Part shown: positions 1 through 64,000 of the stretch, piece after piece
How the letters are laid out: every line of letters starts with the position of its first letter
Position numbering within the stretch: the first letter of the stretch is position 1
Source of the DNA: Verrucomicrobiia bacterium
Lineage (GTDB): Bacteria; Verrucomicrobiota; Verrucomicrobiia; Limisphaerales; UBA11358
Assembly (NCBI GenBank): GCA_035545995.1
Contig: DASZXH010000053.1
Span: 188,521 to 252,520 of the forward strand
Reading direction: 5' to 3'
DNA: 64,000 nt
Notes under the pieces: model-generated
The model's input: the letters and a program-made list of their open reading frames with translations, nothing else
What the model was told of the DNA's origin: nothing
Database searches by the model: none
Made by a program: the position numbers and the translations under genes

Positions 1-1723
1 TTGGCGTTTGATAGACTGCCCAACCGACCGGGCCTACGCCCCAAGGGTTGCTCAGAGACGCAATCGGTATACGGTTTTCTAGGAGACCGGTTGTAAGTGA
101 AGCAGGTTGAAACCACCCTTCAATGGTGAATGCGCCGGGAGGATTGATCTCAATCGCATAGGGAACCACTACCGCCGCGCCATTGCTGACGGTTACGGCT
201 GGGTCATTGTTGTTGGGAATGCCAGTGGCTACGCCGAAATTGACAACACCGCCGTTTGTGCCGACGTAACTTCCGTTGAAACTGCCTACGGCATCCAGCG
301 CATTGGTGCTGCCGCTCGCTTCATCCAGACGCCAATAGGCCACCGGGCCATCAGCCTCGACCACCGCCGCGTAACCATTGGTCGGAGCGTTAGCCGCGCG
401 AACTTGAACAGTAAGAGTGGCCGGGTCACTATTGGTGCTTGTGTAAGGATTACTGATAGCAACATAGTAGCTCGCGCCATTGTTGGTTAATTGAACGTTA
501 GACAGCCACAAAATCTGATTAGTAGCGCCTGCAATCGGAGAAGCTCCATTATACCATTGATAGGTCAATGGCAGCGCGCCTTCGGCCGCAATTTCAAAAG
601 CCGCCGCACTGCCGACGTTGCGAGTGATGGAGGTCAGCGGAGCGTCAATTTGGATGCCCGTCGAAACAGTGAGAGTCGCCGTGCTGCTGTTGGTGGAGCC
701 GACGCCGTTGCTGACATGAACATAATAGGTCGTGCCGTTGTCTGCAGGTGCGCAGGTGAACGACAAGGTATTGTTAGTTGCGCCACTAATAAGACTGGCC
801 CCTTTATACCACTGGTATGCCAAAGGGGCCGTTCCGTCCGCCTGGACGCTGAACTGCACACTGGTTCCCGCATAATTCGTCGTTGAAATTACATCATCCA
901 CAATGTATGGCGCAGTGGCGACCGCGCGGAAAGAGTTGGTTCCGACTTCATAATGGTTCAAAATCTGCGCGGCGGTCAGCGCGTTGGTGTAATATGCGAA
1001 TTCATCCTCATTACCATTGAAAGCCGTCGAAGGATTATTATTAAGGTTGCCGAAGAAAAGCGCGTTATAGCTTGACGCTGTTGATTGAGATTGATAAGTG
1101 GGGTCGGGTTTCGTCTGCGCCAGCGTGCCGTTGGCATACAAGGAGACATTTGTGCCATCATAGGTAAAGACCAGATGATACCACTGCCCGGCAACAAAGG
1201 GAAATGTCGCGTCCGTGTGAACGTATGTTCCGTCTGACGTGTAGACACCCCATTCATTCGGCGAATCGGGCACCTGATAGAGATACCAGCCGCCACGGAC
1301 TGCAACACTCCCCGAATAGTTGCCAATCGGACAGGGATAGACGCCTCCGGAGCTAAGAGAGGTTGGACGAAGCCAAATCTCCCATGAGAACGGAGCTTGC
1401 TCATTGAACTCATCATAATACCCGGCATAAGCAAATGCGGATTCCGACGCCGACAACAGCATGGAGTTGGTGTCTATACCGGGCTGTCCCAATTCCGGGT
1501 AAAGACTATCGCTGCTGTAAACATAGCTTCCAGGGAATTGCCCACTCGCACTGCTGTCAGCAACGGTTGTCGCTCCCGGGGCTTCTTCAAAACGATAGTA
1601 AGCAATGGGGTGATCCGCCAGGATTGTCGTGGGATAATCTGCTGCGCTCGCTACGCGAACGCCCAATAATGCGAACGCCACCACGAACGGCAGCATCTTG
1701 CGTTTCCAAGTGATAGGTTTCAT
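1..1723 (-). CDS. Secreted LamG (concanavalin-A-like lectin) domain protein with Ig-like repeats; partial, 3' end runs off the window
   Basis: Absent from the ORF track because there is no stop in the window. My reverse-strand translation from ATG 1723..1721 gives MKPITWKRKMLPFVVAFALLGVRVASAADYP (signal peptide). A LamG-like block follows (PFSWEIWLRP..GWYLYQ..GQWYHLVFTYDGTNVSLYANG), then repeats with YQWY[KN]GAS..GATN. I checked the frame codon by codon at 881-958 (NHYEVGTNSFRAVATAPYIVDDVIST). The + ORFs 107..886 are antisense shadows. Confidence 0.75.
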   Translation of the reverse strand, partial: MKPITWKRKMLPFVVAFALLGVRVASAADYPTTILADHPIAYYRFEEAPGATTVADSSASGQFPGSYVYSSDSLYPELGQPGIDTNSMLLSASESAFAYAGYYDEFNEQAPFSWEIWLRPTSLSSGGVYPCPIGNYSGSVAVRGGWYLYQVPDSPNEWGVYTSDGTYVHTDATFPFVAGQWYHLVFTYDGTNVSLYANGTLAQTKPDPTYQSQSTASSYNALFFGNLNNNPSTAFNGNEDEFAYYTNALTAAQILNHYEVGTNSFRAVATAPYIVDDVISTTNYAGTSVQFSVQADGTAPLAYQWYKGASLISGATNNTLSFTCAPADNGTTYYVHVSNGVGSTNSSTATLTVSTGIQIDAPLTSITRNVGSAAAFEIAAEGALPLTYQWYNGASPIAGATNQILWLSNVQLTNNGASYYVAISNPYTSTNSDPATLTVQVRAANAPTNGYAAVVEADGPVAYWRLDEASGSTNALDAVGSFNGSYVGTNGGVVNFGVATGIPNNNDPAVTVSNGAAVVVPYAIEINPPGAFTIEGWFQPASLTTGLLENRIPIASLSNPWGVGPVGWAVYQTP

Positions 1724-1875
1724 CGTTGATTTAATATTTTGTTTAGGTTGATTGGTGAATAGTGCGATCAATCCGTTTACGTTCATTTACCGGATCCAAA
1801 TCGGATAAACTGCACTTTTCACGCTTCTAGTATCAAACATTTCGCTGAATGCGTCTATTCACTGTTTTTGGGGGG
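1686..1875 (-). repeat. Duplicated leader plus signal-peptide start, copy 1 (partner 3243..3434)
   Basis: Shares long identical runs with 3243..3434: aacggcagcatcttgcgtttccaag, tttaccggatccaaatcggataaactgcac, ctagtatcaaacatttc, tgcgtctattc, ctgtttttgggggg. Covers the first ~12 codons (MKPI[TP]WKRKMLPF) and ~150 nt upstream of the gene. Confidence 0.85.
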
Positions 1876-2022
1876 ACCGATTTGAATGTTCTCAATTATC
1901 TTCCGAAGCGTAAGAGTTACGCCAAGCACCACTATCTCCTGAAGCCATAAGTGTCGCAGCATAGCTATGATGAATACGATCTGTCGATGAAATGATTTTG
2001 AAGGTGGGCGTACTGGGGGCGA

Positions 2023-2334
2023 GTGAAGACGCCATTGGCACGGCGGGAACAGTTGCTCAACGAGTTTGGGCGTAGTGGCTTGACTGGGAAGAAGTTCGCG
2101 GAGTTGGTGGGCGTCAGATACCAGACGTTTGCAAACTGGGCACAGAAGCAGCGGCGAGCGCGCATCGCGTATCCGGCGATAAAACGCCCCAAGCAATTAC
2201 ACAAGGCGGAAATGGTAGTGGAGCCAAACAACAGCGATAAAAATCCGCTGGTGTTGGAATTGCCTGGCGGAGCGAAGGTGGAGATAGGAGACGAACAACA
2301 GGCTGCGCTGACGGCGGCATCACTGGGGCGCTGA
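2023..2334 (+). CDS. IS66-family accessory protein TnpA-like (HTH); orphan remnant with no TnpB/TnpC nearby
   Basis: HTH-like GLTGKKFAELVGVRYQTFANWAQKQRR, and a C-terminus LELPGGAKVEIGDEQQAALTAASL typical of IS66 orf1 proteins. GTG start. No inverted repeats or transposase seen. Confidence 0.5.
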   Translation: MKTPLARREQLLNEFGRSGLTGKKFAELVGVRYQTFANWAQKQRRARIAYPAIKRPKQLHKAEMVVEPNNSDKNPLVLELPGGAKVEIGDEQQAALTAASLGR

Positions 2335-2410
2335 CCAGGCCATATTATCCTTGCCCGAAGGCACGAATCCGGTCCGGAAGAATGTTAGTGAACATTGCGG
2401 CAGCGCGCGA

Positions 2411-2446
2411 AAATAAAAAAACCGTTACCAAATTGGTAACGGCTTT
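2411..2446 (-). terminator. Rho-independent terminator for the PEP-CTERM gene (bidirectional hairpin)
   Basis: Stem ccgttacca (2422-2430) / tggtaacgg (2434-2442), loop aat. On the minus strand it is followed by a run of 8 T. Lies 16 nt beyond the stop at 2462. Confidence 0.8.
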
Positions 2447-2461
2447 TGAATGATCAAAAGT

Positions 2462-3292
2462 TTATTTTTTGAAACGACGAATTGTGCCAAGAGCCATAAT
2501 TCCAGCACCGATTAAAGCCAATGAAGACGGTTCGGGAACAGGTGTGACAGCATAAAGCGCCAGAGCACCCGTTCGCTGACCACCGGTTTGCCCATCGGTC
2601 ACCAAAGTGTCTCTCTCGCCAGCGGCATCAGCACTGACCATCATTTGGCCGCCGGGGTCTATATCTTCAGAGGCACCGCGGAACCACTCAACCCCATTGT
2701 GTCCATCGGCAGATGGAATCAAAATTTCAAGTGCATATTCCTCATTCGCAGCCAACAAGGTTTGGTCGGCAGCGGCCAACGTAAATGTGCCTTGAACCTG
2801 ACCCCCCGACGTTGCTGCGAAAGTCACAGTGTCACTGAAATCAAGAGTTATGCCTGCCGGCGAAGGAGTATACGGATTATAGGAAGCACTACTGGCACTA
2901 ACCGAAACGGTGTTCGCAGCACCTAAATCATAAAGATTGATTGTGTAAGTCGGACTCGTAATGGCAGTGACGTCCAAAAGTATGGCAAATGACCCCAAAG
3001 TAAAGGATGTGGTTGGAGTAAATGTTTCCGCGATGACACCGTAACTACCTGTAATAGTAGGGCTACCTTGAGCATTTTGTGCATCAGCCAAATTGGCATT
3101 GTTCATTGACGTATAATCAGGTGTACCGTTCCATGTGCTCAAACTGTCGCCTGAACTGTATGTAATTTGGGCTTGCGCATTGAACGCGGCAAGGACCAAA
3201 GCGCAGCTGCAGATTGCAGATGTTCCAATTTTCATTTTCATAAACGGCAGCATCTTGCGTTTCCAAGGGATAGGTTTCATTGTTGATTTCAT
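2462..3292 (-). CDS. PEP-CTERM-anchored secreted protein
   Basis: C-terminus VTPVPEPSSLALIGAGIMALGTIRRFKK is a PEP motif plus TM helix plus basic tail. N-terminal signal ends ..AFNAQAQ. The N-terminus MKPIPWKRKMLPF is shared with the gene at 1..1723. Confidence 0.85.
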   Translation of the reverse strand: MKSTMKPIPWKRKMLPFMKMKIGTSAICSCALVLAAFNAQAQITYSSGDSLSTWNGTPDYTSMNNANLADAQNAQGSPTITGSYGVIAETFTPTTSFTLGSFAILLDVTAITSPTYTINLYDLGAANTVSVSASSASYNPYTPSPAGITLDFSDTVTFAATSGGQVQGTFTLAAADQTLLAANEEYALEILIPSADGHNGVEWFRGASEDIDPGGQMMVSADAAGERDTLVTDGQTGGQRTGALALYAVTPVPEPSSLALIGAGIMALGTIRRFKK

Positions 3293-3434
3293 ATTTTGTT
3301 TAGATTGACTGTTTAACAGTGAGCTTAATCTGTTTCCATTTATTATTTACCGGATCCAAATCGGATAAACTGCACCATTCACTTTACTAGTATCAAACAT
3401 TTCTCTGATGCGTCTATTCGCTGTTTTTGGGGGG
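3243..3434 (-). repeat. Duplicated leader plus signal-peptide start, copy 2 (partner 1686..1875)
   Basis: See copy 1. The central ~40 nt (3305-3345) is divergent and the flanks are near-identical. Confidence 0.85.
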
Positions 3435-3465
3435 TTGTTTGTTAGCAAAACGACCGTTAATATCA

Positions 3466-3512
3466 CTCTACAAATTCGAGACCCCAATGCTTGTCACATT
3501 TAGCACAAGATT
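3466..3512 (+). promoter_or_regulatory. Weak variant of the conserved upstream box (copy I), ahead of the GH18-like gene
   Basis: gagaCCCCAATGcTTGTCACATTTAGCAC matches the CCCCAATG core, with TTGTCACA in place of TGACAA. The 5' dyad is missing. Confidence 0.4.
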
Positions 3513-3631
3513 TTTTACCTGTTTTCGTTATTGCCGTTGTTCTCCGATTCATCGGCAAGCGGCGCCGTCGTAATTCTGCTGATGACAGTCAGATTAAACC
3601 GAATTGGTTTCCGGTTGAAACTTTGAACTCT

Positions 3632-4528
3632 ATGAATACATACAAGCAATCCTGGCTCGTGATCGCCTGGCTTTTTGCAGCCGGCAATTCGATGAACATA
3701 AATGGCGATACTCTCTCACCACTGAAAGTTGGGACGCCCCCAAAAGTTGTCGGCGGTTATTATCCCCAATGGTCTCGCAACCCTGTATCGCTTCGAAAAA
3801 TTCCGCTGAACTACAATGTGGTATATCTGTTTGCAGCGCTACCCGTGGGTGGTGCGCCAGGCACCACCGGCGCAGTCACTTGGCCCGGAATCAGCAACTA
3901 TCCCGGCGTGTTAAAAGACGATGTCCAATACGTCCGAACAAAACAAGGCCGAAAGATAATTCTCACCATTGGCGGCTCCCACTCGGGCATGAGTTTCACA
4001 CCGGAGAAATCAAAGGCATTTATTGAGAGTATTCAGGCTATCTACACCGAATTGGGTGGAATTGACGGCATAGACTGGGATACATTTGAGGGCGATCAAG
4101 CGCCTGACACCGTAGAAATGATCAAGATCAGCCTGGCTTTAAAAGCGCTTCACCCCGGTTTTTTGATCACCACGCCGCCAGCACCTTGGAGCATGAGAGA
4201 CCGCGCTTTCTGTGCTGCCATGGTGCAAGCTGGCGTGCTCGATTATGCCGCGCCGCAATATTATGACATGGACGAAAAAATTGAACCCAGCTACATAGTA
4301 AAGAGCGTTGGCGAATGGGTCAAGTTGTTGGGTGCAGAACATGTCGTGGTAGGCTTTGGGATTAATGGCGAAAATCCTCTCTATTCGACCAAAGAAGGCG
4401 CGGTTGAGGCATGGAAGCAGATCAAAAAAAATTACCCCAACATTCGCGGTGCTTTCGATTGGAACATCGCAACGGATTGTAAAGAGGGTTGGCCATTTGC
4501 CAATGGATTGGCACCTTTGATCAAGTAA
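3632..4528 (+). CDS. GH18-like glycosyl hydrolase (chitinase / endo-beta-N-acetylglucosaminidase-like)
   Basis: GGYYPQWS, YNVVYLFAA, and GGIDGIDWDTFEG, an imperfect DxxDxDxE. Start moved to ATG 3632 (MNTYKQSWLVIAWLFAAG signal peptide), because the track start at 3491 is a TTG inside the upstream box. Confidence 0.55.
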   Translation: MNTYKQSWLVIAWLFAAGNSMNINGDTLSPLKVGTPPKVVGGYYPQWSRNPVSLRKIPLNYNVVYLFAALPVGGAPGTTGAVTWPGISNYPGVLKDDVQYVRTKQGRKIILTIGGSHSGMSFTPEKSKAFIESIQAIYTELGGIDGIDWDTFEGDQAPDTVEMIKISLALKALHPGFLITTPPAPWSMRDRAFCAAMVQAGVLDYAAPQYYDMDEKIEPSYIVKSVGEWVKLLGAEHVVVGFGINGENPLYSTKEGAVEAWKQIKKNYPNIRGAFDWNIATDCKEGWPFANGLAPLIK

Positions 4529-4581
4529 TGTGCAGCAATGAGAACCATTCTGGTCATATTTGTCACTTTGCCCAACCAGAC

Positions 4582-7239
4582 ATGAAACAACATAGAAAAA
4601 TCATCGGCTCTTTTTTAACCTGCATTTTTTTGGCCGTTTTCCAAATCTGTCCTTTGTTCGGAGATCTGGCGCAAAGCAACGAAAATTTTGTTCAACTTCA
4701 AAACGGCTGGCGTGTGCAGTCGTCATCGCTGGTGACGGCAAGCGGCGCGGCAATTTCCGTTACAGGCTTCGACGCTTCCAACTGGCGAGTGGCAACCGTT
4801 CCAAGCACAGTTTTGGCCACGCTCGTGGACGACGGTATTTACACAAACATTTTCTTCGGCACAAATCTGGCGAGGATTTCAACGTCGCCGTTCACGAATT
4901 CGTGGTGGTTCCGCAAAACATTTGATTTGAGCCACGGACAGGCCGAAGAAAACACTGATCTGGTTTTTGACGGAATCAATTACCGGGCGAATGTCTGGTT
5001 GAATGGAAAACAAATCGCGGCGGCGGACAAAACCTTCGGCGCGTTCCGCACCTTCAAATTTGACGTCACAGGTAAATTTAAATCAGGGAAAAATGTTCTG
5101 GCCGTGGAAGTGTTTCCACCGCAACCCGGCGACTTCACGATGGGGTTTGTGGACTGGAATCCAACACCGCCCGACCATGAAATGGGCTTGTTCCGTCCGG
5201 TTAAGCTGCATTTCTACAAAACCGTCGCACTGGAAAACGTCTTTGTCGAAACTAAAATTGACCACCGTAATTGGCGGGACGCGCAGCTGACGATCCACGC
5301 CGACTTGAGCAACCATTCCCGCCGTCCAGTTAAAACGATGGTCAGAGGTGAAATCGGGAATGTTTCCTTTAGCGAGCAATTCGCGCTGCAAGCCGGAGAG
5401 ACACGCGCCATCACGTTCGTGCCCGAAAATCATCCGGAGTTGAATTTCAAAAACGCCAAACTGTGGTGGCCTTGGGAATTGGGCGAGCCGCATCTTTACG
5501 AGATGAAGCTGACGGCGGAAAGTGATAGAGGTGTTTTCGACACGGAGCGGGTCCATTTCGGCATTCGTGAAGTGGCCGACGACATCAACGCCGACGGTGA
5601 TCGCGAATACATGGTCAACGGCAAAAAAATTCTCATTCGCGGCGGCGGCTGGGCGGACGAATTGTTGTTACGTGAGAGTGAAAAGAATTTGCGCGCACAA
5701 ATCGCCTACACGAAGGCGATGAATTTGAACACAATCCGGCTGGAAGGTTTTTGGGGCGAAAGCCAGCGGCTTTATGATTTGGCGGATGAAAGCGGCCTCC
5801 TCGTCATGGTCGGCTTTAGCTGTCAGTGGGAATGGAAGGATTATCTTGAAAAGGATTTCGACGAAACTTTCGGCGGCTTCGTCTCCGAAGCCGAGATGAA
5901 TCTGGCGACGAATTATCTGCACGACCAGGTTTTGTGGCTGCGGAATCATCCAAGTATTTTCGTTTGGGTGCTCGGCAGTGACAAATTGCCGCGACCGGAA
6001 TTGGAAGCGCGTTACGATGCGCTGCTGAAACAAATTGACCCGACGCGGCCAACGCTTAAATCCTGCGCCAGCGTCACCAGCTCAATCAGCGGGCCGTCGG
6101 CGGTGAAAATGAACGGCCCGTATGATTACGTCACGCCGGACTACTGGTATCTCGACAAAACGAACGGCGGCGCGTTCGGCTTTAACACCGAGACCAGCCC
6201 CGGCCCGGAGCCGCCGCCGCTGGAAAGCTTGCGGCGCATGATTCCCGCAGGCCATCTCTGGCCGATTGACAGTGTCTGGAATTTTCACTGCGGGCGATAC
6301 GAATTCGGCCAGATGAGCCGTTATCTGAACGCGTTCACGAACCGCTATAATGCGCCCAAAAGCATCGCGGAATTCGCTTTCAAGAGTCAGGCGGCAAATT
6401 ATGAAGGCATCCGTGCCATGTTCGAGGCGTTCGCAGTGAATCTGTCACACACCACCGGTATCATCCAGTGGATGCTCAATCCGTCGTGGCCAAGGTTTTA
6501 TTGGCAGCTTTACGACTATTATCTCGTCCCCGGTGGCGCGTTTTTCGGCGCAAAGAAGGGCGCCACGCCATTCGCGGTCATTTACAATTACGGCGACAAG
6601 GGAATTTATCTGGTCAACCAAACCTGCAGGAATCCTGGCGACTGCCGGACGACCGTCACAGTGTATAACTTGAACTCAAAGAAAATTCTCGAACAAACCG
6701 TGACCAATGCCGTCCCTGTTTACGGTTCAGAAAAAATCTTCGATCTGTCAAAACTTGAGCCGGATACGCCGGTTTATTTTCTGGACCTTCACACCATCGC
6801 CGCCACCGGTTCGGAAGCCAGCGCGGATAATTTTTACTGGCTTTCAACCAAACCTGACGTGCTCGACGAGGATAAAAGCACATGGTTCGTGACACCGAAC
6901 AAATCATTCGCCGATTTCAGGGCGCTCAACCAAATGCCGGAAGCGAACGTGCGGGCCAGCGTTTCCTATGCGCCCGACACCAATGGAACAGCCGCCACAG
7001 TCACATTGGAAAACTCCAGCAATACGCTGGCTTTCTTCATCGAAATGCGGATTGTGGACAAGAAATCGCAACAATCATTGACGCCGGTTTTCTGGGATGA
7101 CAATTATGTTTCGCTTCCGCCGCACGCAGTCAAAACCTTTCACGCGCTTATTCCCGCCAGCGGACAGCTAGAACTGAAATTAAATGGCTGGAACGTCAAA
7201 TTTGAATCTGTTGTCATGGGCAGCGTTCCTAAATTATGA
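4582..7239 (+). CDS. GH2 family glycoside hydrolase, exo-beta-D-glucosaminidase / beta-mannosidase-like
   Basis: Signal MKQHRKIIGSFLTCIFLAVFQ. GH2 N-terminal sugar-binding block (WRVATVPSTVLATLVDDGIY..WWFRKTF..LVFDGINYRANVWLNGKQI). The Ig and TIM regions (FGIREV..NGKKILIRGGGW) resemble CsxA-type enzymes. Confidence 0.7.
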   Translation: MKQHRKIIGSFLTCIFLAVFQICPLFGDLAQSNENFVQLQNGWRVQSSSLVTASGAAISVTGFDASNWRVATVPSTVLATLVDDGIYTNIFFGTNLARISTSPFTNSWWFRKTFDLSHGQAEENTDLVFDGINYRANVWLNGKQIAAADKTFGAFRTFKFDVTGKFKSGKNVLAVEVFPPQPGDFTMGFVDWNPTPPDHEMGLFRPVKLHFYKTVALENVFVETKIDHRNWRDAQLTIHADLSNHSRRPVKTMVRGEIGNVSFSEQFALQAGETRAITFVPENHPELNFKNAKLWWPWELGEPHLYEMKLTAESDRGVFDTERVHFGIREVADDINADGDREYMVNGKKILIRGGGWADELLLRESEKNLRAQIAYTKAMNLNTIRLEGFWGESQRLYDLADESGLLVMVGFSCQWEWKDYLEKDFDETFGGFVSEAEMNLATNYLHDQVLWLRNHPSIFVWVLGSDKLPRPELEARYDALLKQIDPTRPTLKSCASVTSSISGPSAVKMNGPYDYVTPDYWYLDKTNGGAFGFNTETSPGPEPPPLESLRRMIPAGHLWPIDSVWNFHCGRYEFGQMSRYLNAFTNRYNAPKSIAEFAFKSQAANYEGIRAMFEAFAVNLSHTTGIIQWMLNPSWPRFYWQLYDYYLVPGGAFFGAKKGATPFAVIYNYGDKGIYLVNQTCRNPGDCRTTVTVYNLNSKKILEQTVTNAVPVYGSEKIFDLSKLEPDTPVYFLDLHTIAATGSEASADNFYWLSTKPDVLDEDKSTWFVTPNKSFADFRALNQMPEANVRASVSYAPDTNGTAATVTLENSSNTLAFFIEMRIVDKKSQQSLTPVFWDDNYVSLPPHAVKTFHALIPASGQLELKLNGWNVKFESVVMGSVPKL

Positions 7240-7656
7240 TGACGGTTAATTCTGTGCCAAATTTATTGCGGTCGACGTCGGCAAACTAAAATTAAACTCG
7301 ACACGCCAATCAAAGCACGCGTGGTGCCTATGAAAAATAAATGCCGGTTAGCAGAAGCTTCACACGATGCCTAGACGTTATCCTCTTTTCAAGATATTTG
7401 CTGTCTTGAGAGGTTATGTGCTCCACCTTTTTAACACGCAACTCTATACTGGTCAGTTGCGCTTGGAGCTTTTTCTTCTCAGACTTGAGAACAGCATTCT
7501 CAGAGCACAGTTTTTCTTCTCAGATTCCGGATTTAGTTGGTCGAGTTTATACACGGAATAAAGTGACACAGAATGCACCAGTTTCAAGAAAGGCGAAAGT
7601 TGGAGTGATAAAGGTTGTTAGTCTCGATTCTCAAAACCATCTAAAACGACAGCAAG

Positions 7657-8685
7657 TTATTTTTCTAAATAACGGATCACTGCTTCCGTTCGCGTGCCGA
7701 CTTTGAGCTGTTCAAAAATTTTCTTTATATGCCCATGCACCGTCCAAACACTAATGCCCATGGCTTGTGCAATTTCCTTGTCTACGCAACCTTTGCTCAA
7801 CAGCGCCAACACTTCGCCTTCGCGGCGGGTGAGCTTGGCCAACGCCGAGTTGTCATGGTTGGAACGCAACTGCAGGAGTTCCTGAAAATAATATTTGACC
7901 CGCATTAAGAGGTCGTCTGTCATCAGTTCCGAACGACTGGCGACATTTAAAATCGGCTCCAGCAAACGGTCTGGCTTGACCCGCTTAACCAAATATCCTC
8001 CAGCTCCGCCGGGTGTTGAAACGAACATCTGATCAGCATCTACATGGATCGAATAAGTGAGAGTCGGCACTCCAGGCTGGATTGGCGCGATATTGCCGGC
8101 AGGTTTGAAGCCGATGCGACCGGCTAAATTTCGATTTAAAAGCACCATGCGAGGCTTGTGATAAGCCAATGCGTCGTTAAAAGATTCAATTGATTCGCAG
8201 GCAATGCTTCCGAATCCGGGTTGTTGGTCAATGCTCCAACACAAAGCACGGCGGACGCCTGCGTCCTGTTCCACTATCAGCACACGTTGCCGATTGGGGT
8301 TCGTCGGAGAAAATTCATTGGCTGGTCCTGACTGTTTTCCTACCAGCGTATGAATGGTGGTATAAGTCCACAATACTGGATTCATGCACCACTCGAAGCT
8401 CACGATCAGTTCACGCGGAAAATTTTGAAAAGCACTGCTCCAGCCCTGCTTTACAACCATCTGATAAATCTGTGACGCCTTAACTGCTGCCGTTTCCGCA
8501 TCCGGCGTGCCGAGCGGGAAAAAATAACCTATGCCGCTATATTCAATGCGCGTGGCCAAATCCTGTTCGGTCGCATTCGAGGCGGGGAAGTGGTAACGAC
8601 GCAGAATCAAACGGTCTTTCCAATTATTTATATCAGCGGCTGGCTGAACTTTTTTGGAATTTTTGGTAGATCCTTGCTTCAACAT
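7657..8685 (-). CDS. Atypical LuxR/GerE-family regulator: unknown N-terminal domain + pseudo-receiver + HTH
   Basis: C-terminal LTRREGEVLALLSKGCVDKEIAQAMGISVWTVHGHIKKIFEQLKV. Receiver-like core RVLIVEQDAG..PRMVLLNRNL..GGYLVKR, with Asn where the phospho-acceptor Asp is expected. ATG 8685 is preferred over the TTG at 8721. Confidence 0.7.
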   Translation of the reverse strand: MLKQGSTKNSKKVQPAADINNWKDRLILRRYHFPASNATEQDLATRIEYSGIGYFFPLGTPDAETAAVKASQIYQMVVKQGWSSAFQNFPRELIVSFEWCMNPVLWTYTTIHTLVGKQSGPANEFSPTNPNRQRVLIVEQDAGVRRALCWSIDQQPGFGSIACESIESFNDALAYHKPRMVLLNRNLAGRIGFKPAGNIAPIQPGVPTLTYSIHVDADQMFVSTPGGAGGYLVKRVKPDRLLEPILNVASRSELMTDDLLMRVKYYFQELLQLRSNHDNSALAKLTRREGEVLALLSKGCVDKEIAQAMGISVWTVHGHIKKIFEQLKVGTRTEAVIRYLEK

Positions 8686-8829
8686 CGGTCTTATGAAAAA
8701 GCTTTTGGCTGGTGCCGTCAACTCACAACGAGACGATCATCATATAGGAGGGTTGCTCATTAATAATATATTGCCTTTAAAATTTAGAACCGCTTAAACT
8801 ATCATCTGTTCGCGTCAAGCTCACAAAAT

Positions 8830-9690
8830 TCAGGCAACTTCAACTATCTTTTTCGACGTTGGGCGTTTGGTCTGCGTAACATTTTTGGCGATGATCGGTG
8901 AAACTGTACGGTATCGTTCCCATTCCGGCTGGTTTTCAAATACCCAGCGATAGTAATCTAATTGCTTCAACTGGCTACCTGCCATTTCGTCCAGGATAAG
9001 TGTGCAATCAGAATGCATTTGTAATGCAGTGGCGGAAATCGTGCTGGTAATCGGACCTTCCATCGCCTTGGCGATAATTGCTGCTTTTTCTTCGCCGGTG
9101 GCCAGCAAGATGCAGTGCCGACAATCCAAAATTGAGCCAACTCCCATCGTGGTGGCGCGATGTGGCATCATATCCGGCCGGGGGAAAAGAGGTGCGTTTT
9201 GAGCGCGTGTCACCGGCGAAAGAATTTTTACCCGTGTGCGCGAGCGCAAAGCGGACAAAGGTTCGTTGAATCCCCAATGGCCGTTCTGCCCGATGCCTAG
9301 CAGTTGGAGATCAATGCCGCCGCTTTCGGCAATTAACCTTTTATAATTGGCGCATTCGGCTGTCAGATCCGTCGCCATGCCGTTGGGCAGATGCGTATTT
9401 TTCAGATTAATGTTCACCTGTAAAAACAAATGATGGTTCATGTAATGCCGATAGGAATTGGCATGATTACTGGACAAGCCGACGTATTCATCCAGATTGA
9501 ACATGCGGCAACCTGAAAAGTCCAAATTTTCCTCTTTGTGCATCTGCACCAGCCGGGCATAAACTGATTCCATGATGTTGCCGGTGGCCAACCCCAAAAC
9601 CAAGCGCGGATTGCTGCGTATTTCTTGAGCGATAACCCGCGCTACCAAATCAGCGGCGGCATCGGCGTTCGGGCAAATCACAACTTCCAT
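8830..9690 (-). CDS. nagB: Glucosamine-6-phosphate deaminase
   Basis: MEVVICPNADAAADLVARVIAQEI..LVLGLATGN..FNLDEYVGL..QLLGIGQNGHWGFNEP are classic NagB motifs. Start set at ATG 9690, because the upstream 46 codons of the track ORF look non-coding. Confidence 0.85.
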   Translation of the reverse strand: MEVVICPNADAAADLVARVIAQEIRSNPRLVLGLATGNIMESVYARLVQMHKEENLDFSGCRMFNLDEYVGLSSNHANSYRHYMNHHLFLQVNINLKNTHLPNGMATDLTAECANYKRLIAESGGIDLQLLGIGQNGHWGFNEPLSALRSRTRVKILSPVTRAQNAPLFPRPDMMPHRATTMGVGSILDCRHCILLATGEEKAAIIAKAMEGPITSTISATALQMHSDCTLILDEMAGSQLKQLDYYRWVFENQPEWERYRTVSPIIAKNVTQTKRPTSKKIVEVA

Positions 9691-9933
9691 GAAAATTAAT
9701 TCCGTAAAATTGTTCAAATGGGCTGAACACAAACGGCATAAAAATCGTAACAGAGCAAAAGGTGGCAACAACCCCCCTGAATTAGGGGTTAGACATGGGC
9801 CGGTTTCACCGAAAAACTGAACATACAAAAGCGGTCTAAATTTTTGAATTGGTTAGTGGTGGTAAGCCCATGAACTCATATTTCGAATTTGTTTCTTCTT
9901 TTGTGAGGCTTGTATTTGCAGAACTGATGCCAC

Positions 9934-11289
9934 GTGTCTTCGCTCCGACAACATGGGCCTCGTGGTGCTCATCAATCAGTCTATCTTGATAATCACCGCC
10001 GCCATCTTTCTTTCAACGATGTGCAGACATGGTCATGCGACGATAATGTTTTTCATATTCGGCAGCAGCACGCTGATTTATTTCATCATGGCAATCTTTT
10101 CCAGGCTAAAGACCAGATTTAAGTGGCGCGGTTTTATGCTCGACGTTAGCCGTCACTTTTTCACGAAGCAGGAAGTCGAAACCTTTCTCGACTTGATGGC
10201 GATGCAAAAATTGAATGTGTTCCACTGGCATCTCACGGATGATCATGGCTGGCGGATTGAAATCAAAAAATATCCTAAGCTTACCGAGATTGGTGCCTGG
10301 CGTTCGGATGTTGGTTTTGATTTTCCTTCCAATTCCACGACGGCTTATGGCCCGGATGGACGTTACGGCAGATTTTACACACAAGACGACATCCGCGAGG
10401 TAGTGAAATATGCAGCAGCACGGCACATCACCGTTGTGCCCGAAATCGAGATGCCCGGTCACGCAACTGTAGCGCTGGCGGCGTATCCACAATATAGTTG
10501 CACTGGTGGGCTGTTTGAGCCTTTGATGACCGCCGGTATTTTAATGGCATTTATGATCCGGCCAAAGAGGAAACTTTTCTCTTCCTAAGCAATGTGCTGG
10601 CAGAAGTATCATTGTTGTTTTCCGGAAAATACATTCACATCGGTGGCGACGAGGTGCCGAAAGAAACCTGGCAACATAGCGCGGATTGTCGGGCGCTTAT
10701 GAGGCGTGAAGGACTGAAAAATGAGCAGGAATTGCAGAGCTGGTTCATCCGGCGCATCGAAAAGATCGTCAATGCCAATGGCCATTCCATGATCGGCTGG
10801 AGTGAAATATTACAAGGTGGCTTGGCGTAAAACGCCGCCGTCATGGATTGGATCGGTGGAGCAAAGGAAGCGGCCAGCGCCGGTCATGACGTGGTGATGA
10901 CACTGACTGGATATTGCTATTTTGATTTTTACCAGTCGAGTAACCACGTTGCTGAACCAAAAGCTGCTGCCTGGGGCGGTCCACTGACACTGGGTAAAAT
11001 GTATGCCTTTGAACCCATGCCCACCAACGTGCCACCCGAATTGCAATCGTATATTCTCGGTGCGCAAGGCAATTTGTGGACCGAACAAATTCCCAACTTC
11101 AGGCATGTCGAATATATGACATTTCCGCGTGCTTGCGCGCTTGCTGAAGTCACCTGATCGGCCAAAGACGCACGCAACTAGGATGACTTCATGCGCTGGT
11201 TACAAATTCAAGCAAAACGATTTGATGCGTTAAACGTCAATTATCGGCACGCTGCGTTGGAAAATCCCGAGCCGGATCCTTCCAAGTGA
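9934..11289 (+). pseudogene. GH20 beta-N-acetylhexosaminidase, decayed (5' truncation, frameshifts, three in-frame stops)
   Basis: Catalytic-domain motifs are split over the ORFs 9953..10588 (WRGFMLDVSRHF, HWHLTDDHGWR, PEIEMPGH), 10594..10830 (IHIGGDE) and 10843..11157. There is a frameshift near 10530, a TAA at 10831, a TGA at 11155 and a TAG at 11179. The frame stays readable to 11289 (..DDFMRWLQIQAKRFDALNVNYR). Confidence 0.8.
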
Positions 11290-11406
11290 AAAACGTCTTT
11301 GCTGTCAAAAATAATCAGGTCAAGCAATTTCGCTGATCGCCGCCCTTAAGCGTGATGGCGATTTCATTTCTGCTCGATTTTAACTGATGCGAATAAGTTT
11401 TCTAAA

Positions 11407-11751
11407 TTATTCAATCGTGTCTGTTGGCTTTGATTTTGAAGGTTCAGGATTTGCCTCAGATAATCCACGGCATCTGGTCGGTTGCGGATGGACTTGGGTA
11501 AAATCGCTCCGGCAGCATTTCCGTTCGGATTTCGTTTGCCCCACCTTTGGATTCTGGCGGCGGATTTTCATCAGCCGCGCCGCTTCCAGTCCGCCATAAC
11601 GTTCGATGGCTCGTAGTGCGTCAGAAGCTTCCACCGCTCCATGCTGACGCATGTCGCCGGATAGGATGACCTGTCCGCCAGTGTTAGGCTTAATTTCTAG
11701 ATCATGCTTGCGTTGCCACTTGTATGCGGCCACGGCATTTCCAAACGTCAT
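11407..11751 (-). pseudogene. Fragment of a conjugative relaxase-associated helicase (TraA/TrwC/MobF AAA_30-like)
   Basis: QVILSGDMRQHGAVEASDALRAIERYGGLEAARLMKIRRQ parallels the conserved VVLVGDPEQLQAIEAGAAFRAI....L.EIRRQ block of TrwC/TraA helicase domains. Only about 60 aa are recognisable and the rest looks non-coding. Confidence 0.45.
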
Positions 11752-12065
11752 TTTCCCAGCGCAACGGCTTTAAATGCCCCGCACGTTGCCGCTCTCCTGA
11801 TAATGAAAATCTTCTAACGCAATTTAGCGACGCTGATACAGTCAGTTTTAAATGATTTCCAAATGAGCTTGCCGCGCACACGGATTCACGCATAATAGTT
11901 GCCTGATTGAACGTGGCGAACTACGTTTGCCACCGGCGTTTTCAACCAGCGCAAATCTGTATTATCGGATGAATTGGTCTTCATGCGAATAGTATAGAAA
12001 ATCGGTATAGAAACGCAAATCTTGAAATGCTAAAATTTGCATTTCGTGCAGTAAAATCAGTTGTT

Positions 12066-12143
12066 CGGAGCGTAGCTCAGCCTGGCTAGAGCACTTGCTT
12101 TGGGAGCAAGACGTCGCAGGTTCAAATCCTGTCGCTCCGACCA
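12066..12143 (+). tRNA. tRNA-Pro (anticodon UGG), CCA encoded
   Basis: Manual cloverleaf: acceptor CGGAGCG/CGCTCCG, D arm GCTC..GAGC, anticodon stem CTTGC/GCAAG with loop TTTGGGA (anticodon TGG), T arm GCAGG-TTCAAAT-CCTGT, discriminator A, CCA. Confidence 0.9.
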
Positions 12144-12156
12144 TTTTCCCTCTTTT
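12116..12156 (+). repeat. att-like core, copy 1 (tRNA-Pro T arm to 13 nt past CCA)
   Basis: gcaggttcaaatcctgtcgctccgaccattttccctctttt recurs at 54653..54693 with 40 of 41 nt identical, and in degenerate form at 63789..63830. Confidence 0.85.
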
Positions 12157-12764
12157 GACTCCTCCTGCCGCGAAGTGACAAACAGTGACTCTGACCGCAT
12201 GAACACAGGAGATTTTTCAAATTGCACCTGCGCGGGTGAAGTGACAGCCAATGCCCCGTTTTGACCCGTTGCGACCGAATTTTGTGAGTCTCTTTGTGCG
12301 TCATTTTTCGATGAAATTTGCGCGCGATGGAAATCCAATTTTTCAATCGCTTCTTTCAATGGCAGCATCTTCGCGTCTGTGTAAGTCTTGGCAGTTTGTT
12401 TCGGATCGCGATGTCGCATGAGCGCCATCCGCACGCACTCGCTCGGCGTTCCGGGCGCAAGTTGAGTGCAATATGTGACACGAAAGCTGTGGAAGTCCAA
12501 GCGTCCGTCGCCGCGGTCTTCCCAATCAATTCCAGCCGCCTTCAGGTCGGCATAAAATTGTATGTAGCCAGGGAACCATCCCTTTGGTCTGCGAACCTCG
12601 CCGGAGATGACCCAAAGCGCAAATGTAATTGAACGAAACGTGACCCGATTTCGATACCAAAAGGGTTGATCGCAGGATCTGTTTGGATAGCGACTAGCAC
12701 ATTGAACAGGCATTCTAAAATTGGAATCCGAAATTAAGCTACCCATACTACAGGCGTAGAGCAA
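12150..12764 (-). pseudogene. Tyrosine recombinase (phage-type integrase), C-terminal catalytic part only
   Basis: HSFRVTY (HxxR), MRHRD (His) and KTYTD (Tyr) are present. There is no N-terminal SAM-like domain and no clear first Arg. The ORF reads on through the antisense tRNA (GKWSERQDLNL). The 5' end abuts box A. Confidence 0.7.
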
Positions 12765-12810
12765 TCCTACCCTAATATCTTAATGACAAGTTTGAATAAG
12801 CTGACCATAT
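12748..12810 (+). promoter_or_regulatory. Conserved upstream box, copy A
   Basis: CTACaggcGTAGagcaatcctaCCCTAATatcttaATGACAAGTTTGAATaagcTGACCATat; ATG at 12836. Confidence 0.75.
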
Positions 12811-12835
12811 TACAAGTGGATTCCGATTACAATTT

Positions 12836-13657
12836 ATGAACGTGAATTTCATTAAAAAAATTAGAAATCAGTTTAACGGTTTTACACTAATTGAACTTTT
12901 AGTAGTTATCGCCATCATTGCTATTTTGGCGGCTATGTTGTTGCCCGCTTTGGCTGCTGCAAAAAGAAAAGCACAGATAGCGTCCTGTATGAACAATCTG
13001 CGGCAAATTGGCATTGGTATGACGGTGTATGCTGGTGATAATCAAGACTATGTTTTGTCAGCGCGTCCATCAAATCCGAATACTCCCGCAGGTCAACCAG
13101 TGTCATTTAATCAAAGAGCCTTAAACCCGCCACAAGCATCCTCGGCAAGGCAAGTCAATTTGGACCCGACACTAACCAATGGGCCTTCAATCTGGTGTTG
13201 TCCGTCTTTGCCATCCAAGGGCAATGGGTTACCAGCATACGACTCCTCCAACCAGCAATGGTTAATTGGTTATCAGTATTTTGGTGGTATTACTTGGTGG
13301 TATAACACCGCCTTTTCGAGTGGCACTCCGGCTTACAGTCCAGTGAAACTGGGTAATTCCAAAAGCTCTTGGGTTTTGGCGGCAGATGCTCTGTGCAAAT
13401 TTATTCAAGGAGGTGCCTCTGCAACAAGTTGGAACATTGGCGTTCCTGCTGGTGTCCCCCACCAAAAGTCAGGGACCAAGCGCCCCGATGGTGCTAATGA
13501 ACTCTTGATTGACGGTTCGGTGTCATGGGTCAAATGGGAGAATACTTTGCAGCTTACTGAATATAGCGCGACTTATGAAAACGACTATTTTTATCAAAGT
13601 GATCTTCCTTCGGTATTCACCTCGTTCGTCATCAAGAACCTCGTCCCTACTCCGTAG
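12836..13657 (+). CDS. Prepilin-type N-terminal cleavage/methylation protein, DUF1559 / H-X9-DG type
   Basis: [25 protein letters not shown] is the type IV pilin-like leader. C-terminal [21 protein letters not shown] resembles the H-X9-DG motif (spacing here is X8). Confidence 0.85.
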
Positions 13658-13709
13658 TTGGAGTTAATGCCATGAACACAAGGAGTAAACATGCTCTTTT
13701 CAATAGAAT

Positions 13710-14345
13710 TTAATCCAAATGAACGATTCCCCTCTGTAACGCGGTTGTGACTGCTTGGGTGCGATCATGCACTCCGAGCTTGGCCAATATGTTACCTACG
13801 TGCAATTTGGCTGTCACTCTTGCAATTGCTAATTCGGCGGCGATTTCCTTATTGCTCCTTCCCTTGGCCATCAATGCCAAAACGTCCATTTCACGAACGG
13901 TTAAATCCGAATGTCTCGTCCGGTCAGCCAGACGACTGGCAACGGTTGGCGAAATACGACGTTCACCTGCATGAACCGCTCTAATGGTCTCAATCAATTC
14001 GTTGCGGGAAGCAGATTTGAGCAGGTATGTGCAAGCGCCAGCCTGGAGCGAACGGTAGATGTCTTCCTCGCCGTCATACGTCGAAAGCATGATAATGGCA
14101 GCCGATGGAAATTCCTTGCAGATTGTCTTGGTGGCATCAACCCCGCTGATGCCGGGAAGTTTCAAATCCATCATGACAATATCAGTTTTATGGCGGCGAT
14201 ACAAAGTGATGGCTTGCTCGCCAGTAGAGGCCTCGCATTCAACGACCATGTCCGGTTCCAAATTAATGGACGCAATTAATCCCATTCGGACAAGAAAATG
14301 GTCATCTACCATCATCACCCGGATTTTTTTTGCGTTAGAATTCAT
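13710..14345 (-). CDS. NarL/FixJ-family response regulator (REC + LuxR HTH)
   Basis: IRVMMVDDH, IVMMDLKLPG (phospho-Asp present), LTVREMDVLALMAKGRSNKEIAAEL. Overlaps the kinase gene by 4 nt. Confidence 0.9.
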   Translation of the reverse strand: MNSNAKKIRVMMVDDHFLVRMGLIASINLEPDMVVECEASTGEQAITLYRRHKTDIVMMDLKLPGISGVDATKTICKEFPSAAIIMLSTYDGEEDIYRSLQAGACTYLLKSASRNELIETIRAVHAGERRISPTVASRLADRTRHSDLTVREMDVLALMAKGRSNKEIAAELAIARVTAKLHVGNILAKLGVHDRTQAVTTALQRGIVHLD

Positions 14346-16564
14346 AGTTGAGGTGGAGAGACAATTCTAGTTTCTTTCCATTGAGATTCAGCTTTAGCGG
14401 CAGAGTTAAGGTCCTGTTTCTCCGCAATTTCGACTCGGATTTCAGTTCCCTGCGTCGGAGCGCTAATTACAGTGAAACGTCCTCCCATTTTCAGGACACG
14501 TTCTCTCATATCCTGCAATCCAAAATGACCTCCATAAATATATGATTGATTGTCAGGATGAAAGCCCACCCCATCGTCTATGACACGAAGGCATATCTTG
14601 TCTGAATTATATTCGAGATGAACGACAATTTGCGATGCTTGAGCGTGTTTAACCGCATTTGCCAGGGCTTCCTGGGCTATGCGCAACAGATTATTTTCGA
14701 CTGGCAAAGGCAGTTTACGCGGTGTGCCATTGCTTTCGACGGAAATGGCGACGCGGGCATGAGTTCCCGCTATCCTAGCCACACCGGAAAGGGCATCGGT
14801 AAGATTGCTGTTTTCCAGCAGGTGCGAGCGTAAATCCCACACCGAGCGACGCGCCTCAAACAGACTGTGTCTAGTCATGTTACGTGCCAGTTCAAACATC
14901 TGACGCGCAACGTGCGGGGCCGTGTCAAATTGAGAATCCGCCGTTTCCAATTGAATTGAGATTGCCGCCAGTTCCTGTTCGAGAGTATCGTGAAATTCGC
15001 GGGCGATACGAGTGCGTTCCTCAAATATAGCTTCTCGTTGAACTTTTTCGCTAATCGTGACCGTTTGTTCATGAACTTTTCGGTTCAACTCAAAAACCCA
15101 GCAGAAACCCGCCAAAAGAATTATGCTCACAATGCCAAGCAGCCAGAACAAACGTGAGAGTGTCCACCAAGGGGGATTTCGGACGACAATAACGTCATTC
15201 GGAGACCGCAACAGCAATTGAAATGCTTCCGGGGCTTTTTGTTGCGCAAGGCCCCAATTTTCCACCGGCTGAATCATAGGTTGCGCCACGCATACGCCGG
15301 TTAATTCCAACTCACTGCCTTTTTGCAATGCGAAAAAGCGGTTGTCGGCTCTGGCGGAATCTATCTGCGCATTAAGAATGATATTTGAGGTTTCCATAAT
15401 CAGAATTCGCTTGCCGCCCTCTTCAATCTGATCGGTTAGCCGCGCTCGCAATTGAATTAGCACATTGTCGTAATCTTCCGAAGGCAATTGGCCGCTGTTG
15501 ACCTGCACCGGTTTGGGCCCGGATTGATGTCCAATAATATTGAAAACAGCGTCTTCCATTTCTGGCGCAAATTCTCCCAAGACGGGAAAACCAATCACCT
15601 CTACAATGTCACCCACTGACACATGGTTTGTTTGCACACCCTGCACGTGAAGGCCAGTACCTGCGTTTTGAATAAAAAGCGAGTTCTCATTCACTTCAGT
15701 GACAGTGCCCCGGACTTTGATTCGTTGTCCGTAATAACCTCCGAAATTGAACTGTGCCAAACTGTCCAGTGGCATTTCGGAAATTTGTCCCGGAGCGGTA
15801 GCCTCAATCACGAGGTCCGAGCGGCTGGTTACACTCAAATAAGGAGCACATATCTGCCGCTTTTTATTAAACAGCGTCCGACAAACTCCCTGAACGCGAA
15901 TGGTGGTGCAAACCAATTCCTGAGCCTTCGCGGGGCTTAAATTGAAATGCTCGATTTGCACGGCCAGCCGCCGGCCGTTGAGAAGGATGTTCAGACACGC
16001 CCGATTGGTCCCGATGGGAATGACGGAACGAACAACGCCTGCAAGTTCAATCCACTGGCAATCTTCTCTGCCGCCTGCCAGTTGTTCGTAATCGAAATGC
16101 AGTGGTGTTGGCAATGTTGTCCGACCAAGGATGCGCATATGCTTCGCAAAAACCACGGGCAGATAATCACCCCGTTGAGTAATACCCTCAACTTCCACCT
16201 CATCTCCGGCGGTGACGTTGGTCGCCTCATCCAATTGAACGATTCCCTGACCCAATTTCACAAAAATAGCCGCAGTGGAATCTTGCAGAAACAAACCAAC
16301 ATCATTTTCAGCGTCGTAATAGGTAACCACACCGCGTAACCGCACCGGATATTCTTGAGCCGCCCCATCCGGTGACATTTCCCTCACTTGTTGGGCTGAC
16401 GTCAGGAAAGGTCGTTCGGGCGCCGCATTGGCACAGAAACACACAAAACCACACAGCAGTGTGAAGACGACAAGAGCAAGAGATGCTTCAACATTAAAAC
16501 GCCATACTTTCACAAAAAGCCTTCTGCCATATTTCGACCAAAACATCAATGCAGAAAACATCAT
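14342..16564 (-). CDS. Sensor histidine kinase (HisKA_3/NarX-DesK type) with a ~450-aa extracytoplasmic N-terminal domain
   Basis: N-terminal TM, a long periplasmic region, a second TM (WWTLSRLFWLLGIVSIILLAGFCWVF), the H-box REFHDTLEQELAAI, and HATPase motifs (DDGVGF, GHFGLQDMRER). Confidence 0.85.
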   Translation of the reverse strand: MMFSALMFWSKYGRRLFVKVWRFNVEASLALVVFTLLCGFVCFCANAAPERPFLTSAQQVREMSPDGAAQEYPVRLRGVVTYYDAENDVGLFLQDSTAAIFVKLGQGIVQLDEATNVTAGDEVEVEGITQRGDYLPVVFAKHMRILGRTTLPTPLHFDYEQLAGGREDCQWIELAGVVRSVIPIGTNRACLNILLNGRRLAVQIEHFNLSPAKAQELVCTTIRVQGVCRTLFNKKRQICAPYLSVTSRSDLVIEATAPGQISEMPLDSLAQFNFGGYYGQRIKVRGTVTEVNENSLFIQNAGTGLHVQGVQTNHVSVGDIVEVIGFPVLGEFAPEMEDAVFNIIGHQSGPKPVQVNSGQLPSEDYDNVLIQLRARLTDQIEEGGKRILIMETSNIILNAQIDSARADNRFFALQKGSELELTGVCVAQPMIQPVENWGLAQQKAPEAFQLLLRSPNDVIVVRNPPWWTLSRLFWLLGIVSIILLAGFCWVFELNRKVHEQTVTISEKVQREAIFEERTRIAREFHDTLEQELAAISIQLETADSQFDTAPHVARQMFELARNMTRHSLFEARRSVWDLRSHLLENSNLTDALSGVARIAGTHARVAISVESNGTPRKLPLPVENNLLRIAQEALANAVKHAQASQIVVHLEYNSDKICLRVIDDGVGFHPDNQSYIYGGHFGLQDMRERVLKMGGRFTVISAPTQGTEIRVEIAEKQDLNSAAKAESQWKETRIVSPPQL

Positions 16565-16620
16565 TACACATCGTGCTCATCTAATCATTCGAGTCAACCA
16601 TACATTTGGATAAAAAAAAA

Positions 16621-16690
16621 CTATGCCATAGGCGTAGAACAAACAAACCCCAATGCCGTTGTGACAAATTTGAGTGCTTTGGCCAGAATC
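16621..16690 (+). promoter_or_regulatory. Conserved upstream box, copy B
   Basis: CTATGCCataGGCGTAGaacaaacaaaCCCCAATGccgttgTGACAAATTTGAGTgcTTTGGCCAGaat; start codon at 16706. Confidence 0.8.
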
Positions 16691-16705
16691 GCACAACCTA
16701 TATAG

Positions 16706-18886
16706 ATGACCATGAAATTTTGTTTGTTCTTATTTTGTCTAACAATCGTCTCTTTCGTGTCCGGCGCAGAAACTCCGCCACTTTACCTCAATAGCAATCA
16801 GCCCATTGAAACGCGGGTTGACGATTTATTTTCACGAATGACGCTTGAAGAAAAAATTTCACTCGTTCACGCCAATACAACATTTACCACCGCCGCCATT
16901 ACTCGCCTGGGCGTCCCTTGCCGCTGGATGGATGATGGTCCGAATGGCGTGCGCGAGGACATCAGCCCGAATAGTTGGAATTCCGCTGGTCGCACAGACG
17001 ATTTTTCGACGGCCATGCCCGTCGGTATTTGCCTCGCGGCAACATGGAATCCCGATTTAGCTTACGCGGAAGGCGAAACCATCGGCGAAGAAGCCCGCGC
17101 CCGAGGTAAAGACATCATGTTGGGGCCAACGGTCAACATCATGCGGACGCCATTGTGGGGGCGTAACTTTGAATCCTTCGGCGAAGACCCCTTCCTCACG
17201 TCAAAGACGGCCGTTGGTTTTATCCATGGCGAGCAATCGCAGGATGTGTCTTCCTGTGTGAAACACCTCGTCGCCAATAATCAGGAGAGTGAACGCGGCA
17301 GCATAGATGTGGAGATGAGCGAGCGAGCGTTGCGGGAGATTTATCTGCCGGCGTTTAAGGCTGCCGTGCAGGAAGGTGGCGTTTTGTCAGTCATGGGCGC
17401 TTACAACCGGTTCCACAATCAGTATTGCTGCGAAAACGATTATTTGCTTAACCAAATTCTGAAAGGTGAATGGGGCTTCAAAGGTTTGGTCATGTCCGAT
17501 TGGGGCGGCGCGCACGACACGCGAGACGAAGCGATAAATGGCCTTGACCTCGAAATGGGCCTTGATAGCAAACTCGGCGGAATCAAGAGTTACAATAATT
17601 GTCATCTGGCGCAGCCCTACCTCGATTTGCTCCAAAAAGGCGAATTGCCGATGTCGGGACTGGACGACAAAGTTCGTCGCAATCTGCGTGTGATGTTCGC
17701 CACGCATGTTTTCGATTCGGGGCGCACTAATGGTTCGCTCAATACCGTTGCTCATCAAATGGCCGCCCGCCGGATCGCCGAGGAAGGCATCGTGCTTTTG
17801 AAAAACAAAAATCATTTGCTGCCGCTCGATTCGGCCAAAATCAAAACCATCGCTGTCATTGGCGAAAATGCGATTCGTCTTCAAGCCGACGGAGGCAACA
17901 GTTCGGGCATCAAAGCCTTTTATGAAGTCACGCCGCTGCAAGGCATCTTGAATCGAGTTGGTAAAAACGTGAATGTGACTTTTTCCGAAGGTTATCAGAA
18001 AGACGGCGACGCGCACTTGGCTGAACGCGCCATTGCTGCGGCGAAAGCTGCCGACGCAGTTATCTATATTGGCGGCTTGAACCATGATTTAGGCTTCGAT
18101 TGCGAAGGCGCCGACCGCAAAGATTTGGACCTGCCGTATGGCCAGAACAAATTGATTTCACAAATTGTCGCGGCTAATCCACGTACCGTTGTGGTGGTGC
18201 TCGGCACGCCCGTTGCGATGAATTCCTGGCTCGAGCAAACGCCGTCCGTCTTGCAAGCGTGGTATTTGGGCATGGAAGGTGGCAATGCTTTGGCGCGTGT
18301 CCTGTTCGGCGACGTGAACCCTTCCGGCAAATTGCCCTGCACCATTCCGAAACGGCTAATGGATTGTCCGGCTTTCGCAGATTGTCCAGTTACTTATCCG
18401 GGAACCAATGGCGTCGTAACTTACAAAGAAGGTTTGCTTGTCGGTTATCGCTGGTTTGACACCCGGCACATCACGCCGCAATTTCCATTTGGTTTCGGCT
18501 TGAGTTATACGACGTTCAAATACTTGAACTTAAAATTGGTTGCGGGAGATGGAACGAATGCGCTGGTTGTCGCACAGTTTGAAATTCAAAACACCGGCGC
18601 GCGCGACGGCGCGGAAGTGGCGGAACTTTACGTTCACCAAAACCATCCGGGTCTGCCGCGTCCAGAAAAGGAATTGAAGGGATTCAAAAGGGTATTTTTG
18701 AAGTCCGGTGAAACGCAAACCGTTTCCATTCCACTGAACTTCAACGCATTTGCGTTTTACGATCCAGCGCAAAAAACATGGATTGCGGAAAAGGATGATT
18801 TCAAGATTTTGGTCGGCAGCTCTTCGCAAAACATTGCGTTGAAAGATGATTATCGGCTGGCGGAAACGCTCCGGGAAAAAGATTGA
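16706..18886 (+). CDS. GH3 beta-glucosidase (BglX-like) with C-terminal FnIII-like domain
   Basis: Signal MKFCLFLFCLTIVSFVSGA, KHLVANNQE, and GFKGLVMSDWGG (GH3 nucleophile region). The C-terminal ELKGFKRVFLKSGETQTVSIPL is typical of the FnIII-like domain. Confidence 0.9.
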   Translation: MTMKFCLFLFCLTIVSFVSGAETPPLYLNSNQPIETRVDDLFSRMTLEEKISLVHANTTFTTAAITRLGVPCRWMDDGPNGVREDISPNSWNSAGRTDDFSTAMPVGICLAATWNPDLAYAEGETIGEEARARGKDIMLGPTVNIMRTPLWGRNFESFGEDPFLTSKTAVGFIHGEQSQDVSSCVKHLVANNQESERGSIDVEMSERALREIYLPAFKAAVQEGGVLSVMGAYNRFHNQYCCENDYLLNQILKGEWGFKGLVMSDWGGAHDTRDEAINGLDLEMGLDSKLGGIKSYNNCHLAQPYLDLLQKGELPMSGLDDKVRRNLRVMFATHVFDSGRTNGSLNTVAHQMAARRIAEEGIVLLKNKNHLLPLDSAKIKTIAVIGENAIRLQADGGNSSGIKAFYEVTPLQGILNRVGKNVNVTFSEGYQKDGDAHLAERAIAAAKAADAVIYIGGLNHDLGFDCEGADRKDLDLPYGQNKLISQIVAANPRTVVVVLGTPVAMNSWLEQTPSVLQAWYLGMEGGNALARVLFGDVNPSGKLPCTIPKRLMDCPAFADCPVTYPGTNGVVTYKEGLLVGYRWFDTRHITPQFPFGFGLSYTTFKYLNLKLVAGDGTNALVVAQFEIQNTGARDGAEVAELYVHQNHPGLPRPEKELKGFKRVFLKSGETQTVSIPLNFNAFAFYDPAQKTWIAEKDDFKILVGSSSQNIALKDDYRLAETLREKD

Positions 18887-18918
18887 AGGGCAAAACAAAT
18901 TGGGATCGGGTTGCCTGG

Positions 18919-19899
18919 ATGCGGCGACTTCACTATGTTACGGATATGCAAAGGCCATCCCATGAATTTGCGGAGACGCTGGCCCCAATTACACCTTTGG
19001 ACACCGAGCCGGAGAGATTGGTGGTCCGCCCCAAACAGGTCAAGATGCCCGAAGACGGCTTGGTGGTTTTTGAAAGCCGGCATGGACCGGGCTTTTTCGG
19101 CGACCTGAAAGATTCATATTCCAAATTCCACTTGGTGATTCGCGGACGGGCGCAATGGGATGCCGGCGGGCGGAGTTATACGACCGCGCCGGATGTGCTT
19201 TTCCATATCGCGGCGGGCGTGCCGCATCGGATACGTGATGTGCCGCACGATCCGGTCTCCAATTACGTCATTCATTATCAACCGCAACTGCTGGACAAGG
19301 AACTGATGGAGCGGTTCGCGAAGCCTCCGGGCATTGTGCTGTTGAATCTGGCGAGCGCGGATTTGCAGCAGGCGGCTCCCATCCGTTCACTTTTCCGCGA
19401 GATGCTTTTTGAATCGGACGCTCAACAACCGGGTTGGAAGGTGCTGTTGAAATCGCGGTTGATTGAGCTTGCGGTGCGCACACTGCGCATGATGGAACGC
19501 CGAAATCAAAACGCGATGGTCTTCAAAGTGGGCAGTGACAGCATGGAACGCGTGACCCATTACGCGCTGCGTTTGAAATCATGTTTTTTCCGTCAACAGA
19601 CGCTTGAGGAAGCGGCCAAATCCGTTCATTTGAGCCGGCGACAGTTCACCGATTTATTCCGGCGGGTGACGGGAAAATCATGGCGGCGTTACATTAGAAC
19701 TTTGCGCCTTGAATATGCCGCCCGGTTGCTGGCGAACACAGATAAATCAGTCATTGCGGTGGCTTTCGAGGCCGGGTTCGAGGACCTTTCCCAATTCCAT
19801 CACAACTTCAAGGAAACTTACGGTTGCACGCCGTCGAATTATCGTGAAATGCATCAACAGCCATTTCACCCCGGCGCGGACTCTCTTTCGCATGATTAA
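18919..19899 (+). CDS. AraC-family transcriptional regulator (cupin + HTH)
   Basis: C-terminal LEEAAKSVHLSRRQFTDLFRRVTG..RLEYAARLLANTDKSVIAVAFEAGFEDLSQFHHNFKETYGCTPSNYR. ATG 18919 chosen; a TTG at 18883 overlapping the GH3 stop is an alternative. Confidence 0.85.
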   Translation: MRRLHYVTDMQRPSHEFAETLAPITPLDTEPERLVVRPKQVKMPEDGLVVFESRHGPGFFGDLKDSYSKFHLVIRGRAQWDAGGRSYTTAPDVLFHIAAGVPHRIRDVPHDPVSNYVIHYQPQLLDKELMERFAKPPGIVLLNLASADLQQAAPIRSLFREMLFESDAQQPGWKVLLKSRLIELAVRTLRMMERRNQNAMVFKVGSDSMERVTHYALRLKSCFFRQQTLEEAAKSVHLSRRQFTDLFRRVTGKSWRRYIRTLRLEYAARLLANTDKSVIAVAFEAGFEDLSQFHHNFKETYGCTPSNYREMHQQPFHPGADSLSHD

Positions 19900-20109
19900 A
19901 AACGCCGTGCAACTTTCTACGAATAGAGTTTTAACCACTCGGCAAATCCGCAAAAGTTGAACGTGTTCACGTGTTTGTGGACTCTTTGAAAAAGTGAATT
20001 TTCTGAAACAAGGTGAGGAGTTACGGACTTGGCGTCACAGCCCAAAACTCCAATCATAATCGCCTGAAAACATACGACAGCCGACAAGAAGTTGTGCTAA
20101 AAAAGTCGG

Positions 20110-20538
20110 ATGATTCTCGGTCGTATTCTGCATCCGGATATTCTATCGGCTCTGGGAAAAGCCGGCCACGGAAGCTGCGTTCTTATCGCCGACGGAAATT
20201 ATCCGTTTTCAACTCATTCTCCCGCCAGCGCCACGAAGGTATTCCTAAACCTTCGGCGCGGACTGGTAAAAGTGACCGATGTTTTGGAAGTGTTACGGGA
20301 CACGGTTCCTATCGAACAAGCAACACTGATGGCAACGTATGACGGCCAACCGGCAACAATCCATCGTGAATTTTCTAAACTACTATCCCAAGACGTGCCA
20401 ACCCGAACGCTGCCGCGGGCTGAATTTTACAGCGCAGTGAACCAACCAACGACGACGCTCGTCATTGCCACCGGCGAAGAACAGCGTTTTGCCAACATTT
20501 TAATCACCATCGGCGTCGTCAAATCGGACAAACCATGA
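20110..20538 (+). CDS. fucU: RbsD/FucU-family sugar mutarotase (L-fucose mutarotase-like)
   Basis: ILHPDILSALGKAGHGSCVLIADGNYP..VFLNLRRGLVKVTDVLEVL matches the RbsD/FucU signature. Confidence 0.75.
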   Translation: MILGRILHPDILSALGKAGHGSCVLIADGNYPFSTHSPASATKVFLNLRRGLVKVTDVLEVLRDTVPIEQATLMATYDGQPATIHREFSKLLSQDVPTRTLPRAEFYSAVNQPTTTLVIATGEEQRFANILITIGVVKSDKP

Positions 20539-21566
20539 AAGCATTGGTTCTCAAAGAATACATGAAACTCTCCTACGAGGAGGTGCCGATGCCGGAATTC
20601 GGGCCGACTGACGTGCTGGTGGTAGTGAAAGCCTGCGGCATCTGTGGCAGCGACGTCCACGGTTTGGATGGCTCCACGGGGCGGCGGCGTCCGCCCATCA
20701 TCATGGGGCATGAAGCTTCCGGCGTCATCGCGGAAGTGGGCAGCGCTGTCAACGGTTGGCAACGAGGCGACCGCGTCACCTTTGATTCAACCGTTTTCTG
20801 CGGGACGTGCAAATTCTGTCGGCGTGGTGACATCAACCTTTGCGACAACCGGCGGGTGCTCGGAGTGTCGTGCGAGGATTATCGGCAGCACGGAGCCTTC
20901 GCCGAATACGTCACCGTGCCCCAGCATATTCTCTATCGTTTGCCGGATGGATTGTCGTTTGAAAACGCGGCGATGGTCGAGCCGATTTCAATTGCGTTCC
21001 ATGCCGTGCGCCGCGCGCCGCCGGTGTTGAATGACACGGCGGTGGTGGTTGGCGCCGGGATGATTGGGCTGTTTGTTATTCAGGCTTTGCGGCTGGCGGG
21101 TTGCGGCAAAATCATCGCCGTGGATGTGGTCTCCGACAAATTGAAAATGGCCTGCGACTTGGGCGCTACTCACACAATCAATTCCGGCGAGGAGGATGCT
21201 GTTGCCCACGTCCAGAATCTTACAGGCGGATTCGGAGCGGACTTGACTGTGGAAGCTGTGGGTATGACGCAAACCGTGGAATTGGCCGTTCGTTGTGTGC
21301 GCAAGGGCGGTTCGGTGACTCTCGTCGGCAACGTGTCGCCTCGAATCGAATTACCACTTCAAGGAGTGGTCACCCGCGAGTTGACGATTTACGGTTCATG
21401 TGCCTCTTCCGGCGAATATCCGGCCTGTCTCGACATGCTGGTTCGTGGGTTGGTCAATCCTATGCCCATCTTGAGTGCCGTCGCGCCGCTGGCCGAAGGC
21501 GCGTCTTGGTTTGACCGGCTTTACCATAAGGAACCGGGTTTGTTGAAAGTGATTCTCAAACCATAA
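20535..21566 (+). CDS. Zn-dependent medium-chain alcohol/sugar dehydrogenase
   Basis: GICGSDVH, GHEASG, and the structural-zinc Cys cluster CGTCKFCRRGDINLC. GAGMIGL is the Rossmann motif. Overlaps fucU by 4 nt. Confidence 0.85.
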   Translation: MKALVLKEYMKLSYEEVPMPEFGPTDVLVVVKACGICGSDVHGLDGSTGRRRPPIIMGHEASGVIAEVGSAVNGWQRGDRVTFDSTVFCGTCKFCRRGDINLCDNRRVLGVSCEDYRQHGAFAEYVTVPQHILYRLPDGLSFENAAMVEPISIAFHAVRRAPPVLNDTAVVVGAGMIGLFVIQALRLAGCGKIIAVDVVSDKLKMACDLGATHTINSGEEDAVAHVQNLTGGFGADLTVEAVGMTQTVELAVRCVRKGGSVTLVGNVSPRIELPLQGVVTRELTIYGSCASSGEYPACLDMLVRGLVNPMPILSAVAPLAEGASWFDRLYHKEPGLLKVILKP

Positions 21567-21593
21567 ACGAATTTTCGGAGCACGGTTGAATTT

Positions 21594-22769
21594 ATGCAAC
21601 GCGAGAAAGTGAGAACGGCCATCGTCGGTTGCGGCAAAGTCGCGCATTTGCACGCGGAAGCGCTGAAAACACTTCCCGCATCCGAATTTGTCGCCGTGTG
21701 CGGCGGATCACATCCGGAGTGGCGCAACGCGTTCGCCGAAAGATATGGCGTGAAAGCGTATGCCACAATTGACGATTTGCTCGCCGCCGGAGTGGCCGAC
21801 ATGATTACGATTGCGACGCCGCATCCGGCGCACGCCGATGCCGCCACGAAAGCGGCACGTGCGGGTTTACATGTGCTGGTGGAGAAACCGCTGGCGTCTT
21901 CGTTGGAAGATTGCGACGCCATCCTTGCGGCGGCACGCGACGGTGGTGGCGTGCTCGGCATGATTTGCCAGCGACGCTTCTTCGCACCTTGTCAGCGAAT
22001 CCGGCGCGCCATTGATGATGGGAAACTTGGTCGCCCAATTCTTGGCGCCGTGACCATGCTTGGCTGGCGTGACGAAGCTTATTACCGCAGCGACCCCTGG
22101 CGCGGCTCTTGGCGGGGCGAAGGCGGTGGCGTATTGGTCAATCAAGCGCCGCATCAACTTGATTTGTTGTTGTGGTATATGGGCGAGATTGACGAGTTGT
22201 TTGGTTACTGGGCAAACCTCAATCATCCCACGATAGAAGTGGAAGATACGGCGGTAGCGGGGGTTCGTTTCAAGAATGGTGCGCTCGGCAACATCGTCGT
22301 CAGCAACAGTCAGAATCCCGCGCTCTACGGCAAGGTCACGGTTCACGGCAACAACGGCGCTTCCGTAGGCGTGCAAACTGACGGCGGCGCGATGTTCATT
22401 GCTGGAATGTCGAACATCACCGAACCGCCACTGAATGATTTGTGGAGCATCCCCGGCGAGGAAAATCTGCTAGCCCGGTGGCGACAGGAGGATACCGCGT
22501 ATTTCAACTCAATTAACGCCGTTGAGTATTATCACCGATTGCAAATTGACGATTTCCTTCACGCAATTCTCGATCAACGACCGCCGCTGATTACAGGCGA
22601 GGACGGAAGACGAACGGTTGAACTCTTCACGGCCATCTATCGTGCTAACCGCGACAGGAGAGCAATCCGTTTTCCTTTGGTCGCCGAGTCGGGACGCGAC
22701 GATTTTGATGGACGGCGCCCAAGACATTTGTCGGGTCGCGAAATAGAAGCCGCCGCCGGAACGATTTGA
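21594..22769 (+). CDS. Gfo/Idh/MocA-family oxidoreductase
   Basis: VRTAIVGCGKVAHLHAEAL N-terminal Rossmann fold, VLVEKPLA motif, and the family-typical C-terminal alpha/beta domain. Confidence 0.8.
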   Translation: MQREKVRTAIVGCGKVAHLHAEALKTLPASEFVAVCGGSHPEWRNAFAERYGVKAYATIDDLLAAGVADMITIATPHPAHADAATKAARAGLHVLVEKPLASSLEDCDAILAAARDGGGVLGMICQRRFFAPCQRIRRAIDDGKLGRPILGAVTMLGWRDEAYYRSDPWRGSWRGEGGGVLVNQAPHQLDLLLWYMGEIDELFGYWANLNHPTIEVEDTAVAGVRFKNGALGNIVVSNSQNPALYGKVTVHGNNGASVGVQTDGGAMFIAGMSNITEPPLNDLWSIPGEENLLARWRQEDTAYFNSINAVEYYHRLQIDDFLHAILDQRPPLITGEDGRRTVELFTAIYRANRDRRAIRFPLVAESGRDDFDGRRPRHLSGREIEAAAGTI

Positions 22770-23836
22770 TGGAACCAACACAAATTAAACCAATGGAACT
22801 ACGTCAATGCGGCAAATACGACTTGAAGCTGCCCGTGCTCGGTATGGGATGTTGGACTTACGGCGGCGGAGAATACTGGGGAGCGCAAAGTCAGCAGGAT
22901 GTCAATGAAGTGGTGCAATGCGCGGTGGAACGAGGAGCAAATTTTTTTGACACAGCGGAAGTCTATAACGAAGGCGCAAGTGAAAGTTCGTTGGGCATCG
23001 CGTTGCGGGGTATTCCGCGTGACAAGGTTTTGATTGGTACCAAAGTCAGTCCCTCGAACGTCGAGCCTAGAAATTTGGTCAAACATTGCGAAGCAAGTTT
23101 GCGGCGGTTGCAGACCAATTACATTGATCTCTACATGGTGCATTGGCCAATCACGGCACATTCCATCAAACACTTCACCAGCGAAAAAATACCGGTTCCC
23201 TCAGTGCTTGATGCGTTTGGTGCTTTGGAATTTTTAAGACAGTCGGGCAAAATACGTTATATCGGAGTCAGTAATTTTGGCGTGGAAAAACTTTCTGAAA
23301 CACTTGCGACCGGCGTCGAGATTGTCGTCAACGAACTGCCCTACAGCCTCCTGACCCGGGCCATCGAAATAGAAATTCTGCCGTTTTGCCGGGAGCAAGG
23401 TATTGGCGTGCTGGGATATATGTCGCTGATGCAAGGAGTGCTGGCCGGCATTTATCCGACTTTGGACGATGTGCCGATTTGGCGACGGCGCACACGGCAC
23501 TTCGACAGTCGGCGCACGCCTCAATGCCGTCATGGTCTTCCCGGCGTCGAACCAGAAACTAACGCCGCGCTCGCGAACATCCGGGCGATTGCCAGCAAAT
23601 ATAACATAACGATGTCAGAACTTGCTTTGAAATGGGCGTTTGCCGGCAAAGGCATCACCAGTTCTCTATGCGGCTCGCGCAACGTCAAGCAACTCCAAAT
23701 GAATATCAAGGCGGCTTCGGAGCCTTTGGACCAGAGTATAATAGAGGAATTGAGCCAAGCCACGCAGCCACTTATGGAAAAGTTAGGGCCGAGTTTTGAC
23801 TATTACGAAAACCCGGCAAATGACCGGACAAAGTAA
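22766..23836 (+). CDS. Aldo/keto reductase (possible L-fucose / D-threo-aldose 1-dehydrogenase)
   Basis: LGMGCWTYGG, FFDTAEVYNEGASE, IDLYMVHWP, IGVSNF. The specific substrate is inferred from context only. Confidence 0.75.
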   Translation: MMEPTQIKPMELRQCGKYDLKLPVLGMGCWTYGGGEYWGAQSQQDVNEVVQCAVERGANFFDTAEVYNEGASESSLGIALRGIPRDKVLIGTKVSPSNVEPRNLVKHCEASLRRLQTNYIDLYMVHWPITAHSIKHFTSEKIPVPSVLDAFGALEFLRQSGKIRYIGVSNFGVEKLSETLATGVEIVVNELPYSLLTRAIEIEILPFCREQGIGVLGYMSLMQGVLAGIYPTLDDVPIWRRRTRHFDSRRTPQCRHGLPGVEPETNAALANIRAIASKYNITMSELALKWAFAGKGITSSLCGSRNVKQLQMNIKAASEPLDQSIIEELSQATQPLMEKLGPSFDYYENPANDRTK

Positions 23837-23851
23837 CGAAATGGCAGTGCT

Positions 23852-25153
23852 TTGAATATCCAGCAAACCAATACTGTGACACGAAACCCGGCGTCGCCCG
23901 TAATTTCACGTTTGCGATGGATGATGGTCGGATTCGCCTTCGCCGCCACTGTCATTAATTATCTCGACAGGTCGGTGCTCGGACTGGTGGCCGCGTCGCC
24001 TGGTTTCAAAGAATCGGTTCACCTGACGGACGAAGCTTATGGCAACATCGGGGCCGCGTTCATGCTTGCCTACGCCATCAGTAACGGTCTTTCAGGGACG
24101 TTCATTGACACAGTGGGAACCCGCATCGGCTATGTGTGTTGCATGGCGTGGTGGTCTTTAGCGAGCATTCTTCATGCTTTTGTCAGAGGACCATTGTCGC
24201 TCGGTTGTTGTCAATTTTTGCTGGGCACCGGCGAAGCGGGCAACTGGCCCGCAGCGGCCAAAATGGTCAGCGAATGGTTTCCGGCAAAAGAACGCGCGCT
24301 GGCCTCGGGTATTTTCAACGCCGGCGCTTCCATCGGTGCCGTGATTTCACCGTTGGTCATTGTTTGGGTGGTTACAACCATGGGCTGGCGAAGCTCATTC
24401 GTGTTGATGGGAACATTGGGATTGCTCTGGGGCGTATGCTGGTGGTTGACTCATGCCTCGCTAAAAAACACAAATACCCCTGCGACGGCGCAAAGACAGA
24501 CTGTGCCGGTGGCGAAACTTTTGCGCACGCGGTTCGTGATGTTTTTCACACTCTCGAAAGTTTTCATGGATCCGGTGTGGTATTTTCTTTTATTCTGGTT
24601 TCCGAAATATTTGGCCGAAGTGCACCACTTCAGCATGAAGGAAATCGGCTGGAAGGGGGGAATACCATATTTCACGGCGGCGATAGGAAATCTTGCAGGC
24701 GGTTTTTTGGCGTCGCGGTTGATTCGTCATGGCCTTCCCACTACGGTTGCACGCAAAGCGAGCACAACTGTTTTTGCCCTGCTGATGACCTGCATTATTC
24801 CGGCCATTTTCACCAGCAACGCGCCGCTGGCCATTGCATTCATTTCGATCACAACTTTTGGTTATACCGGTTACACGGCCAACACGCTCGCGTTTCCGGC
24901 GGATATATTTCCAAAACAGATGGTCGCCTCGGTTTGGGGATTTGCGAGCATGGGATCAGGCTTCGGCGGTATGCTGTTTATGGCGCTGTCCGGCTGGGGA
25001 ATTGGTCATTATGGTTACATGCCGGTTTTCATTGGTTACGGAATTTTGCCGTTGCTGGCTTTAATCTGTATTTTGTTTCTAATCGGACCATTACGGAGCG
25101 ATGTGAAGTTTCAACCATCCAAAGAAACATCTGACTTCTTACTTTCGAGGTAG
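23852..25153 (+). CDS. MFS transporter (ACS/hexuronate-transporter-like)
   Basis: 12-TM-like hydrophobic profile, INYLDRSVLG, GEAGNWPAAAKMVSEWFPAKERA. The alternate-frame ORF 24136..25134 is a shadow. Confidence 0.8.
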   Translation: MNIQQTNTVTRNPASPVISRLRWMMVGFAFAATVINYLDRSVLGLVAASPGFKESVHLTDEAYGNIGAAFMLAYAISNGLSGTFIDTVGTRIGYVCCMAWWSLASILHAFVRGPLSLGCCQFLLGTGEAGNWPAAAKMVSEWFPAKERALASGIFNAGASIGAVISPLVIVWVVTTMGWRSSFVLMGTLGLLWGVCWWLTHASLKNTNTPATAQRQTVPVAKLLRTRFVMFFTLSKVFMDPVWYFLLFWFPKYLAEVHHFSMKEIGWKGGIPYFTAAIGNLAGGFLASRLIRHGLPTTVARKASTTVFALLMTCIIPAIFTSNAPLAIAFISITTFGYTGYTANTLAFPADIFPKQMVASVWGFASMGSGFGGMLFMALSGWGIGHYGYMPVFIGYGILPLLALICILFLIGPLRSDVKFQPSKETSDFLLSR

Positions 25154-25209
25154 AACCATTATTTAAAGAAAGAAAATTTCAGCCAATTCACCAAGTTTGT
25201 AAAAGGAAT

Positions 25210-25278
25210 CTATACCAAGGACATAGGCTAATCCAACCCCAATGCCGCGTTGACAAGTCTAACTTTCTAATCACTATT
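25210..25278 (+). promoter_or_regulatory. Conserved upstream box, copy C
   Basis: CTATaccaaggacATAGgctaatccaaCCCCAATGccgcgtTGACAAGTCTAACtttcTAATCACtat; ATG at 25290 (or 25305). Confidence 0.75.
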
Positions 25279-25289
25279 ATGTTAGACCC

Positions 25290-27701
25290 ATGTTTAACAT
25301 CTTTATGAAGCATCAATTGCTAATCGCTGGTTTTTTGTGCGCTTGTCTCTCAGTCACTGCGCAACAAGTTTCACTCAAGGAAATTCGCACGGCTTCGCCC
25401 ACTGTCTTGGTGGCTTTTTTCAAAGACGCTTATTGGACAGGCCCGGTTTGGGGTGAGCAGTGGACCAATAACCAAGTGACGACGACCGATTTGTCGTTAT
25501 GGACGCTCAATGGCCAACCCGTGACAGCCGCCAGCAGATTTGTGACCGAGGCAAATGCCGTAGATTATCACATTTACTTGCAGGTGCCGCCTTTGACCAA
25601 TGGAATGATTTATACATTGAACACGCCTTACGGTAACACAAATTTTGTCTTCGATGATACGAAAATTTTCTGCGAGTCCATTAAAGTCAACCAAAATGGT
25701 TATAGCGCTTTGTCTCATACGCGCTATGCCAATTTCGCCATCTGGCTAGGCGACGGCGGAGCCAAACCGATTGGTGGACCCCTTCCCAATTATACTGTGT
25801 TTAACCAATTTACAGGAGAACAGATCGCTTCGGGAACACTGCAAACTGTGACAGCCGCCCAACCGGATTCATCCTCTGGTGATTATGTCTATCGGATTGA
25901 CCTGTCGGGAGTGCCCGAGGGTGGACCTTATATGATTTCCGTGAAGGGTTACGGCTGCTCATATCCCTTTGGCGTGGGTGGAGACTTTTCACGCCGCTTG
26001 GCGTATGTCGCATTCCGCGCCTTGTTTTATAATCGGTGCGGTTGCCCGATTATCGAGCCGTATGCATGGGCCAATATCCGGCCGACTCCTTGTCATACCG
26101 ACATATATGATAGTGAAGGATCGAATCAGTCAGACACCTTTCCTAACGGCACGGTTAAGAAAACTCAACCCGAATTATCTGTGCATGGAGGGTATCACGA
26201 TGCCGGAGACGCAGACCGACGGGCTTACCACCTTATGGTGCCCATGGTATTGTTGACGACTTATGAAGCCTTTCCCAATTTGTTCACTGATAAGCAATTT
26301 AATATACCGGACATTTTTGACGCGGATTTCAACATCATTGGATCAGGCAATGGGATTCCAGATATTCTTGATGAAGCCTGGTGGGGCACGATGCTGTGGA
26401 CCAACCTTCAATTTACCCCCAATGAACCCTCCGGCGCTGTCGCGTGGGGCGTCAATGCCGCAGGCTATCCGGCGTGGGGAATCAACTACGATCAGGACAC
26501 TTTGCTCTGGGGCGTTCAAACTAACGACGTCAATTCCTGTGGTTTGGCAGCCGGGTTGTTCATGCACATGGCTCGGCTCGTTCAACCTTTCAATCCTGAA
26601 CTCAGCGCAAATTTGCAGATACGCGGGGACGCCGCATACAATTATGTCAATTCTGTGCCGGGTTGGTCCATGAAAACGACGCATAAGCTTTATTACGCAA
26701 TTCAGAAGTATTTGCTGACTGGAGATGTGACTGCCAGTAATATCATTGAGTCCTTATATACCACCACAAGCGGATTTACCGGTTCTTACGAAAAACAGCT
26801 TGGAGGTGCTCTCACCGATGGCGGCATCTGGCAAGCGAGCTATTTCATGTCCTATATCCTCGCGACCAATCGGCCTACTGATCCGAATGTTGTCGCTTAC
26901 TTCAAAACGCAACTTCAAGCAGCGGCGGACCATGAAGTTAATTGGGTCAACATTGGCACTTACCCATCGGGTTGGCCTGCGAGCGTTAATCCTACGTCGT
27001 ATAACTTCAGCCAAGGATATTTCACGGACGGAGGACAACTTGGTTATCCATGCCTGCTACAGTGGGCGTTGACAGGAGAGCAGAAGTATATTGATACAGT
27101 TAGCCAGCTTATGGATTATGAGCAAGGTCTTAATCCCATCGGCAAGTGCTACATGACTGGCATTGGATTCGATAGAACCCATAACCCGGAGCAACGTGAA
27201 TCTGCCTACGCAGAATACACTGAGGGATGGGGTGGTCCTCAACCCGGAATTACTGTATACGGTCCCGGCGCGAATGGTCAAACCGCCACGGCCAATCTTC
27301 AGGTGCCGCCTGCCAATAGCCTGCCTCGGGAACGCAAGTGGATGGATGACGTGGGTAACAGTCAATGGGGTGAATTTACTGTCGAAGAGACTGAAGTTTT
27401 CCCGGCGGCTATTTATCCGGTATTAGCACAAGGTGGTAATTGGAAACCCGCGAGTGGCGAACCGTTTCTCAACCCGACTGCCTCTATCCAACCAAATACC
27501 AATGGATGGATGGTTCGATTCGGAGGCATTCCATACCAGAGTTACGTCCTGCAATCGGCGACCGCCATTGGTGGTCCGTGGGTCACAGTGACCGGACCGG
27601 TGGAAGCCGATGTTACAGGCATGGCGCAATTCACAGACACCGCGATGCCAACTTCGGCGACACGATTTTATCGTACCCAAACAGCCGCGCCGATTTATTA
27701 A
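25290..27701 (+). CDS. GH9-like endoglucanase with N-terminal Ig-like (CelD_N-type) domain and a C-terminal beta-sandwich module
   Basis: IKVNQNGY..DYVYRIDLSGVPEGGPYMISVKGYGCSYPFGVG..AFRALFYNRCG has the CelD_N plus GH9 N-terminal pattern. HGGYHDAGDADRR corresponds to the GH9 DAGD motif. The C-terminus ends ..SATRFYRTQ. Confidence 0.65.
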   Translation: MFNIFMKHQLLIAGFLCACLSVTAQQVSLKEIRTASPTVLVAFFKDAYWTGPVWGEQWTNNQVTTTDLSLWTLNGQPVTAASRFVTEANAVDYHIYLQVPPLTNGMIYTLNTPYGNTNFVFDDTKIFCESIKVNQNGYSALSHTRYANFAIWLGDGGAKPIGGPLPNYTVFNQFTGEQIASGTLQTVTAAQPDSSSGDYVYRIDLSGVPEGGPYMISVKGYGCSYPFGVGGDFSRRLAYVAFRALFYNRCGCPIIEPYAWANIRPTPCHTDIYDSEGSNQSDTFPNGTVKKTQPELSVHGGYHDAGDADRRAYHLMVPMVLLTTYEAFPNLFTDKQFNIPDIFDADFNIIGSGNGIPDILDEAWWGTMLWTNLQFTPNEPSGAVAWGVNAAGYPAWGINYDQDTLLWGVQTNDVNSCGLAAGLFMHMARLVQPFNPELSANLQIRGDAAYNYVNSVPGWSMKTTHKLYYAIQKYLLTGDVTASNIIESLYTTTSGFTGSYEKQLGGALTDGGIWQASYFMSYILATNRPTDPNVVAYFKTQLQAAADHEVNWVNIGTYPSGWPASVNPTSYNFSQGYFTDGGQLGYPCLLQWALTGEQKYIDTVSQLMDYEQGLNPIGKCYMTGIGFDRTHNPEQRESAYAEYTEGWGGPQPGITVYGPGANGQTATANLQVPPANSLPRERKWMDDVGNSQWGEFTVEETEVFPAAIYPVLAQGGNWKPASGEPFLNPTASIQPNTNGWMVRFGGIPYQSYVLQSATAIGGPWVTVTGPVEADVTGMAQFTDTAMPTSATRFYRTQTAAPIY

Positions 27702-27794
27702 CCCCAAACTACTCTGCCACTGTTGATGTAACTGATCATCTGCCCGAATCCACATCAGTCACCGCTCAAAGCCCCAAGATTTGAACCGACCTGT

Positions 27795-30140
27795 TTGCGT
27801 AGAGTGCGTTGTGTGAATCTCCTCAGTAAAACTCTTTTGGTTGCTTGGCTCGTCACTTCGGTTTGGGTCTGCACCGCGCAGAATCAAACCCTTCCCGGCA
27901 CCGCACCGCTGACAATGGAAGGTGATATTGCTTCAAATCTGGTCGCGGGCGTCCATCAATTCCTGCTGCGCAAACTGGATGAATCGGTGAATGACGAGGA
28001 GCGATTCTGGCACAGGGATTTTTCCTCATGGCAGGCATACAATCAATCCATAGCCACCAACCGGCAGCATTTGGCCGAAATCCTCGGCGTGTCCGACCAA
28101 CGTGTAGATAAGGTGTCACTTGAACTAATTACCACTCCGAACCGGTCAGCTCTCTGTGGACGCGGAAAAAACTACGAGGTATTCGCCGTGCGCTGGTCAG
28201 CATTCGGAGACGTAACCGGCGAAGGATTGTTGCTTGCACCGATTCATCGCGCACCTATCGCCAATGTTGTCGCTATTCCGGACGCCGACCAAACACCGGA
28301 ACAACTTGCCGGATTGACCGACGGCGTTGCGCCAGAGAGTCAGTTTGCGCGGCGTCTGGCCGAGAGCGGATGCCGGGTAATTGTTCCTGTGTTGATTAGC
28401 CGTCACATGGACCCTAAACGAGAGCTTTCCAACCGGGAATTCATTTATCGGCCAGCCTATGAACTGGGCCGTCACATCATCGGTTACGAAATTGAAAAGG
28501 TAATGGCGGCCATAGATTGGATGAATTTCCAAAGCACGAATTCCAACATCAAAACCGGTGTGATTGGCTGGGGCGAGGGCGGTTTGGAGGCGTTTTATAC
28601 CGCTGCTTTGGACTCGCGAATTCAAGCGGCGTGTGTCAGCGGTTATTTTGATGAACGCCAAAAAGTCATCTGGCAACAACCAATTACCCGCAACATCTTC
28701 GGTTTGCTGGAGGAATTCGATGACGCCGAGGTCGCCACGATGATTATTCCACGTAGCTTAATCATTGAAGCCGCCAAGGGGCCGGAGGTGACAATGCCCG
28801 GTGGCAACGCATATCTGCCGTCGCAAATTGGCAACGGCGCGCCCGGAGTGCTCACAACTCCCAAGCTGGATGACGTCCGCTCGGAATTTCAGCGAGCGCG
28901 CTCAATAGTGGATGGTTTGCATCCATCGCCAGACTTGCAGATGATTGCCAGTGGCGACGACGGGCAAGGACCATTTGGCAGCGAGGCTGCTTTGAGCGTA
29001 TTCTTAAGTGCATTGTCAAGCAATGCCAGTTTGGCGCCATCGGACCCAGCACCTGACAATCTTTGGCCTGATTTCGACCCAGCGGTGCGTCAAGCCGAAC
29101 AGTTGCACGAGTTGGATCGCTATAATCAATGGCTCTTGGCTGAGAGCAAATATACGCGCCAAAAATTCATGACTAAATTCGACACGACATCGCCTGAAAA
29201 ATTTCGCCAGAGCCAAGAATGGTATCGCGATTACTTCTATCGCCAGGAAATTGGACGCTTCGACGAACCGTTGTTGTCGCCCGAACCCCGTTCACGTCTG
29301 ATATACAACCAGACCAACTGGACCGGCTATGAGGTCGTGCTTAATGTGTTCTCAAACGTGTTTGCCAGCGGAATTCTTCTGGTGCCCAAAGACCTTAAGC
29401 CTAGCGAACGCCGGCCAGTCGTCGTTTGTCAACACGGTCTGGAAGGCCGACCGGAAGACACAATAACTGGTGACAGCCACTTTTATCACAATTTCGCTGC
29501 CAAACTGTGCGATCAAGGATTCATCACTTTCTCTCCCCAAGGCATATTTATCTTCGAGGATCGTTTCCGCACTCTTCAGCGCATGGCCAATCCGCTGGGC
29601 AAGACACTGTTCTCAATCATGGTGCCCCAGCAACAACAGATTACCGATTGGCTTGAAACACTACCATTTGTTGACCCAACACGAATTGCTTTTTATGGCT
29701 TGAGCTACGGCGGCAAGACAGCGATGCGTGTGCCGGCAATAGTGACAAACTATTGCCTGTCCATCTGCTCTGGCGATTTCAACGATTGGATATGGAAATG
29801 CGCCTCGACTATCAGCCCTTATAGTTATGTCTGGTCGCCCGAATATGAAATGTTCGAGTTTAACCTTGGCGAAACTTTTAACTATTCCGAGATAGCGGCG
29901 TTGATTGCCCCCCGCCCGTTCATGGTAGAACGAGGGCATAATGACACCGTTGCACCGGATGACCGGGTAGCATATGAATTCGCCAATGTTCGTTATCTCT
30001 ATGAAGCGCGCTTGGGACTTCACGACCAGAGCGATATTTATTGGTTTACCGGCCCGCATGAGATTTATGGCTACGATGACGTCGGAACCTTCAAATTTCT
30101 GCACGAACACCTGAATTGGCCTCCCGGCAACTTACACTAA
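27795..30140 (+). CDS. Large alpha/beta-hydrolase (putative carbohydrate esterase), two hydrolase-like halves
   Basis: Nucleophile elbow FYGLSYGGKTAM, a dienelactone-hydrolase/AXE-like context, and the signal LLVAWLVTSVWVCTAQ. TTG start, so the exact start is uncertain. Confidence 0.6.
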   Translation: MRRVRCVNLLSKTLLVAWLVTSVWVCTAQNQTLPGTAPLTMEGDIASNLVAGVHQFLLRKLDESVNDEERFWHRDFSSWQAYNQSIATNRQHLAEILGVSDQRVDKVSLELITTPNRSALCGRGKNYEVFAVRWSAFGDVTGEGLLLAPIHRAPIANVVAIPDADQTPEQLAGLTDGVAPESQFARRLAESGCRVIVPVLISRHMDPKRELSNREFIYRPAYELGRHIIGYEIEKVMAAIDWMNFQSTNSNIKTGVIGWGEGGLEAFYTAALDSRIQAACVSGYFDERQKVIWQQPITRNIFGLLEEFDDAEVATMIIPRSLIIEAAKGPEVTMPGGNAYLPSQIGNGAPGVLTTPKLDDVRSEFQRARSIVDGLHPSPDLQMIASGDDGQGPFGSEAALSVFLSALSSNASLAPSDPAPDNLWPDFDPAVRQAEQLHELDRYNQWLLAESKYTRQKFMTKFDTTSPEKFRQSQEWYRDYFYRQEIGRFDEPLLSPEPRSRLIYNQTNWTGYEVVLNVFSNVFASGILLVPKDLKPSERRPVVVCQHGLEGRPEDTITGDSHFYHNFAAKLCDQGFITFSPQGIFIFEDRFRTLQRMANPLGKTLFSIMVPQQQQITDWLETLPFVDPTRIAFYGLSYGGKTAMRVPAIVTNYCLSICSGDFNDWIWKCASTISPYSYVWSPEYEMFEFNLGETFNYSEIAALIAPRPFMVERGHNDTVAPDDRVAYEFANVRYLYEARLGLHDQSDIYWFTGPHEIYGYDDVGTFKFLHEHLNWPPGNLH

Positions 30141-30171
30141 CTTCAAATAAATAATCTTAATTTATGCGATA

Positions 30172-30240
30172 CCTATACCATAGGTCTATGACAAACCAAC
30201 CCCAATGTTTCAGTGACAAATTTGAATACTTTAGCCATAC
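30172..30240 (+). promoter_or_regulatory. Conserved upstream box, copy D (closest to consensus)
   Basis: CCTATaccATAGGtctatgacaaaccaaCCCCAATGtttcagTGACAAATTTGAATacTTTAGCCATac; ATG at 30313. Confidence 0.8.
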
Positions 30241-30312
30241 TTCAACCGTTCCAAAAAGCTGCAATGTAGTTTCAAAATTGCAGCTAAAGTAAAAATAAAA
30301 GCAAACAAACGT

Positions 30313-30990
30313 ATGAAAATATCCCTAAATAAACAGTTGTGCCAAATTAGTTTGGCATCGTTGATTCTTGTTGCAAGCGGGGCTGTAAGCCACGCTCAAT
30401 ATACCATAACCTTCAACAGCGCTGCCGACACGAGTTCATGGACAGATGCGGGTCAGACTGTCCACGTCACTTCCTCATTTGTGAATGACACTCCGTCGGG
30501 TCAGTCTCTTTCGACCGGTGCCTTGGGCTTTAGCGGCACCTATGGTCCAGGTGCAACTTTTGGCGGGCTTACCTATGTTTTCCCTGATATCAATGCCCTT
30601 CAATATGCCGATTTGACGTTTTGGGTCAAACAAGAGGGCACACCAGATCAATATGGTCAAATTCAATCTATACAGTTTAATCTTTCAAATTACGGCACTG
30701 GTCTCTATTCAACAGCGACTGTCCAACCAAACTATTCAGGGAGCGGATGGCAACAATTTGTCGTTCCCATCAGCAGTTTCGGTCAGCAAAGCTTGTTGAA
30801 TGACGTCAATCGAATCAACTTATACGTGTTTGATGGCAATTACACCGCCAGCACAACGATGAACATTGCATTCAGTAACATCGCGTTCACTAACCCGGTT
30901 CCCGAACCGTCTTCTTTGTTCATAGGTGGTGCTGGTGCTGGTCTGTTCGGATTCGTTTCTCTGATTCGCCGAAAAATTAATTTTAATTAA
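30313..30990 (+). CDS. PEP-CTERM protein made of one unclassified CBM-like beta-sandwich module
   Basis: The module motifs are FNSAADTSSW, SGQSLSTGALGF, YADLTFWVK, GQIQSIQ, SGWQQFVVP and FSNIAFT. C-terminal PVPEPSSLFIGGAGAGLFGFVSLIRRK is a PEP-CTERM signal. Confidence 0.8.
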   Translation: MKISLNKQLCQISLASLILVASGAVSHAQYTITFNSAADTSSWTDAGQTVHVTSSFVNDTPSGQSLSTGALGFSGTYGPGATFGGLTYVFPDINALQYADLTFWVKQEGTPDQYGQIQSIQFNLSNYGTGLYSTATVQPNYSGSGWQQFVVPISSFGQQSLLNDVNRINLYVFDGNYTASTTMNIAFSNIAFTNPVPEPSSLFIGGAGAGLFGFVSLIRRKINFN

Positions 30991-31016
30991 TTTCATAAAA
31001 CGGAATCATTTAACGC

Positions 31017-31054
31017 AAAACAGAGGGTGTTGGAGTTTGGCACTCTCTGTTTTA
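31017..31054 (+). terminator. Rho-independent terminator after the PEP-CTERM gene
   Basis: Stem cagagggtg (31021-29) / cactctctg (31041-49), 9 bp with one G-T pair, 11-nt loop, then tttt. Confidence 0.6.
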
Positions 31055-31078
31055 GTGTCATTTTGTGCGAATAAAACC

Positions 31079-33340
31079 ATGAAGATGTCTGTAAACTGGT
31101 GTCAGGCTGTCTTGGCCTGTTTGCTCTCTACCGCTGGTACTGGAACCGGTTATGGCCAGATTACCAACTGGGTTGCCACATTCAATTCCAGTGCCGACAC
31201 GGCCCTGTGGTCGCATCAAAGCGGCGATTCGGCAACCGATTATATAAGTTTTCTGGCCGGAGACGCCCCGCCGGGGCAAACCAATTCGAGCGGTTGTATG
31301 GTATTGCAATGTGCCTTTGGTCCGAGTCTTACTTGGACTGTAATTGGAAAAAATGTCCACGGCATAAATGTGAGCAACTGCACTGCTTTGGAACTCGATG
31401 TCAAAGTTGACCCCGCTCAGGCGGTTTTTGACACGTTCGGCAACGCTTGTAATTCATTTGAAATTACTCTCGGATGCGGTAGTTCAGACACATGGTTCAC
31501 CACCGATACGGGAGCTATCACCCCAATTGCTGCGTACAACGGCTGGGAACACATTGTTGTTCCAGCCAGCGCTTTTGCCGGTTACATCCAAGGAGTGAAC
31601 ACTAATTGGGCCAATGTTCAATGGGTTCTTATTGAGCCGGTTGACGGCTATTTCCCGATCACCACGAATATGGTTCTTAGAATAGCTAACGTGAAGTTCA
31701 CCGCTCCTGCCCCAATACCAGCCAATCCGACCATCAGTGTTAATGCCAGCAACACTGTTCGCACTGCCGACGCGCGTTGGTTTGGCATCAACACAGGCAA
31801 TTATGATTACGATTTCAACCTTCAACATACCATTCCCGAAGCCAATGAAGCCGGTTGGACAACGCTGCGTTATCCCGGCGGTTCAACATCCGACGCGTAT
31901 CATTGGGCACATGAAACTCAACTGAACAACACTTACGCCCATTTTGCGCAAGTTGCTACCAACTTGGGAGCCAATGTCATCATTACCGCCAATTACGGCA
32001 CTGGCACACCCGCCGAGGCGGCAGGGTGGGTCGCCGACGCAAACGTGACCAATCATTACGACTTCAAGTATTGGGAAATTGGCAATGAAGTATATGCCAC
32101 CGGGACAGAGATTGATTCCAACACTCCCGCGCACGATCCTTATACTTACGCTTCGCGCGCGGCGCAATACATCCAACAAATGAAAGCCGTTGATCCCGCC
32201 ATCAAAATTGGTGTTGTTGTGGTCAAAGGCGAACAACTCGACAACAACGGTTACACTAACCATCCGGCCATCAATTTGGTAACCGGCCAAGCCTTCACCG
32301 GCTGGACTCCCGTCGTAATGAGCACCTTGAGACAATTGGGCGTCGCTCCCGACTTTGCCATCTATCATTATTATCCCGAGAACTATCCATCTTCGCCAGA
32401 TAACGACCAGAAACTTCTGGTGATGAACAATTGGGCCGACGATGCGGCGGAGTTGCGCGGTGAAATCAACGATTTCTTTGGTCCAGCCGGCACGAACATC
32501 GAAATACTCATCACCGAAAACAACAATGATGCCGGTAATCCTGGCAAACAATCCGTCAGCCTTGTCAATGCCCTGTATTACGCCGATAGCCTCGGCCAAA
32601 TTATGCAGACGGAGTTCAATGCACGCATTTGGTGGCAACTACACGATGGCGGCCCTCCTTACACCACCGGGGACATGAACGCAAATCTCTACGGCTGGCG
32701 ACCCTACGGCGCTTTCGGCTTGATGGACTGGCAAAACGGTCTGGTATTGACTAATCGTTATCCACCCTTTTTCGCTGCTAAGCTAATCCACCACTTCATT
32801 GGCGGCGGCGACAAGGTGGTCAGCGTCTCCAGCGATTTGCCACTGGTTTCCGCCTACGCCGCCTTACGAACCAACGGTGACCTGACCCTCATGCTCATCA
32901 ACAAGAGCGCCACATCCAATTATCTAGCCAACATAGGATTGACCAATTACATGCCCGGTTCAACGGCCACGGTCTATTCCTACGGGATGCCGCAGGACAA
33001 TGCGGCCAAGGCCGGCGACAACAACTGCGACATCACAACCAATGCTTACAGTGTCAGCGCGAACTTTAATTACACTCTCGCGCCCTACTCCATTAACGTC
33101 ATTGACTTTTCATCGGCACCGGCGGCTCCCTTGCTCTCGGTTCTGCCGCTGTCCGAGTCCGGGCAATTTGTTTTCCAACTGGCCGGTCAATCAGGTTCCT
33201 ATGTGTTGCAAACTTCCACTAATTTATCAGACTGGACAACAGTGGCCACCAACACTTTGACAAACACTGTGCTTAACGTCACCAATCCCATCAGTTCAGA
33301 AACAGGCGTGCAATTCTGGCGCGCCGTGCAGTTTCAGTAA
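31079..33340 (+). CDS. Secreted clan GH-A glycoside hydrolase (GH51/GH79-like) with N-terminal CBM-like module and C-terminal beta-sandwich module
   Basis: Start moved to ATG 31079, because the track start 31037 lies inside the terminator hairpin. Motifs LRYPGGSTSDAYHW, KYWEIGNE (acid/base) and ILITENN (nucleophile candidate). Paralog of the gene at 40687..43512. Confidence 0.65.
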   Translation: MKMSVNWCQAVLACLLSTAGTGTGYGQITNWVATFNSSADTALWSHQSGDSATDYISFLAGDAPPGQTNSSGCMVLQCAFGPSLTWTVIGKNVHGINVSNCTALELDVKVDPAQAVFDTFGNACNSFEITLGCGSSDTWFTTDTGAITPIAAYNGWEHIVVPASAFAGYIQGVNTNWANVQWVLIEPVDGYFPITTNMVLRIANVKFTAPAPIPANPTISVNASNTVRTADARWFGINTGNYDYDFNLQHTIPEANEAGWTTLRYPGGSTSDAYHWAHETQLNNTYAHFAQVATNLGANVIITANYGTGTPAEAAGWVADANVTNHYDFKYWEIGNEVYATGTEIDSNTPAHDPYTYASRAAQYIQQMKAVDPAIKIGVVVVKGEQLDNNGYTNHPAINLVTGQAFTGWTPVVMSTLRQLGVAPDFAIYHYYPENYPSSPDNDQKLLVMNNWADDAAELRGEINDFFGPAGTNIEILITENNNDAGNPGKQSVSLVNALYYADSLGQIMQTEFNARIWWQLHDGGPPYTTGDMNANLYGWRPYGAFGLMDWQNGLVLTNRYPPFFAAKLIHHFIGGGDKVVSVSSDLPLVSAYAALRTNGDLTLMLINKSATSNYLANIGLTNYMPGSTATVYSYGMPQDNAAKAGDNNCDITTNAYSVSANFNYTLAPYSINVIDFSSAPAAPLLSVLPLSESGQFVFQLAGQSGSYVLQTSTNLSDWTTVATNTLTNTVLNVTNPISSETGVQFWRAVQFQ

Positions 33341-33364
33341 CGCAGAACAATTGGCACGCGACGT

Positions 33365-35812
33365 TCATATATTTGCGTTATTGAGTTTAAATACGCAGGG
33401 TAGTTCGCTAGGGCGGTTGGCGAGTATCTGCCATCGAGTCGGGAGACTGATGATGATTCCACCATTGGAATCATTGCGCCAAGATAAGGCTTCACTACTT
33501 CCCAACATCGTGACGGTTGCTCCCGGCGTGAGTTCAACTTTATGCAGCACCAATTCATTGCCCGGCCATTGGAGAGCGATGGCATAAATAATCGGGCCTA
33601 AATCACTGTGGGTAAGGCGCACGTTATCGCCGTCTTTCCAGCCGTCGCCCGGCAATGGATGGGTATGGAAAATGGCTTCGCCGTTAATCTTCAGCCAGTC
33701 GCCGGCGTATTGGAGTGCCGAGATGGCTTTGGGATGAAATTGACCTTCTTCATCAGGTCCTATGCCCACCATGAAATTGCCTCCCTTGGCCACCGCGTCC
33801 ACCAGATTGGTGACAATCCAATTCCCGTCTTTATATTTGCTGGCATCCGGTTCATAAGCCCAAATGCCGTCTCCGGCCAAAGGATAGATGACCATCCAAG
33901 GCATGTCGGTGTTTGACTTGGAGCCGGGCACAAATCCTTCGGGTGTGTAATAGTCACCGTAGTTGCCGATGCCGCGGGCACGGAACATTACGTCGGGCTG
34001 GATGCGGCGGATGATTTTCATCGTCTCCCGCAAATCCAACCAAGCGGTTTCATCATAATACTGGTCAAGATCAATGATGTCAATCTTGCCATATTGAGTG
34101 AGCAATTCGGTGAGTTGCTGGCGTGCGCGCATCACAAAATGGAACCATTGGTCAGGTTGCTCGGCTTTGTTGACGCGAGTATGCAAAGGATGGTCGGCGA
34201 AAGGGCGGAAATCAGCGTCATACCAATCCGGCAGTGAAAAATACAAATCAATCTTGACGTCATGACGACGGGCAGCATTGGTTATCTCCTTGACAATATC
34301 GCGGCGATACGGGCTGTCCATAATACTGTAAGCGAAATCGCATTCTTCAATTTCCGGTCCACCAGAGGCGGTCCAATTCACGCGGCGGCGCACGCGGGCG
34401 TGGGTGTCAAACATGGAAAATCCATCGTGATGTTTTGTGGTGAAGGCGACGACCTTGATGCCGTTGCTCTTGAACAATTCCATCCACTCGTCCGCGTTGA
34501 ACTTGGTGGGATTGAAGCTCTTGTAAAATTGCTGGTATGCCTGCCGTTGTTCGTTATTTAATCCCGGATGGCCACTGTCCGCCCGGACAAATGGCCACGA
34601 GGCGTTGCAGCCGTAACCCAGCTTTACATAGACTCCCCAATGGATGCGAACCCCAAATTTCATTTCCCGCAAAGCAGCACGGGCTTCGTCAGAAGCTTGG
34701 CTGTAATCTGGATTGGGCGTGTCCTCAATGTAGGGCTTGACCCGTTGGTAATGCACGTCCGTGGTGGGCAACTTGACATAATTGCGAAAAACTGGAAGAC
34801 CTCGATTCGCGTCAGCGGCGAAACGAAATTGCAAACCACCGATGATTTGGTCACTGGTAATCGTGGGACACCAATATTTCTCAATATGCCAGCCCACCAA
34901 GTCATTGGCCTCATAGTGGCTCACATAGGGCATCCGCTGCGGGTTATACATGGAATCGGTCAAATCCCGAATCAGCACCACGTTTTGTCCTTGATAGATC
35001 ATTTGCCGGATACCGAAAGGACGGCCTAGGATACACATATTTTCGGAAACGCCCATGATAATCACATTGGTAATGCCGCGTTGACGCATCAAGTAAAAGG
35101 CTTCACGACTGTCAGTCACGGCATCGCCCGGCTCAATTTGGATGGAGGCGATTTGCTGATGCCACGGCCAGGGCGGTTCGGTCGCCGGCTTGCAAGGCGG
35201 ATTATCATCACCGCCTCCGTCAGAATCATCAATGGGCAACGGCGCTTCGCGCGTTAAGTTGAGATTGCACCAGCCTGAGTCCAGCACGGTTCCTTGCGCG
35301 TCGGCTGGAATGGGCATTTCGACTGGCGGCGCGGCTTGAGCCAACTTGCGTTCTGGAGCTCCCTCGTAATGTTTCATTGTATCGCTGGGGCAGTGAATAA
35401 TCAGCACACCGCGACGACGCAATTCTTTGACCACATCATTGATGCGGGGAGCCATTTCCTCCACGCGGGCCATCGCGTTCCTTGACCAGTGCCGATCCCA
35501 CATGTCACAAATCACAGCAGCCGTGCGAAGCGGATCCCATTTGACTATGGTATAGGTCTGGTCCCATTTGTAAGTGCGCAAAGCTTCCTGCGAGCCACTA
35601 ATTTCATACGGGCCGGCGCTATTGATTTTGCGTAGTTGGCGCAAATTCAATTCAAACGGCTCATACGGCGCCACCTCGGGCAGCTTTGCTGCCATTCCAG
35701 AATTGGGAGGTGATACCTCGCTCTCGATTGCCGCTTTTAATTTGCCCTGTTTGAGTAGTTGCCACGCCACCGCCGCTTGAACGGTTTTCGTCAGAAATTC
35801 TCTTCGTTTCAT
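33365..35812 (-). CDS. Fusion protein: Tat-signal + isochorismatase-like (cysteine hydrolase) domain + GH29 alpha-L-fucosidase domain
   Basis: MKRREFLTKTVQAAVA is Tat-like. AAVICDMWDRHW..VIIMGVSENMCILG is isochorismatase-like. FGVRIHWG..TTKHHDGFSMFDT..DLYFSLPDW are GH29 motifs. Confidence 0.7.
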   Translation of the reverse strand: MKRREFLTKTVQAAVAWQLLKQGKLKAAIESEVSPPNSGMAAKLPEVAPYEPFELNLRQLRKINSAGPYEISGSQEALRTYKWDQTYTIVKWDPLRTAAVICDMWDRHWSRNAMARVEEMAPRINDVVKELRRRGVLIIHCPSDTMKHYEGAPERKLAQAAPPVEMPIPADAQGTVLDSGWCNLNLTREAPLPIDDSDGGGDDNPPCKPATEPPWPWHQQIASIQIEPGDAVTDSREAFYLMRQRGITNVIIMGVSENMCILGRPFGIRQMIYQGQNVVLIRDLTDSMYNPQRMPYVSHYEANDLVGWHIEKYWCPTITSDQIIGGLQFRFAADANRGLPVFRNYVKLPTTDVHYQRVKPYIEDTPNPDYSQASDEARAALREMKFGVRIHWGVYVKLGYGCNASWPFVRADSGHPGLNNEQRQAYQQFYKSFNPTKFNADEWMELFKSNGIKVVAFTTKHHDGFSMFDTHARVRRRVNWTASGGPEIEECDFAYSIMDSPYRRDIVKEITNAARRHDVKIDLYFSLPDWYDADFRPFADHPLHTRVNKAEQPDQWFHFVMRARQQLTELLTQYGKIDIIDLDQYYDETAWLDLRETMKIIRRIQPDVMFRARGIGNYGDYYTPEGFVPGSKSNTDMPWMVIYPLAGDGIWAYEPDASKYKDGNWIVTNLVDAVAKGGNFMVGIGPDEEGQFHPKAISALQYAGDWLKINGEAIFHTHPLPGDGWKDGDNVRLTHSDLGPIIYAIALQWPGNELVLHKVELTPGATVTMLGSSEALSWRNDSNGGIIISLPTRWQILANRPSELPCVFKLNNANI

Positions 35813-36096
35813 AGATTAATTCATTAAATGGAACAGTTAAATCATTAGACCGTTGAAAATAGCACCGTTCATTTTTCACGTCGCATCTAAACATTTCAAC
35901 AACGGTCGGGCTGATTGTTTGGTATATTCTTGCCATTTGTATTAGACAGTAATGAGGCACGTCTTGGAAATACGGGCGAAGCTGCCTGTTAATTAGGGCG
36001 ATGGTCAGGTGTGTCGCCTCTGCTCCAGTCTCGCTTGGGAATTTGGCCTTTGAAAAATGAACATCGCCAACCGCTCCAACTCGCCATTTTAAGCAA

Positions 36097-36166
36097 CCTA
36101 TCCCGCGGGAGTAGAACAATCCAGCCCCAATGTTTTAGTGACAAATTCATGTGTTTTAGCCATGCT
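36097..36166 (+). promoter_or_regulatory. Conserved upstream box, copy E
   Basis: CCTATcccgcgggaGTAGaacaatccagCCCCAATGttttagTGACAAATTCATGTgtTTTAGCCATgc; ATG at 36225. Confidence 0.8.
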
Positions 36167-36224
36167 ACTAACAATTCTTTAGAAACCAGTTATTATAATT
36201 CAGTCATCCAACGCAATTAAATCT

Positions 36225-39200
36225 ATGAAAAAAATCAGGAACCTCATGAAAACATTCTGCGCCAGGCATTTGTTTCGGGTAGGATTGGCAGGTTTATTTC
36301 TTGCCGTAAGCGCCACCGTTGGCTACGGCCAGATTAATTATACTTTCAACAGCAGCAACGACACCACCAATTGGTTGGATGCGAGTCAAAGTGTTACAGT
36401 CACTCCGTCTTTCATAGCCGGCGATGCTCCTCCGGGGCAGGCTCTTTCCACCGGCTCTTTGGGCTGGACAGGCACTTTTGATAATGCGGGTCATACCTTT
36501 GGCGGACTCAGCGTTTCGTTTCCTGCCACCGATTTGACCGGCTATGGCAATCTCGAATTTGATGTTAAGATCAAGGGGGCTACAGATCCCAACGGCCAAA
36601 TCCAAGAGCTACAGCCAATTTTGGTTCAAAGTGGCGCTGGCCCCGATGGTTCAACTTGGAATCAATCGAGCGTCACGATAGCGCTTACCACAGTTAGCAC
36701 TAACAACGGTTGGCAGCACATTGTCATTCCGCTCAACACCTACACAAATGGAACCTTGGGTAGTACTGTGCAACTCATGCTAGCTGTATTTGACGCCAAT
36801 TTTACAAGCGCAACAAGTGTGCAATTGGCATTTGACAATATCCAAGTCACTGGACAGGCGCCCACCGGGCTTACTTACTATGTAAGCATCTTCAATAGCG
36901 CCAATGATATTACTAATTGGCAGTTTATAAATAACTTTGACCCAACGGTCAGCAGTTCGTTTGTTCCCGGTGATGCTCCTACAAACGGACCGTCAACGGG
37001 TTGCATGGAGATGTCCGCTTTATTTAACACCACCTACTTTAAGTATGAAATGGCATATAGATTTGTTGATGCCGGTAGGCTTTCTCCAGCTCTCACCAAC
37101 TACAACGCCTTGGAATTTGACCTCAAGGTTGGCACCAACGGAGCCGGCCAGCTTTCGCCCTTGGATAGTAATGGTTATAACTGTCAGGAATGGGACTGGG
37201 AACTCGTTGTTAACGACAGCTATGTGAATGGTGGAGGTGGTAACATTGGGGCTCCCCTCACCAATAACCTTAGCAACAACGGTTGGTCACATTTCAGGGT
37301 TCCGGCCTCTGCTTTTGGATACTCTTCCGGCTATTTCGGAGGCATGATAAACGGCATGAATGTTACTAATATGTATCAGGTCAACCTCTACCCGCACGAT
37401 CCTAACTTTCCTTCAGATACGACTGTTTACTATAAAATCACCAACATCAAGTTCACAGGGCCTGGAGCTACACCAATTTACTCAGGTTTGAACAGTCGGA
37501 CAATCACCTATGGCGTCAATAGTGTGATATTGACGGGCACAGTGAGTGATGGCAATGGGAACTATTTGCCCAGCAACACTGTTGTTAGCGTGACTATCAA
37601 TGGTAAAACGCAGAGCACCAATATTTATGATTCGACGGGAGATTTCACCATCAATTACAACCTCGCCGGATTACCGCCCAGTTCCACGCCCTATACGATT
37701 ACTTATTCAAATGTCACCGATAATGTTACGTTCAGTGCTGGAAGTGATTCGAGTACGACTTTAACATTCAACAAAGTGGCGGTGCAGTTGTTCGGCACCC
37801 GTGCTTTTGACGGGACGGCGACCGCGTCAGCCTCGATTCTTTCGGTGGTGAACCTTGTGCCCGGAGATAGTTTGACATTGTCCGGGAGCGCCACGCTGGC
37901 CAGTTCTGCTGTTGGAACGCAACCCATTACTGACTTCAGTGGACTGACGTTGGGCGGCGCGTCGGCAGCAGGTTACACATTAGTCGGAGCCAGCGGATCG
38001 GTTTCGATAACAGCATCTGGCCCGGTTACACCCAGATTTTCAGGTTTAACTAGTCACACCATTACTTACGGGGCAACAAGTGTCGCGTTGACGGGTATAG
38101 TGAGCACCAACGGCACCTATCCGCCTAATGGCACTCTTATTACTGTGACCATCAATGGAAATGCGCAAACCACTACTATTTCCGATTCGACGGGAGACTT
38201 CAGCATCAATTATAATACTACCGGCCTGCCGGCCGGCACGTACACCGTCAACTATCAATCTGCCGTCGCAACTGGTTTTAATGCCGCAAGCGATTCGAGC
38301 ACCACATTGACGGTCAATAAGAGACCGGTAGCTTTGACTGGAACCAGTGTTTATAACGGGACGACAAGTGTTCCGGCATCCGCTCTTTCGGTGATAAATC
38401 TTATTGGCAGTGATAGCTTGACACTCAGCGGCAGCGTTGGGCTGGCAAGCGGCAATGTGGGGGTGGAAACCGTTGCTTCTTCCGGTGCATTAACATTGGG
38501 CGGCTCGGCGGTGGCGAATTATACTGCAGTCGGAGCCAGTGGTTCAGTGACCGTCACGCCGGCAACATTAACTTATGTGGCGACGCCAACAAGTCAGAAT
38601 TTTGGTTCGGCCAATACTAATTTCACCGGAACGGTAACTGGTTTTCTCGGCAGCGACACGTTAGCCAACGCCACGACAGGCACGTTGGCATTTACGAGCA
38701 GAATAACGCCAACCAGTCTGGGTATTTGGGGCATTACTGGTTCGGGTTTGTCGGCTGTCAATTATGTCTTTGTTCAGGCTGCTGGCAATGCCACTGCGCT
38801 GATGATAACGCCTTGCGGCCCAGTAGTCGCGCTTACTAACTGGGTTGGCATCTTCAACAGCGATGCAGACACTGCTGGATGGGTGACGAGCGCAGGCGCA
38901 GCAATCGGATATTTTTATCCCGACGCTCCTCCGTCAGGTCCTTCTACAGGCTGCCTAATTTGGGAAGCTGCCTTTGGCGGTGGAAATCCATCCTTCAATG
39001 GTATTTCGACGAACCTTCCCCATTTGAATGTCCGCAACTACACTACTCTTGAGATGGACATCAAGAATGAAGGTGTTTATGACCGATTCAGCCAAATTCA
39101 AGCGATACAAGTGAATCTTTCATTCGGTAGTGTTACGTTCAAAGCACCGGATATTCAGCTTCACAGCCCCGCGAATAGTGATTGGGTCCATTATTCGATT

Positions 39201-39896
39201 CCGCTCAGCAACTTTGTTACCGGGACCAACGTGGATTTGTTGACTAATGTCACCACACTGACTCTCAATATTTTTGATGGCAACTTCAGCACCGCTGCAA
39301 CCGCAGACATTGGATTCGCGAACATTGAATTCACCGGCGGCCAAGGTGTCGTGCCTGTTTTCTCGAATTTGAGCAGCAAGACCATTGCGACCGGCACTAC
39401 CAGTGTAATATTGACAGGCAAGGTGGGTTCCTGCGGAGCGGCTTATCTGCCGGTTAATACCCCTGTCACCGTGACCATCAATGGGAATACGCAAACCACC
39501 GCTATTTCTGATTCGACAGGAGATTTCAACATCAATTACAATACCACCGGCTTGGCGAACGGCACTTATCCGGTCACCTATTCATCTGCCGCCGACAACG
39601 TTGTCTTTGCTCCCGCAACTGACACGAGCACCACATTGACCGTAAGTAGTTCGGCGCCTCCAAACTCTCCAACTATCCTGCCGGTTTCTCGGGATGCCAC
39701 GGGCACAAACTTGGTAGTCAGAGTGGAGGCGACTCAAGTTGGACATAATTATTATCTGCTGTCCACAACCAGTCTGACTCCGCCGGTGATTTGGTCAACC
39801 AACAGCATCACCGCCGGAACCGGTGGAACCATCACCAATCTGGTGCCCATAAGTCTGTCTTCACCAGACGTGTTCTTCAAATATCTGGTGCAGTGA
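36225..39896 (+). CDS. 1223-aa modular secreted protein: 3 CBM-like modules, 3 INGNxQTT-type modules, 3 MBG-type repeats, C-terminal beta-sandwich module
   Basis: Signal peptide. CBM-like modules at about 36330-36861, 36879-37461 and 38831-39340. Repeats carry TVTINGNAQTTxISDSTGDFxINYNTTGLP and RAFDGTATA..LSV.NLV.GD.LTLSGS..LAS..VG.Q.ITDFSGLTLGG..A..YTLVGASG (MBG-like). No catalytic motif recognised. Confidence 0.8.
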   Translation: MKKIRNLMKTFCARHLFRVGLAGLFLAVSATVGYGQINYTFNSSNDTTNWLDASQSVTVTPSFIAGDAPPGQALSTGSLGWTGTFDNAGHTFGGLSVSFPATDLTGYGNLEFDVKIKGATDPNGQIQELQPILVQSGAGPDGSTWNQSSVTIALTTVSTNNGWQHIVIPLNTYTNGTLGSTVQLMLAVFDANFTSATSVQLAFDNIQVTGQAPTGLTYYVSIFNSANDITNWQFINNFDPTVSSSFVPGDAPTNGPSTGCMEMSALFNTTYFKYEMAYRFVDAGRLSPALTNYNALEFDLKVGTNGAGQLSPLDSNGYNCQEWDWELVVNDSYVNGGGGNIGAPLTNNLSNNGWSHFRVPASAFGYSSGYFGGMINGMNVTNMYQVNLYPHDPNFPSDTTVYYKITNIKFTGPGATPIYSGLNSRTITYGVNSVILTGTVSDGNGNYLPSNTVVSVTINGKTQSTNIYDSTGDFTINYNLAGLPPSSTPYTITYSNVTDNVTFSAGSDSSTTLTFNKVAVQLFGTRAFDGTATASASILSVVNLVPGDSLTLSGSATLASSAVGTQPITDFSGLTLGGASAAGYTLVGASGSVSITASGPVTPRFSGLTSHTITYGATSVALTGIVSTNGTYPPNGTLITVTINGNAQTTTISDSTGDFSINYNTTGLPAGTYTVNYQSAVATGFNAASDSSTTLTVNKRPVALTGTSVYNGTTSVPASALSVINLIGSDSLTLSGSVGLASGNVGVETVASSGALTLGGSAVANYTAVGASGSVTVTPATLTYVATPTSQNFGSANTNFTGTVTGFLGSDTLANATTGTLAFTSRITPTSLGIWGITGSGLSAVNYVFVQAAGNATALMITPCGPVVALTNWVGIFNSDADTAGWVTSAGAAIGYFYPDAPPSGPSTGCLIWEAAFGGGNPSFNGISTNLPHLNVRNYTTLEMDIKNEGVYDRFSQIQAIQVNLSFGSVTFKAPDIQLHSPANSDWVHYSIPLSNFVTGTNVDLLTNVTTLTLNIFDGNFSTAATADIGFANIEFTGGQGVVPVFSNLSSKTIATGTTSVILTGKVGSCGAAYLPVNTPVTVTINGNTQTTAISDSTGDFNINYNTTGLANGTYPVTYSSAADNVVFAPATDTSTTLTVSSSAPPNSPTILPVSRDATGTNLVVRVEATQVGHNYYLLSTTSLTPPVIWSTNSITAGTGGTITNLVPISLSSPDVFFKYLVQ

Positions 39897-39921
39897 CCGA
39901 TTGAACAACTTGCAGTTCATT

Positions 39922-39960
39922 GGAGGATGCTAATCTTTTAGCATCCTCCAAGTGTTTTAT
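39922..39960 (+). terminator. Terminator hairpin after the modular protein gene
   Basis: Perfect 12-bp stem ggaggatgctaa (39922-33) / ttagcatcctcc (39938-49), loop tctt, followed by aagtgtttt (weak T tract). Confidence 0.65.
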
Positions 39961-40498
39961 GCGGTGTGAAACAATAAAATCATTCACCCGGCGTTCGCTT
40001 GTCTTGATTGTCATGGGCGTTTCTGGAAGCGGCAAAACAACGGTGGCGACATTGTTTGCAAAAAAAACTGGTGCGACTCTTTATGAAGGGGACGAATTTC
40101 ATCCGCCTGAAAACGTCGAAAAGATGCGCCGCGGCGTGCCGTTGACCGATGATGACCGGGCAAAATGGTTGCAAACTTTAAGAGGTATTATAGTCCGTTC
40201 ACTTGACAAAGATGGGTTCACCGTCATGACCTGTTCGGCATTGAAAGCAGCCTACCGCGATTTACTTCAAGGCGGTGACCCACGTATTCAGTTCGTCCAC
40301 CTCACCGGACCACGGGCTATTATTGAAGAACGGCTAAAAAACCGGCGCGGTCATTTCATGCCGCCGACGTTGTTGGACAGCCAACTGGCAACACTGGAAC
40401 CGCCGTCGGACGCGTTGACTTTTAGTTGCGAAAAGGCCTCTTCCGAGGAAATCGCAACCGCGATGATTCAGACTTTGGGCGTTGGCCGAACAACTTGA
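39959..40498 (+). CDS. gntK: Gluconokinase
   Basis: P-loop GVSGSGKTT plus GDEFHPPENVEKMRRGVPLTDDDRAKWL, the GntK/IdnK signature. ATG 39959 chosen because the track start 39920 lies in the terminator hairpin. Confidence 0.85.
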   Translation: MRCETIKSFTRRSLVLIVMGVSGSGKTTVATLFAKKTGATLYEGDEFHPPENVEKMRRGVPLTDDDRAKWLQTLRGIIVRSLDKDGFTVMTCSALKAAYRDLLQGGDPRIQFVHLTGPRAIIEERLKNRRGHFMPPTLLDSQLATLEPPSDALTFSCEKASSEEIATAMIQTLGVGRTT

Positions 40499-40552
40499 AT
40501 TCGCCACGCAATCAGAAGAAAGACCAGTATTTAGATAGTCTTGACAAACTCA

Positions 40553-40620
40553 CCTATGCCAAGGGTGTGGAATTGTCCCATCCTAATGTTGGGTTGACAA
40601 GTTCGCGTTTTCGGCAAGGA
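40553..40620 (+). promoter_or_regulatory. Conserved upstream box, copy F (more divergent)
   Basis: CCTATGCCaagggtgtggaattgtcccatCCTAATGttgggtTGACAAGTTCGCGTtTTCGGCAAGga; ATG at 40687. Confidence 0.65.
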
Positions 40621-40686
40621 TTGCTTACAGAATAAAACTGTAAAACATATCATTCGTGTTCGTGAGCACTTTCTCCCCAAGAATTC

Positions 40687-43512
40687 ATGGCCATAATCAT
40701 ATTTAGTCTTCTGAGAAAACTGTTGGGCAAACGATGGTTACATTCCGGCTTAATATGTGTGCTTCTCACCGGAAGTGGGGAAGATAGTTATGGTCAGATA
40801 ACAAACTTGGCTAACATAACTATCAGTGTCAACACCGGCAATACTATACGGACCGCCGACACGCGTTGGTTCGGCATCAACGCGAGTGTCTATGATCCCG
40901 ATCTTAATATTCAGGATGGCATTCCCGAAATCAACAAAGCCGGTTGGCAGACTTTGCGCTTCCCGGGCGGTTCAATCGCCGACACATATCATTGGGCGCA
41001 AAACAATGTCAGTCGCAATAATACCTACGCCAACTTTGCCAAAGTTGCCACCAACATGGGAGCCACTGTCATCCTTACTGTCAATTATGGCAGCGGCACG
41101 GCCGCCGAAGCAGCGGCGTGGGTCGCAGACGCGAACGTGACGAATCATTACGGCTTCAAGTATTGGGAAGTGGGCAACGAAGAATATGGCACGTATGAAA
41201 CCGATAACCACGCTCGCCCGCATGACCCTTATACCTACGCGACGAACTTTGCGGCTTACATTCAACAAATGAAAGCCATTGATCCCACAATCAAAGTCGG
41301 TGTCGTTCTTGACTTGAACCCAACCGCCGACTCCAACGGCTACACCGACCATCCGGCCACCAATCTTGTTACTGGCCAGATATTTTATGGTTGGACCCCA
41401 GTCGTACTAAGCACATTGAGACAACTGGGCGTGACGCCCGATTTCGGCATTCACCATTGGTATCCTGAAAATTCGCCTACTCCAGAAAACGATCAAACGC
41501 TCCTTGCAGGGACGGGTAGCATAGTTGCCAACGCATCGACCCTACGCGGAGAGATCACCCAGTATTTCGGTTCGGGTGGCACGAACATTGAGTTGCTCGT
41601 CACCGAAAACAACAGTTATTCCGGCACACAAGGCAAGCAATCCGTTAGCTTGGTCAATGGTCTTTATTACGCCGACAATCTGGGGCAATTGATGAAGACG
41701 GAGTTCAATGCCTTGGTCTGGTGGGATTATACCGACTCGGGTCCGGGCACCAGCGGAAATCTAAGTTCGAGCCTCTATGGATGGCGGATGTATGGCGACT
41801 TCGGTGTAATGATGACTGGAGCCGCGGAGCCATTGACCAACCGTTATCCTCAATACTTCGCCGCCGAGTTGATGTCTCATTTTATTCGGGCTGGCGACAC
41901 GGTGTTGAATGCATCGAGCAGTAATCCGCTGGTTTCAGCTTATGCGGCGCAACGCACCAATGGTTCATTGACCTTGTTGGCCATTAACAAAAGTCTTGTG
42001 ACAAATTATCCGGTGAGTATATCACTGGCCAATTATACTCCTCTTGAGACAGCTACGCTTTACTCTTATGGTATGCCGCAAGACAACGCGGCTAAAGCGG
42101 GCAACAACTTGGGTTGCGACGTGGCGCAAACCAATATTTCTGGAGTCAGCACGAATTTCACTTACATCCTCGCGCCATATTCCATGACCATCTTCGCCTT
42201 CATGCCGGCAACTTCCTTCTTGGGGTTAAATAACCGAACTATCACTTATGGAACTTCCAGCGTGACGTTGACAGGCATACTGACCACCAACGGCACGTAT
42301 CCGCCCAGTGGAACTGTTGTCGCCGCGACCATCAACGGTAATGCACAAAACACTACCACTTATGACTCAACGGGAGATTTTACCCTCAACTACAACACCA
42401 CGGGATTGTCTGCAAGCGCCACGCCTTACACAGTCACCTACTTATCCGCCGCGAATGGCGGCTTTCCCGCCGAAACCAATGCAGCCACTACTTTGACAAT
42501 CAATCCGCTGCCGGTGGTCTTGACGGGAACTCGCTTTTATGATGAAACAGCGACCGCAACGGCGGCAATCCTATCGGTGTCGAACCTCGTAGGTAGCGAT
42601 GACGTGATATTGAGCGGCAGCGTGGGGTTGGCTGGTGTCGCCATAGGACCAGAGGCCATCACTGATTTCAGCGGACTGACTTTGAGCGGTGTGGCGGCGA
42701 CAAATTACACGTTGGTCGGAGCCAGTGGCACAGTGACAGTAGCAGCTTATCCCACGCCGCAATTCTCAGGTTTGATCAATCAGAGTATTGCTTACGGAAG
42801 TCCCAGCGTAATATTGACGGGCACGCTAGGGACTAATGGCGCTTATCCGCCCAGCGGCACTGTTATCACAGTGACTATCAATTTTTCGCCGCAAACTACC
42901 ACCATTTACGATTCAACGGGAGATTTTATCATCAATTACAATACTGTTGGCCTGCCGGCTTTTCCATTCAGTGTTGCTTATTCCTCCGTTGCGGGCGGTG
43001 GTTTCAGCGCTGCAACTAACGCGAACACCACCTTGACGGTCAATCCCGTGCCGGTGATTTTGACTGGCACACGCGCTTATGACGGAACGGCGACTGCGGC
43101 GGCGGCGATTCTTTCGGTGGCAAATCTTGTTGGAAATGACAATGTGACATTGACTGGCAACGTCGGATTGGCTGGTACTGGTGTGGGAACACAGGTTATC
43201 ACCGACTTTAGCGGGTTGACTTTGGCAGGAGCAGCGATGTGGGATTACACACTTATTGGGGCAAGCGGCACGGTGACAATAACGGCAGGCGGGATAACAT
43301 TAGGTGACATTAGCGTTGATGGCGCTCAATTCATTTTTAACTATCCAACTATTATTGGACAGACTTATCAGGTTGAATACTGTACTAATCTCAGTTCGGG
43401 TGTGTGGTTTCCTGTTGGCGACCCGGTGACTGGCACTGGCGCGCCGGTTTCGGTAACCAACAGTATTGATTCCTCGGCGCAGAAATTCTTCAGGCTATCA
43501 ATAACGCCCTGA
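40687..43512 (+). CDS. Secreted clan GH-A glycoside hydrolase (paralog of 31079..33340) + 2x(INGN module + MBG repeat) + C-terminal beta-sandwich module
   Basis: LRFPGGSIADTYHW, KYWEVGNE, LLVTENN. The repeats lie at about 42213-43290. C-terminus GAQFIFNYPTIIGQTYQVEYCTNLSSGVW..KFFRLSITP. Confidence 0.7.
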   Translation: MAIIIFSLLRKLLGKRWLHSGLICVLLTGSGEDSYGQITNLANITISVNTGNTIRTADTRWFGINASVYDPDLNIQDGIPEINKAGWQTLRFPGGSIADTYHWAQNNVSRNNTYANFAKVATNMGATVILTVNYGSGTAAEAAAWVADANVTNHYGFKYWEVGNEEYGTYETDNHARPHDPYTYATNFAAYIQQMKAIDPTIKVGVVLDLNPTADSNGYTDHPATNLVTGQIFYGWTPVVLSTLRQLGVTPDFGIHHWYPENSPTPENDQTLLAGTGSIVANASTLRGEITQYFGSGGTNIELLVTENNSYSGTQGKQSVSLVNGLYYADNLGQLMKTEFNALVWWDYTDSGPGTSGNLSSSLYGWRMYGDFGVMMTGAAEPLTNRYPQYFAAELMSHFIRAGDTVLNASSSNPLVSAYAAQRTNGSLTLLAINKSLVTNYPVSISLANYTPLETATLYSYGMPQDNAAKAGNNLGCDVAQTNISGVSTNFTYILAPYSMTIFAFMPATSFLGLNNRTITYGTSSVTLTGILTTNGTYPPSGTVVAATINGNAQNTTTYDSTGDFTLNYNTTGLSASATPYTVTYLSAANGGFPAETNAATTLTINPLPVVLTGTRFYDETATATAAILSVSNLVGSDDVILSGSVGLAGVAIGPEAITDFSGLTLSGVAATNYTLVGASGTVTVAAYPTPQFSGLINQSIAYGSPSVILTGTLGTNGAYPPSGTVITVTINFSPQTTTIYDSTGDFIINYNTVGLPAFPFSVAYSSVAGGGFSAATNANTTLTVNPVPVILTGTRAYDGTATAAAAILSVANLVGNDNVTLTGNVGLAGTGVGTQVITDFSGLTLAGAAMWDYTLIGASGTVTITAGGITLGDISVDGAQFIFNYPTIIGQTYQVEYCTNLSSGVWFPVGDPVTGTGAPVSVTNSIDSSAQKFFRLSITP

Positions 43513-43633
43513 ACTTCCTGCTTCTCATGAATTGCCATTAATCATATTGAATATATTAGATGGAGTTTGGACATTTTTTGGTTGGTTTGATTCGTTGCCC
43601 GCCGTCACGGTTAACGATACGGTTGCTTAAGTA

Positions 43634-43706
43634 CCTATGCTGAAGGCATAGTAAAATCCAACCTTAATGTTTTGATGACAAGTTTGAATATTTTACCTAG
43701 AGTTGA
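43634..43706 (+). promoter_or_regulatory. Conserved upstream box, copy G
   Basis: CCTATGCtgaagGCATAGtaaaatccaaCCTTAATGttttgaTGACAAGTTTGAATatTTTACCTAGag; ATG at 43765. Confidence 0.8.
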
Positions 43707-43764
43707 ATTCTGTTTGTGAGAAAGTGTAGTTCATAGTTCAAATCATCCAACAAAATTCATACCA

Positions 43765-45564
43765 ATGAAAACATTCAGGCATCTTCTAAAAACACCTCTA
43801 AAAAAGCGATGGCTTCGGGCTAGCCTGGCAGGTTTGATTCTGACTGTCGTCACCAAGGTCGGCTACGTCTGTGAAACCTCGGCTGGGACTAATGATGTTA
43901 TTCCGAGGAGTTTTTTCGGCCTGCATGGTATGGGCTATGGTTCCAATGGAAATCCAGTTCCATACCAGCCTTGGGGCTTAATAAGAACGTGGGACCATTG
44001 GGGGAATGGCAACATCAGTTGGGCGGGGCTTGAGCCGTCAAAGGGAACTTTTAACTGGACAGCAATGGATGCGACAGTGAATGCGGTCACAAATTTAAAT
44101 GTCGCCATTCTCCACTGTTTCGGCGCGGGGCCAAGTTGGGCGGGCGGCACTGCGCCAACCAACATCTTGGATTGGGATCTCTTCATTACCAACTTTGTAA
44201 CCCGTTACCATACGAAAATAAAATATCTGGAGACTTGGAATGAGGCCATGGCTGGAGAAGGCTTTTATACAGGAACCACTCCGATGCTTGTGCAGATGGA
44301 ACACGATCTTTATACGATAACGAAATCCATTGATCCGACCATCACGGTGCTGACGCCGGACGCAACCGGCGGCAAGGGGAACATGACGATATTTTACAGT
44401 CAGTATTTTGCTGCCGGAGGCACGAATTGCGATGCTGTCGCTTTTCACGGCTATTGCAGCGAGGCCGGCGTGGCTAATCAGATTTGTTATCCAGAAGAGA
44501 TCATAGGCATCGTCGGGAATCTGAAGGCCGCGATGAATGCTTATGGTCAAGGCTCGAAACCCATCTTTTGCACGGAAGGAGACTGGGGGTCTGAAGGGAG
44601 CGGTGCAAATCAGCCCACGACGAATGATGCTGTGGCTTTCTTGGCGCGGCACTACCTTCTCATGTGGTCGTTGGGAGTATCGAGCTATGCTTGGTATGAC
44701 TGGGAGAATAATAACGGGTATTGGCAATGGGGGGAGCTGTGGGACCCGACCTACGGCCTCGGTGCTGCGGGAATTGCGTACCAGCAATTATACTATTGGA
44801 TGGTGGGCGCCAAGATGAGCCAACCCGCTACGAACCAGGGTTCGGTTTACACCTGCGGCTTCACCCGGCCCGGCGGCTATCAAGCCTTGGCGGTCTGGAA
44901 TACCAACAGAACTTCCACTTCCTCGTTCACGGTTCCAAACGGCTACGTCCAGTACCGCGACCTTGTGGGCAACTTGTATAGCATAAGTGGAACAACGGTT
45001 ACCATCGGAATCGAGCCAATTCTGCTTGAAAATATGAACGAGCCCATATTCTCAGGTTTGACCAGCCACACCAATACTTATGGCGTTGCCAGCGTGACAC
45101 TGACGGGCTCAGTGAGCTCCTACGGCACCTATCCGCCCAAGGGCACCGCTGTCACCGTGACCATCAATGGAAATGCGCAGGGGACCACCACTTCTGATAC
45201 GAATGGGGATTTTAGCATCAATTACAACACCACCGGCCTGCCGGCCAGCCCTACGCCTTATACCGTTACCTATTCAAATGCCGCTGCCGGCAGCTTCCCA
45301 GCCGCAACCGATACGAGTAGCACTTTGACAATCAATCCGCTGCCAGTGGTCTTAAACGGACTCAGTGCCAACGGCACGCAGTTCATTTTCAGCTACCCGA
45401 CTATTGCGGGGCAGACCAACCAGCTTCAATATAGCACCAACCTCAGTTCAGGCGTGTGGTTGCCGGCGGGCGACCCGGTTGTGGGCACAGGCGTGCCAGT
45501 CTTGGTGACCAACAGCATCAATCCCTCAATGCAGATGTTCTTCAGGCTGTCCATAACGGAATAA
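43765..45564 (+). CDS. Secreted clan GH-A glycoside hydrolase (GH39/GH5-like) + INGN module + C-terminal beta-sandwich module
   Basis: IRTWDHWGNGNISWAGLEPSKGTFNW, YLETWNEA (acid/base candidate), IFCTEGDWG (nucleophile candidate). C-terminus GTQFIFSYPTIAGQTNQLQYSTNLSSGVW..MFFRLSITE. Confidence 0.6.
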   Translation: MKTFRHLLKTPLKKRWLRASLAGLILTVVTKVGYVCETSAGTNDVIPRSFFGLHGMGYGSNGNPVPYQPWGLIRTWDHWGNGNISWAGLEPSKGTFNWTAMDATVNAVTNLNVAILHCFGAGPSWAGGTAPTNILDWDLFITNFVTRYHTKIKYLETWNEAMAGEGFYTGTTPMLVQMEHDLYTITKSIDPTITVLTPDATGGKGNMTIFYSQYFAAGGTNCDAVAFHGYCSEAGVANQICYPEEIIGIVGNLKAAMNAYGQGSKPIFCTEGDWGSEGSGANQPTTNDAVAFLARHYLLMWSLGVSSYAWYDWENNNGYWQWGELWDPTYGLGAAGIAYQQLYYWMVGAKMSQPATNQGSVYTCGFTRPGGYQALAVWNTNRTSTSSFTVPNGYVQYRDLVGNLYSISGTTVTIGIEPILLENMNEPIFSGLTSHTNTYGVASVTLTGSVSSYGTYPPKGTAVTVTINGNAQGTTTSDTNGDFSINYNTTGLPASPTPYTVTYSNAAAGSFPAATDTSSTLTINPLPVVLNGLSANGTQFIFSYPTIAGQTNQLQYSTNLSSGVWLPAGDPVVGTGVPVLVTNSINPSMQMFFRLSITE

Positions 45565-45716
45565 ATTCGCCATGTGTCGCATAGGCGCTGATCAGCTTTG
45601 AGAAGGCGGTGGATTCAGATGGATAATCCTGACACGCGACTTGATTATCTCGCACGGGACGATGCAAATTTAGTGATTCCTCTTCTTTTTTCGTCAATTA
45701 CTGTGATTTAAGCGCA

Positions 45717-45785
45717 CCTATGCCAGGGGTATAGAATAATTCAACCCTAAAATCTTAATGACTGCTTTGGGTAGCTTATCTAAAG
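45717..45785 (+). promoter_or_regulatory. Conserved upstream box, copy H
   Basis: CCTATGCCaggGGTATAGaataattcaaCCCTAAAatcttaATGACTGCTTTGGGTagCTTATCTAAag. The track start 45758 falls inside this box. Confidence 0.7.
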
Positions 45786-45808
45786 TCACTGCTTCGACTG
45801 TGAAAAAT

Positions 45809-48800
45809 ATGGTTTGTAAATCAAATCTCAACGGCACCGTATTCGTGGAAAGGTGCAAACATTTTTTGAAAATACCTCTACACCATTCTAACCCTAAACC
45901 CATCGTCAGCGAAGGAAGAACCATTCCAGTGTTTAAGTTGTGTGATTCTTTAGTCAACCGAACTTTGATATTCGCCCTTTTTTTGCTCGTCGTAATTTTT
46001 CATTGCGGAATTGTTTTGGGAGCGGACAAACAGACTTGGGGAGTCAATGCAATCGTTCTAAAACCAGCTTGGAGTAATTCTCCTTCTTTGGACGACCTTC
46101 TGTCGGACCATGAACATACTGTGGTATTAAACCAATTTTATCGCAGCGGCGGCGACACTCGTCCAATGGAGCCGACCGAATGTCGCATCGCATACAACAG
46201 CAACACGCTCTTTGTAGTTTTTCGCTGCGAAGACAAGAATATGTCTTTCCCTTACACCAATCTGGATACGCAGTGGTGGTCAGAAGCGGATTGGCATTCG
46301 CTGCATGGTTTGCCTTCCGCATCGAACAACTGGCCGCCAAACCCTGATGAAGTGGATTTTTTGATTCAACCCGATGCAAGTGTTCCTTCCTATTACCAAT
46401 TTGCGGCGTCGGAACAGGGTTTGAAATTTGGCTGCAACCGATTGCTGAATTCCGGCTCTGATGCAACTCCGGATCAAGTTGCAATTGCCAATCATTCTTC
46501 AGCCCGCGCCAATGAGGTCGGCGCGTTTGAAGCAAACATTGTCAGGAAGGGCAATGAATGGCTGGTTTTTTTCCAAATACCGTGGGCCACTTTGGGGGGA
46601 AAGCCGAATTCTCATTTTGGTTTTTTGCCCATGCGAACGCGCTGGCGCGACGGCGAATTCACAACCCCAGTGGCGATTGATTTTAACGAAGGCTTGCCGG
46701 TTGATTTGTTAATCGAAACCCACTTTTCAGACACGGCACGAACTCAGGCTTCTCAAAGCAATTTATGCCGATTGCCTTCCGGCATACTTCGCTGGCAAAT
46801 GCCGGCAGTATTGACCTATCCCGACATTGAAACGTGCCAGCAAATTTGGCAGATGCAATCGTCGTTATCCACACCAACGGACAAGGACAATCTGGCGCAA
46901 CGACTTTATCTCATCCAACGCTGGATGGATTTGATGACGCTGGAAGGATTCACTCCGCTCCCCCGCGCTTGGGGAAATTTGACAAACGACCTGACGCTGG
47001 CGTTTTTCCGGCAAAAAGTGAACGCCACCTTTCAGAAGAATGACCTGCCGCAGGCGTGTCAATTGGTGGACACTTACTTGAGCCAGTTTGATAAAATGTC
47101 CCGATGGTGGTATGCCGACGGTTCGCCCGGCGACATTCTAAAGGACGAATGGAAATCAGTCACCAGCGCCGACAATTTGGAAGTGCAAGACAACACACTG
47201 CTGATGCGGTGCGCTGCCGGCAACCACGAAGTTGACCTGCGCCTTGCTCTGCCCGCAACAGGCGGGATAAGAATTTACGGCAATGATGAAGGTTACTGGA
47301 GACCATCTGATTTATTGCCGTTGAAAATCACTCAAACTTCAAACTCACGTTCCATCGAAACGGCTGAGGGCAGGATTGTTATCCACCAAAAGCCGTTTTC
47401 AATTTCTTTTTACAACGCCGATGGAAAAGAAGTGACGCAAATCGGCGCCGGAGACTTGGCTTTCAGGTTTGATTCGGATGGCAAGGTGCTCGCCGTAGAT
47501 TTCAGAAATCATCTTGCCTCAAGCGAGGCCATCTATGGCTTCGGAGAGAAATATGCTGACTTCAATGAAAATGGACAGGTATTGACGCTTTGGGGAACGG
47601 ATGACTGGGTTGGGAACGGGGAAGGTTTGGCGAACACCACCTACAAAGCCCTGCCAATCTTTCATAGTTCCAAGGGTTATATGGTTTTTAATAATTCATC
47701 TTATCGCTTGAGGGCGGATGTTGGAAAAACAAATCCAAATCAATATCGTTTCACGCAGCAAGGTCCGATATTCGATTATTATTTCTGGATTGGTTCACCG
47801 GAAAAGACATTGCAATCTTATACGGCTCTGACCGGCAGGCCGCCGCTGCCGCCGAAATGGGTTTTTGAACCGTGGATGGGTCGCGGTGGTGGAGCGTGGG
47901 CGCATGGCCCGTCGCACGATCCGGTGGCGGAAGAAGAAAGTGTCGCCAAGCGTTTCGCGGAATTGGACATTCCGCACTCAGCAATTTATGCCGAAGGCCC
48001 TTCCGCTCTTTCATCGGAATTGAACCAATTCATGGCGGCGCGCGGGATTAGAGTGTTGGGTTATTTTATGCCCGCGATTCAGCCATCGCGGCAAGAATCG
48101 CTCATGCCGGAACTAAAGTCCGATGAACTTCCAATCCTGCGCACCACGAACGGAAACATAGCTCCCGGATTTCGTGACGCTTACGTGGATTTCACCAGTC
48201 CGCACACCTTGGAACTTTGCCGACGAGCATTAGGGCGGGCTTTGGATTTGGGTGAGGCCGGAAGCATGGTGGATTTCGGCGATATGACGCCGGATGACGC
48301 CTTGTTTTATGACGGCAGACAAGGAGCGCAGATGCACAATTTTTACTATTACGACTACCAACGGACAGTCAGTGAAGTGTTTCAGGAGAAACGCGGGAAT
48401 GATTTCATCCTGTATGCCCGAGGCGCTGCGCCCGGCACGCAAAGATGGGTTGGACAATTTGCCGGTGATCATCCGGCCAATTTTGAAGGGCTTAGACATG
48501 TATTGACCGGCGCGCTGAATTTGTGCGCCTGCGGTTACTCTCTTTGGGGCAGCGATCTTGGCGGTTATTTCGGTTTTCCGCAACCGGCGGTGTATATGCG
48601 CTGGTTTCAATTCGGCTGCTTCAGTCCCTTGATGCGCCCGCACGGCACCGCGCCACGTGACCCGTGGTATTTCGGTGAAGCCGCTGTGACGAACTATAAA
48701 TTCCTGGCTTGGACCCGGGAAAATATATTGAATTACACCTACAATGCCGCTGTTGTCGCGCATAACACGGGTATCTCCATCATGCGTTCCATGCCGGTGG

Positions 48801-49426
48801 CATTTCCTGATGAATCGCAGGTGGCTGCCGTCGGAGACCAATATATGTTCGGGCCGGATTTACTCGTGGCGCCGGTGGTCAACGAAGATACTTTCAGGAT
48901 TGTCGCCTTTCCTTCCGGCGTGTGGACGAGCTTGTGGAATGGTAAAACAGTCACCGGCCCGGCCAAGCTCAAAGTGGACGCGCCTTTGGACACGATTCCA
49001 GTTTATTTGAAAGCGGGAGCTGTTATGCCGGTACAATTAAGTCCTGAATTGCAATTCGGCCAGAGCATGACCAGCGGTCGTGTCAGTGCTTTGATTGTAA
49101 CTCCCCCAAGACGAAATGAGGCCGTATCTCTACTCAACGCCCGCGGCGAAACTGCAAGGGTAATCGGGCAATCCAAATCTAATGGTTTTAGTTGGTCTCT
49201 CGAAAACTTTCCTGAAGCGAGTTATTTGTTGGTTTACGGCACAACGACCGCTTCTTCAATAAAGCTTAATGGCCAAATTTTGCCGAAGCTGGCGGCGGTT
49301 AAGTTTGGCTTGATGCCGACTGGTTGGGAAGCCGATTTGACCAGCAACCGGTTGGTTATTCGCTTACCGTCGCGCCAAATTGAGCAAAGCGATCCCAAAG
49401 CGAAAGTTGAAGTGGATGTCAATTGA
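45809..49426 (+). CDS. GH31 alpha-xylosidase-like (YicI type) with N-terminal CBM9/DOMON-like domain
   Basis: MVDFGDMTPDD matches YicI KTDFGERIPTD. QFAGDHPANFEGL and WGSDLGGYFG are also GH31 motifs. The N-terminal CRIAYNSNTLFVVFRCED..DEVDFLIQPD..YYQFAA is CBM9-like. The start is uncertain: ATG 45809, or GTG 45929 just before the hydrophobic segment LIFALFLLVVIFHCGIVLGA. Confidence 0.8.
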   Translation: MVCKSNLNGTVFVERCKHFLKIPLHHSNPKPIVSEGRTIPVFKLCDSLVNRTLIFALFLLVVIFHCGIVLGADKQTWGVNAIVLKPAWSNSPSLDDLLSDHEHTVVLNQFYRSGGDTRPMEPTECRIAYNSNTLFVVFRCEDKNMSFPYTNLDTQWWSEADWHSLHGLPSASNNWPPNPDEVDFLIQPDASVPSYYQFAASEQGLKFGCNRLLNSGSDATPDQVAIANHSSARANEVGAFEANIVRKGNEWLVFFQIPWATLGGKPNSHFGFLPMRTRWRDGEFTTPVAIDFNEGLPVDLLIETHFSDTARTQASQSNLCRLPSGILRWQMPAVLTYPDIETCQQIWQMQSSLSTPTDKDNLAQRLYLIQRWMDLMTLEGFTPLPRAWGNLTNDLTLAFFRQKVNATFQKNDLPQACQLVDTYLSQFDKMSRWWYADGSPGDILKDEWKSVTSADNLEVQDNTLLMRCAAGNHEVDLRLALPATGGIRIYGNDEGYWRPSDLLPLKITQTSNSRSIETAEGRIVIHQKPFSISFYNADGKEVTQIGAGDLAFRFDSDGKVLAVDFRNHLASSEAIYGFGEKYADFNENGQVLTLWGTDDWVGNGEGLANTTYKALPIFHSSKGYMVFNNSSYRLRADVGKTNPNQYRFTQQGPIFDYYFWIGSPEKTLQSYTALTGRPPLPPKWVFEPWMGRGGGAWAHGPSHDPVAEEESVAKRFAELDIPHSAIYAEGPSALSSELNQFMAARGIRVLGYFMPAIQPSRQESLMPELKSDELPILRTTNGNIAPGFRDAYVDFTSPHTLELCRRALGRALDLGEAGSMVDFGDMTPDDALFYDGRQGAQMHNFYYYDYQRTVSEVFQEKRGNDFILYARGAAPGTQRWVGQFAGDHPANFEGLRHVLTGALNLCACGYSLWGSDLGGYFGFPQPAVYMRWFQFGCFSPLMRPHGTAPRDPWYFGEAAVTNYKFLAWTRENILNYTYNAAVVAHNTGISIMRSMPVAFPDESQVAAVGDQYMFGPDLLVAPVVNEDTFRIVAFPSGVWTSLWNGKTVTGPAKLKVDAPLDTIPVYLKAGAVMPVQLSPELQFGQSMTSGRVSALIVTPPRRNEAVSLLNARGETARVIGQSKSNGFSWSLENFPEASYLLVYGTTTASSIKLNGQILPKLAAVKFGLMPTGWEADLTSNRLVIRLPSRQIEQSDPKAKVEVDVN

Positions 49427-49509
49427 ACGCGATTTCCTGTAATCAGACAAATCCGCCCAGACAAATGCAAAACAAATTCAAAAATAACAATCATTCTTCT
49501 CTCACTCGC

Positions 49510-52500
49510 ATGATGCACAACCAGCAGGAAAGTCCGTCAATTCATTTTAATCAGTTGTTGAATGTCAAGTTGCGACTGATTCTTGCGTGCCTTTGTTTCA
49601 GTGGCGTGGTGAGCCAAGCTTGGGCACAACAGACGCAGCCTGCCGACACCGTGTTGCCAACTGGTATGTCATTGAACTGGGATGGATTAAAGGTCGAAAC
49701 GGTGAATGCCAAGCGGTCGCAAGCATCCCTTGACGGCATCTGGCGGTTCATTCCGGCAACCGAAGGAGTTTCAGAGCCTCCGCAAGCGGGATGGGCCTAC
49801 ATCAAAGTGCCGGGCAGTTGGGGCAGCGGAGGTGGCGGTCGAAGAGGTGGACGTTCCGGTCAGGGCGCGCCTTCCGCTTTGATCGCTCAAGGTAGCGGCC
49901 CACAGTGGGAGAATTACAACGGGTCGCGGGTGGAACACGCATGGTATGAACGACAAGTGACCATCCCGTCGGATTGGCAAGGCCGCACCATCAGTTTGCG
50001 TTTCGAGCGCGTGTCCACGGACGCAATTATCTATGTCAATGGCAAGGAATGTGGAAGGGTGTCCTGGCCGTGGGGATCAGTGGACATCACGAGCGCGGTC
50101 ACGCCGGGCCAAGCCGCCAATGTCCGTGTGCTGGTGGCGGCCATTGCCGACGCGGAACAGGTGGGCGATTTCTGGCAAAATGCCTTCATGAATGTTACCT
50201 ACAGCGCGGCTCGATTGAGGACGCGAGGGCTGATTGGCAGTGTCTATTTGGAGAGCCGCCCAACCGAGGCGCACGTGAATGATGTTTTTGTGCGCACTTC
50301 CACGCGGAAAAAAGACATTGCTCTGGACGTGGACCTTGCAGATGTCAAACAGTCCGGCCAGGTTCATTTCGTGGCAGATATGCTCAATGAAAAAGGCGAG
50401 GTGGAAAAAAGTTTCAATGCGGACGCAACGGTGGAAGCCAAGTCAACACAGACTGTCACTGTCTCTTGGCCTTGGGAGCATCCACGTTTGTGGGATGTAG
50501 ATCAACCCAACCTCTACACGCTCCGGTTGACAGTGATGGGGGCGGGTGTGGATGACCAGTTTAATCAGGAATTCGGTTTCCGAGAATTCTGGATTGAAGG
50601 CCGGCAATTTTACCTCAATGGCACTGTGATTCACCTGCGCCAACCTAACTTCAATAATGGTCCACTCGGCTCGGTCGGAGACATTTTCTCGGAAGTCGGG
50701 TCACAAGCTGTGGACACCCGTGGCGACACCTCTGACGCAGGGCCGGAACTCGACCGATACGATCATAAGGGTTATCTGGCGGCGGTGTATATTCTCGACG
50801 CCAATAAATACATGAGGGACCCGCACGGAAACCTCGTCTGGAAACAAAATCAGCAACGCGCTTTGGACCGGACCGAGGTGTGGATGCACCACTACCGAAA
50901 TCATCCGTCTGCAGTGATGTGGATTGCTGGCTTCAATTTCTTTAACAGCGCGGTGGATGCGGACCCGCACTACATTGGTCGCGACGGCTGGGGACAGGAC
51001 GATCAGAGTTGGTGGCGCAACATGGCAGCCGGCAAGGAGATGTTTGAAGAACTCAAGAAACTGGACCCCACCCGGGTCTATTACAGCCATGCCGGTGCTT
51101 ATGCGGGCGATGTTTATTCCATGAATCTCTATTTGGACATGCTGCCACTTCAGGAACGTGAAGACTGGCTGAGCCATTGGGCGGAAAACGGCATAATGCC
51201 GATTACCATGACCGAGTTCGGCACTCCCATGGATTGTTCGTTCCGGCGCGGTCGCGAAGGTTTTGAAAGCAATATAACCAGCGAACCTTTGTTGACGGAA
51301 TACGCCGCCATCTATTTTGGCACCGCCGCCTATGCCGACGAGGAATCAAAATATCGGCAGTATCTTCACGACCTGTTCCGTGGCGGTATGCTCTACAACA
51401 GTTCCGAAAATCAACTGGACGTTTACACCAACGACCACAGAATCCAGCAACTTTACCGTGTGAATACTTGGCGCAGTTGGCGGACAGCCGATTTGCCTGG
51501 CGGCCTGCGCATATGGTCACACATGTCGGACGCGCTCAACGAAGTCAATTACCCAACACTGGCATGGATTGCCGGCTCAACCAATGATTACACCGCGAAG
51601 GACCATCACTTCAATTCCGGTCAGAAGTTCCAGAAACAAATTGTTCTGATTAACGATATGCGCCAGCCGGAGAATTTTACGGCAACTTGGACCGCCACAG
51701 TCGGCGGTCAGCAAGTGAGTCAAGGCGAATTACATGGCACCCTAGCGGTTTCAGAGATTCGCAAAATGCCGATTGAAATCACTACACCTCAAGTAGAAGC
51801 AGGCGACAAAGCCAATGGCGAGATTACACTCACCGCAACTATCGGTGAAGTAACTCACCATGATACTTTTGCATTTCGGGTCTTTGGCCGGGAGCGACTG
51901 GATGATGGCGACATCGCTACAATTGATCCGGGAGGTCTGACCAGCAAAATGCTGAAGAGCTTGGGCTATTCGACTCAAACTTGGAATGGTTCGGCGGCGG
52001 CGTTGGTGGTTGTCGGTCGAAATGCCTTGCAGGACAATCCGGCGATGGCCGCCAAGCTGGAACCTTATGTACGAAGTGGTGGTCGAGTGTTAATCTTTGC
52101 ACAAGATCCAACGTGGATGACAGAAGCTTTTGGCTGGCGGGTCTGCCCAAAGGTGAGCCGATATGTCTTTCCCGTCCCTAATTCTCCGGTTACTCAAGAG
52201 ATTGATGCCGATGATTTGCTCAATTGGACTGGCAACAGCACATTGATTCCAGCTTACCCAGAATATACAGGAGATTATCTCCGAGGAAACGAGCGAGAAC
52301 AGCCCTACACCGGGTGGCATTGGGGCAATCAAGGTGGAGTCAGCAGTGCAGCCATTGAGAAGCCTCACCGCAGCGGTTGGACTCCTCTGCTGGAATGTGA
52401 ATTTGATTTGGCCTACGCGCCGTTAATGGAATTGAACTACGGCGAGGGACGGGTGATTTTCTGCACACTGGACTTGGAAGACCATGTGCTATTGGATCCG

Positions 52501-53760
52501 GCGGCGCGACTTATGGCTGGGCACATTTTGGATTATGCCTTGCACTCTCCATTGTCGCCACGGGTAAACAAAGTCGTGTATCTGGGTGGCGCAGCCGGCG
52601 CGGCTTGGTTGGATAAAATCGGAGTCGGTTACGAACGGTCGGACACTCTGGACACAAGCGCTGAGTTGACGTTGATTAGCTCGGACGCAACCATTGATGC
52701 AACGGCACTCAACACCTACTTAGAAAATGGCGGCAAAGTGTTTTTCCTGCCGCGCACCCAACCAGATGGACCGTTGAATACCACTTTGAAACCTGCGGCA
52801 GACGATTTCGCCGGTTCACTGTCAGTACCAGATTGGCCACAAACCGAAGGTTTAAGCGCGTCGGACCTTCGCTGGCGCACTCACTTGGATAATCCTCCTT
52901 GGATTTTGGGTGGTGGAGCGGAGATTGGCGCGGATGGCCTGATTGGCCGTAAAACCGTTGGAAAGGGCGTGGCCATTTTCTGTCAGGTGGACCCGGACCG
53001 CTTTGATGCGGACCAGAAAACCTATTTCCGCTACACCCGTTGGCGATCCACTCGCGCAGTAGCCCAACTTCTGGCTAACCTTGGCGCCAGTTTCCCAGTG
53101 GACAGCCGAATTTTTCATCCGCTCGACACTTGGTCACTTAACTTGAATGGAACATGGCAGATGAAAGTCACACTCAACGCCACGTCCATCGCCAGTAAGA
53201 ACTCAGGAAATTCCGATACGGGCATCAGCCCGGCCGCGCAAGCATTGGTCGGAAAAACTGCGCCATCGGACGGCTGGACTTCAGTAACATTGCCCCAAAT
53301 CTTCAAAAACGACAATCAAGAAGCAGTATTTCGCAAAGAAATCACCATTCCGGACGGCGAAGCAGGCAAGGACTTGACGCTTAAGCTCGGCGCACTCGAC
53401 GGCTCTGACAATACTTATTTCAATGGCGAAGAAATCGGGCACAAGGACATGAAGTCTGCAGAAGAACAGGAAACGTCGCGCAATTACACGGTGCCTGGGA
53501 ACTTGGTAAAAGTTGGCAAAAATGTCGTCGCCATCCAGCTCTTTAGCCTCTCTGGTTCGGAAGGCTTTTCAGGCAAACCGGGTTTTCCGATGGGACCCGA
53601 TGGTAATCGGTCGGGGCGTCAAAGCACAGGCCCGCGAGTTGGTTTGGAAATGTCTTTGAATCTCCAGCCCGAAGGCGTCCAGACTCTTGGATATTATTAC
53701 CCCGACTATCGCACTGATTTCCAAATGGGAGACAACCCCTATCGCTATTATCGGTGGTAG
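49510..53760 (+). CDS. Very large (~1400 aa) GH2-like multidomain glycoside hydrolase
   Basis: GH2 N-terminal sugar-binding block (DGIWRFIP..WAYIKVPGSW..HAWYERQVTIP..ISLRFERVSTDAIIYVNGKECG). Ig/TIM entry NLYTLRLTV..FGFREFWIEGRQFYLNGTVIHLR. A second galactose-binding-like domain lies near the C-terminus. I could not find a canonical NE acid/base motif. The ATG 49510 start is uncertain. Confidence 0.65.
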   Translation: MMHNQQESPSIHFNQLLNVKLRLILACLCFSGVVSQAWAQQTQPADTVLPTGMSLNWDGLKVETVNAKRSQASLDGIWRFIPATEGVSEPPQAGWAYIKVPGSWGSGGGGRRGGRSGQGAPSALIAQGSGPQWENYNGSRVEHAWYERQVTIPSDWQGRTISLRFERVSTDAIIYVNGKECGRVSWPWGSVDITSAVTPGQAANVRVLVAAIADAEQVGDFWQNAFMNVTYSAARLRTRGLIGSVYLESRPTEAHVNDVFVRTSTRKKDIALDVDLADVKQSGQVHFVADMLNEKGEVEKSFNADATVEAKSTQTVTVSWPWEHPRLWDVDQPNLYTLRLTVMGAGVDDQFNQEFGFREFWIEGRQFYLNGTVIHLRQPNFNNGPLGSVGDIFSEVGSQAVDTRGDTSDAGPELDRYDHKGYLAAVYILDANKYMRDPHGNLVWKQNQQRALDRTEVWMHHYRNHPSAVMWIAGFNFFNSAVDADPHYIGRDGWGQDDQSWWRNMAAGKEMFEELKKLDPTRVYYSHAGAYAGDVYSMNLYLDMLPLQEREDWLSHWAENGIMPITMTEFGTPMDCSFRRGREGFESNITSEPLLTEYAAIYFGTAAYADEESKYRQYLHDLFRGGMLYNSSENQLDVYTNDHRIQQLYRVNTWRSWRTADLPGGLRIWSHMSDALNEVNYPTLAWIAGSTNDYTAKDHHFNSGQKFQKQIVLINDMRQPENFTATWTATVGGQQVSQGELHGTLAVSEIRKMPIEITTPQVEAGDKANGEITLTATIGEVTHHDTFAFRVFGRERLDDGDIATIDPGGLTSKMLKSLGYSTQTWNGSAAALVVVGRNALQDNPAMAAKLEPYVRSGGRVLIFAQDPTWMTEAFGWRVCPKVSRYVFPVPNSPVTQEIDADDLLNWTGNSTLIPAYPEYTGDYLRGNEREQPYTGWHWGNQGGVSSAAIEKPHRSGWTPLLECEFDLAYAPLMELNYGEGRVIFCTLDLEDHVLLDPAARLMAGHILDYALHSPLSPRVNKVVYLGGAAGAAWLDKIGVGYERSDTLDTSAELTLISSDATIDATALNTYLENGGKVFFLPRTQPDGPLNTTLKPAADDFAGSLSVPDWPQTEGLSASDLRWRTHLDNPPWILGGGAEIGADGLIGRKTVGKGVAIFCQVDPDRFDADQKTYFRYTRWRSTRAVAQLLANLGASFPVDSRIFHPLDTWSLNLNGTWQMKVTLNATSIASKNSGNSDTGISPAAQALVGKTAPSDGWTSVTLPQIFKNDNQEAVFRKEITIPDGEAGKDLTLKLGALDGSDNTYFNGEEIGHKDMKSAEEQETSRNYTVPGNLVKVGKNVVAIQLFSLSGSEGFSGKPGFPMGPDGNRSGRQSTGPRVGLEMSLNLQPEGVQTLGYYYPDYRTDFQMGDNPYRYYRW

Positions 53761-54399
53761 GTGTAGTACATTTCCTTTATTTTCACGAAAGCACAAAATC
53801 GAAAATAAAGCGTTTGCCTATTATCGCACCTGAAAATTGGGTTTATCAGCAGGCTTCTGTTGGCGGTTCGGCGGACGCAACGCTGCCGTCCATGCCGCCA
53901 ACGGAAGCAACGCGATTGCGTTCTATATCATCCGTCCGCGACGAGCGTGCGTGGAGCCACAGCGTAACATATGTTGGTCGCGGCGGTATTTGTTGTCGGA
54001 AATTCATGCGTGTTTTTCCGACAAAATCAAAACCTAAAGCTGACTGTATTCACAGTGATGTTCAATTGAATTTGCGATTGGCAAATGGCTCGACGGCCAC
54101 GAATTTTCATCAGATGCCTCGTCGCTTGTTTTGCGGACATTGCGTGACCATCTTGCGGGACTCTGCATATCCAAAGGCGAGATTTCAGCGAGCCGCAGAG
54201 TCCTTGTTCTGACAAGGGGTAAGGCTTGATTCCAATAAAATGAAAACTCAATCTGACATGCACCTGCACTGCATCCGGCAAATTGTTGCATACGATTTTT
54301 CGCGCTGCATGAATATGAACGTGCAATTTGGTGATACAAATTCGTGACGTGGATTTGAAGCGCGTCTGTATCTTGGTAATCATCGTTGATTGTTACAGA

Positions 54400-54693
54400 T
54401 GAAATGTTGTCATGCTTATTGAGCGCGTTGAAAATGAATCAAACAATTCAGGATTTAAGTCATCATTTGCCTCCGTTCATTGAGAAGACTCTTTCACTGA
54501 CGTGGCGATGGCTAGAATGGCTGCTTTCAGCGAATCGGGAAGTTTTTTCCATGCGGGGACAACTTGAGACAAATCATGTCCTAACACGACCGGAATTTGT
54601 GAGTCTCTTTGTGTGTCACCGGTTGGATTTCTCAAAGAATCGGCAGCTTTTTGCAGGTTCAAATCCTGTCGCTCCGACCACTTTCCCTCTTTT
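54400..54693 (+). repeat. 294-nt module, copy 2: integrase-tail-like segment followed by the tRNA-Pro 3' core (54653..54693)
   Basis: Collinear with 63537..63830 along its whole length. The core gcaggttcaaatcctgtcgctccgacca is identical to tRNA positions 12116..12143. The minus-strand frame reads GKWSERQDLNLQKAADSLRNPTGDTQRDSQIPVVLGHDLSQVVPAWKKLPDSLKAAILAIATSVKESSQ-stop. Confidence 0.85.
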
Positions 54694-54700
54694 TGTGAGT

Positions 54701-55972
54701 TTATTCCGCTGGTTGGGACGGGTTTTCGGTGATGATGCGCGCGCCGCGTTTGAACAGGAAATAGGAATAAATCCATTGAATCATCACGGTGATTTTGTTG
54801 CGAAAGCCAATCAAGAAAATGAGGTGAACCAAAAGCCATGTCAGCCACGCGGGAAATCCGTGCAAATGAATTTTGCCGATTTGCGCGACGGCTTTGGAGC
54901 GGCCAATCGTCGCCATCGTGCCTTTGTCAAAATAGCTGAACGCGGCGCGGGGCGAATCGTTGCGGCTCAATTCGTCGTCAATGATTTTGGCGACGTGCCG
55001 CGCCATTTGCATCGCGGCGGGCGAAACGCCGGGAACGGGTTGGCCGTTTTTTTCCATGACAAGCGCGAGGTCGCCGATGGCGAAAACTTCGGGATGGCCG
55101 GGCACGCTCAAATCGGGATTCACTTTCACACGTCCGGCGCGGTCGAGTTCCACGCCGAGTTTTTGTGTCAATGGCGACGCGGAAACGCCCGCGGCCCAAA
55201 CGATGTTGCCGGCGCGGATGATTTCGCCGGTTTTCAATTCGACTTCGCCGGCGCGGATGTTTTGCACGGGCGATGAAACGCGGATTTGCGCGCCGAGATT
55301 TTGCAACTGTCTGGCGGCGCTTTGCGAAAGGTCTTCGGGCAGATTTGCGAGCACGCGCGGGCTGCCTTCGATTAAAATGATTTTAGCCTGACGCGGGTCA
55401 ATGTGGCGGAAATCTTTTTCCAAAACGTGTTTGGTCAGTTCGGCAAACGCGCCGGCGAGTTCGACGCCGGTCGGGCCGCCGCCGATGATGATGATGGTCA
55501 TCAGCCTTTCTTGTTCCTGCGGGTCGGTTATTTTTTCCGCCTGTTCAAAAGCGGCGAGCACCTGACTGCGGATGTGCAGGGCATCGCGCAGGGATTTCAA
55601 ACCGGGCGCAAATTGTTCCCATTCGGGGTGGCCGAAATAATTGGTTTGGCCGCCGAGCGCGAGGACGAGGTAATCATAATTCAAAGTCTGATCGCGCAAG
55701 ACGACTTGTTTTTCCGCGAGTTTCAAATCGGTCGCTTCGTCCATCAACACGGTGATGTTTTCGCGGTCGGATAAAATGGCGCGGACAGGTTGCGCGATTT
55801 CCGGCGCGGACAATCCGGCGCTGGCGACTTGATAAAGGAGCGGTTGAAAGAGGTGATGATTGGTGCGGTCAATGACGGTGACGCGCGCGTTTGGGTTTTG
55901 AAAACTTCGGCAAAACGTCAAACCGCCAAAGCCCGCGCCGAGAACAACGATGTGGGGAGTTTTATCCGCCAT
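54701..55972 (-). CDS. ndh: Type II NADH dehydrogenase (NDH-2)
   Basis: HIVVLGAGFGGL and IIIGGGPTGVELAG are the two dinucleotide-binding motifs, and the length of 423 aa fits. Starts 9 nt after the encapsulin stop. Confidence 0.85.
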   Translation of the reverse strand: MADKTPHIVVLGAGFGGLTFCRSFQNPNARVTVIDRTNHHLFQPLLYQVASAGLSAPEIAQPVRAILSDRENITVLMDEATDLKLAEKQVVLRDQTLNYDYLVLALGGQTNYFGHPEWEQFAPGLKSLRDALHIRSQVLAAFEQAEKITDPQEQERLMTIIIIGGGPTGVELAGAFAELTKHVLEKDFRHIDPRQAKIILIEGSPRVLANLPEDLSQSAARQLQNLGAQIRVSSPVQNIRAGEVELKTGEIIRAGNIVWAAGVSASPLTQKLGVELDRAGRVKVNPDLSVPGHPEVFAIGDLALVMEKNGQPVPGVSPAAMQMARHVAKIIDDELSRNDSPRAAFSYFDKGTMATIGRSKAVAQIGKIHLHGFPAWLTWLLVHLIFLIGFRNKITVMIQWIYSYFLFKRGARIITENPSQPAE

Positions 55973-55981
55973 CAGTTTCTT

Positions 55982-56812
55982 TTATTTTTTCTTGCCCTTG
56001 TCGTCCTGACGTTTTGACGGCGACAACGCTACGGATGCTTCGCTGGTCAAAACGCGGAAAACAAAAGTTTCCTGAAGATACAGCCGCACGACGGATTCGG
56101 TGTGGCCGAGATAGCCGATGGAGACATCCTGTCCGATGCTCAACTGGAAATCGCCGCCGCGCGTGGTCAGGACGAACGCGCCTTCAATCGCCGGTGCCCA
56201 GACGAGATCGCCGTCCACGATGCGTTTGACGTGTTCGAGGACGGGATAGCCTTGATCGCGGGTTTCGGCGAGCGCGGTGTATTCGTTGGCTCCAAGCACG
56301 ACGGAGTAGGGGCCGTTCACGCCGACGAGGCGCAGTTGACTCAAGGCGCGGGCGATGGCATCGGGATAATCGCGCACGTCCGCCGGCAGCGCGTCAATGG
56401 GATTGCTCGTGCCTTCGCGAATGCCTTGAATGCCGGCTTCGCGGTAGCCATTGAAAATGGCGCGGTCTTCGGCGAAGGCGAGTTTCTTCGCGGCATCTTT
56501 TGCGGGCTGCCAATTTGAATCGTTTGATCCGCGCTCCACGTCGTCAATGGTCTGGCGGGACAGTTCAAACGGCACGCGCAATTCGACGAGCGGCTTGACC
56601 TCGCGCTGATGAGCGACGATGCCGGCGGCGGGAGCGGCAATGGATTTCAAATGTCCGGTCGCAACTCCCGGCTGGGCGATGCCGCCGGATGCCGGAACGT
56701 CCACCACGCGCCGTCCGGCCAGATACCGTTTCAGCGTTCGCGTCGTTTCGTCCTCGATTTGCGACCAGGCTGCGTCCGAGATGGGCGCGAGTTTTCGATG
56801 AAGGTTATTCAT
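55982..56812 (-). CDS. Family 1 encapsulin shell protein (linocin M18-like)
   Basis: MNNLHRKLAPISDAAWSQIEDE..LKRYLAGRRVVDV..VELRVPFEL..GYPVLEH are encapsulin hallmarks. It overlaps by 8 nt an upstream DyP gene that carries a targeting peptide. It has an unusual Lys-rich C-terminal tail, SPSKRQDDKGKKK. Confidence 0.9.
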   Translation of the reverse strand: MNNLHRKLAPISDAAWSQIEDETTRTLKRYLAGRRVVDVPASGGIAQPGVATGHLKSIAAPAAGIVAHQREVKPLVELRVPFELSRQTIDDVERGSNDSNWQPAKDAAKKLAFAEDRAIFNGYREAGIQGIREGTSNPIDALPADVRDYPDAIARALSQLRLVGVNGPYSVVLGANEYTALAETRDQGYPVLEHVKRIVDGDLVWAPAIEGAFVLTTRGGDFQLSIGQDVSIGYLGHTESVVRLYLQETFVFRVLTSEASVALSPSKRQDDKGKKK

Positions 56813-57872
56813 GTTTTTTTCCTTTCAGTGATCCGATGTTCAGTGACGCCTCGCGCGCGGGCGAAGGCGATGGTTGATTTGATTCGGTCGTCGGATTGTC
56901 CGCCGCCGGAGACGGTGCTTCGTCCCCAAGATTATCCAGAAAAGTCGCGGACGGCGCAAAAAATAAACTGCCGGTGACCGGATGGCTGAAATCCAAAAGC
57001 CGGTCGTAGTTGCCCGGCGGTCGTCCGATGAACATATTTTCGAGCATTTGTTCCGTGATGCGCGGCGTCCGGCAGTAGCCGATGAAGTAAGTGCCAAATT
57101 CGGCGTGACCGGGTTTGCCGAAGGGCATGTTGTCGCGCAGAATTTTCACTTCTTTGCCGTTCTCGGTGATGGTCGTCAACTCGTTGTGGGCGTAGGGCGC
57201 TTTCTCCGCGTCGCTGATCTCGATGTCGGAAAGTTTTTTGCGTCCGATGATGCGTTCCTGCATTTCCGTGGGCAACGCGTTCCATCGGCTCATATCGTGC
57301 AGGTATTTTTGAGTGATGACGTAACTGCCGCCGGCGAATTGCGGATCATCTTCACCAACGAGCGCGGCGTCGTAAGCGGCCTGCGCGCGCGGATTTTCCG
57401 TGCCGTCAACGAAGCCAAGCAAGTCGCGTTCTTCAAAATAGCGGAAGCCGTGAGTCTCATCCGCCACCGAAACCGCTCCGCCGATGCGCTCCATGATTTG
57501 AGTCGCCAATTCAAAACACAAATCCATTTTCTTGGCGCGGATATGAAACAAGACATCGCCGGGCGTGGCAACGGCATGGCGTTCGCCCGCGCGGAATTCG
57601 CGAAACGGATGCAGTTCGGCGGGACGCGGTTTTCCGAAAAGCCTATCCCACGCCTCCGAGCCAAAAGCCGCGACACAGGAAAGGCCGCCTTCCATGCGCC
57701 GGAAATCCACCGCGCGAAAAATTCCCGATAAATCCGCGCACAGCGAACGCACGGTCGCGCAGCTTTCGTTATCCGGTTTGATGCAGACCACCAGAAAAAT
57801 CGCGGCGCTGGTCAGCGGCGCGAGAATGGGTTGGGCGATGGGTGTTGAATCTTCTCCGCTGGCTGTGCTCAT
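56805..57872 (-). CDS. DyP-type peroxidase with C-terminal encapsulin cargo-loading peptide
   Basis: DyP motifs FVDGTENP and GSYVITQKYLHD. A Pro/Ser-rich linker is followed by SLNIGSLKGKKHE, matching the SLxIGSLKG targeting-peptide consensus. Confidence 0.9.
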   Translation of the reverse strand: MSTASGEDSTPIAQPILAPLTSAAIFLVVCIKPDNESCATVRSLCADLSGIFRAVDFRRMEGGLSCVAAFGSEAWDRLFGKPRPAELHPFREFRAGERHAVATPGDVLFHIRAKKMDLCFELATQIMERIGGAVSVADETHGFRYFEERDLLGFVDGTENPRAQAAYDAALVGEDDPQFAGGSYVITQKYLHDMSRWNALPTEMQERIIGRKKLSDIEISDAEKAPYAHNELTTITENGKEVKILRDNMPFGKPGHAEFGTYFIGYCRTPRITEQMLENMFIGRPPGNYDRLLDFSHPVTGSLFFAPSATFLDNLGDEAPSPAADNPTTESNQPSPSPAREASLNIGSLKGKKHE

Positions 57873-58078
57873 GTGAATAGTTTTAATTTCTGCCCTCTGT
57901 CGTTACATATAACAACCGTCCGTCTGGAAATCAAAGTTTGAAAGGCGCATAACGTCCAAAGCCGAACCACGCCGACGGGCGAGCGGCTCCGCTGGCTTGA
58001 TAATCGTTGTATCACTCAAACCATCCATAAACTCAAGGGGCAGTCGGGTTGGCTTCAGCGCAGTGTTAGGCCTCTGTC

Positions 58079-58852
58079 TTACTGCACCGTTTGCCCACCA
58101 TCAATCACCATAGCGTGGCCGACCATGAAGGCGGCAGCGTCTGAACATAGCCATATAACAGCCGCTGCAATCTCCTCGGGTTTGCCCATCCGTCCAACCG
58201 GCTCCTCCGCGACTACCTTCGCGCGTCCTTCCGATGTGTCACCAGTGAAGCGACTCATCATCGGCGTATCAATGTATCCCGGACAGACGGCGTTGATGCG
58301 AATCTTTTGCGCCGCATAATCGAGCGCCGCCGCTCGCGTGAGACCGATCACGCCATGCTTCGCCGCAGTGTATGCCGGGCTGCCTTTGATGCCGATTACT
58401 CCAGCACCCGATGAAGTATTCACGATTGCGCCGCCCTGCTTGAGGATGAGTGGAATCTCGTGTTTCATGCACAAGAAAACGCCGCGAAGGTTGATGTCGA
58501 AGATGCGGTTCCACTCTTCCTCGTCATAGTCCGCAGTCGGAGCGGGCTTCTTCGGTTCGATTCCGGCGTTGTTGAAAGCGAAGTCCAGCCGTCCGAAAGC
58601 CTCAATGGTCTTGGTCATAGCCGCTTTTATGTCCTCGGCTTTCGTCACGTCGCAACGAACGGCGATTGCCCGTCCTCCTTGTTCCTCAATGAGGCGGACG
58701 GTCTCTTGATTATTGCGCTCGGACACATCAGCGGCCACCACGCTAGCACCCTCGCAAGCGAACGCCAATGCTGCTGCTCGTCCGATGCCGCTCGCGGCTC
58801 CAGTCACGAATGCGACCTTTCCAGCGAAGCTTCCGTTTCGATTCGTTGTCAT
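58079..58852 (-). CDS. Short-chain dehydrogenase/reductase (SDR)
   Basis: TGAASGIGRA (cofactor motif), NNAG, and the catalytic YTAAKHG. Confidence 0.85.
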   Translation of the reverse strand: MTTNRNGSFAGKVAFVTGAASGIGRAAALAFACEGASVVAADVSERNNQETVRLIEEQGGRAIAVRCDVTKAEDIKAAMTKTIEAFGRLDFAFNNAGIEPKKPAPTADYDEEEWNRIFDINLRGVFLCMKHEIPLILKQGGAIVNTSSGAGVIGIKGSPAYTAAKHGVIGLTRAAALDYAAQKIRINAVCPGYIDTPMMSRFTGDTSEGRAKVVAEEPVGRMGKPEEIAAAVIWLCSDAAAFMVGHAMVIDGGQTVQ

Positions 58853-58973
58853 ATTTATTTGTTAATCCTTTCAATCTTATTAGTTAACGGTCAGTGTCTT
58901 CCAAGCTTTGCAGCGTATTCATAGCATAGCAAGTGCGCTGCAAAGGCCTGACATTTGTTTCTGCATTCAGAGT

Positions 58974-60413
58974 TCATAATATCGGCCCAAGCATGGCAAG
59001 GGTATTGTTCCAAAACTTTCGCGGCAAGGGCCATGTTTCAACCGCCGCGCGTGTGACCGGACGCGACCGCGCCAGAAACTCCCGTTGCCGGTCGTGCAGC
59101 GCGCCCGTAAGTTCCGCATCGTAAAGCAGGATGTTGTTCTCATAATTCAATTCAAAACTGCGCCGGTCCATGTTCGCCGATCCAATAAGGGTGATTTCGC
59201 CGTCGAGCGTGAGTGTCTTGGCGTGCAACAAGCCGCCAACGTATTCGTGAATCTCCACGCCCGCCGCCAGCAAGTCGGCGTAATAACTGCGGCTCGCGCC
59301 AGCCACAATCCACGAGTCATTGCGTGCGGGGAAGATGATGGTCGTTTTCACGCCGCGTTGCGCCGCCGAGCACAACGCATTTTGCAACGATTCATCGGGC
59401 ACATAATAGGGCGTCGTAATCATCAATTCCCGCCGCGCCGCGTAAATCAGCGATTCAAACGTCTCCGGCATCGCCGAGAATCTGGCGGTGGGGCCGGTGC
59501 CAATGACCTGCGCCGGAAAACCCGGCGACGCTGACGGCCACGGCAGCCGCAGCAGGTTGTCGAGATTTTCATTCGTGGCGCTCATCCAATCGCAGGCGAA
59601 CAGCCGCTGATTCTGGCGGGCAATCGGCCCCTCGAACCGCATCATCACATCCACCCACGGCGCAAATTTCGCCTTCACGCGGAATTCCGGGTCGGCGCAA
59701 TTCTGGCTGCCGCAATAGGTGATGCCGTTGTCAATCACCACGATTTTGCGGTGGTTGCGCAGATCAATCCGGCGAAATGGCACTCGCAACAGTGGATGAT
59801 TGAGCGCCAGCGCCACGCCCGTTTTTACACCGGCGGACTGTATCGCACGCCACATGTCTGACTTCAACAGGGCGCGGGAACCGAGTCCGTCCACCATCGC
59901 CCGACATTGCACACCACGCGCTGCCGCCCGCTTGAGCGCGTCAGCGATGCGGTTTCCGTTTCCGTCCGTCAACCAGATGTAGAACAGCACATGCACGTGC
60001 TCCTTCGCCGCGTTAATATCCGCCACCATCGCCGTGATTGCCGCATTGGAATCCGCCATCAGCCGCGCTGAATTTCCTGCGACTGGTTCAAAGCCGCTGA
60101 TGGAATGTCCGACACGAAACAAGGCTTCGTATCGTTCGGGAATTTGCGCGCGTAAGTTCAACTGTTCCGCCGCGCCTGATTCGGGTGGCGGCATACTGCG
60201 TTCAACTGCCCGCAACTTCTCCAGCCGCCGCCGACCGATGTTCACCTCACCAAACAGCATGTAAGCGACCACGCCGATCATGGGGAGCGCCAGAATCACC
60301 GCCAGCCAGGCGATGCGCGATGCCGGTTCACGATGCGGGCGCAACATCACACGCACCAACACCGCGATCTCAATCACGATGCCGATTGCCAAAAGGTAAG
60401 ATGGCGGATTCAC
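58974..60413 (-). CDS. cls: Cardiolipin synthase
   Basis: Two N-terminal TM helices and two HKD motifs (HRKIVVIDN.. and LHAKTLTLDGEITLIGSANMD). Confidence 0.9.
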   Translation of the reverse strand: MNPPSYLLAIGIVIEIAVLVRVMLRPHREPASRIAWLAVILALPMIGVVAYMLFGEVNIGRRRLEKLRAVERSMPPPESGAAEQLNLRAQIPERYEALFRVGHSISGFEPVAGNSARLMADSNAAITAMVADINAAKEHVHVLFYIWLTDGNGNRIADALKRAAARGVQCRAMVDGLGSRALLKSDMWRAIQSAGVKTGVALALNHPLLRVPFRRIDLRNHRKIVVIDNGITYCGSQNCADPEFRVKAKFAPWVDVMMRFEGPIARQNQRLFACDWMSATNENLDNLLRLPWPSASPGFPAQVIGTGPTARFSAMPETFESLIYAARRELMITTPYYVPDESLQNALCSAAQRGVKTTIIFPARNDSWIVAGASRSYYADLLAAGVEIHEYVGGLLHAKTLTLDGEITLIGSANMDRRSFELNYENNILLYDAELTGALHDRQREFLARSRPVTRAAVETWPLPRKFWNNTLAMLGPIL

Positions 60414-60440
60414 TTTGTATGGCGGTGAACTAATTTGGAA

Positions 60441-60614
60441 TCATTTGGTTTTTACCATGGCTTGACACAGATACAGGGTGCTTTCGTCGGGCACAAATGC
60501 GAGGGAAACTGAACCAAATGGCTGAAAACCATCCTCGATTAACTTGTTAATCCGATTTTGAAATGCTTCAACGTCATGGTCCAAAACGGATTTATATTCA
60601 GTGATTGTTTCCAT
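60441..60614 (-). CDS. Small DUF1737-like protein (57 aa)
   Basis: Below the ORF-track cutoff. My translation is METITEYKSVLDHDVEAFQNRINKLIEDGFQPFGSVSLAFVPDESTLYLCQAMVKTK, from ATG 60614 to a TGA stop at 60441-60443. Confidence 0.5.
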   Translation of the reverse strand: METITEYKSVLDHDVEAFQNRINKLIEDGFQPFGSVSLAFVPDESTLYLCQAMVKTK

Positions 60615-60711
60615 AAATTGTATGGCGAATTTATTTCAAGATGCGGCTTGCATGGGTTAGAAGCAATTACTGGCTTTGAATTTATATTGACGGCCAAAGC
60701 TTGGTAAGAAT

Positions 60712-61053
60712 TCAAAACCTATTTTTATGAATCCGAAGGAAATACGTTTCGGCTCGTAATTTTTCTATCTCATTCAAAAAGGATAGAATCATTTTAATAT
60801 CCGCCAGATTTTTTCCGTAGGCTGCCCGCATGGATTCGAGACGGCGCAGTATTTTGATGCCAATGCCATCAAAATAAAAGCCTTCGCTGTTTGGATTCCC
60901 GACCGGCGATATCAGGCCATGCTTGCAATACACGGCAATCATGCGGCGCGGCACATGGGTGATTCGTTCCGTTACTTCGATTGAATAGATGACATTTGGT
61001 TCCGGTTCAAAAAGCTGGATGGCGCGAAAAGAATTTTCGTTGGCACAGCTCAT
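60712..61053 (-). CDS. MerR-family (CbpM/HspR-like) transcriptional regulator
   Basis: YSIEVTERITHVPRRMIAVYCKHGLISP HTH and ILRRLESMRAAYGKNLADIKMIL. Start set at ATG 61053, because the upstream part of the track ORF overlaps fdh. Confidence 0.65.
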   Translation of the reverse strand: MSCANENSFRAIQLFEPEPNVIYSIEVTERITHVPRRMIAVYCKHGLISPVGNPNSEGFYFDGIGIKILRRLESMRAAYGKNLADIKMILSFLNEIEKLRAETYFLRIHKNRF

Positions 61054-61127
61054 AAATTTGATTCCAGATTTGAGGCGATCATTCAAATGCTTGTCGCGGT
61101 TCAAAGCGCGAAAATCAAAGCCATCAG

Positions 61128-62288
61128 TCAAGTCAGCTTGTAGGAACTCGCGCCGGTGCCCGCAAGCGTTCCGCCTTTGACGATGAGATATTCCTCGCGA
61201 ATGGGCGTGCCGCTGAAATAACTTTGGAGAATTTCCAATGTTCCGGCGGCATAACGCGTCTGCGCCGAGAGGGACGTGCCCGAAATGTGCGGCGTCATTC
61301 CATTCCAAGGCATGGTTCGCCACGGATGGTTTGATGGAGCCGGTTGGGGAAACCACACGTCGCCGGCATAACCGGCAATCTGACCCGATTCAAGCGCCCG
61401 CACCACAGCGTCGCGTTCGACGAGTTTGCCGCGCGCGGTATTGATGAGATAGGCGCCGCGTTTCATTTTTGCGAACATCGCGTCGTTGAAGAAATTTTCG
61501 GTTGAGGGATAAAGCGGCATTTGCAGGTTGACGATGTCAACCGCTTTTATCAACGACTCCGCATCCGGGTGATAGGTCAAATTCAATTCCTTTTCAACGT
61601 CCGGACTTAAGCGATGCAGGTCGGTGTAATGCAGGCAGAGGTCAAAAGGTTTGAGTCGGCGCAACACCGCCAAACCAATTCGCCCGGCGGCGATTGCGCC
61701 GAAGTGCATCCCTTCGACATCGTAGCTGCGGGACACGCAATCGGCGATGTTCCAAACGCCATTGGCGGCGAGGTTGTGGGACGGTAGATAATTCCGCACC
61801 AGCGCCAGAATCGTCATCACGACGTGCTCGGCGACGCTGATGCTGTTTGAGCCGGTCACTTCGGCGACAGTGACATGGGCGCGGGCGGCGGCGGCAAGAT
61901 CAACGTGATCGGAACCGATTCCAGCGGTCAGGGCGAGTTTCAATTTCTTGGCTTTGGCGATTCGCTCCGGCGTCAGATAGGCCGGCCAGAACGGCTGGGA
62001 AATCACAATTTCGGCATCAGGGAGATGTTTTTCAAATTCCGAATTGGGAGCATCTTTGTCGCTGGTTACAATCAGTTCGTGTCCCAACTTTTCCAGATAG
62101 GGGCGAAGTCCCAGTTCGCCCGAAACGCATCCGACGAGTTCGCCGGGTTTGAATCCGAGCGGGCCTTTTGGACTCGGAGCGGTTTGGCCGTTGGCATAAC
62201 GAGTGATGGTCGGGATTTCGTCGCGGGGATAAATCGGCGGGAATCCGGTTGACGGATCGGGATAAAGGACACAAAGAATTTTTGCCAT
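61128..62288 (-). CDS. fdh: NAD-dependent formate dehydrogenase
   Basis: MAKILCVLYPDP..GELGLRPYLEKLGHELIVTSDKD..QPFWPAYLT..AGIGSDHVDL..VAEVTGSN is near-canonical FDH sequence. Start at ATG 62288. Confidence 0.9.
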   Translation of the reverse strand: MAKILCVLYPDPSTGFPPIYPRDEIPTITRYANGQTAPSPKGPLGFKPGELVGCVSGELGLRPYLEKLGHELIVTSDKDAPNSEFEKHLPDAEIVISQPFWPAYLTPERIAKAKKLKLALTAGIGSDHVDLAAAARAHVTVAEVTGSNSISVAEHVVMTILALVRNYLPSHNLAANGVWNIADCVSRSYDVEGMHFGAIAAGRIGLAVLRRLKPFDLCLHYTDLHRLSPDVEKELNLTYHPDAESLIKAVDIVNLQMPLYPSTENFFNDAMFAKMKRGAYLINTARGKLVERDAVVRALESGQIAGYAGDVWFPQPAPSNHPWRTMPWNGMTPHISGTSLSAQTRYAAGTLEILQSYFSGTPIREEYLIVKGGTLAGTGASSYKLT

Positions 62289-62510
62289 GATTTGAATGCG
62301 TTTTATTGAATTTATAGACGGTTGCCTATGCTCCTGCCGCCCACCAATAAAAAATGCCATCCTTCTCTCGAAAGCGTCCAATCGTTTGTTTGAATCTGGT
62401 GATAACCAACAGTTATCACGCTGGCCAATGCCGTTTTAAGCTGTTCGATAAGAATGATTTGAATCAAACGGACGGCATCGCCATGAAGCGGCACAGATAA
62501 ACGGCGCTTA

Positions 62511-63428
62511 TCACGCTGGCTTTATTTTCGCAAGCGGCTCGTTAAGGATGGATTGAAGGTCCAGTTTGGTTGCAATTTGCCAGGCGGCAGTGGACAGCGC
62601 GGGCTGAATCTCGCGCCGAAGTCTAATCAAACAGACATTTTCGGCGTGTTCAGGAGTGATTGAATGGATGCGTAAGCCAACTCCATCATGTTGTGTTGGC
62701 ACGGCGCTGAGGGGCATGATAATAAACGCTCGCCCGCTTCTGGCTTCGAGCAGCAAAACGTGGAGAGCATTGGTTTCCAGCACCACATTGGGCGTAGCTT
62801 CAACTTTCTTAAAAATCTCATCTAGCGTCCGTCGGTTCTGCATGTCGCGGCTGAGCAGACACAACGGCAAATCAGCGACTTCCGCCCAGTTCAGTTGGCG
62901 GGGAAGTGACGCCTGCTCGCTGGCAATCAAAACATAACGTTCCGAAAATAACGGAAGCACGTCATAATCATCACCGGTGACTGATCTCCCATAAAGCATC
63001 GCCAGATGAAGGTCTTGCGATTTCAATCGCTGTAAAATAACGGATGTGCTGAGGGAAACCACTTCAAGCGTCAGTTGAGGCAACATTTCCCGATATTGCG
63101 CGCTAAGCAACGTAGCGGCGTGACTTGCGGTGGGAATCATGCCGATGGCCAGATGTCCCCGCGGCACGCTACGAATCAAATCAGCCTCTTGTTGAAGCCC
63201 TTTCAGTGAGGCCAGCACATTACGAACCCAAAGGATGACGCGCTCGCCTTCCGGCGTAATGCCTTCAAATGTCCGATTGCGCTTGATGATGGTGATGCCG
63301 AGTTCGCGCTCCAACTCTTTGATTCCATTCGACAACGCCGGCTGCGAGACATGACAACTCTCCGCCGCCCGGCCAAAATGCCGATGTTTGTCCAAGGCGA
63401 TGAGGTAATTAAGCTGGCGTATGAACAT
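62511..63428 (-). CDS. LysR-family transcriptional regulator
   Basis: N-terminal HTH LNYLIALDKHRHFGRAAESCHVSQPALSNGIKELERELG plus a LysR substrate-binding-length C-terminus. Confidence 0.9.
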   Translation of the reverse strand: MFIRQLNYLIALDKHRHFGRAAESCHVSQPALSNGIKELERELGITIIKRNRTFEGITPEGERVILWVRNVLASLKGLQQEADLIRSVPRGHLAIGMIPTASHAATLLSAQYREMLPQLTLEVVSLSTSVILQRLKSQDLHLAMLYGRSVTGDDYDVLPLFSERYVLIASEQASLPRQLNWAEVADLPLCLLSRDMQNRRTLDEIFKKVEATPNVVLETNALHVLLLEARSGRAFIIMPLSAVPTQHDGVGLRIHSITPEHAENVCLIRLRREIQPALSTAAWQIATKLDLQSILNEPLAKIKPA

Positions 63429-63536
63429 TCGGAATATTTATTTTGGCAACGTGGACGAGGTCAATGGCGATCATTGCCATAACAATTGAATAACAATAGA
63501 TTTGAAAATTAAATAGTTAAATCTCGAAAACAATTG

Positions 63537-63830
63537 TGAAATGTTGTCATGCCTCTTGAACGTGTTGAAATGGATGAAACAATTCAGGATTTAGGTTCGT
63601 CGTTTGCCTGCGTTAATTGAGAAGAGTCTTTCGCTGATTTGGCAATGGCAAGGATGGTTGCTTTCAGTAAATTGGAAGTTTTTCCATGCGGCGACAACTT
63701 GGGACAAATCATGTCCTAACACGACCGGAGTTTGTGAGTCTCTTTGTGTGTTACTGTTTGGATTTCCTAAAGAATCGGCAGTTTTTTTACAGGTTTCAAA
63801 TCTTGGCGCTCCGACCATTTCTCTTTTTTT
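63537..63830 (+). repeat. 294-nt module, copy 3, with a degenerate tRNA-Pro 3' core (63789..63830)
   Basis: Collinear with 54400..54693. The core is acaggtttcaaatcttggcgctccgaccatttctcttttttt. The minus-strand frame is still open through the core (..TADSLGNPNSNTQRDSQTPVVLGHDLSQVVAAWKN..) and then frameshifts relative to copy 2. Confidence 0.8.
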
Positions 63831-64000
63831 GACTTCACACTTTTTGGGTACAATGTCGAGCTGGTCAATTGAAGTCAAAAAACATTTGACAACGAGGAAT
63901 CATTGTGGATAATAACGACATATTAAGTCGTTATTTTAATTCGCGACATAATTTTGAAGAACATTAATTTTAAAATTATTGGTGATTATTAAGACAGCAG

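Follow-up and report, generated by a model that had tools for sequence, protein, structure and literature searches.

A C-terminal beta-sandwich module of secreted Verrucomicrobiota proteins, a candidate surface-localisation domain alternative to PEP-CTERM

Verrucomicrobiota of subdivision 3 abound in soil and freshwater, where they degrade polysaccharides; to our knowledge, the placement of their large enzymes beyond the outer membrane is poorly understood. The locus analysed here, a 64 kb stretch of DNA (the window), raises this question, since five secreted proteins encoded in it had been predicted to end in one common C-terminal module: what is this module, and where might it place its carriers? 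The following host genes were considered:

25290..27701, + strand: host ORF 1, signal peptide, CelD_N Ig-like domain, GH9 catalytic domain, module
31079..33340, + strand: host ORF 2, signal peptide, ~190-aa CBM-like domain, clan GH-A barrel, module
36225..39896, + strand: host ORF 3, signal peptide, three CBM-like domains, YDG/MBG/Ig-like repeats, module
40687..43512, + strand: host ORF 4, signal peptide, clan GH-A barrel, YDG/Ig-like repeats, module
43765..45564, + strand: host ORF 5, signal peptide, clan GH-A barrel, Ig-like domain, module

Host ORF 1 was matched by the Pfam families Glyco_hydro_9 (4e-19) and CelD_N (8e-9), and its N-terminus was signal peptide-like, as in all five module proteins of the window. 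Host ORF 2 starts with TTG at 31037 in the ORF listing, the ATG at 31079 being the likelier start; its catalytic region was 58% identical to relatives of the 40687 ORF (host ORF 4), which is its paralog and whose barrel had a weak, distant GH51 match, and the barrel of host ORF 5 had a distant GH10/GH42-like match. Host ORF 3 contained Pfam YDG (6e-15) and MBG_2 (5e-7) repeats, and in the module-bearing window proteins the YDG and MBG repeats occupied internal positions.

The six-frame translation of the window yielded 848 ORF fragments, which were searched with a profile of 110 module instances from outside, the window rows having been removed; because a window-derived profile had served to recruit these instances, the test was not fully independent. 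The external-only profile matched exactly five of the 848 fragments, all at the extreme C-terminus. The E-values of the five window matches ranged from 5.8e-29 to 2.2e-07, the next best match was at 0.25, and no sixth copy was found by profile search of the six-frame translation of the 64 kb:

27480..27698, + strand: module of the GH9 protein, profile E 2.2e-07, ORF residues 747-807 of 812
33137..33337, + strand: module of the CBM-like plus clan GH-A (GH51-like) protein, profile E 2.7e-13, terminus ...QFWRAVQFQ
39681..39893, + strand: module of the 1223-aa modular binding protein, profile E 8e-11, terminus ...FFKYLVQ
43297..43509, + strand: module of the 941-aa GH-A/YDG protein, profile E 5.8e-29, terminus ...FFRLSITP, the copy that was modelled
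45349..45561, + strand: module of the 599-aa GH-A protein, profile E 5.1e-27, terminus ...FFRLSITE

The last 62–68 residues of the five ORFs also aligned mutually, and the alignment and the external-only profile together confirmed that five secreted proteins share a C-terminal module. The literal residue pattern that had been proposed for it did not hold: none of the five copies matched, its W-x10-25 spacing being at least one residue short and several positions deviating. The five tails are homologous at the profile level, not at the pattern level, and in the structural model the module begins approximately five residues N-terminal of the region originally aligned, thereby gaining an extra N-terminal strand. 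The copies of the 40687 and 43765 ORFs were 71% identical; the GH9-protein copy, with the terminus ...RFYRTQTAAPIY, was the most divergent in the window. Module subtypes within one genome shared approximately 20–33% pairwise identity, so a single common receptor would need to recognise fold-level features. Orthologs retained the module at 70–75% identity (73% for the 31079-ORF module in P0115 and 75% for the 36225-ORF module in P0053), compared to 67–85% over the rest of the protein.

The module is approximately 65–70 aa long. The AlphaFold2 model of the 40687-ORF copy was a confident all-beta sandwich (pLDDT 91.5, pTM 0.75), in agreement with the beta-sandwich predicted from the sequence. The conserved positions are Y19, L27, W32 and R61 together with the terminal [FY][FY]R-x4-5 strand, and the conserved Y, L, W and aromatic-aromatic-R are residue kinds usual in a sandwich core. 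No Pfam, NCBIfam or PDB family covered the module, either in the five window proteins and 115 instances or in a profile search of the PDB. The five tails belong to a family of autonomous all-beta domains that had not been catalogued before; this upheld the claim of a conserved module distinct from PEP-CTERM and places it outside any established family. The family comprised 3398 representative clusters at E<=1e-3 and 113 at E<=1e-10, overwhelmingly from Verrucomicrobiota (Limisphaerales/Pedosphaera-type MAGs), and the 8 kb loci around module genes were almost all from Verrucomicrobiota. A family model is warranted, with which such tails would no longer be left unannotated; a possible example of such a tail is found in the characterised Limisphaera GH51 endoglucanase, whose last ~150 residues are without annotation (PMC13608581).

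The best fold matches of the model were FN3 domains, with TM 0.55–0.64, rmsd 3.4–4.9 A and weak E-values of 0.1–0.4, among them neogenin, IL-12R, monobodies and the Fn3 domain of the pectate lyase PelI, and the module fold weakly resembles a small FN3/Ig-like sandwich. Pfam fn3 (PF00041) was absent among the families listed for the 115 module instances at E<=1; the fn3 matches found on carriers refer to whole proteins and could lie inside or outside the module. The FN3/Ig-like accessory domains of bacterial glycoside hydrolases are the closest structural likeness, but FN3 modules are typically internal linkers, while the present module is terminal. The profile also matched the chitosan-binding modules 2rv9/4zy9 in the PDB at E 0.011 over 41 residues only, and a local motif, 'v.l.W....sY.iqvS....W..v', was common with discoidin/CBM32. 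Discoidin domains are jelly rolls of ~140 aa, in contrast to the module, which is about half that size and aligns over only ~40 residues; their fold matches were poor (TM ~0.3), F5_F8_type_C gave sub-threshold matches in 4 of the 115 instances, and an assignment to CBM32/F5_F8 type C was rejected for want of a profile match over the ~140-aa jelly roll.

The positional preference was examined with a genome scan seeded by the motif Y-V-L-Q-T-S-T-N-L-x-x-W, contained in the 31079-ORF module, and not by position. The module was located no more than 12 aa from the stop in 114 of the 123 ORFs, the remaining nine (~7%) having internal or N-terminal copies, for example directly behind the signal peptide. 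Of the 150 top library matches, 143 finished in a detected copy: single-copy proteins had it within 10 aa of the C-terminus in 86 of 87 cases and multi-copy arrays reached the C-terminus in 57 of 63, while five of the seven exceptions closed with a divergent copy that the profile had missed. The module closes the protein in 93–99% of cases. In 199 of 255 ORFs the stop codon came 4–5 residues past [FY][FY]R, the tail mostly ending in P or Q. The expectation of an always terminal module was borne out in all five window proteins and failed family-wide, due to tandem arrays of 2–10 copies and the ~7% of internal or N-terminal ones. Frequent internal copies, named in the original prediction as evidence against it, were thus partly encountered, although a strong C-terminal bias persists. 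The arrays and the non-terminal copies disfavor an obligate C-terminal export signal and fit a binding domain better; being nearly always last, the module could serve to position its carriers on the cell surface.

The anticipated pairing with a signal peptide was supported in all five window proteins and, beyond them, by signal peptide-like N-termini, which were present in 43 of 60 complete ORFs with the module and in 99 of 308 controls (p=1.5e-8). The cargo included enzymes (GH9, GH44, S8 and S53 peptidases, arylsulfotransferase) and repeat, adhesin or other types (YDG/MBG, Ig, fn3, LamG, PATR, cohesin, PA14), and such diverse cargo of extracellular type favors a generic role over a substrate-specific one. 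The GH2, GH3, GH29 and GH31 enzymes and an esterase of the window had signal peptides and lacked the module; the module-marked GH9 and GH-A enzymes and the multi-CBM protein probably act on polymers.

Two further window proteins had been predicted to carry PEP-CTERM, a ~25-aa motif followed by a transmembrane helix and a basic tail, and both were recovered:

30313..30990, + strand: PEP-CTERM comparator with a ~190-aa N-terminal CBM-like domain, PEP-CTERM 3.4e-05
2462-3292, - strand: second PEP-CTERM ORF, matched by Pfam PEP-CTERM

The N-terminal domain of the 30313 ORF was paralogous to the domains of the 36225 ORF (BLASTP 40% identity, E 4e-38), which it matched internally three times, and to the domain of the 31037/31079 ORF (BLASTP E 4e-16). 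The same ~190-aa CBM-like domain is joined either to PEP-CTERM (30313 ORF) or to the module (31037 and 36225 ORFs), so that the two are interchangeable on a paralogous domain, which fits an alternative C-terminal destination tag. The module has in common with the PEP-CTERM/exosortase system the same genome, paralogous exported proteins and the C-terminal site, but it is a folded all-beta domain without a hydrophobic helix. Its identity with a PEP-CTERM signal was rejected, as Pfam PEP-CTERM matched only the two ORFs above and the module has no such helix.

The reading tentatively preferred here, and possible rather than probable, is that of a C-terminal surface-localisation (retention) module alternative to PEP-CTERM. 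The folded module, which closes Sec-exported multi-domain proteins at the C-terminus, would after export retain the enzyme or adhesin at the envelope or matrix of the producer by non-covalent binding, in place of the PEP-CTERM route that paralogs in the same genome use; its tandem duplication would increase avidity or reach. We infer in this way that the module binds a ligand, presumably belonging to the envelope or matrix, and that the carriers are located at the surface. Some observations speak against retention: no conserved surface site was identified, the conserved residues being of core type, no conserved neighbouring gene pointed to a receptor, and the subtypes of one genome are strongly divergent. 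An ORF that stops right after the last strand would also suit a signal for export or a cap that protects the protein. As it ends many exoproteins, alternates with PEP-CTERM and lacks a curated model, the module offers a concrete handle on enzyme placement: it defines a candidate 'surface/exoproteome' set predictable from sequence and gives a testable localisation hypothesis.

Three other readings were weighed against retention at the surface. The module might be an export or sorting tag, recognised and perhaps then removed by an outer-membrane translocation or attachment system with a function like that of the T9SS CTD, in which case it would be the cargo tag of an unrecognised Limisphaerales/Pedosphaera-type pathway of export or surface attachment, an independently evolved counterpart of the CTD parallel to PEP-CTERM/exosortase. 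The very strong terminal bias with its fixed tail, the signal peptides of the carriers, the limitation to those exported window proteins that probably act on polymers, the alternation with PEP-CTERM and a short Pro-rich linker upstream of the module are consistent with such a tag. The module resembles the CTD of Bacteroidota (type A, Por_Secre_tail, or type B, CHU_C) in that it is a small beta-sandwich at the very end of signal-peptide enzymes and adhesins of very diverse cargo, and in that only some of the exported proteins have it. We know of no T9SS in Verrucomicrobiota, and both the tag reading and the specific pathway are considered unlikely: neither arrays reaching 10 copies nor the non-terminal copies would be expected of a tag, no conserved cleavage motif was found N-terminal of the module and no recurrent sorting, attachment, receptor or machinery gene within 8 kb of module genes. 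The proposed analogy with the T9SS CTD held only for the position: Por_Secre_tail, CHU_C and the NCBIfam T9SS CTD models had no match in the five proteins, the families listed for the 115 instances at E<=1 included no CTD profile, and CTD structures were not among the best 50 Foldseek matches (all E>=0.035). The module is also shorter than the CTD, occurs in tandem and occasionally internally, and belongs to Verrucomicrobiota, while the T9SS is described as restricted to the Fibrobacteres-Bacteroidetes-Chlorobi group (PMC11205867). Its identification as a T9SS CTD was rejected, since it lacks a CTD profile match and is not obligatorily single or terminal.

A small CBM-like module directing enzymes to insoluble plant or microbial polysaccharide seems more doubtful still. 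Its presence on GH9, GH44, GH51-like and other CAZymes, the tandem copies typical of CBMs, the weak but recurrent local similarity to discoidin/CBM32 and the appearance of CBM56 among the weak fold matches point in this direction, but none of these matches was significant, the peptidase, arylsulfotransferase and YDG/MBG/Ig/PATR adhesin-like cargo has no common glycan substrate, the window proteins already own separate CBM-like domains, and the terminal frequency is above what we would expect of CBMs. A passive FN3/Ig-like cap that stabilises the protein, for example against periplasmic C-terminal proteolysis, or a product of domain shuffling without ligand or signal role, is likewise improbable, to about the same degree as the export tag. 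The weak FN3 matches, the core-type look of the conserved residues, an ortholog conservation that does not exceed that of the remaining protein and arrays resembling beads-on-a-string stalks argue for it; however, it is hard to see why a spacer should come last in over 90% of proteins or why the ORF should stop at a fixed distance from its last strand, and the other Ig-like repeats of the same proteins (YDG, MBG) are internal.

The PPC domain (PF04151), a ~70-aa beta-sandwich usually present in one or two C-terminal copies on secreted enzymes, is similar to the module in size, fold and site, but there was no sequence match (none over the module in the 115 instances) and the cargo of the module is far broader than peptidases. 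Protein P0002 bears a PPC domain at residues 165-241, outside its module.

The final 62–68 residues of five ORFs in the window aligned with one another:

25290-27701 (+), GH9 protein, 803 aa
31037 or 31079-33340 (+), CBM-like domain with a GH51-like clan GH-A enzyme, 767 or 753 aa
36225-39896 (+), modular protein, 1223 aa
40687-43512 (+), clan GH-A enzyme, 941 aa
43765-45564 (+), clan GH-A enzyme, 599 aa

The last two copies were 71% identical, the remaining pairs sharing approximately 20–33%. A module profile built from 110 instances, all from outside the window, was run on the window translated in all six frames (848 ORF fragments) and matched exactly these five ORFs (E 5.8e-29, 5.1e-27, 2.7e-13, 8e-11 and 2.2e-07; next E 0.25), each time at the very end of the ORF, indicating that the likeness was real and ruling out a chance similarity of five tails. 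The original prediction that the five C-termini align was thus confirmed, the similarity holding at the profile level; its literal regular expression matched none of the five copies, because the spacing and a few positions deviated. Compared with the extent proposed from the tail alignment, the domain begins some five residues further upstream. The near-invariant positions were Y19, L27, W32 and R61. Ahead of the domain lies a short linker, enriched in Pro, in which no motif is conserved.

The tails of the five proteins had no match in Pfam-A or NCBIfam. Single scans of 115 diverse module instances at E ≤ 1 produced no recurrent family either, the commonest sub-threshold matches being Root_cap (5/115) and F5_F8_type_C_2 (3/115). 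Homologue searches with two module alignments returned 8 and 23 short fragments without informative names, which served as alignment rows for structure prediction. The AlphaFold2 model of the 40687 tail was confident (30-row alignment, pLDDT 91.5, pTM 0.75) and consisted of five long and two short strands with no helix. Foldseek found nothing in the PDB at E ≤ 1e-3 for this model; FN3 domains, along with a few of CBM or Ig-like type, ranked highest (TM 0.55–0.64). From the model and the searches without a family match, the module is predicted to be a compact FN3/Ig-like beta-sandwich outside every curated family.

Membership in the T9SS CTD, PEP-CTERM, PPC and dockerin families was ruled out by the model and the 115-instance scan. 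The module did not match the CTD profile, broke the single-copy rule of the CTDs and occurred in the wrong lineage; being all-beta and free of helix in the model, it was distinct from PEP-CTERM, as originally proposed. There was no match to PPC or to the FN3 profile, the similarity to the FN3 fold being only moderate, while the likeness to CBM32/discoidin was confined to a local motif: the best PDB-sequence profile match (E 0.011) was a 41-residue local one to discoidin-type chitosan-binding modules, in which module positions 5–45 (e.g., window 43324-43446; 'v.f.W....G.sYqlqyS.nL...W..vg') aligned with the central strands of PDB 2rv9 and 4zy9. This motif may be distantly homologous to half a jelly roll, or may have arisen by convergence. 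The idea that the module is a beta-sandwich built into the GH-A catalytic domain was also rejected, since Ig-like repeats intervene between the barrel and the module and unrelated cargo also carries it. No description of the module was found in the searchable literature.

Searching 1.84 billion representatives with the five-sequence profile gave 3398 representative clusters with E ≤ 1e-3, of which 113 reached E ≤ 1e-10. One motif variant, Y-V-[ILF]-Q-[AT]-S-T-[DN]-L-x-x-W, was written as a degenerate DNA pattern, which found at least 119 loci in 185,579 species genomes against a chance expectation of about 3 matches, calculated from the degeneracy and 1.19e12 positions; in viral contigs it had no match. 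Among the matches listed, 114 of the 119 loci contained the module by profile, and 100 of these 114 were labeled Verrucomicrobiota (Verrucomicrobiia, 'subdivision 3', Limisphaerales or Pedosphaera). The remaining 14 were unclassified or assigned to Hydrogenedentota, Binatia, Sulfopaludibacter, Patescibacteria and five 'Bifidobacteriaceae' MAGs, and mislabeled bins are suspected. The loci titled 'uncultured Bifidobacteriaceae' (L019, L038, L058, L079 and L106) had the module by profile, an odd label for a verrucomicrobial-type domain. Since four of the five window copies do not fit this narrow pattern, the real number per genome is probably several-fold greater. The window itself has a verrucomicrobial look, containing PEP-CTERM proteins and a prepilin-type N-methylation protein (12836-13657). 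The full 40687 protein had no close relative among the species-representative genome contigs.

The position of the module was strongly biased. In the best 150 of the 3398 library clusters, it ended within 10 aa of the C-terminus in 86 of 87 single-copy proteins, and the array reached the C-terminus in 57 of 63 multi-copy proteins. The seven exceptions were five proteins closing with a divergent copy missed by the profile (...FYRVDKL, ...FFRLRGL and similar), one with a different domain behind the module and one apparently truncated. Among the matches listed, 114 of 123 motif-seeded genome ORFs, which were picked by motif and not by position, stopped within 12 aa after the module, and 122 of 131 had a single copy. 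Of 255 terminal copies, 199 had the stop 4–5 residues past [FY][FY]R; the final residue was P in 124 and Q in 77. The same P, followed by a Pro-rich linker, was present in the internal copies of arrays, which contained up to 10 copies (library protein P0007), indicating that the gene simply stops at the domain boundary. Short matches were gene fragments or internal-Met calls, and a separate class of approximately 100-aa stand-alone module proteins was rejected.

The claim that the module is always terminal did not survive, given the arrays and the following copies in the 8 kb genome loci:

L060:2989-5979 (-), example of a protein family with internal copies, the main exception to the terminal rule
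L022:4313-5677 (+), module straight after the signal peptide, at the mature N-terminus
L076:3293-6694 (-), module straight after the signal peptide, before an S8 subtilase with Calx-beta repeats

The internal-copy family, conserved and approximately 1000 aa long, was present in L030, L057, L060 and L067 with two or three mid-protein copies ahead of a C-terminal region, also conserved, of some 350 aa; L051 had a further 207-aa region behind the module. PEP-CTERM ORFs were located near this family in some loci (e.g., L060 and L057). Overall, the module is a genuine, widespread and lineage-enriched domain family without a curated model, whose C-terminal bias is striking although not absolute.

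Secretion of the carriers, also anticipated from the first reading, was supported by signal peptide-like N-termini in all five window proteins and, by a crude heuristic, in 43 of 60 complete module ORFs, as against 99 of 308 non-module ORFs in their loci (p = 1.5e-8), a comparison giving the direction and not the exact rate, since the control set included spurious ORFs. The cargo varied greatly and was of extracellular types. Library relatives carried YDG (22/70), MBG, fn3, Ig, LamG, PATR, cohesin and PKD, and the genome loci CHB_HEX_C/Fn3_assoc, arylsulfotransferase, PA14, GH9 (2), GH44, S8 and kumamolisin-type peptidases and beta-propellers. The family is of a familiar type, that of accessory beta-sandwiches on exoproteins. 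In orthologs of four window proteins the C-terminal module was retained with an identity of 70–75%, comparable to 67–85% in the rest of the protein; ordinary purifying selection thus acts on the module, which evolves with its cargo and is not homogenised within the genome. Three module proteins shared G/S-Y-G-Q-I-[TN] directly behind the hydrophobic signal-peptide core, suggesting that cleavage takes place at a conserved site and would make Gln the N-terminal residue:

31139-31165 (+), TGYGQITNW
36318-36344 (+), VGYGQINYT
40786-40812 (+), DSYGQITNL

The window region is a CAZyme cluster, in which the module was carried by the GH9 protein, by the 1223-aa protein with three CBM-like domains, and by three divergent enzymes of clan GH-A, whose PDB matches, to GH51 and GH10, were weak. 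The following enzymes, with N-termini that read as signal peptides, were free of it:

4489-7239, GH2
16706-18886, GH3
27795-30140, esterase
33365-35812 (-), GH29 alpha-L-fucosidase
45758-49426, GH31
49423-53760, GH2

The module-bearing set would act on polymers outside the cell and the module-free enzymes on oligosaccharides. The GH29 protein began with a twin-arginine-like motif (MKRREFLTK...) and had an N-terminal isochorismatase-like region fused on. The two PEP-CTERM proteins noticed originally in the window were indeed found, in ORFs 30313-30990 (+) and 2462-3292 (-). The N-terminal domain of the former, approximately 190 aa long, had paralogous domains in the 36225 ORF (three copies; 40% identity, E 4e-38) and in the 31037 ORF (E 4e-16):

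30313-30990 (+), one copy, PEP-CTERM protein
31079-31750 (+), one copy, GH51-like protein
36225-39300 (+), three copies, 1223-aa protein

This CBM-like domain, which has a weak Pfam match to CBM30, thus occurred with either C-terminal ending, which, judged from sequence, reads as a 'choice of anchor' pattern. The 31079 ORF was similar in domain layout to the recently characterised Limisphaera endoglucanase Lim81 (MGA4643381.1, about 757 aa), consisting of a signal peptide, CBM8 (32–170) and GH51 (219–599), in which the last ~150 residues carry no annotation (PMC13608581).

The terminal position of the module, its fixed tail, its occurrence on only some exported proteins and its alternation with PEP-CTERM favor a role tied to the final location of the protein and disfavor a mere spacer; a passive stabilising cap is accordingly given only a minor chance. 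The tandem arrays and the functional-looking non-terminal copies favor a self-sufficient binding domain and count against a T9SS-type export signal that must be C-terminal. An export or sorting tag is considered as improbable as the cap. Neighbour clustering in the 119 listed 8 kb loci gave no machinery candidate, the large neighbour 'families' being antisense or alternative-frame artefacts of repeat proteins, and nothing there pointed to a dedicated machine. Recurrent near the module genes were LuxR-type regulators, prepilin/DUF1559-like proteins and PEP-CTERM proteins, all expected to be common in such genomes.

The breadth of the cargo disfavors a substrate-specific CBM, and a polysaccharide-binding module is the least probable of the readings. 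Placed first, albeit tentatively, is retention of the carrier at the cell surface, which the module might achieve through non-covalent binding; in its working it would most resemble a C-terminal localisation domain.

Elsewhere in the window, tRNA-Pro (TGG; 12066-12143, +) was overlapped by an ORF on the opposite strand (12057-12764, -), the upstream part of which resembles, as read from the sequence, a C-terminal fragment of a tyrosine recombinase; together they may be what is left of an integrated element. At 55982-57872 (-), a DyP-type peroxidase ORF was directly followed downstream by that of an encapsulin shell protein (Linocin_M18, E 5e-94), the two overlapping by 8 nt. The peroxidase C-terminus (...SLNIGSLKGKKHE) resembles an encapsulin cargo-loading peptide, and the genes look like a classic encapsulin-DyP pair.

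Follow-up and report, generated by a model that had tools for sequence, protein, structure and literature searches.

The integrases of SSV and of Myxococcus phage Mx8 both extend across attP, as noted in the Islander paper (PMC4383910). In SSV-type integration, Int(N) is parted from the catalytic Int(C), leaving two inactive fragments; this family (SSV1/2, pTN3, and pT26-2) carries PF16795 (Phage_integr_3) and has been described as exclusively archaeal, and a 2021 review states that self-disrupting integrases occur in archaea only (PMC8371274). The Mx8 attP is part of the coding region of int; upon integration, the gene acquires a different 3' end, but the enzyme is not inactivated (PMC6070905, PMC4383910). 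A further bacterial case is that of the RAP44-like phages of Riemerella anatipestifer, whose integrase gene contains a 19-bp attP and is divided at the 3' end of tRNA-Ser (PMC12169736). Such placement of attP within int is seldom seen in bacteria, Mx8 being the best-known example; an earlier note on the DNA studied here had remarked that this is not the usual bacterial layout. Mx8 has so far been treated as an isolated bacterial oddity. Broussard et al. are said to have described, in 2013, mycobacteriophages (Brujita and Charlie) in which attP lies in a coding gene and integration alters the C terminus of the product and thereby switches the state of the element.

Here, we analyzed a stretch of 64,000 nucleotides, referred to as the window, from a Verrucomicrobiia bacterium (GCA_035545995.1 DASZXH010000053.1:188521-252520). 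An Rfam scan of the window detected its tRNA-Pro gene and nothing else. The 25-nt 3' end of this gene, GGTTCAAATCCTGTCGCTCCGACCA, is present exactly at 12119-12143 and 54656-54680, and a third copy with 3 mismatches was found at 63793-63817, with 0 matches expected from shuffles of the window; with its flanks, the core repeat measures 41 nt (repeat family D14). Genomic islands are usually taken to be bounded by a tRNA gene and a direct repeat, farther on, of that gene's 3' end (PMC4383910), and by Islander-type criteria the window holds an intact tRNA-Pro, two displaced 3' fragments, and an adjoining int remnant, a pseudogene. We put at roughly 80% the probability that the modules at the three cores are att junctions of Verrucomicrobiota elements whose attP lies inside a tyrosine integrase gene. 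The architecture, the frame continuity, the selection on the tail, the repeat geometry and co-variation, and the stop/start overlap that carry this reading are documented below; the features of the window are collected in Table 1.

Table 1. Attachment-site and integrase features of the window, by position
Feature	Position	Strand	Basis or detail
tRNA-Pro(TGG), target of integration, with the att core at the 3' end	12066..12143	+	ARAGORN; Rfam RF00005, 64.8 bits
Core copy 1 (attL side), made up of the 28 terminal tRNA nt and 13 nt more	12116..12156	.	D14 repeat; 0 expected in shuffles
Integrase remnant, part of ORF 12057-12764	12144..12595	-	match restricted to PF00589 positions 111-169, E 0.007
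P-side double 11-nt motif TGACGCACAAAGAGACTCACAA, encodes DAQRDSQ	12282..12303	-	138 nt from core
Element-interior remnant adjoining tail 2	53846..54476	-	blastn, 66-77% to the region downstream of related tails
Intact integrase tail QKAADSLRNPTGDTQRDSQIPVVLGHDLSQVVPAWKKLPDSLKAAILAIATSVKESSQ, TGA stop included (CAATGA overlap)	54477..54652	-	ORF list; tail-profile matches; in-frame fusion
P'-side double motif TGACACACAAAGAGACTCACAA, encodes DTQRDSQ	54597..54618	-	34 nt from core
Core copy 2, attR side	54653..54693	.	98% identity
Module 3, second decayed tail	63535..63789	-	87% identical to module 2; ORF 63591-63878
P'-type double motif of module 3, 1 mismatch	63732..63752	-	
Core copy 3, degenerate	63790..63830	.	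76% identity

The earlier note had stated that the minus-strand integrase frame beside the tRNA is open through the antisense core as GKWSERQDLNL, and this is what the ORF at 12057-12764 contains: ..EKLDFHRAQISSKNDAQRDSQNSVATGQNGA, 34 codons, GKWSERQDLNL, and then a continuation through the antisense tRNA, inside which this integrated-state ORF ends as ..GKWSERQDLNLRRLAPKASALARLSYAPNN-stop. Of the catalytic domain, the integrase part retains ~80 C-terminal residues (HSFR..MRH..KTYTD), which are followed by a linker of ~75 codons into the core; the box I Arg region is gone. When a 243-aa integrase body was used as the tblastn query, only residues ~165-243 were matched, with 90% identity, and the remnant shows 81% nucleotide identity to the int 3' ends of two related loci (L006 and L021). 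The N-terminal three quarters of the gene (~75% of the body) are absent, and upstream of ~12595 the remnant is replaced by a promoter-like repeat and a DUF1559-type gene. The window integrase is a truncated pseudogene, and because it has lost about three quarters of its body, nothing in the window can still excise on its own. Truncation of int near the same region recurs at several independent loci (L042, L089, L090-L092, and L094-L095, besides window 12144-12595); at those loci, the last ~80-130 body codons are fused in frame to linker, core, and tail, and in the window to the tRNA.

On the minus strand at 54.6 kb, ORF 54477-54848 reads ..KEGKWSERQDLNLQKAADSLRNPTGDTQRDSQIPVVLGHDLSQVVPAWKKLPDSLKAAILAIATSVKESSQ-stop and crosses the same core in the same frame as the remnant beside the tRNA, just as had been proposed from the first inspection of the sequence. 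The ORF that starts at the ATGA overlap of this tail has shrunk to MNGGK-stop, and ~630 nt to the left of the tail still resemble element interior. Modules 2 and 3 share 87% identity over ~300 nt. The third copy does keep its frame open through the degenerate core, as claimed, but its tail goes out of frame after ..AAWKN owing to a 2-nt deletion, and the stop is mutated. Equally, the assertion that the tail lies left of the core in modules 2 and 3 and right of the core beside the tRNA holds only in its first half: the LKAAILAI part of the tail is confined to the left side of cores 2 and 3, and to the right of the tRNA-side core there is only the 22-nt motif and no tail proper. The window copy is a fossil, with ~75% of int gone, the coupled gene of tail 2 gone, and tail 3 frameshifted. 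A separate observation concerns ORFs on the opposite strand from the tail, located 0.5-0.9 kb inside the element in a region that shows 66-77% nucleotide identity in many elements: 53754-54212 (+) in the window, 3593-3856 (-) in L003, 6599-7057 (-) in L004, and 10661-10951 (-) in L006. The products in the window and L003 have ..GHC(A/V)T(V/I)LRDS.. in common, and those in L004 and L006 have another common segment; the region may represent a small regulator gene or else a structured non-coding stretch.

The virtual fusion of body, core, and tail was used as the query against 5.8 billion proteins. Most homologues were integrated-state integrases, with ORFs that cross 60-85 variable codons from the catalytic Tyr into antisense tRNA. 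In every homologue retrieved, the frame was open over this entire stretch (~60-85 codons, catalytic Tyr to core inclusive), so that termination ahead of the core, named in the earlier note as grounds for giving up the split-gene idea, was not observed; the 62 codons after the catalytic domain were stop-free in 20 of 21 full-length bodies. A 337-aa protein, P0030, consists of the body, EWSERQDSNL, and ..DLAQVVTAWPKLPTPLKAAVLAII..; with ..AQRDSQTPVHSLHDLAQVVTAWPKLPTPLKAAVLAIINSSEGQP after body and core, it is precisely the fused form that had been predicted. Further contiguous in-frame body-core-tail ORFs were detected (P0015, P0269, P0278, P0204, P0186, P0212, and P0243, as well as at L003 and L089). 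Contiguous ORFs in which the core is followed by the tail thus exist, and the other stated ground for abandoning the idea, a tail that never forms part of an integrase ORF, falls away with P0030, P0015, P0269, and the others.

No such gene was found on a free circular or demonstrably unintegrated element, where the earlier note had thought of looking for it. P0030 was considered as an unintegrated form and rejected, since its contig (L001) is a tandem-array junction with a second core 3.3 kb upstream, which is followed by an in-frame tail, genes for a Rep-like protein, ParD, and ParE, and an integrase body. No free form was seen among the contigs of P0269, P0186, and P0243 either, which represent chromosomal relics or are not long enough for a judgment. 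In viral_contigs, the tail profile detected a single locus (L004), which adjoins tail-fibre genes of a phage and is not a free attP; a metagenome scan for the contiguous P-200nt-P' pattern gave one true match (L089, with a truncated int) and two low-complexity false positives, and the phage database yielded no close relative of the fused integrase.

A tail-profile scan of one genome per species produced 125 loci, 80 of which were fetched; nearly all of the latter are from Verrucomicrobiota metagenome-assembled genomes (Limisphaerales, Verrucomicrobiae, subdivision 3, and Chthoniobacterales). At 15 loci beyond the window, a tail is followed 3-10 kb downstream by an integrase body on the same strand, and the pair is flanked by an 18-31-nt direct repeat; where ARAGORN calls a gene, this repeat corresponds to the 3' terminus of a tRNA for Pro, Ser, Val, Asp, or Gly. 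The earlier note had held that recombining two cores, as in excision, would fuse integrase body, core, and tail into one continuous ORF. This was borne out in 16/16 pairs (the 15 loci and the window), each giving by virtual excision one stop-free body-linker-core-tail ORF that ends ..LKAAILAI..stop, although the loci are related and the 16 are not independent events. Frame continuity spans no fewer than 7 types of core, which are not all read in the same frame, and one case (L035/L048) is in the sense orientation. At junctions between unlike elements in tandem arrays (L011, L012, L022, L033, and L059), in contrast, body and tail are out of frame, and no other observation argues as strongly as this difference for selection on frame continuity in native pairs. 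In the two sense-oriented elements (L035 9899-10140, and L048), the integrase ORF crosses the 3' end of tRNA-Ser(GGA) as ..DLGFESPSLRH... In L035, where ARAGORN calls the gene, the intact tRNA lies directly upstream of the tail and not beside the integrase body, so that tRNA transcription could read into the tail and the coupled genes when the element is integrated.

A nucleotide segment is common to the three modules (12272-12308, 54587-54623, and 63722-63758; repeat family D16). The homology to the tail that had been reported at 12270-12300 is therefore real and extends to all three modules, but it represents a repeated motif, a double 11-nt direct repeat of 22 nt, flanking the core and not evidence for a displaced tail. 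The window has exactly three occurrences of the 21-nt double motif GACNCACAAANAGACNCACAA, all at the modules, with 0.01 occurrences expected. The P and P' motifs of the window match at 21 of 22 positions, and their start-to-start distance in the virtual attP is 222 nt. Among the 16 reconstructed attP sites, the P copy ends 128-150 nt before the core and the P' copy starts 23-59 nt after it; the start-to-start distance is 222 nt in 13/16, 234 nt in 2/16, and 213 nt in 1/16, all multiples of 3. Furthermore, P and P' co-vary within an element, with 20.1/22 matches for self pairs versus 16.9/22 for non-self pairs. Distinct classes of the repeat motif are seen (e.g., AGCCTCCCCAATAGCCTCCC and GAATACACAAATACGCGCACAG), and in L001 the two sides of the virtual attP carry one and the same 22-nt motif, AGCATCACAAGGAGCATCACAG (100% identity). 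Fixed geometry together with within-element co-variation is the behavior expected of arm-type integrase binding sites, and judged by their sequence and placement the double repeats probably constitute a pair of such sites, to which Int would presumably bind. The constancy of the 222-nt spacing could stem partly from DNA geometry rather than coding. Heterobivalent (lambda-like) integrases are characterized by an N-terminal domain that binds repeated arm-type sites flanking the core; in full-length Int, a region of ~85 aa without a Pfam match precedes the SAM-like domain at the N terminus.

We also examined how the tails end. Among 87 tails, 84 end in [A/G/T]TGA, compared to 47% of long ORFs in the same loci, a count that, like the one for virtual excision, comes from related loci and not from independent events. 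A TGA preceded by A, G, or T means that an ATG, GTG, or TTG overlaps the stop, and this stop/start overlap accounts for the conserved terminal Pro or Glu (CCATGA or GAATGA). The overlapping ORF is at least 40 aa long in 52/87 tails and shorter than 40 aa in 35/87; it encodes a conserved membrane protein of ~94 aa in ~30 loci and a protein of 280-430 aa in 10 loci. Three of the four 280-430-aa proteins scanned matched HUH rolling-circle initiators (PF23343, E 4e-8; phrog_3419). The cargo of the elements includes ParDE, MNT/HepT, and PemK toxin-antitoxin pairs, among others, and the elements look like small integrative, partly plasmid-like entities rather than tailed phages. At L001, positions 5335-8662 hold a complete 3.3-kb element between 26-nt cores, with the tail, Rep-like, ParD, and ParE genes and the integrase body; its Rep-like gene has a faint match to PF23343, and the element looks like a minimal member of the family.

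To characterize the tail itself, a profile was built from three tails; it matched 137 proteins, and among the 120 matches listed, all were 34-105 aa long. In the tail proteins examined, a tRNA-derived peptide is followed by D(T/S)Q(R/I)D(S/A)Q and then HDLSQVVTAWxKLPxPLKAAILAIV. The family comprises 1568 representative clusters at E<=1e-3, from a search of 1.84 billion cluster representatives, and its members always stand behind a tRNA-derived core. Pfam and NCBIfam gave nothing meaningful for the tail, and the tail profile found nothing at E<=10 among PDB sequences. Full-length Int has the SAM-like domain, PF00589 (E 3.9e-12), the tyrosine-recombinase catalytic domain with its R..HxxR..H/W..Y residues, and a 148-aa extension without a Pfam match.

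Could the tail have nothing to do with the integrase protein? One could suppose that the integrase ends soon after its catalytic domain and that the tail is an independent small gene in a compatible frame, the read-through being an artefact; antisense-tRNA ORFs are a common annotation artefact, nearly all tails in the databases are called as separate ORFs of 34-105 aa, and the linker between body and core has a dN/dS of ~0.83. We consider this highly improbable, given that native pairs are in frame and stop-free in 16/16 cases and heterologous junctions are not, that the spacing variants differ by multiples of 3, and that the tail has neither a conserved start codon nor a fixed N terminus. The linker, too, is open in 20/21 bodies despite a dS of ~0.8, and it looks like a spacer that needs only to stay open, with little constraint at the protein level. 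Even less credible is the view that the ~300-nt module has been kept as DNA only, as an attP arm with sites for Int, IHF, or Xis, and that the tail is untranslated. A 22-nt motif repeated at a fixed distance from the core, and the fact that attP arms are normally non-coding, would suit this view; the strong synonymous bias, seen in one frame only, does not. In 79 tails, dN/dS was 0.28 in the int frame versus 1.07 and 1.68 in the other frames (0.34 for the last 100 codons of the catalytic body), and constraint in the int frame only indicates a translated, constrained peptide. The same is argued by conservation of the tail peptide across the 1568 clusters and by a stop that is almost always a TGA overlapping a start codon.

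A different question, within the reading of the modules as att junctions with attP inside int, is whether the window preserves the two ends of a single element. These ends lie 42.5 kb apart, compared to 3-10 kb in the 15 other elements; the GC content is ~50% throughout the interval, with no compositional difference and ordinary-looking genes between the ends. No Rep or other element gene is present beyond 53846-54476, and neither the Rep nor the membrane proteins, used as tblastn queries, had a match in the window. On the right-hand side of core 2, an int remnant is lacking; an NDH-2 gene has its stop codon 8 nt beyond the core, and the interval is filled by a promoter-like regulon of 7 copies. 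All this would fit a history in which the int remnant (12.3 kb) and the tails (54.6 and 63.8 kb) go back to separate insertions or to a rearrangement, and 12144-54652 was never one mobile element. We regard that history as unlikely, though a serious contender, since the P and P' motifs of the two ends agree at 21/22 positions and fuse in frame, and a tRNA gene with a direct repeat of its 3' end is what delimits an island (PMC4383910). No synteny was found between the flanks of the window and the fetched loci, and the sole exact match to the NDH-2 protein came from a contig of 5 kb, in which the genes are ordered as in the window.

Several other features of the interval and its surroundings were noted. 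Just outside core 2, at 54701-57872 on the minus strand, genes for an encapsulin (Linocin_M18), a DyP-type peroxidase, and NDH-2 stand in a row (Pfam); encapsulin and DyP-type peroxidase form an ordinary encapsulin cargo pair. A conserved 65-nt element occurs in seven plus-strand copies (12743-12807, 16621-16685, 25210-25274, 30173-30237, 36098-36162, 43635-43699, and 45718-45782), all between cores 1 and 2, the first of them exactly where the integrase remnant is cut off. It contains the palindrome-like CTATnCC-N3-GGnnTAG, ACAATCCAACCCCAAT, and TGACAA-N17-CATAnT, resembling sigma-70 -35 and -10 boxes, and has no Rfam match. The copies lie near, and mostly upstream of, plus-strand gene starts, including those of prepilin/DUF1559-type and very large repeat proteins, and the element is probably the common promoter and operator of a regulon. 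Between 37500 and 45350, large plus-strand ORFs (1223, 941, and 599 aa) have in common several families of internal repeats of ~150-300 nt with ~546-nt spacing (D1-D6 and D10); such repeat-domain, surface-protein-like genes are typical of the phylum.

If the modules are att junctions of elements with attP inside int, the circular form, as reconstructed, would carry int as one ORF of ~480-500 codons, composed of the N-terminal region, a SAM-like core-binding domain, the PF00589 catalytic domain ending at the Tyr, and ~145 further codons, and the entire attP (P arm, core, and P' arm) would fall within these last ~145 codons. The predicted order is the 11-nt direct-repeat pair (P), a weakly constrained spacer of ~135 nt, a core of 25-31 nt with the sequence in which the target tRNA gene ends at its 3' side, a spacer of ~35 nt, the repeat pair again (P'), ~30 codons of the strongly conserved helix-like tail, and the TGA, which would overlap the start of a gene encoding either a small membrane protein or a rolling-circle Rep. 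Core recombination would put the element into the tRNA gene while the catalytic body of the integrase is kept whole. Because the integrase gene crosses its own attachment site, insertion into the tRNA cuts the conserved tail off, and the integrated Int would have its last ~57 residues swapped for 0-25 residues encoded by antisense tRNA. The tail and the coupled genes would be moved to the far end of the element, away from int, where the tail-coupled gene would lose its upstream translation and probably its promoter as well. Integration would accordingly leave Int with an altered C terminus and the Rep or membrane gene no longer driven, and excision would restore both. By analogy with IntP and IntX of Mx8, we infer an integration-dependent switch, in which full-length and truncated Int would be expected to differ in function.

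In 1568 tail clusters and at least 125 loci in Verrucomicrobiota data with one genome per species, we see a large bacterial family in which the whole attP is coding. More broadly, we tentatively suggest that it may be a widespread bacterial counterpart of the archaeal att-containing integrases, found in small elements with Rep and toxin-antitoxin genes, with a complete attP (the tRNA core and both pairs of arm sites) in frame, with integration switching both the C terminus of Int and its coupling to Rep or the membrane protein, and with excision bringing back full-length Int and an int-Rep operon, a view we deem possible rather than probable. If the switch is real, it would offer a factor-free route to recombination directionality and replication control, as well as a compact int and att cassette with several tRNA specificities. 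For annotation of these genomes, short hypothetical proteins beside tRNA fragments and integrases that read through tRNAs are to be seen as two halves of one gene, and island-finding software should join them as such.

The comparison with known systems places the family nearer to one of them than to the others. The earlier note had called the arrangement SSV-like. Like SSV-type integrases, the present ones have the recombination site inside the integrase ORF, so that the gene is partitioned, and they form a compact int and att module that targets tRNA genes; the location of the att core within the ORF, found in all 16 virtual fusions, upholds the comparison to that extent, as an analogy only. 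Unlike in the SSV type, the split falls after the catalytic domain, with the core ~75-85 codons past the catalytic Tyr, and integrated copies keep all domains (e.g., the 442-aa Int of L006, for which the reconstructed fusion has 494 aa); the domains are PF00589 and SAM-like, and the hosts are bacteria (Verrucomicrobiota metagenome-assembled genomes). With its catalytic domain left whole, the integrase resembles IntP of Mx8 in layout more than it does the SSV type. In the RAP44-like case, only a 43-bp terminal piece is split off, without a described conserved tail domain, and we found no evidence of kinship between those phages and this family. In the integration-dependent immunity of Brujita and Charlie, the split gene is that of the repressor, whereas here it is that of the integrase.

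With Mx8, the family shares an attP in the 3' coding region of int past the catalytic Tyr and a tRNA gene as the target. When translated, Mx8 int gives the Tyr, ~60 aa, the tRNA-like ARSTGLEP, and then a tail of 112 aa; integration into the tRNA gene swaps the C terminus in both, the integrated ORFs of the present family ending 0-25 codons past the core. Beyond the general fold, the two have no detectable sequence relationship (BLASTP E 0.19), their tails are unrelated, and the phage-database search with the fused integrase gave no Mx8 match. Mx8 is a 49-kb tailed phage of a myxobacterium, whereas the present elements are 3-10 kb long, reside in Verrucomicrobiota, and carry Rep and toxin-antitoxin genes; we did not find a conserved short tail, a stop/start overlap, or the 222-nt repeat geometry described for Mx8. 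The present family would thus work like Mx8 by analogy, and not as a member of the same sequence family.
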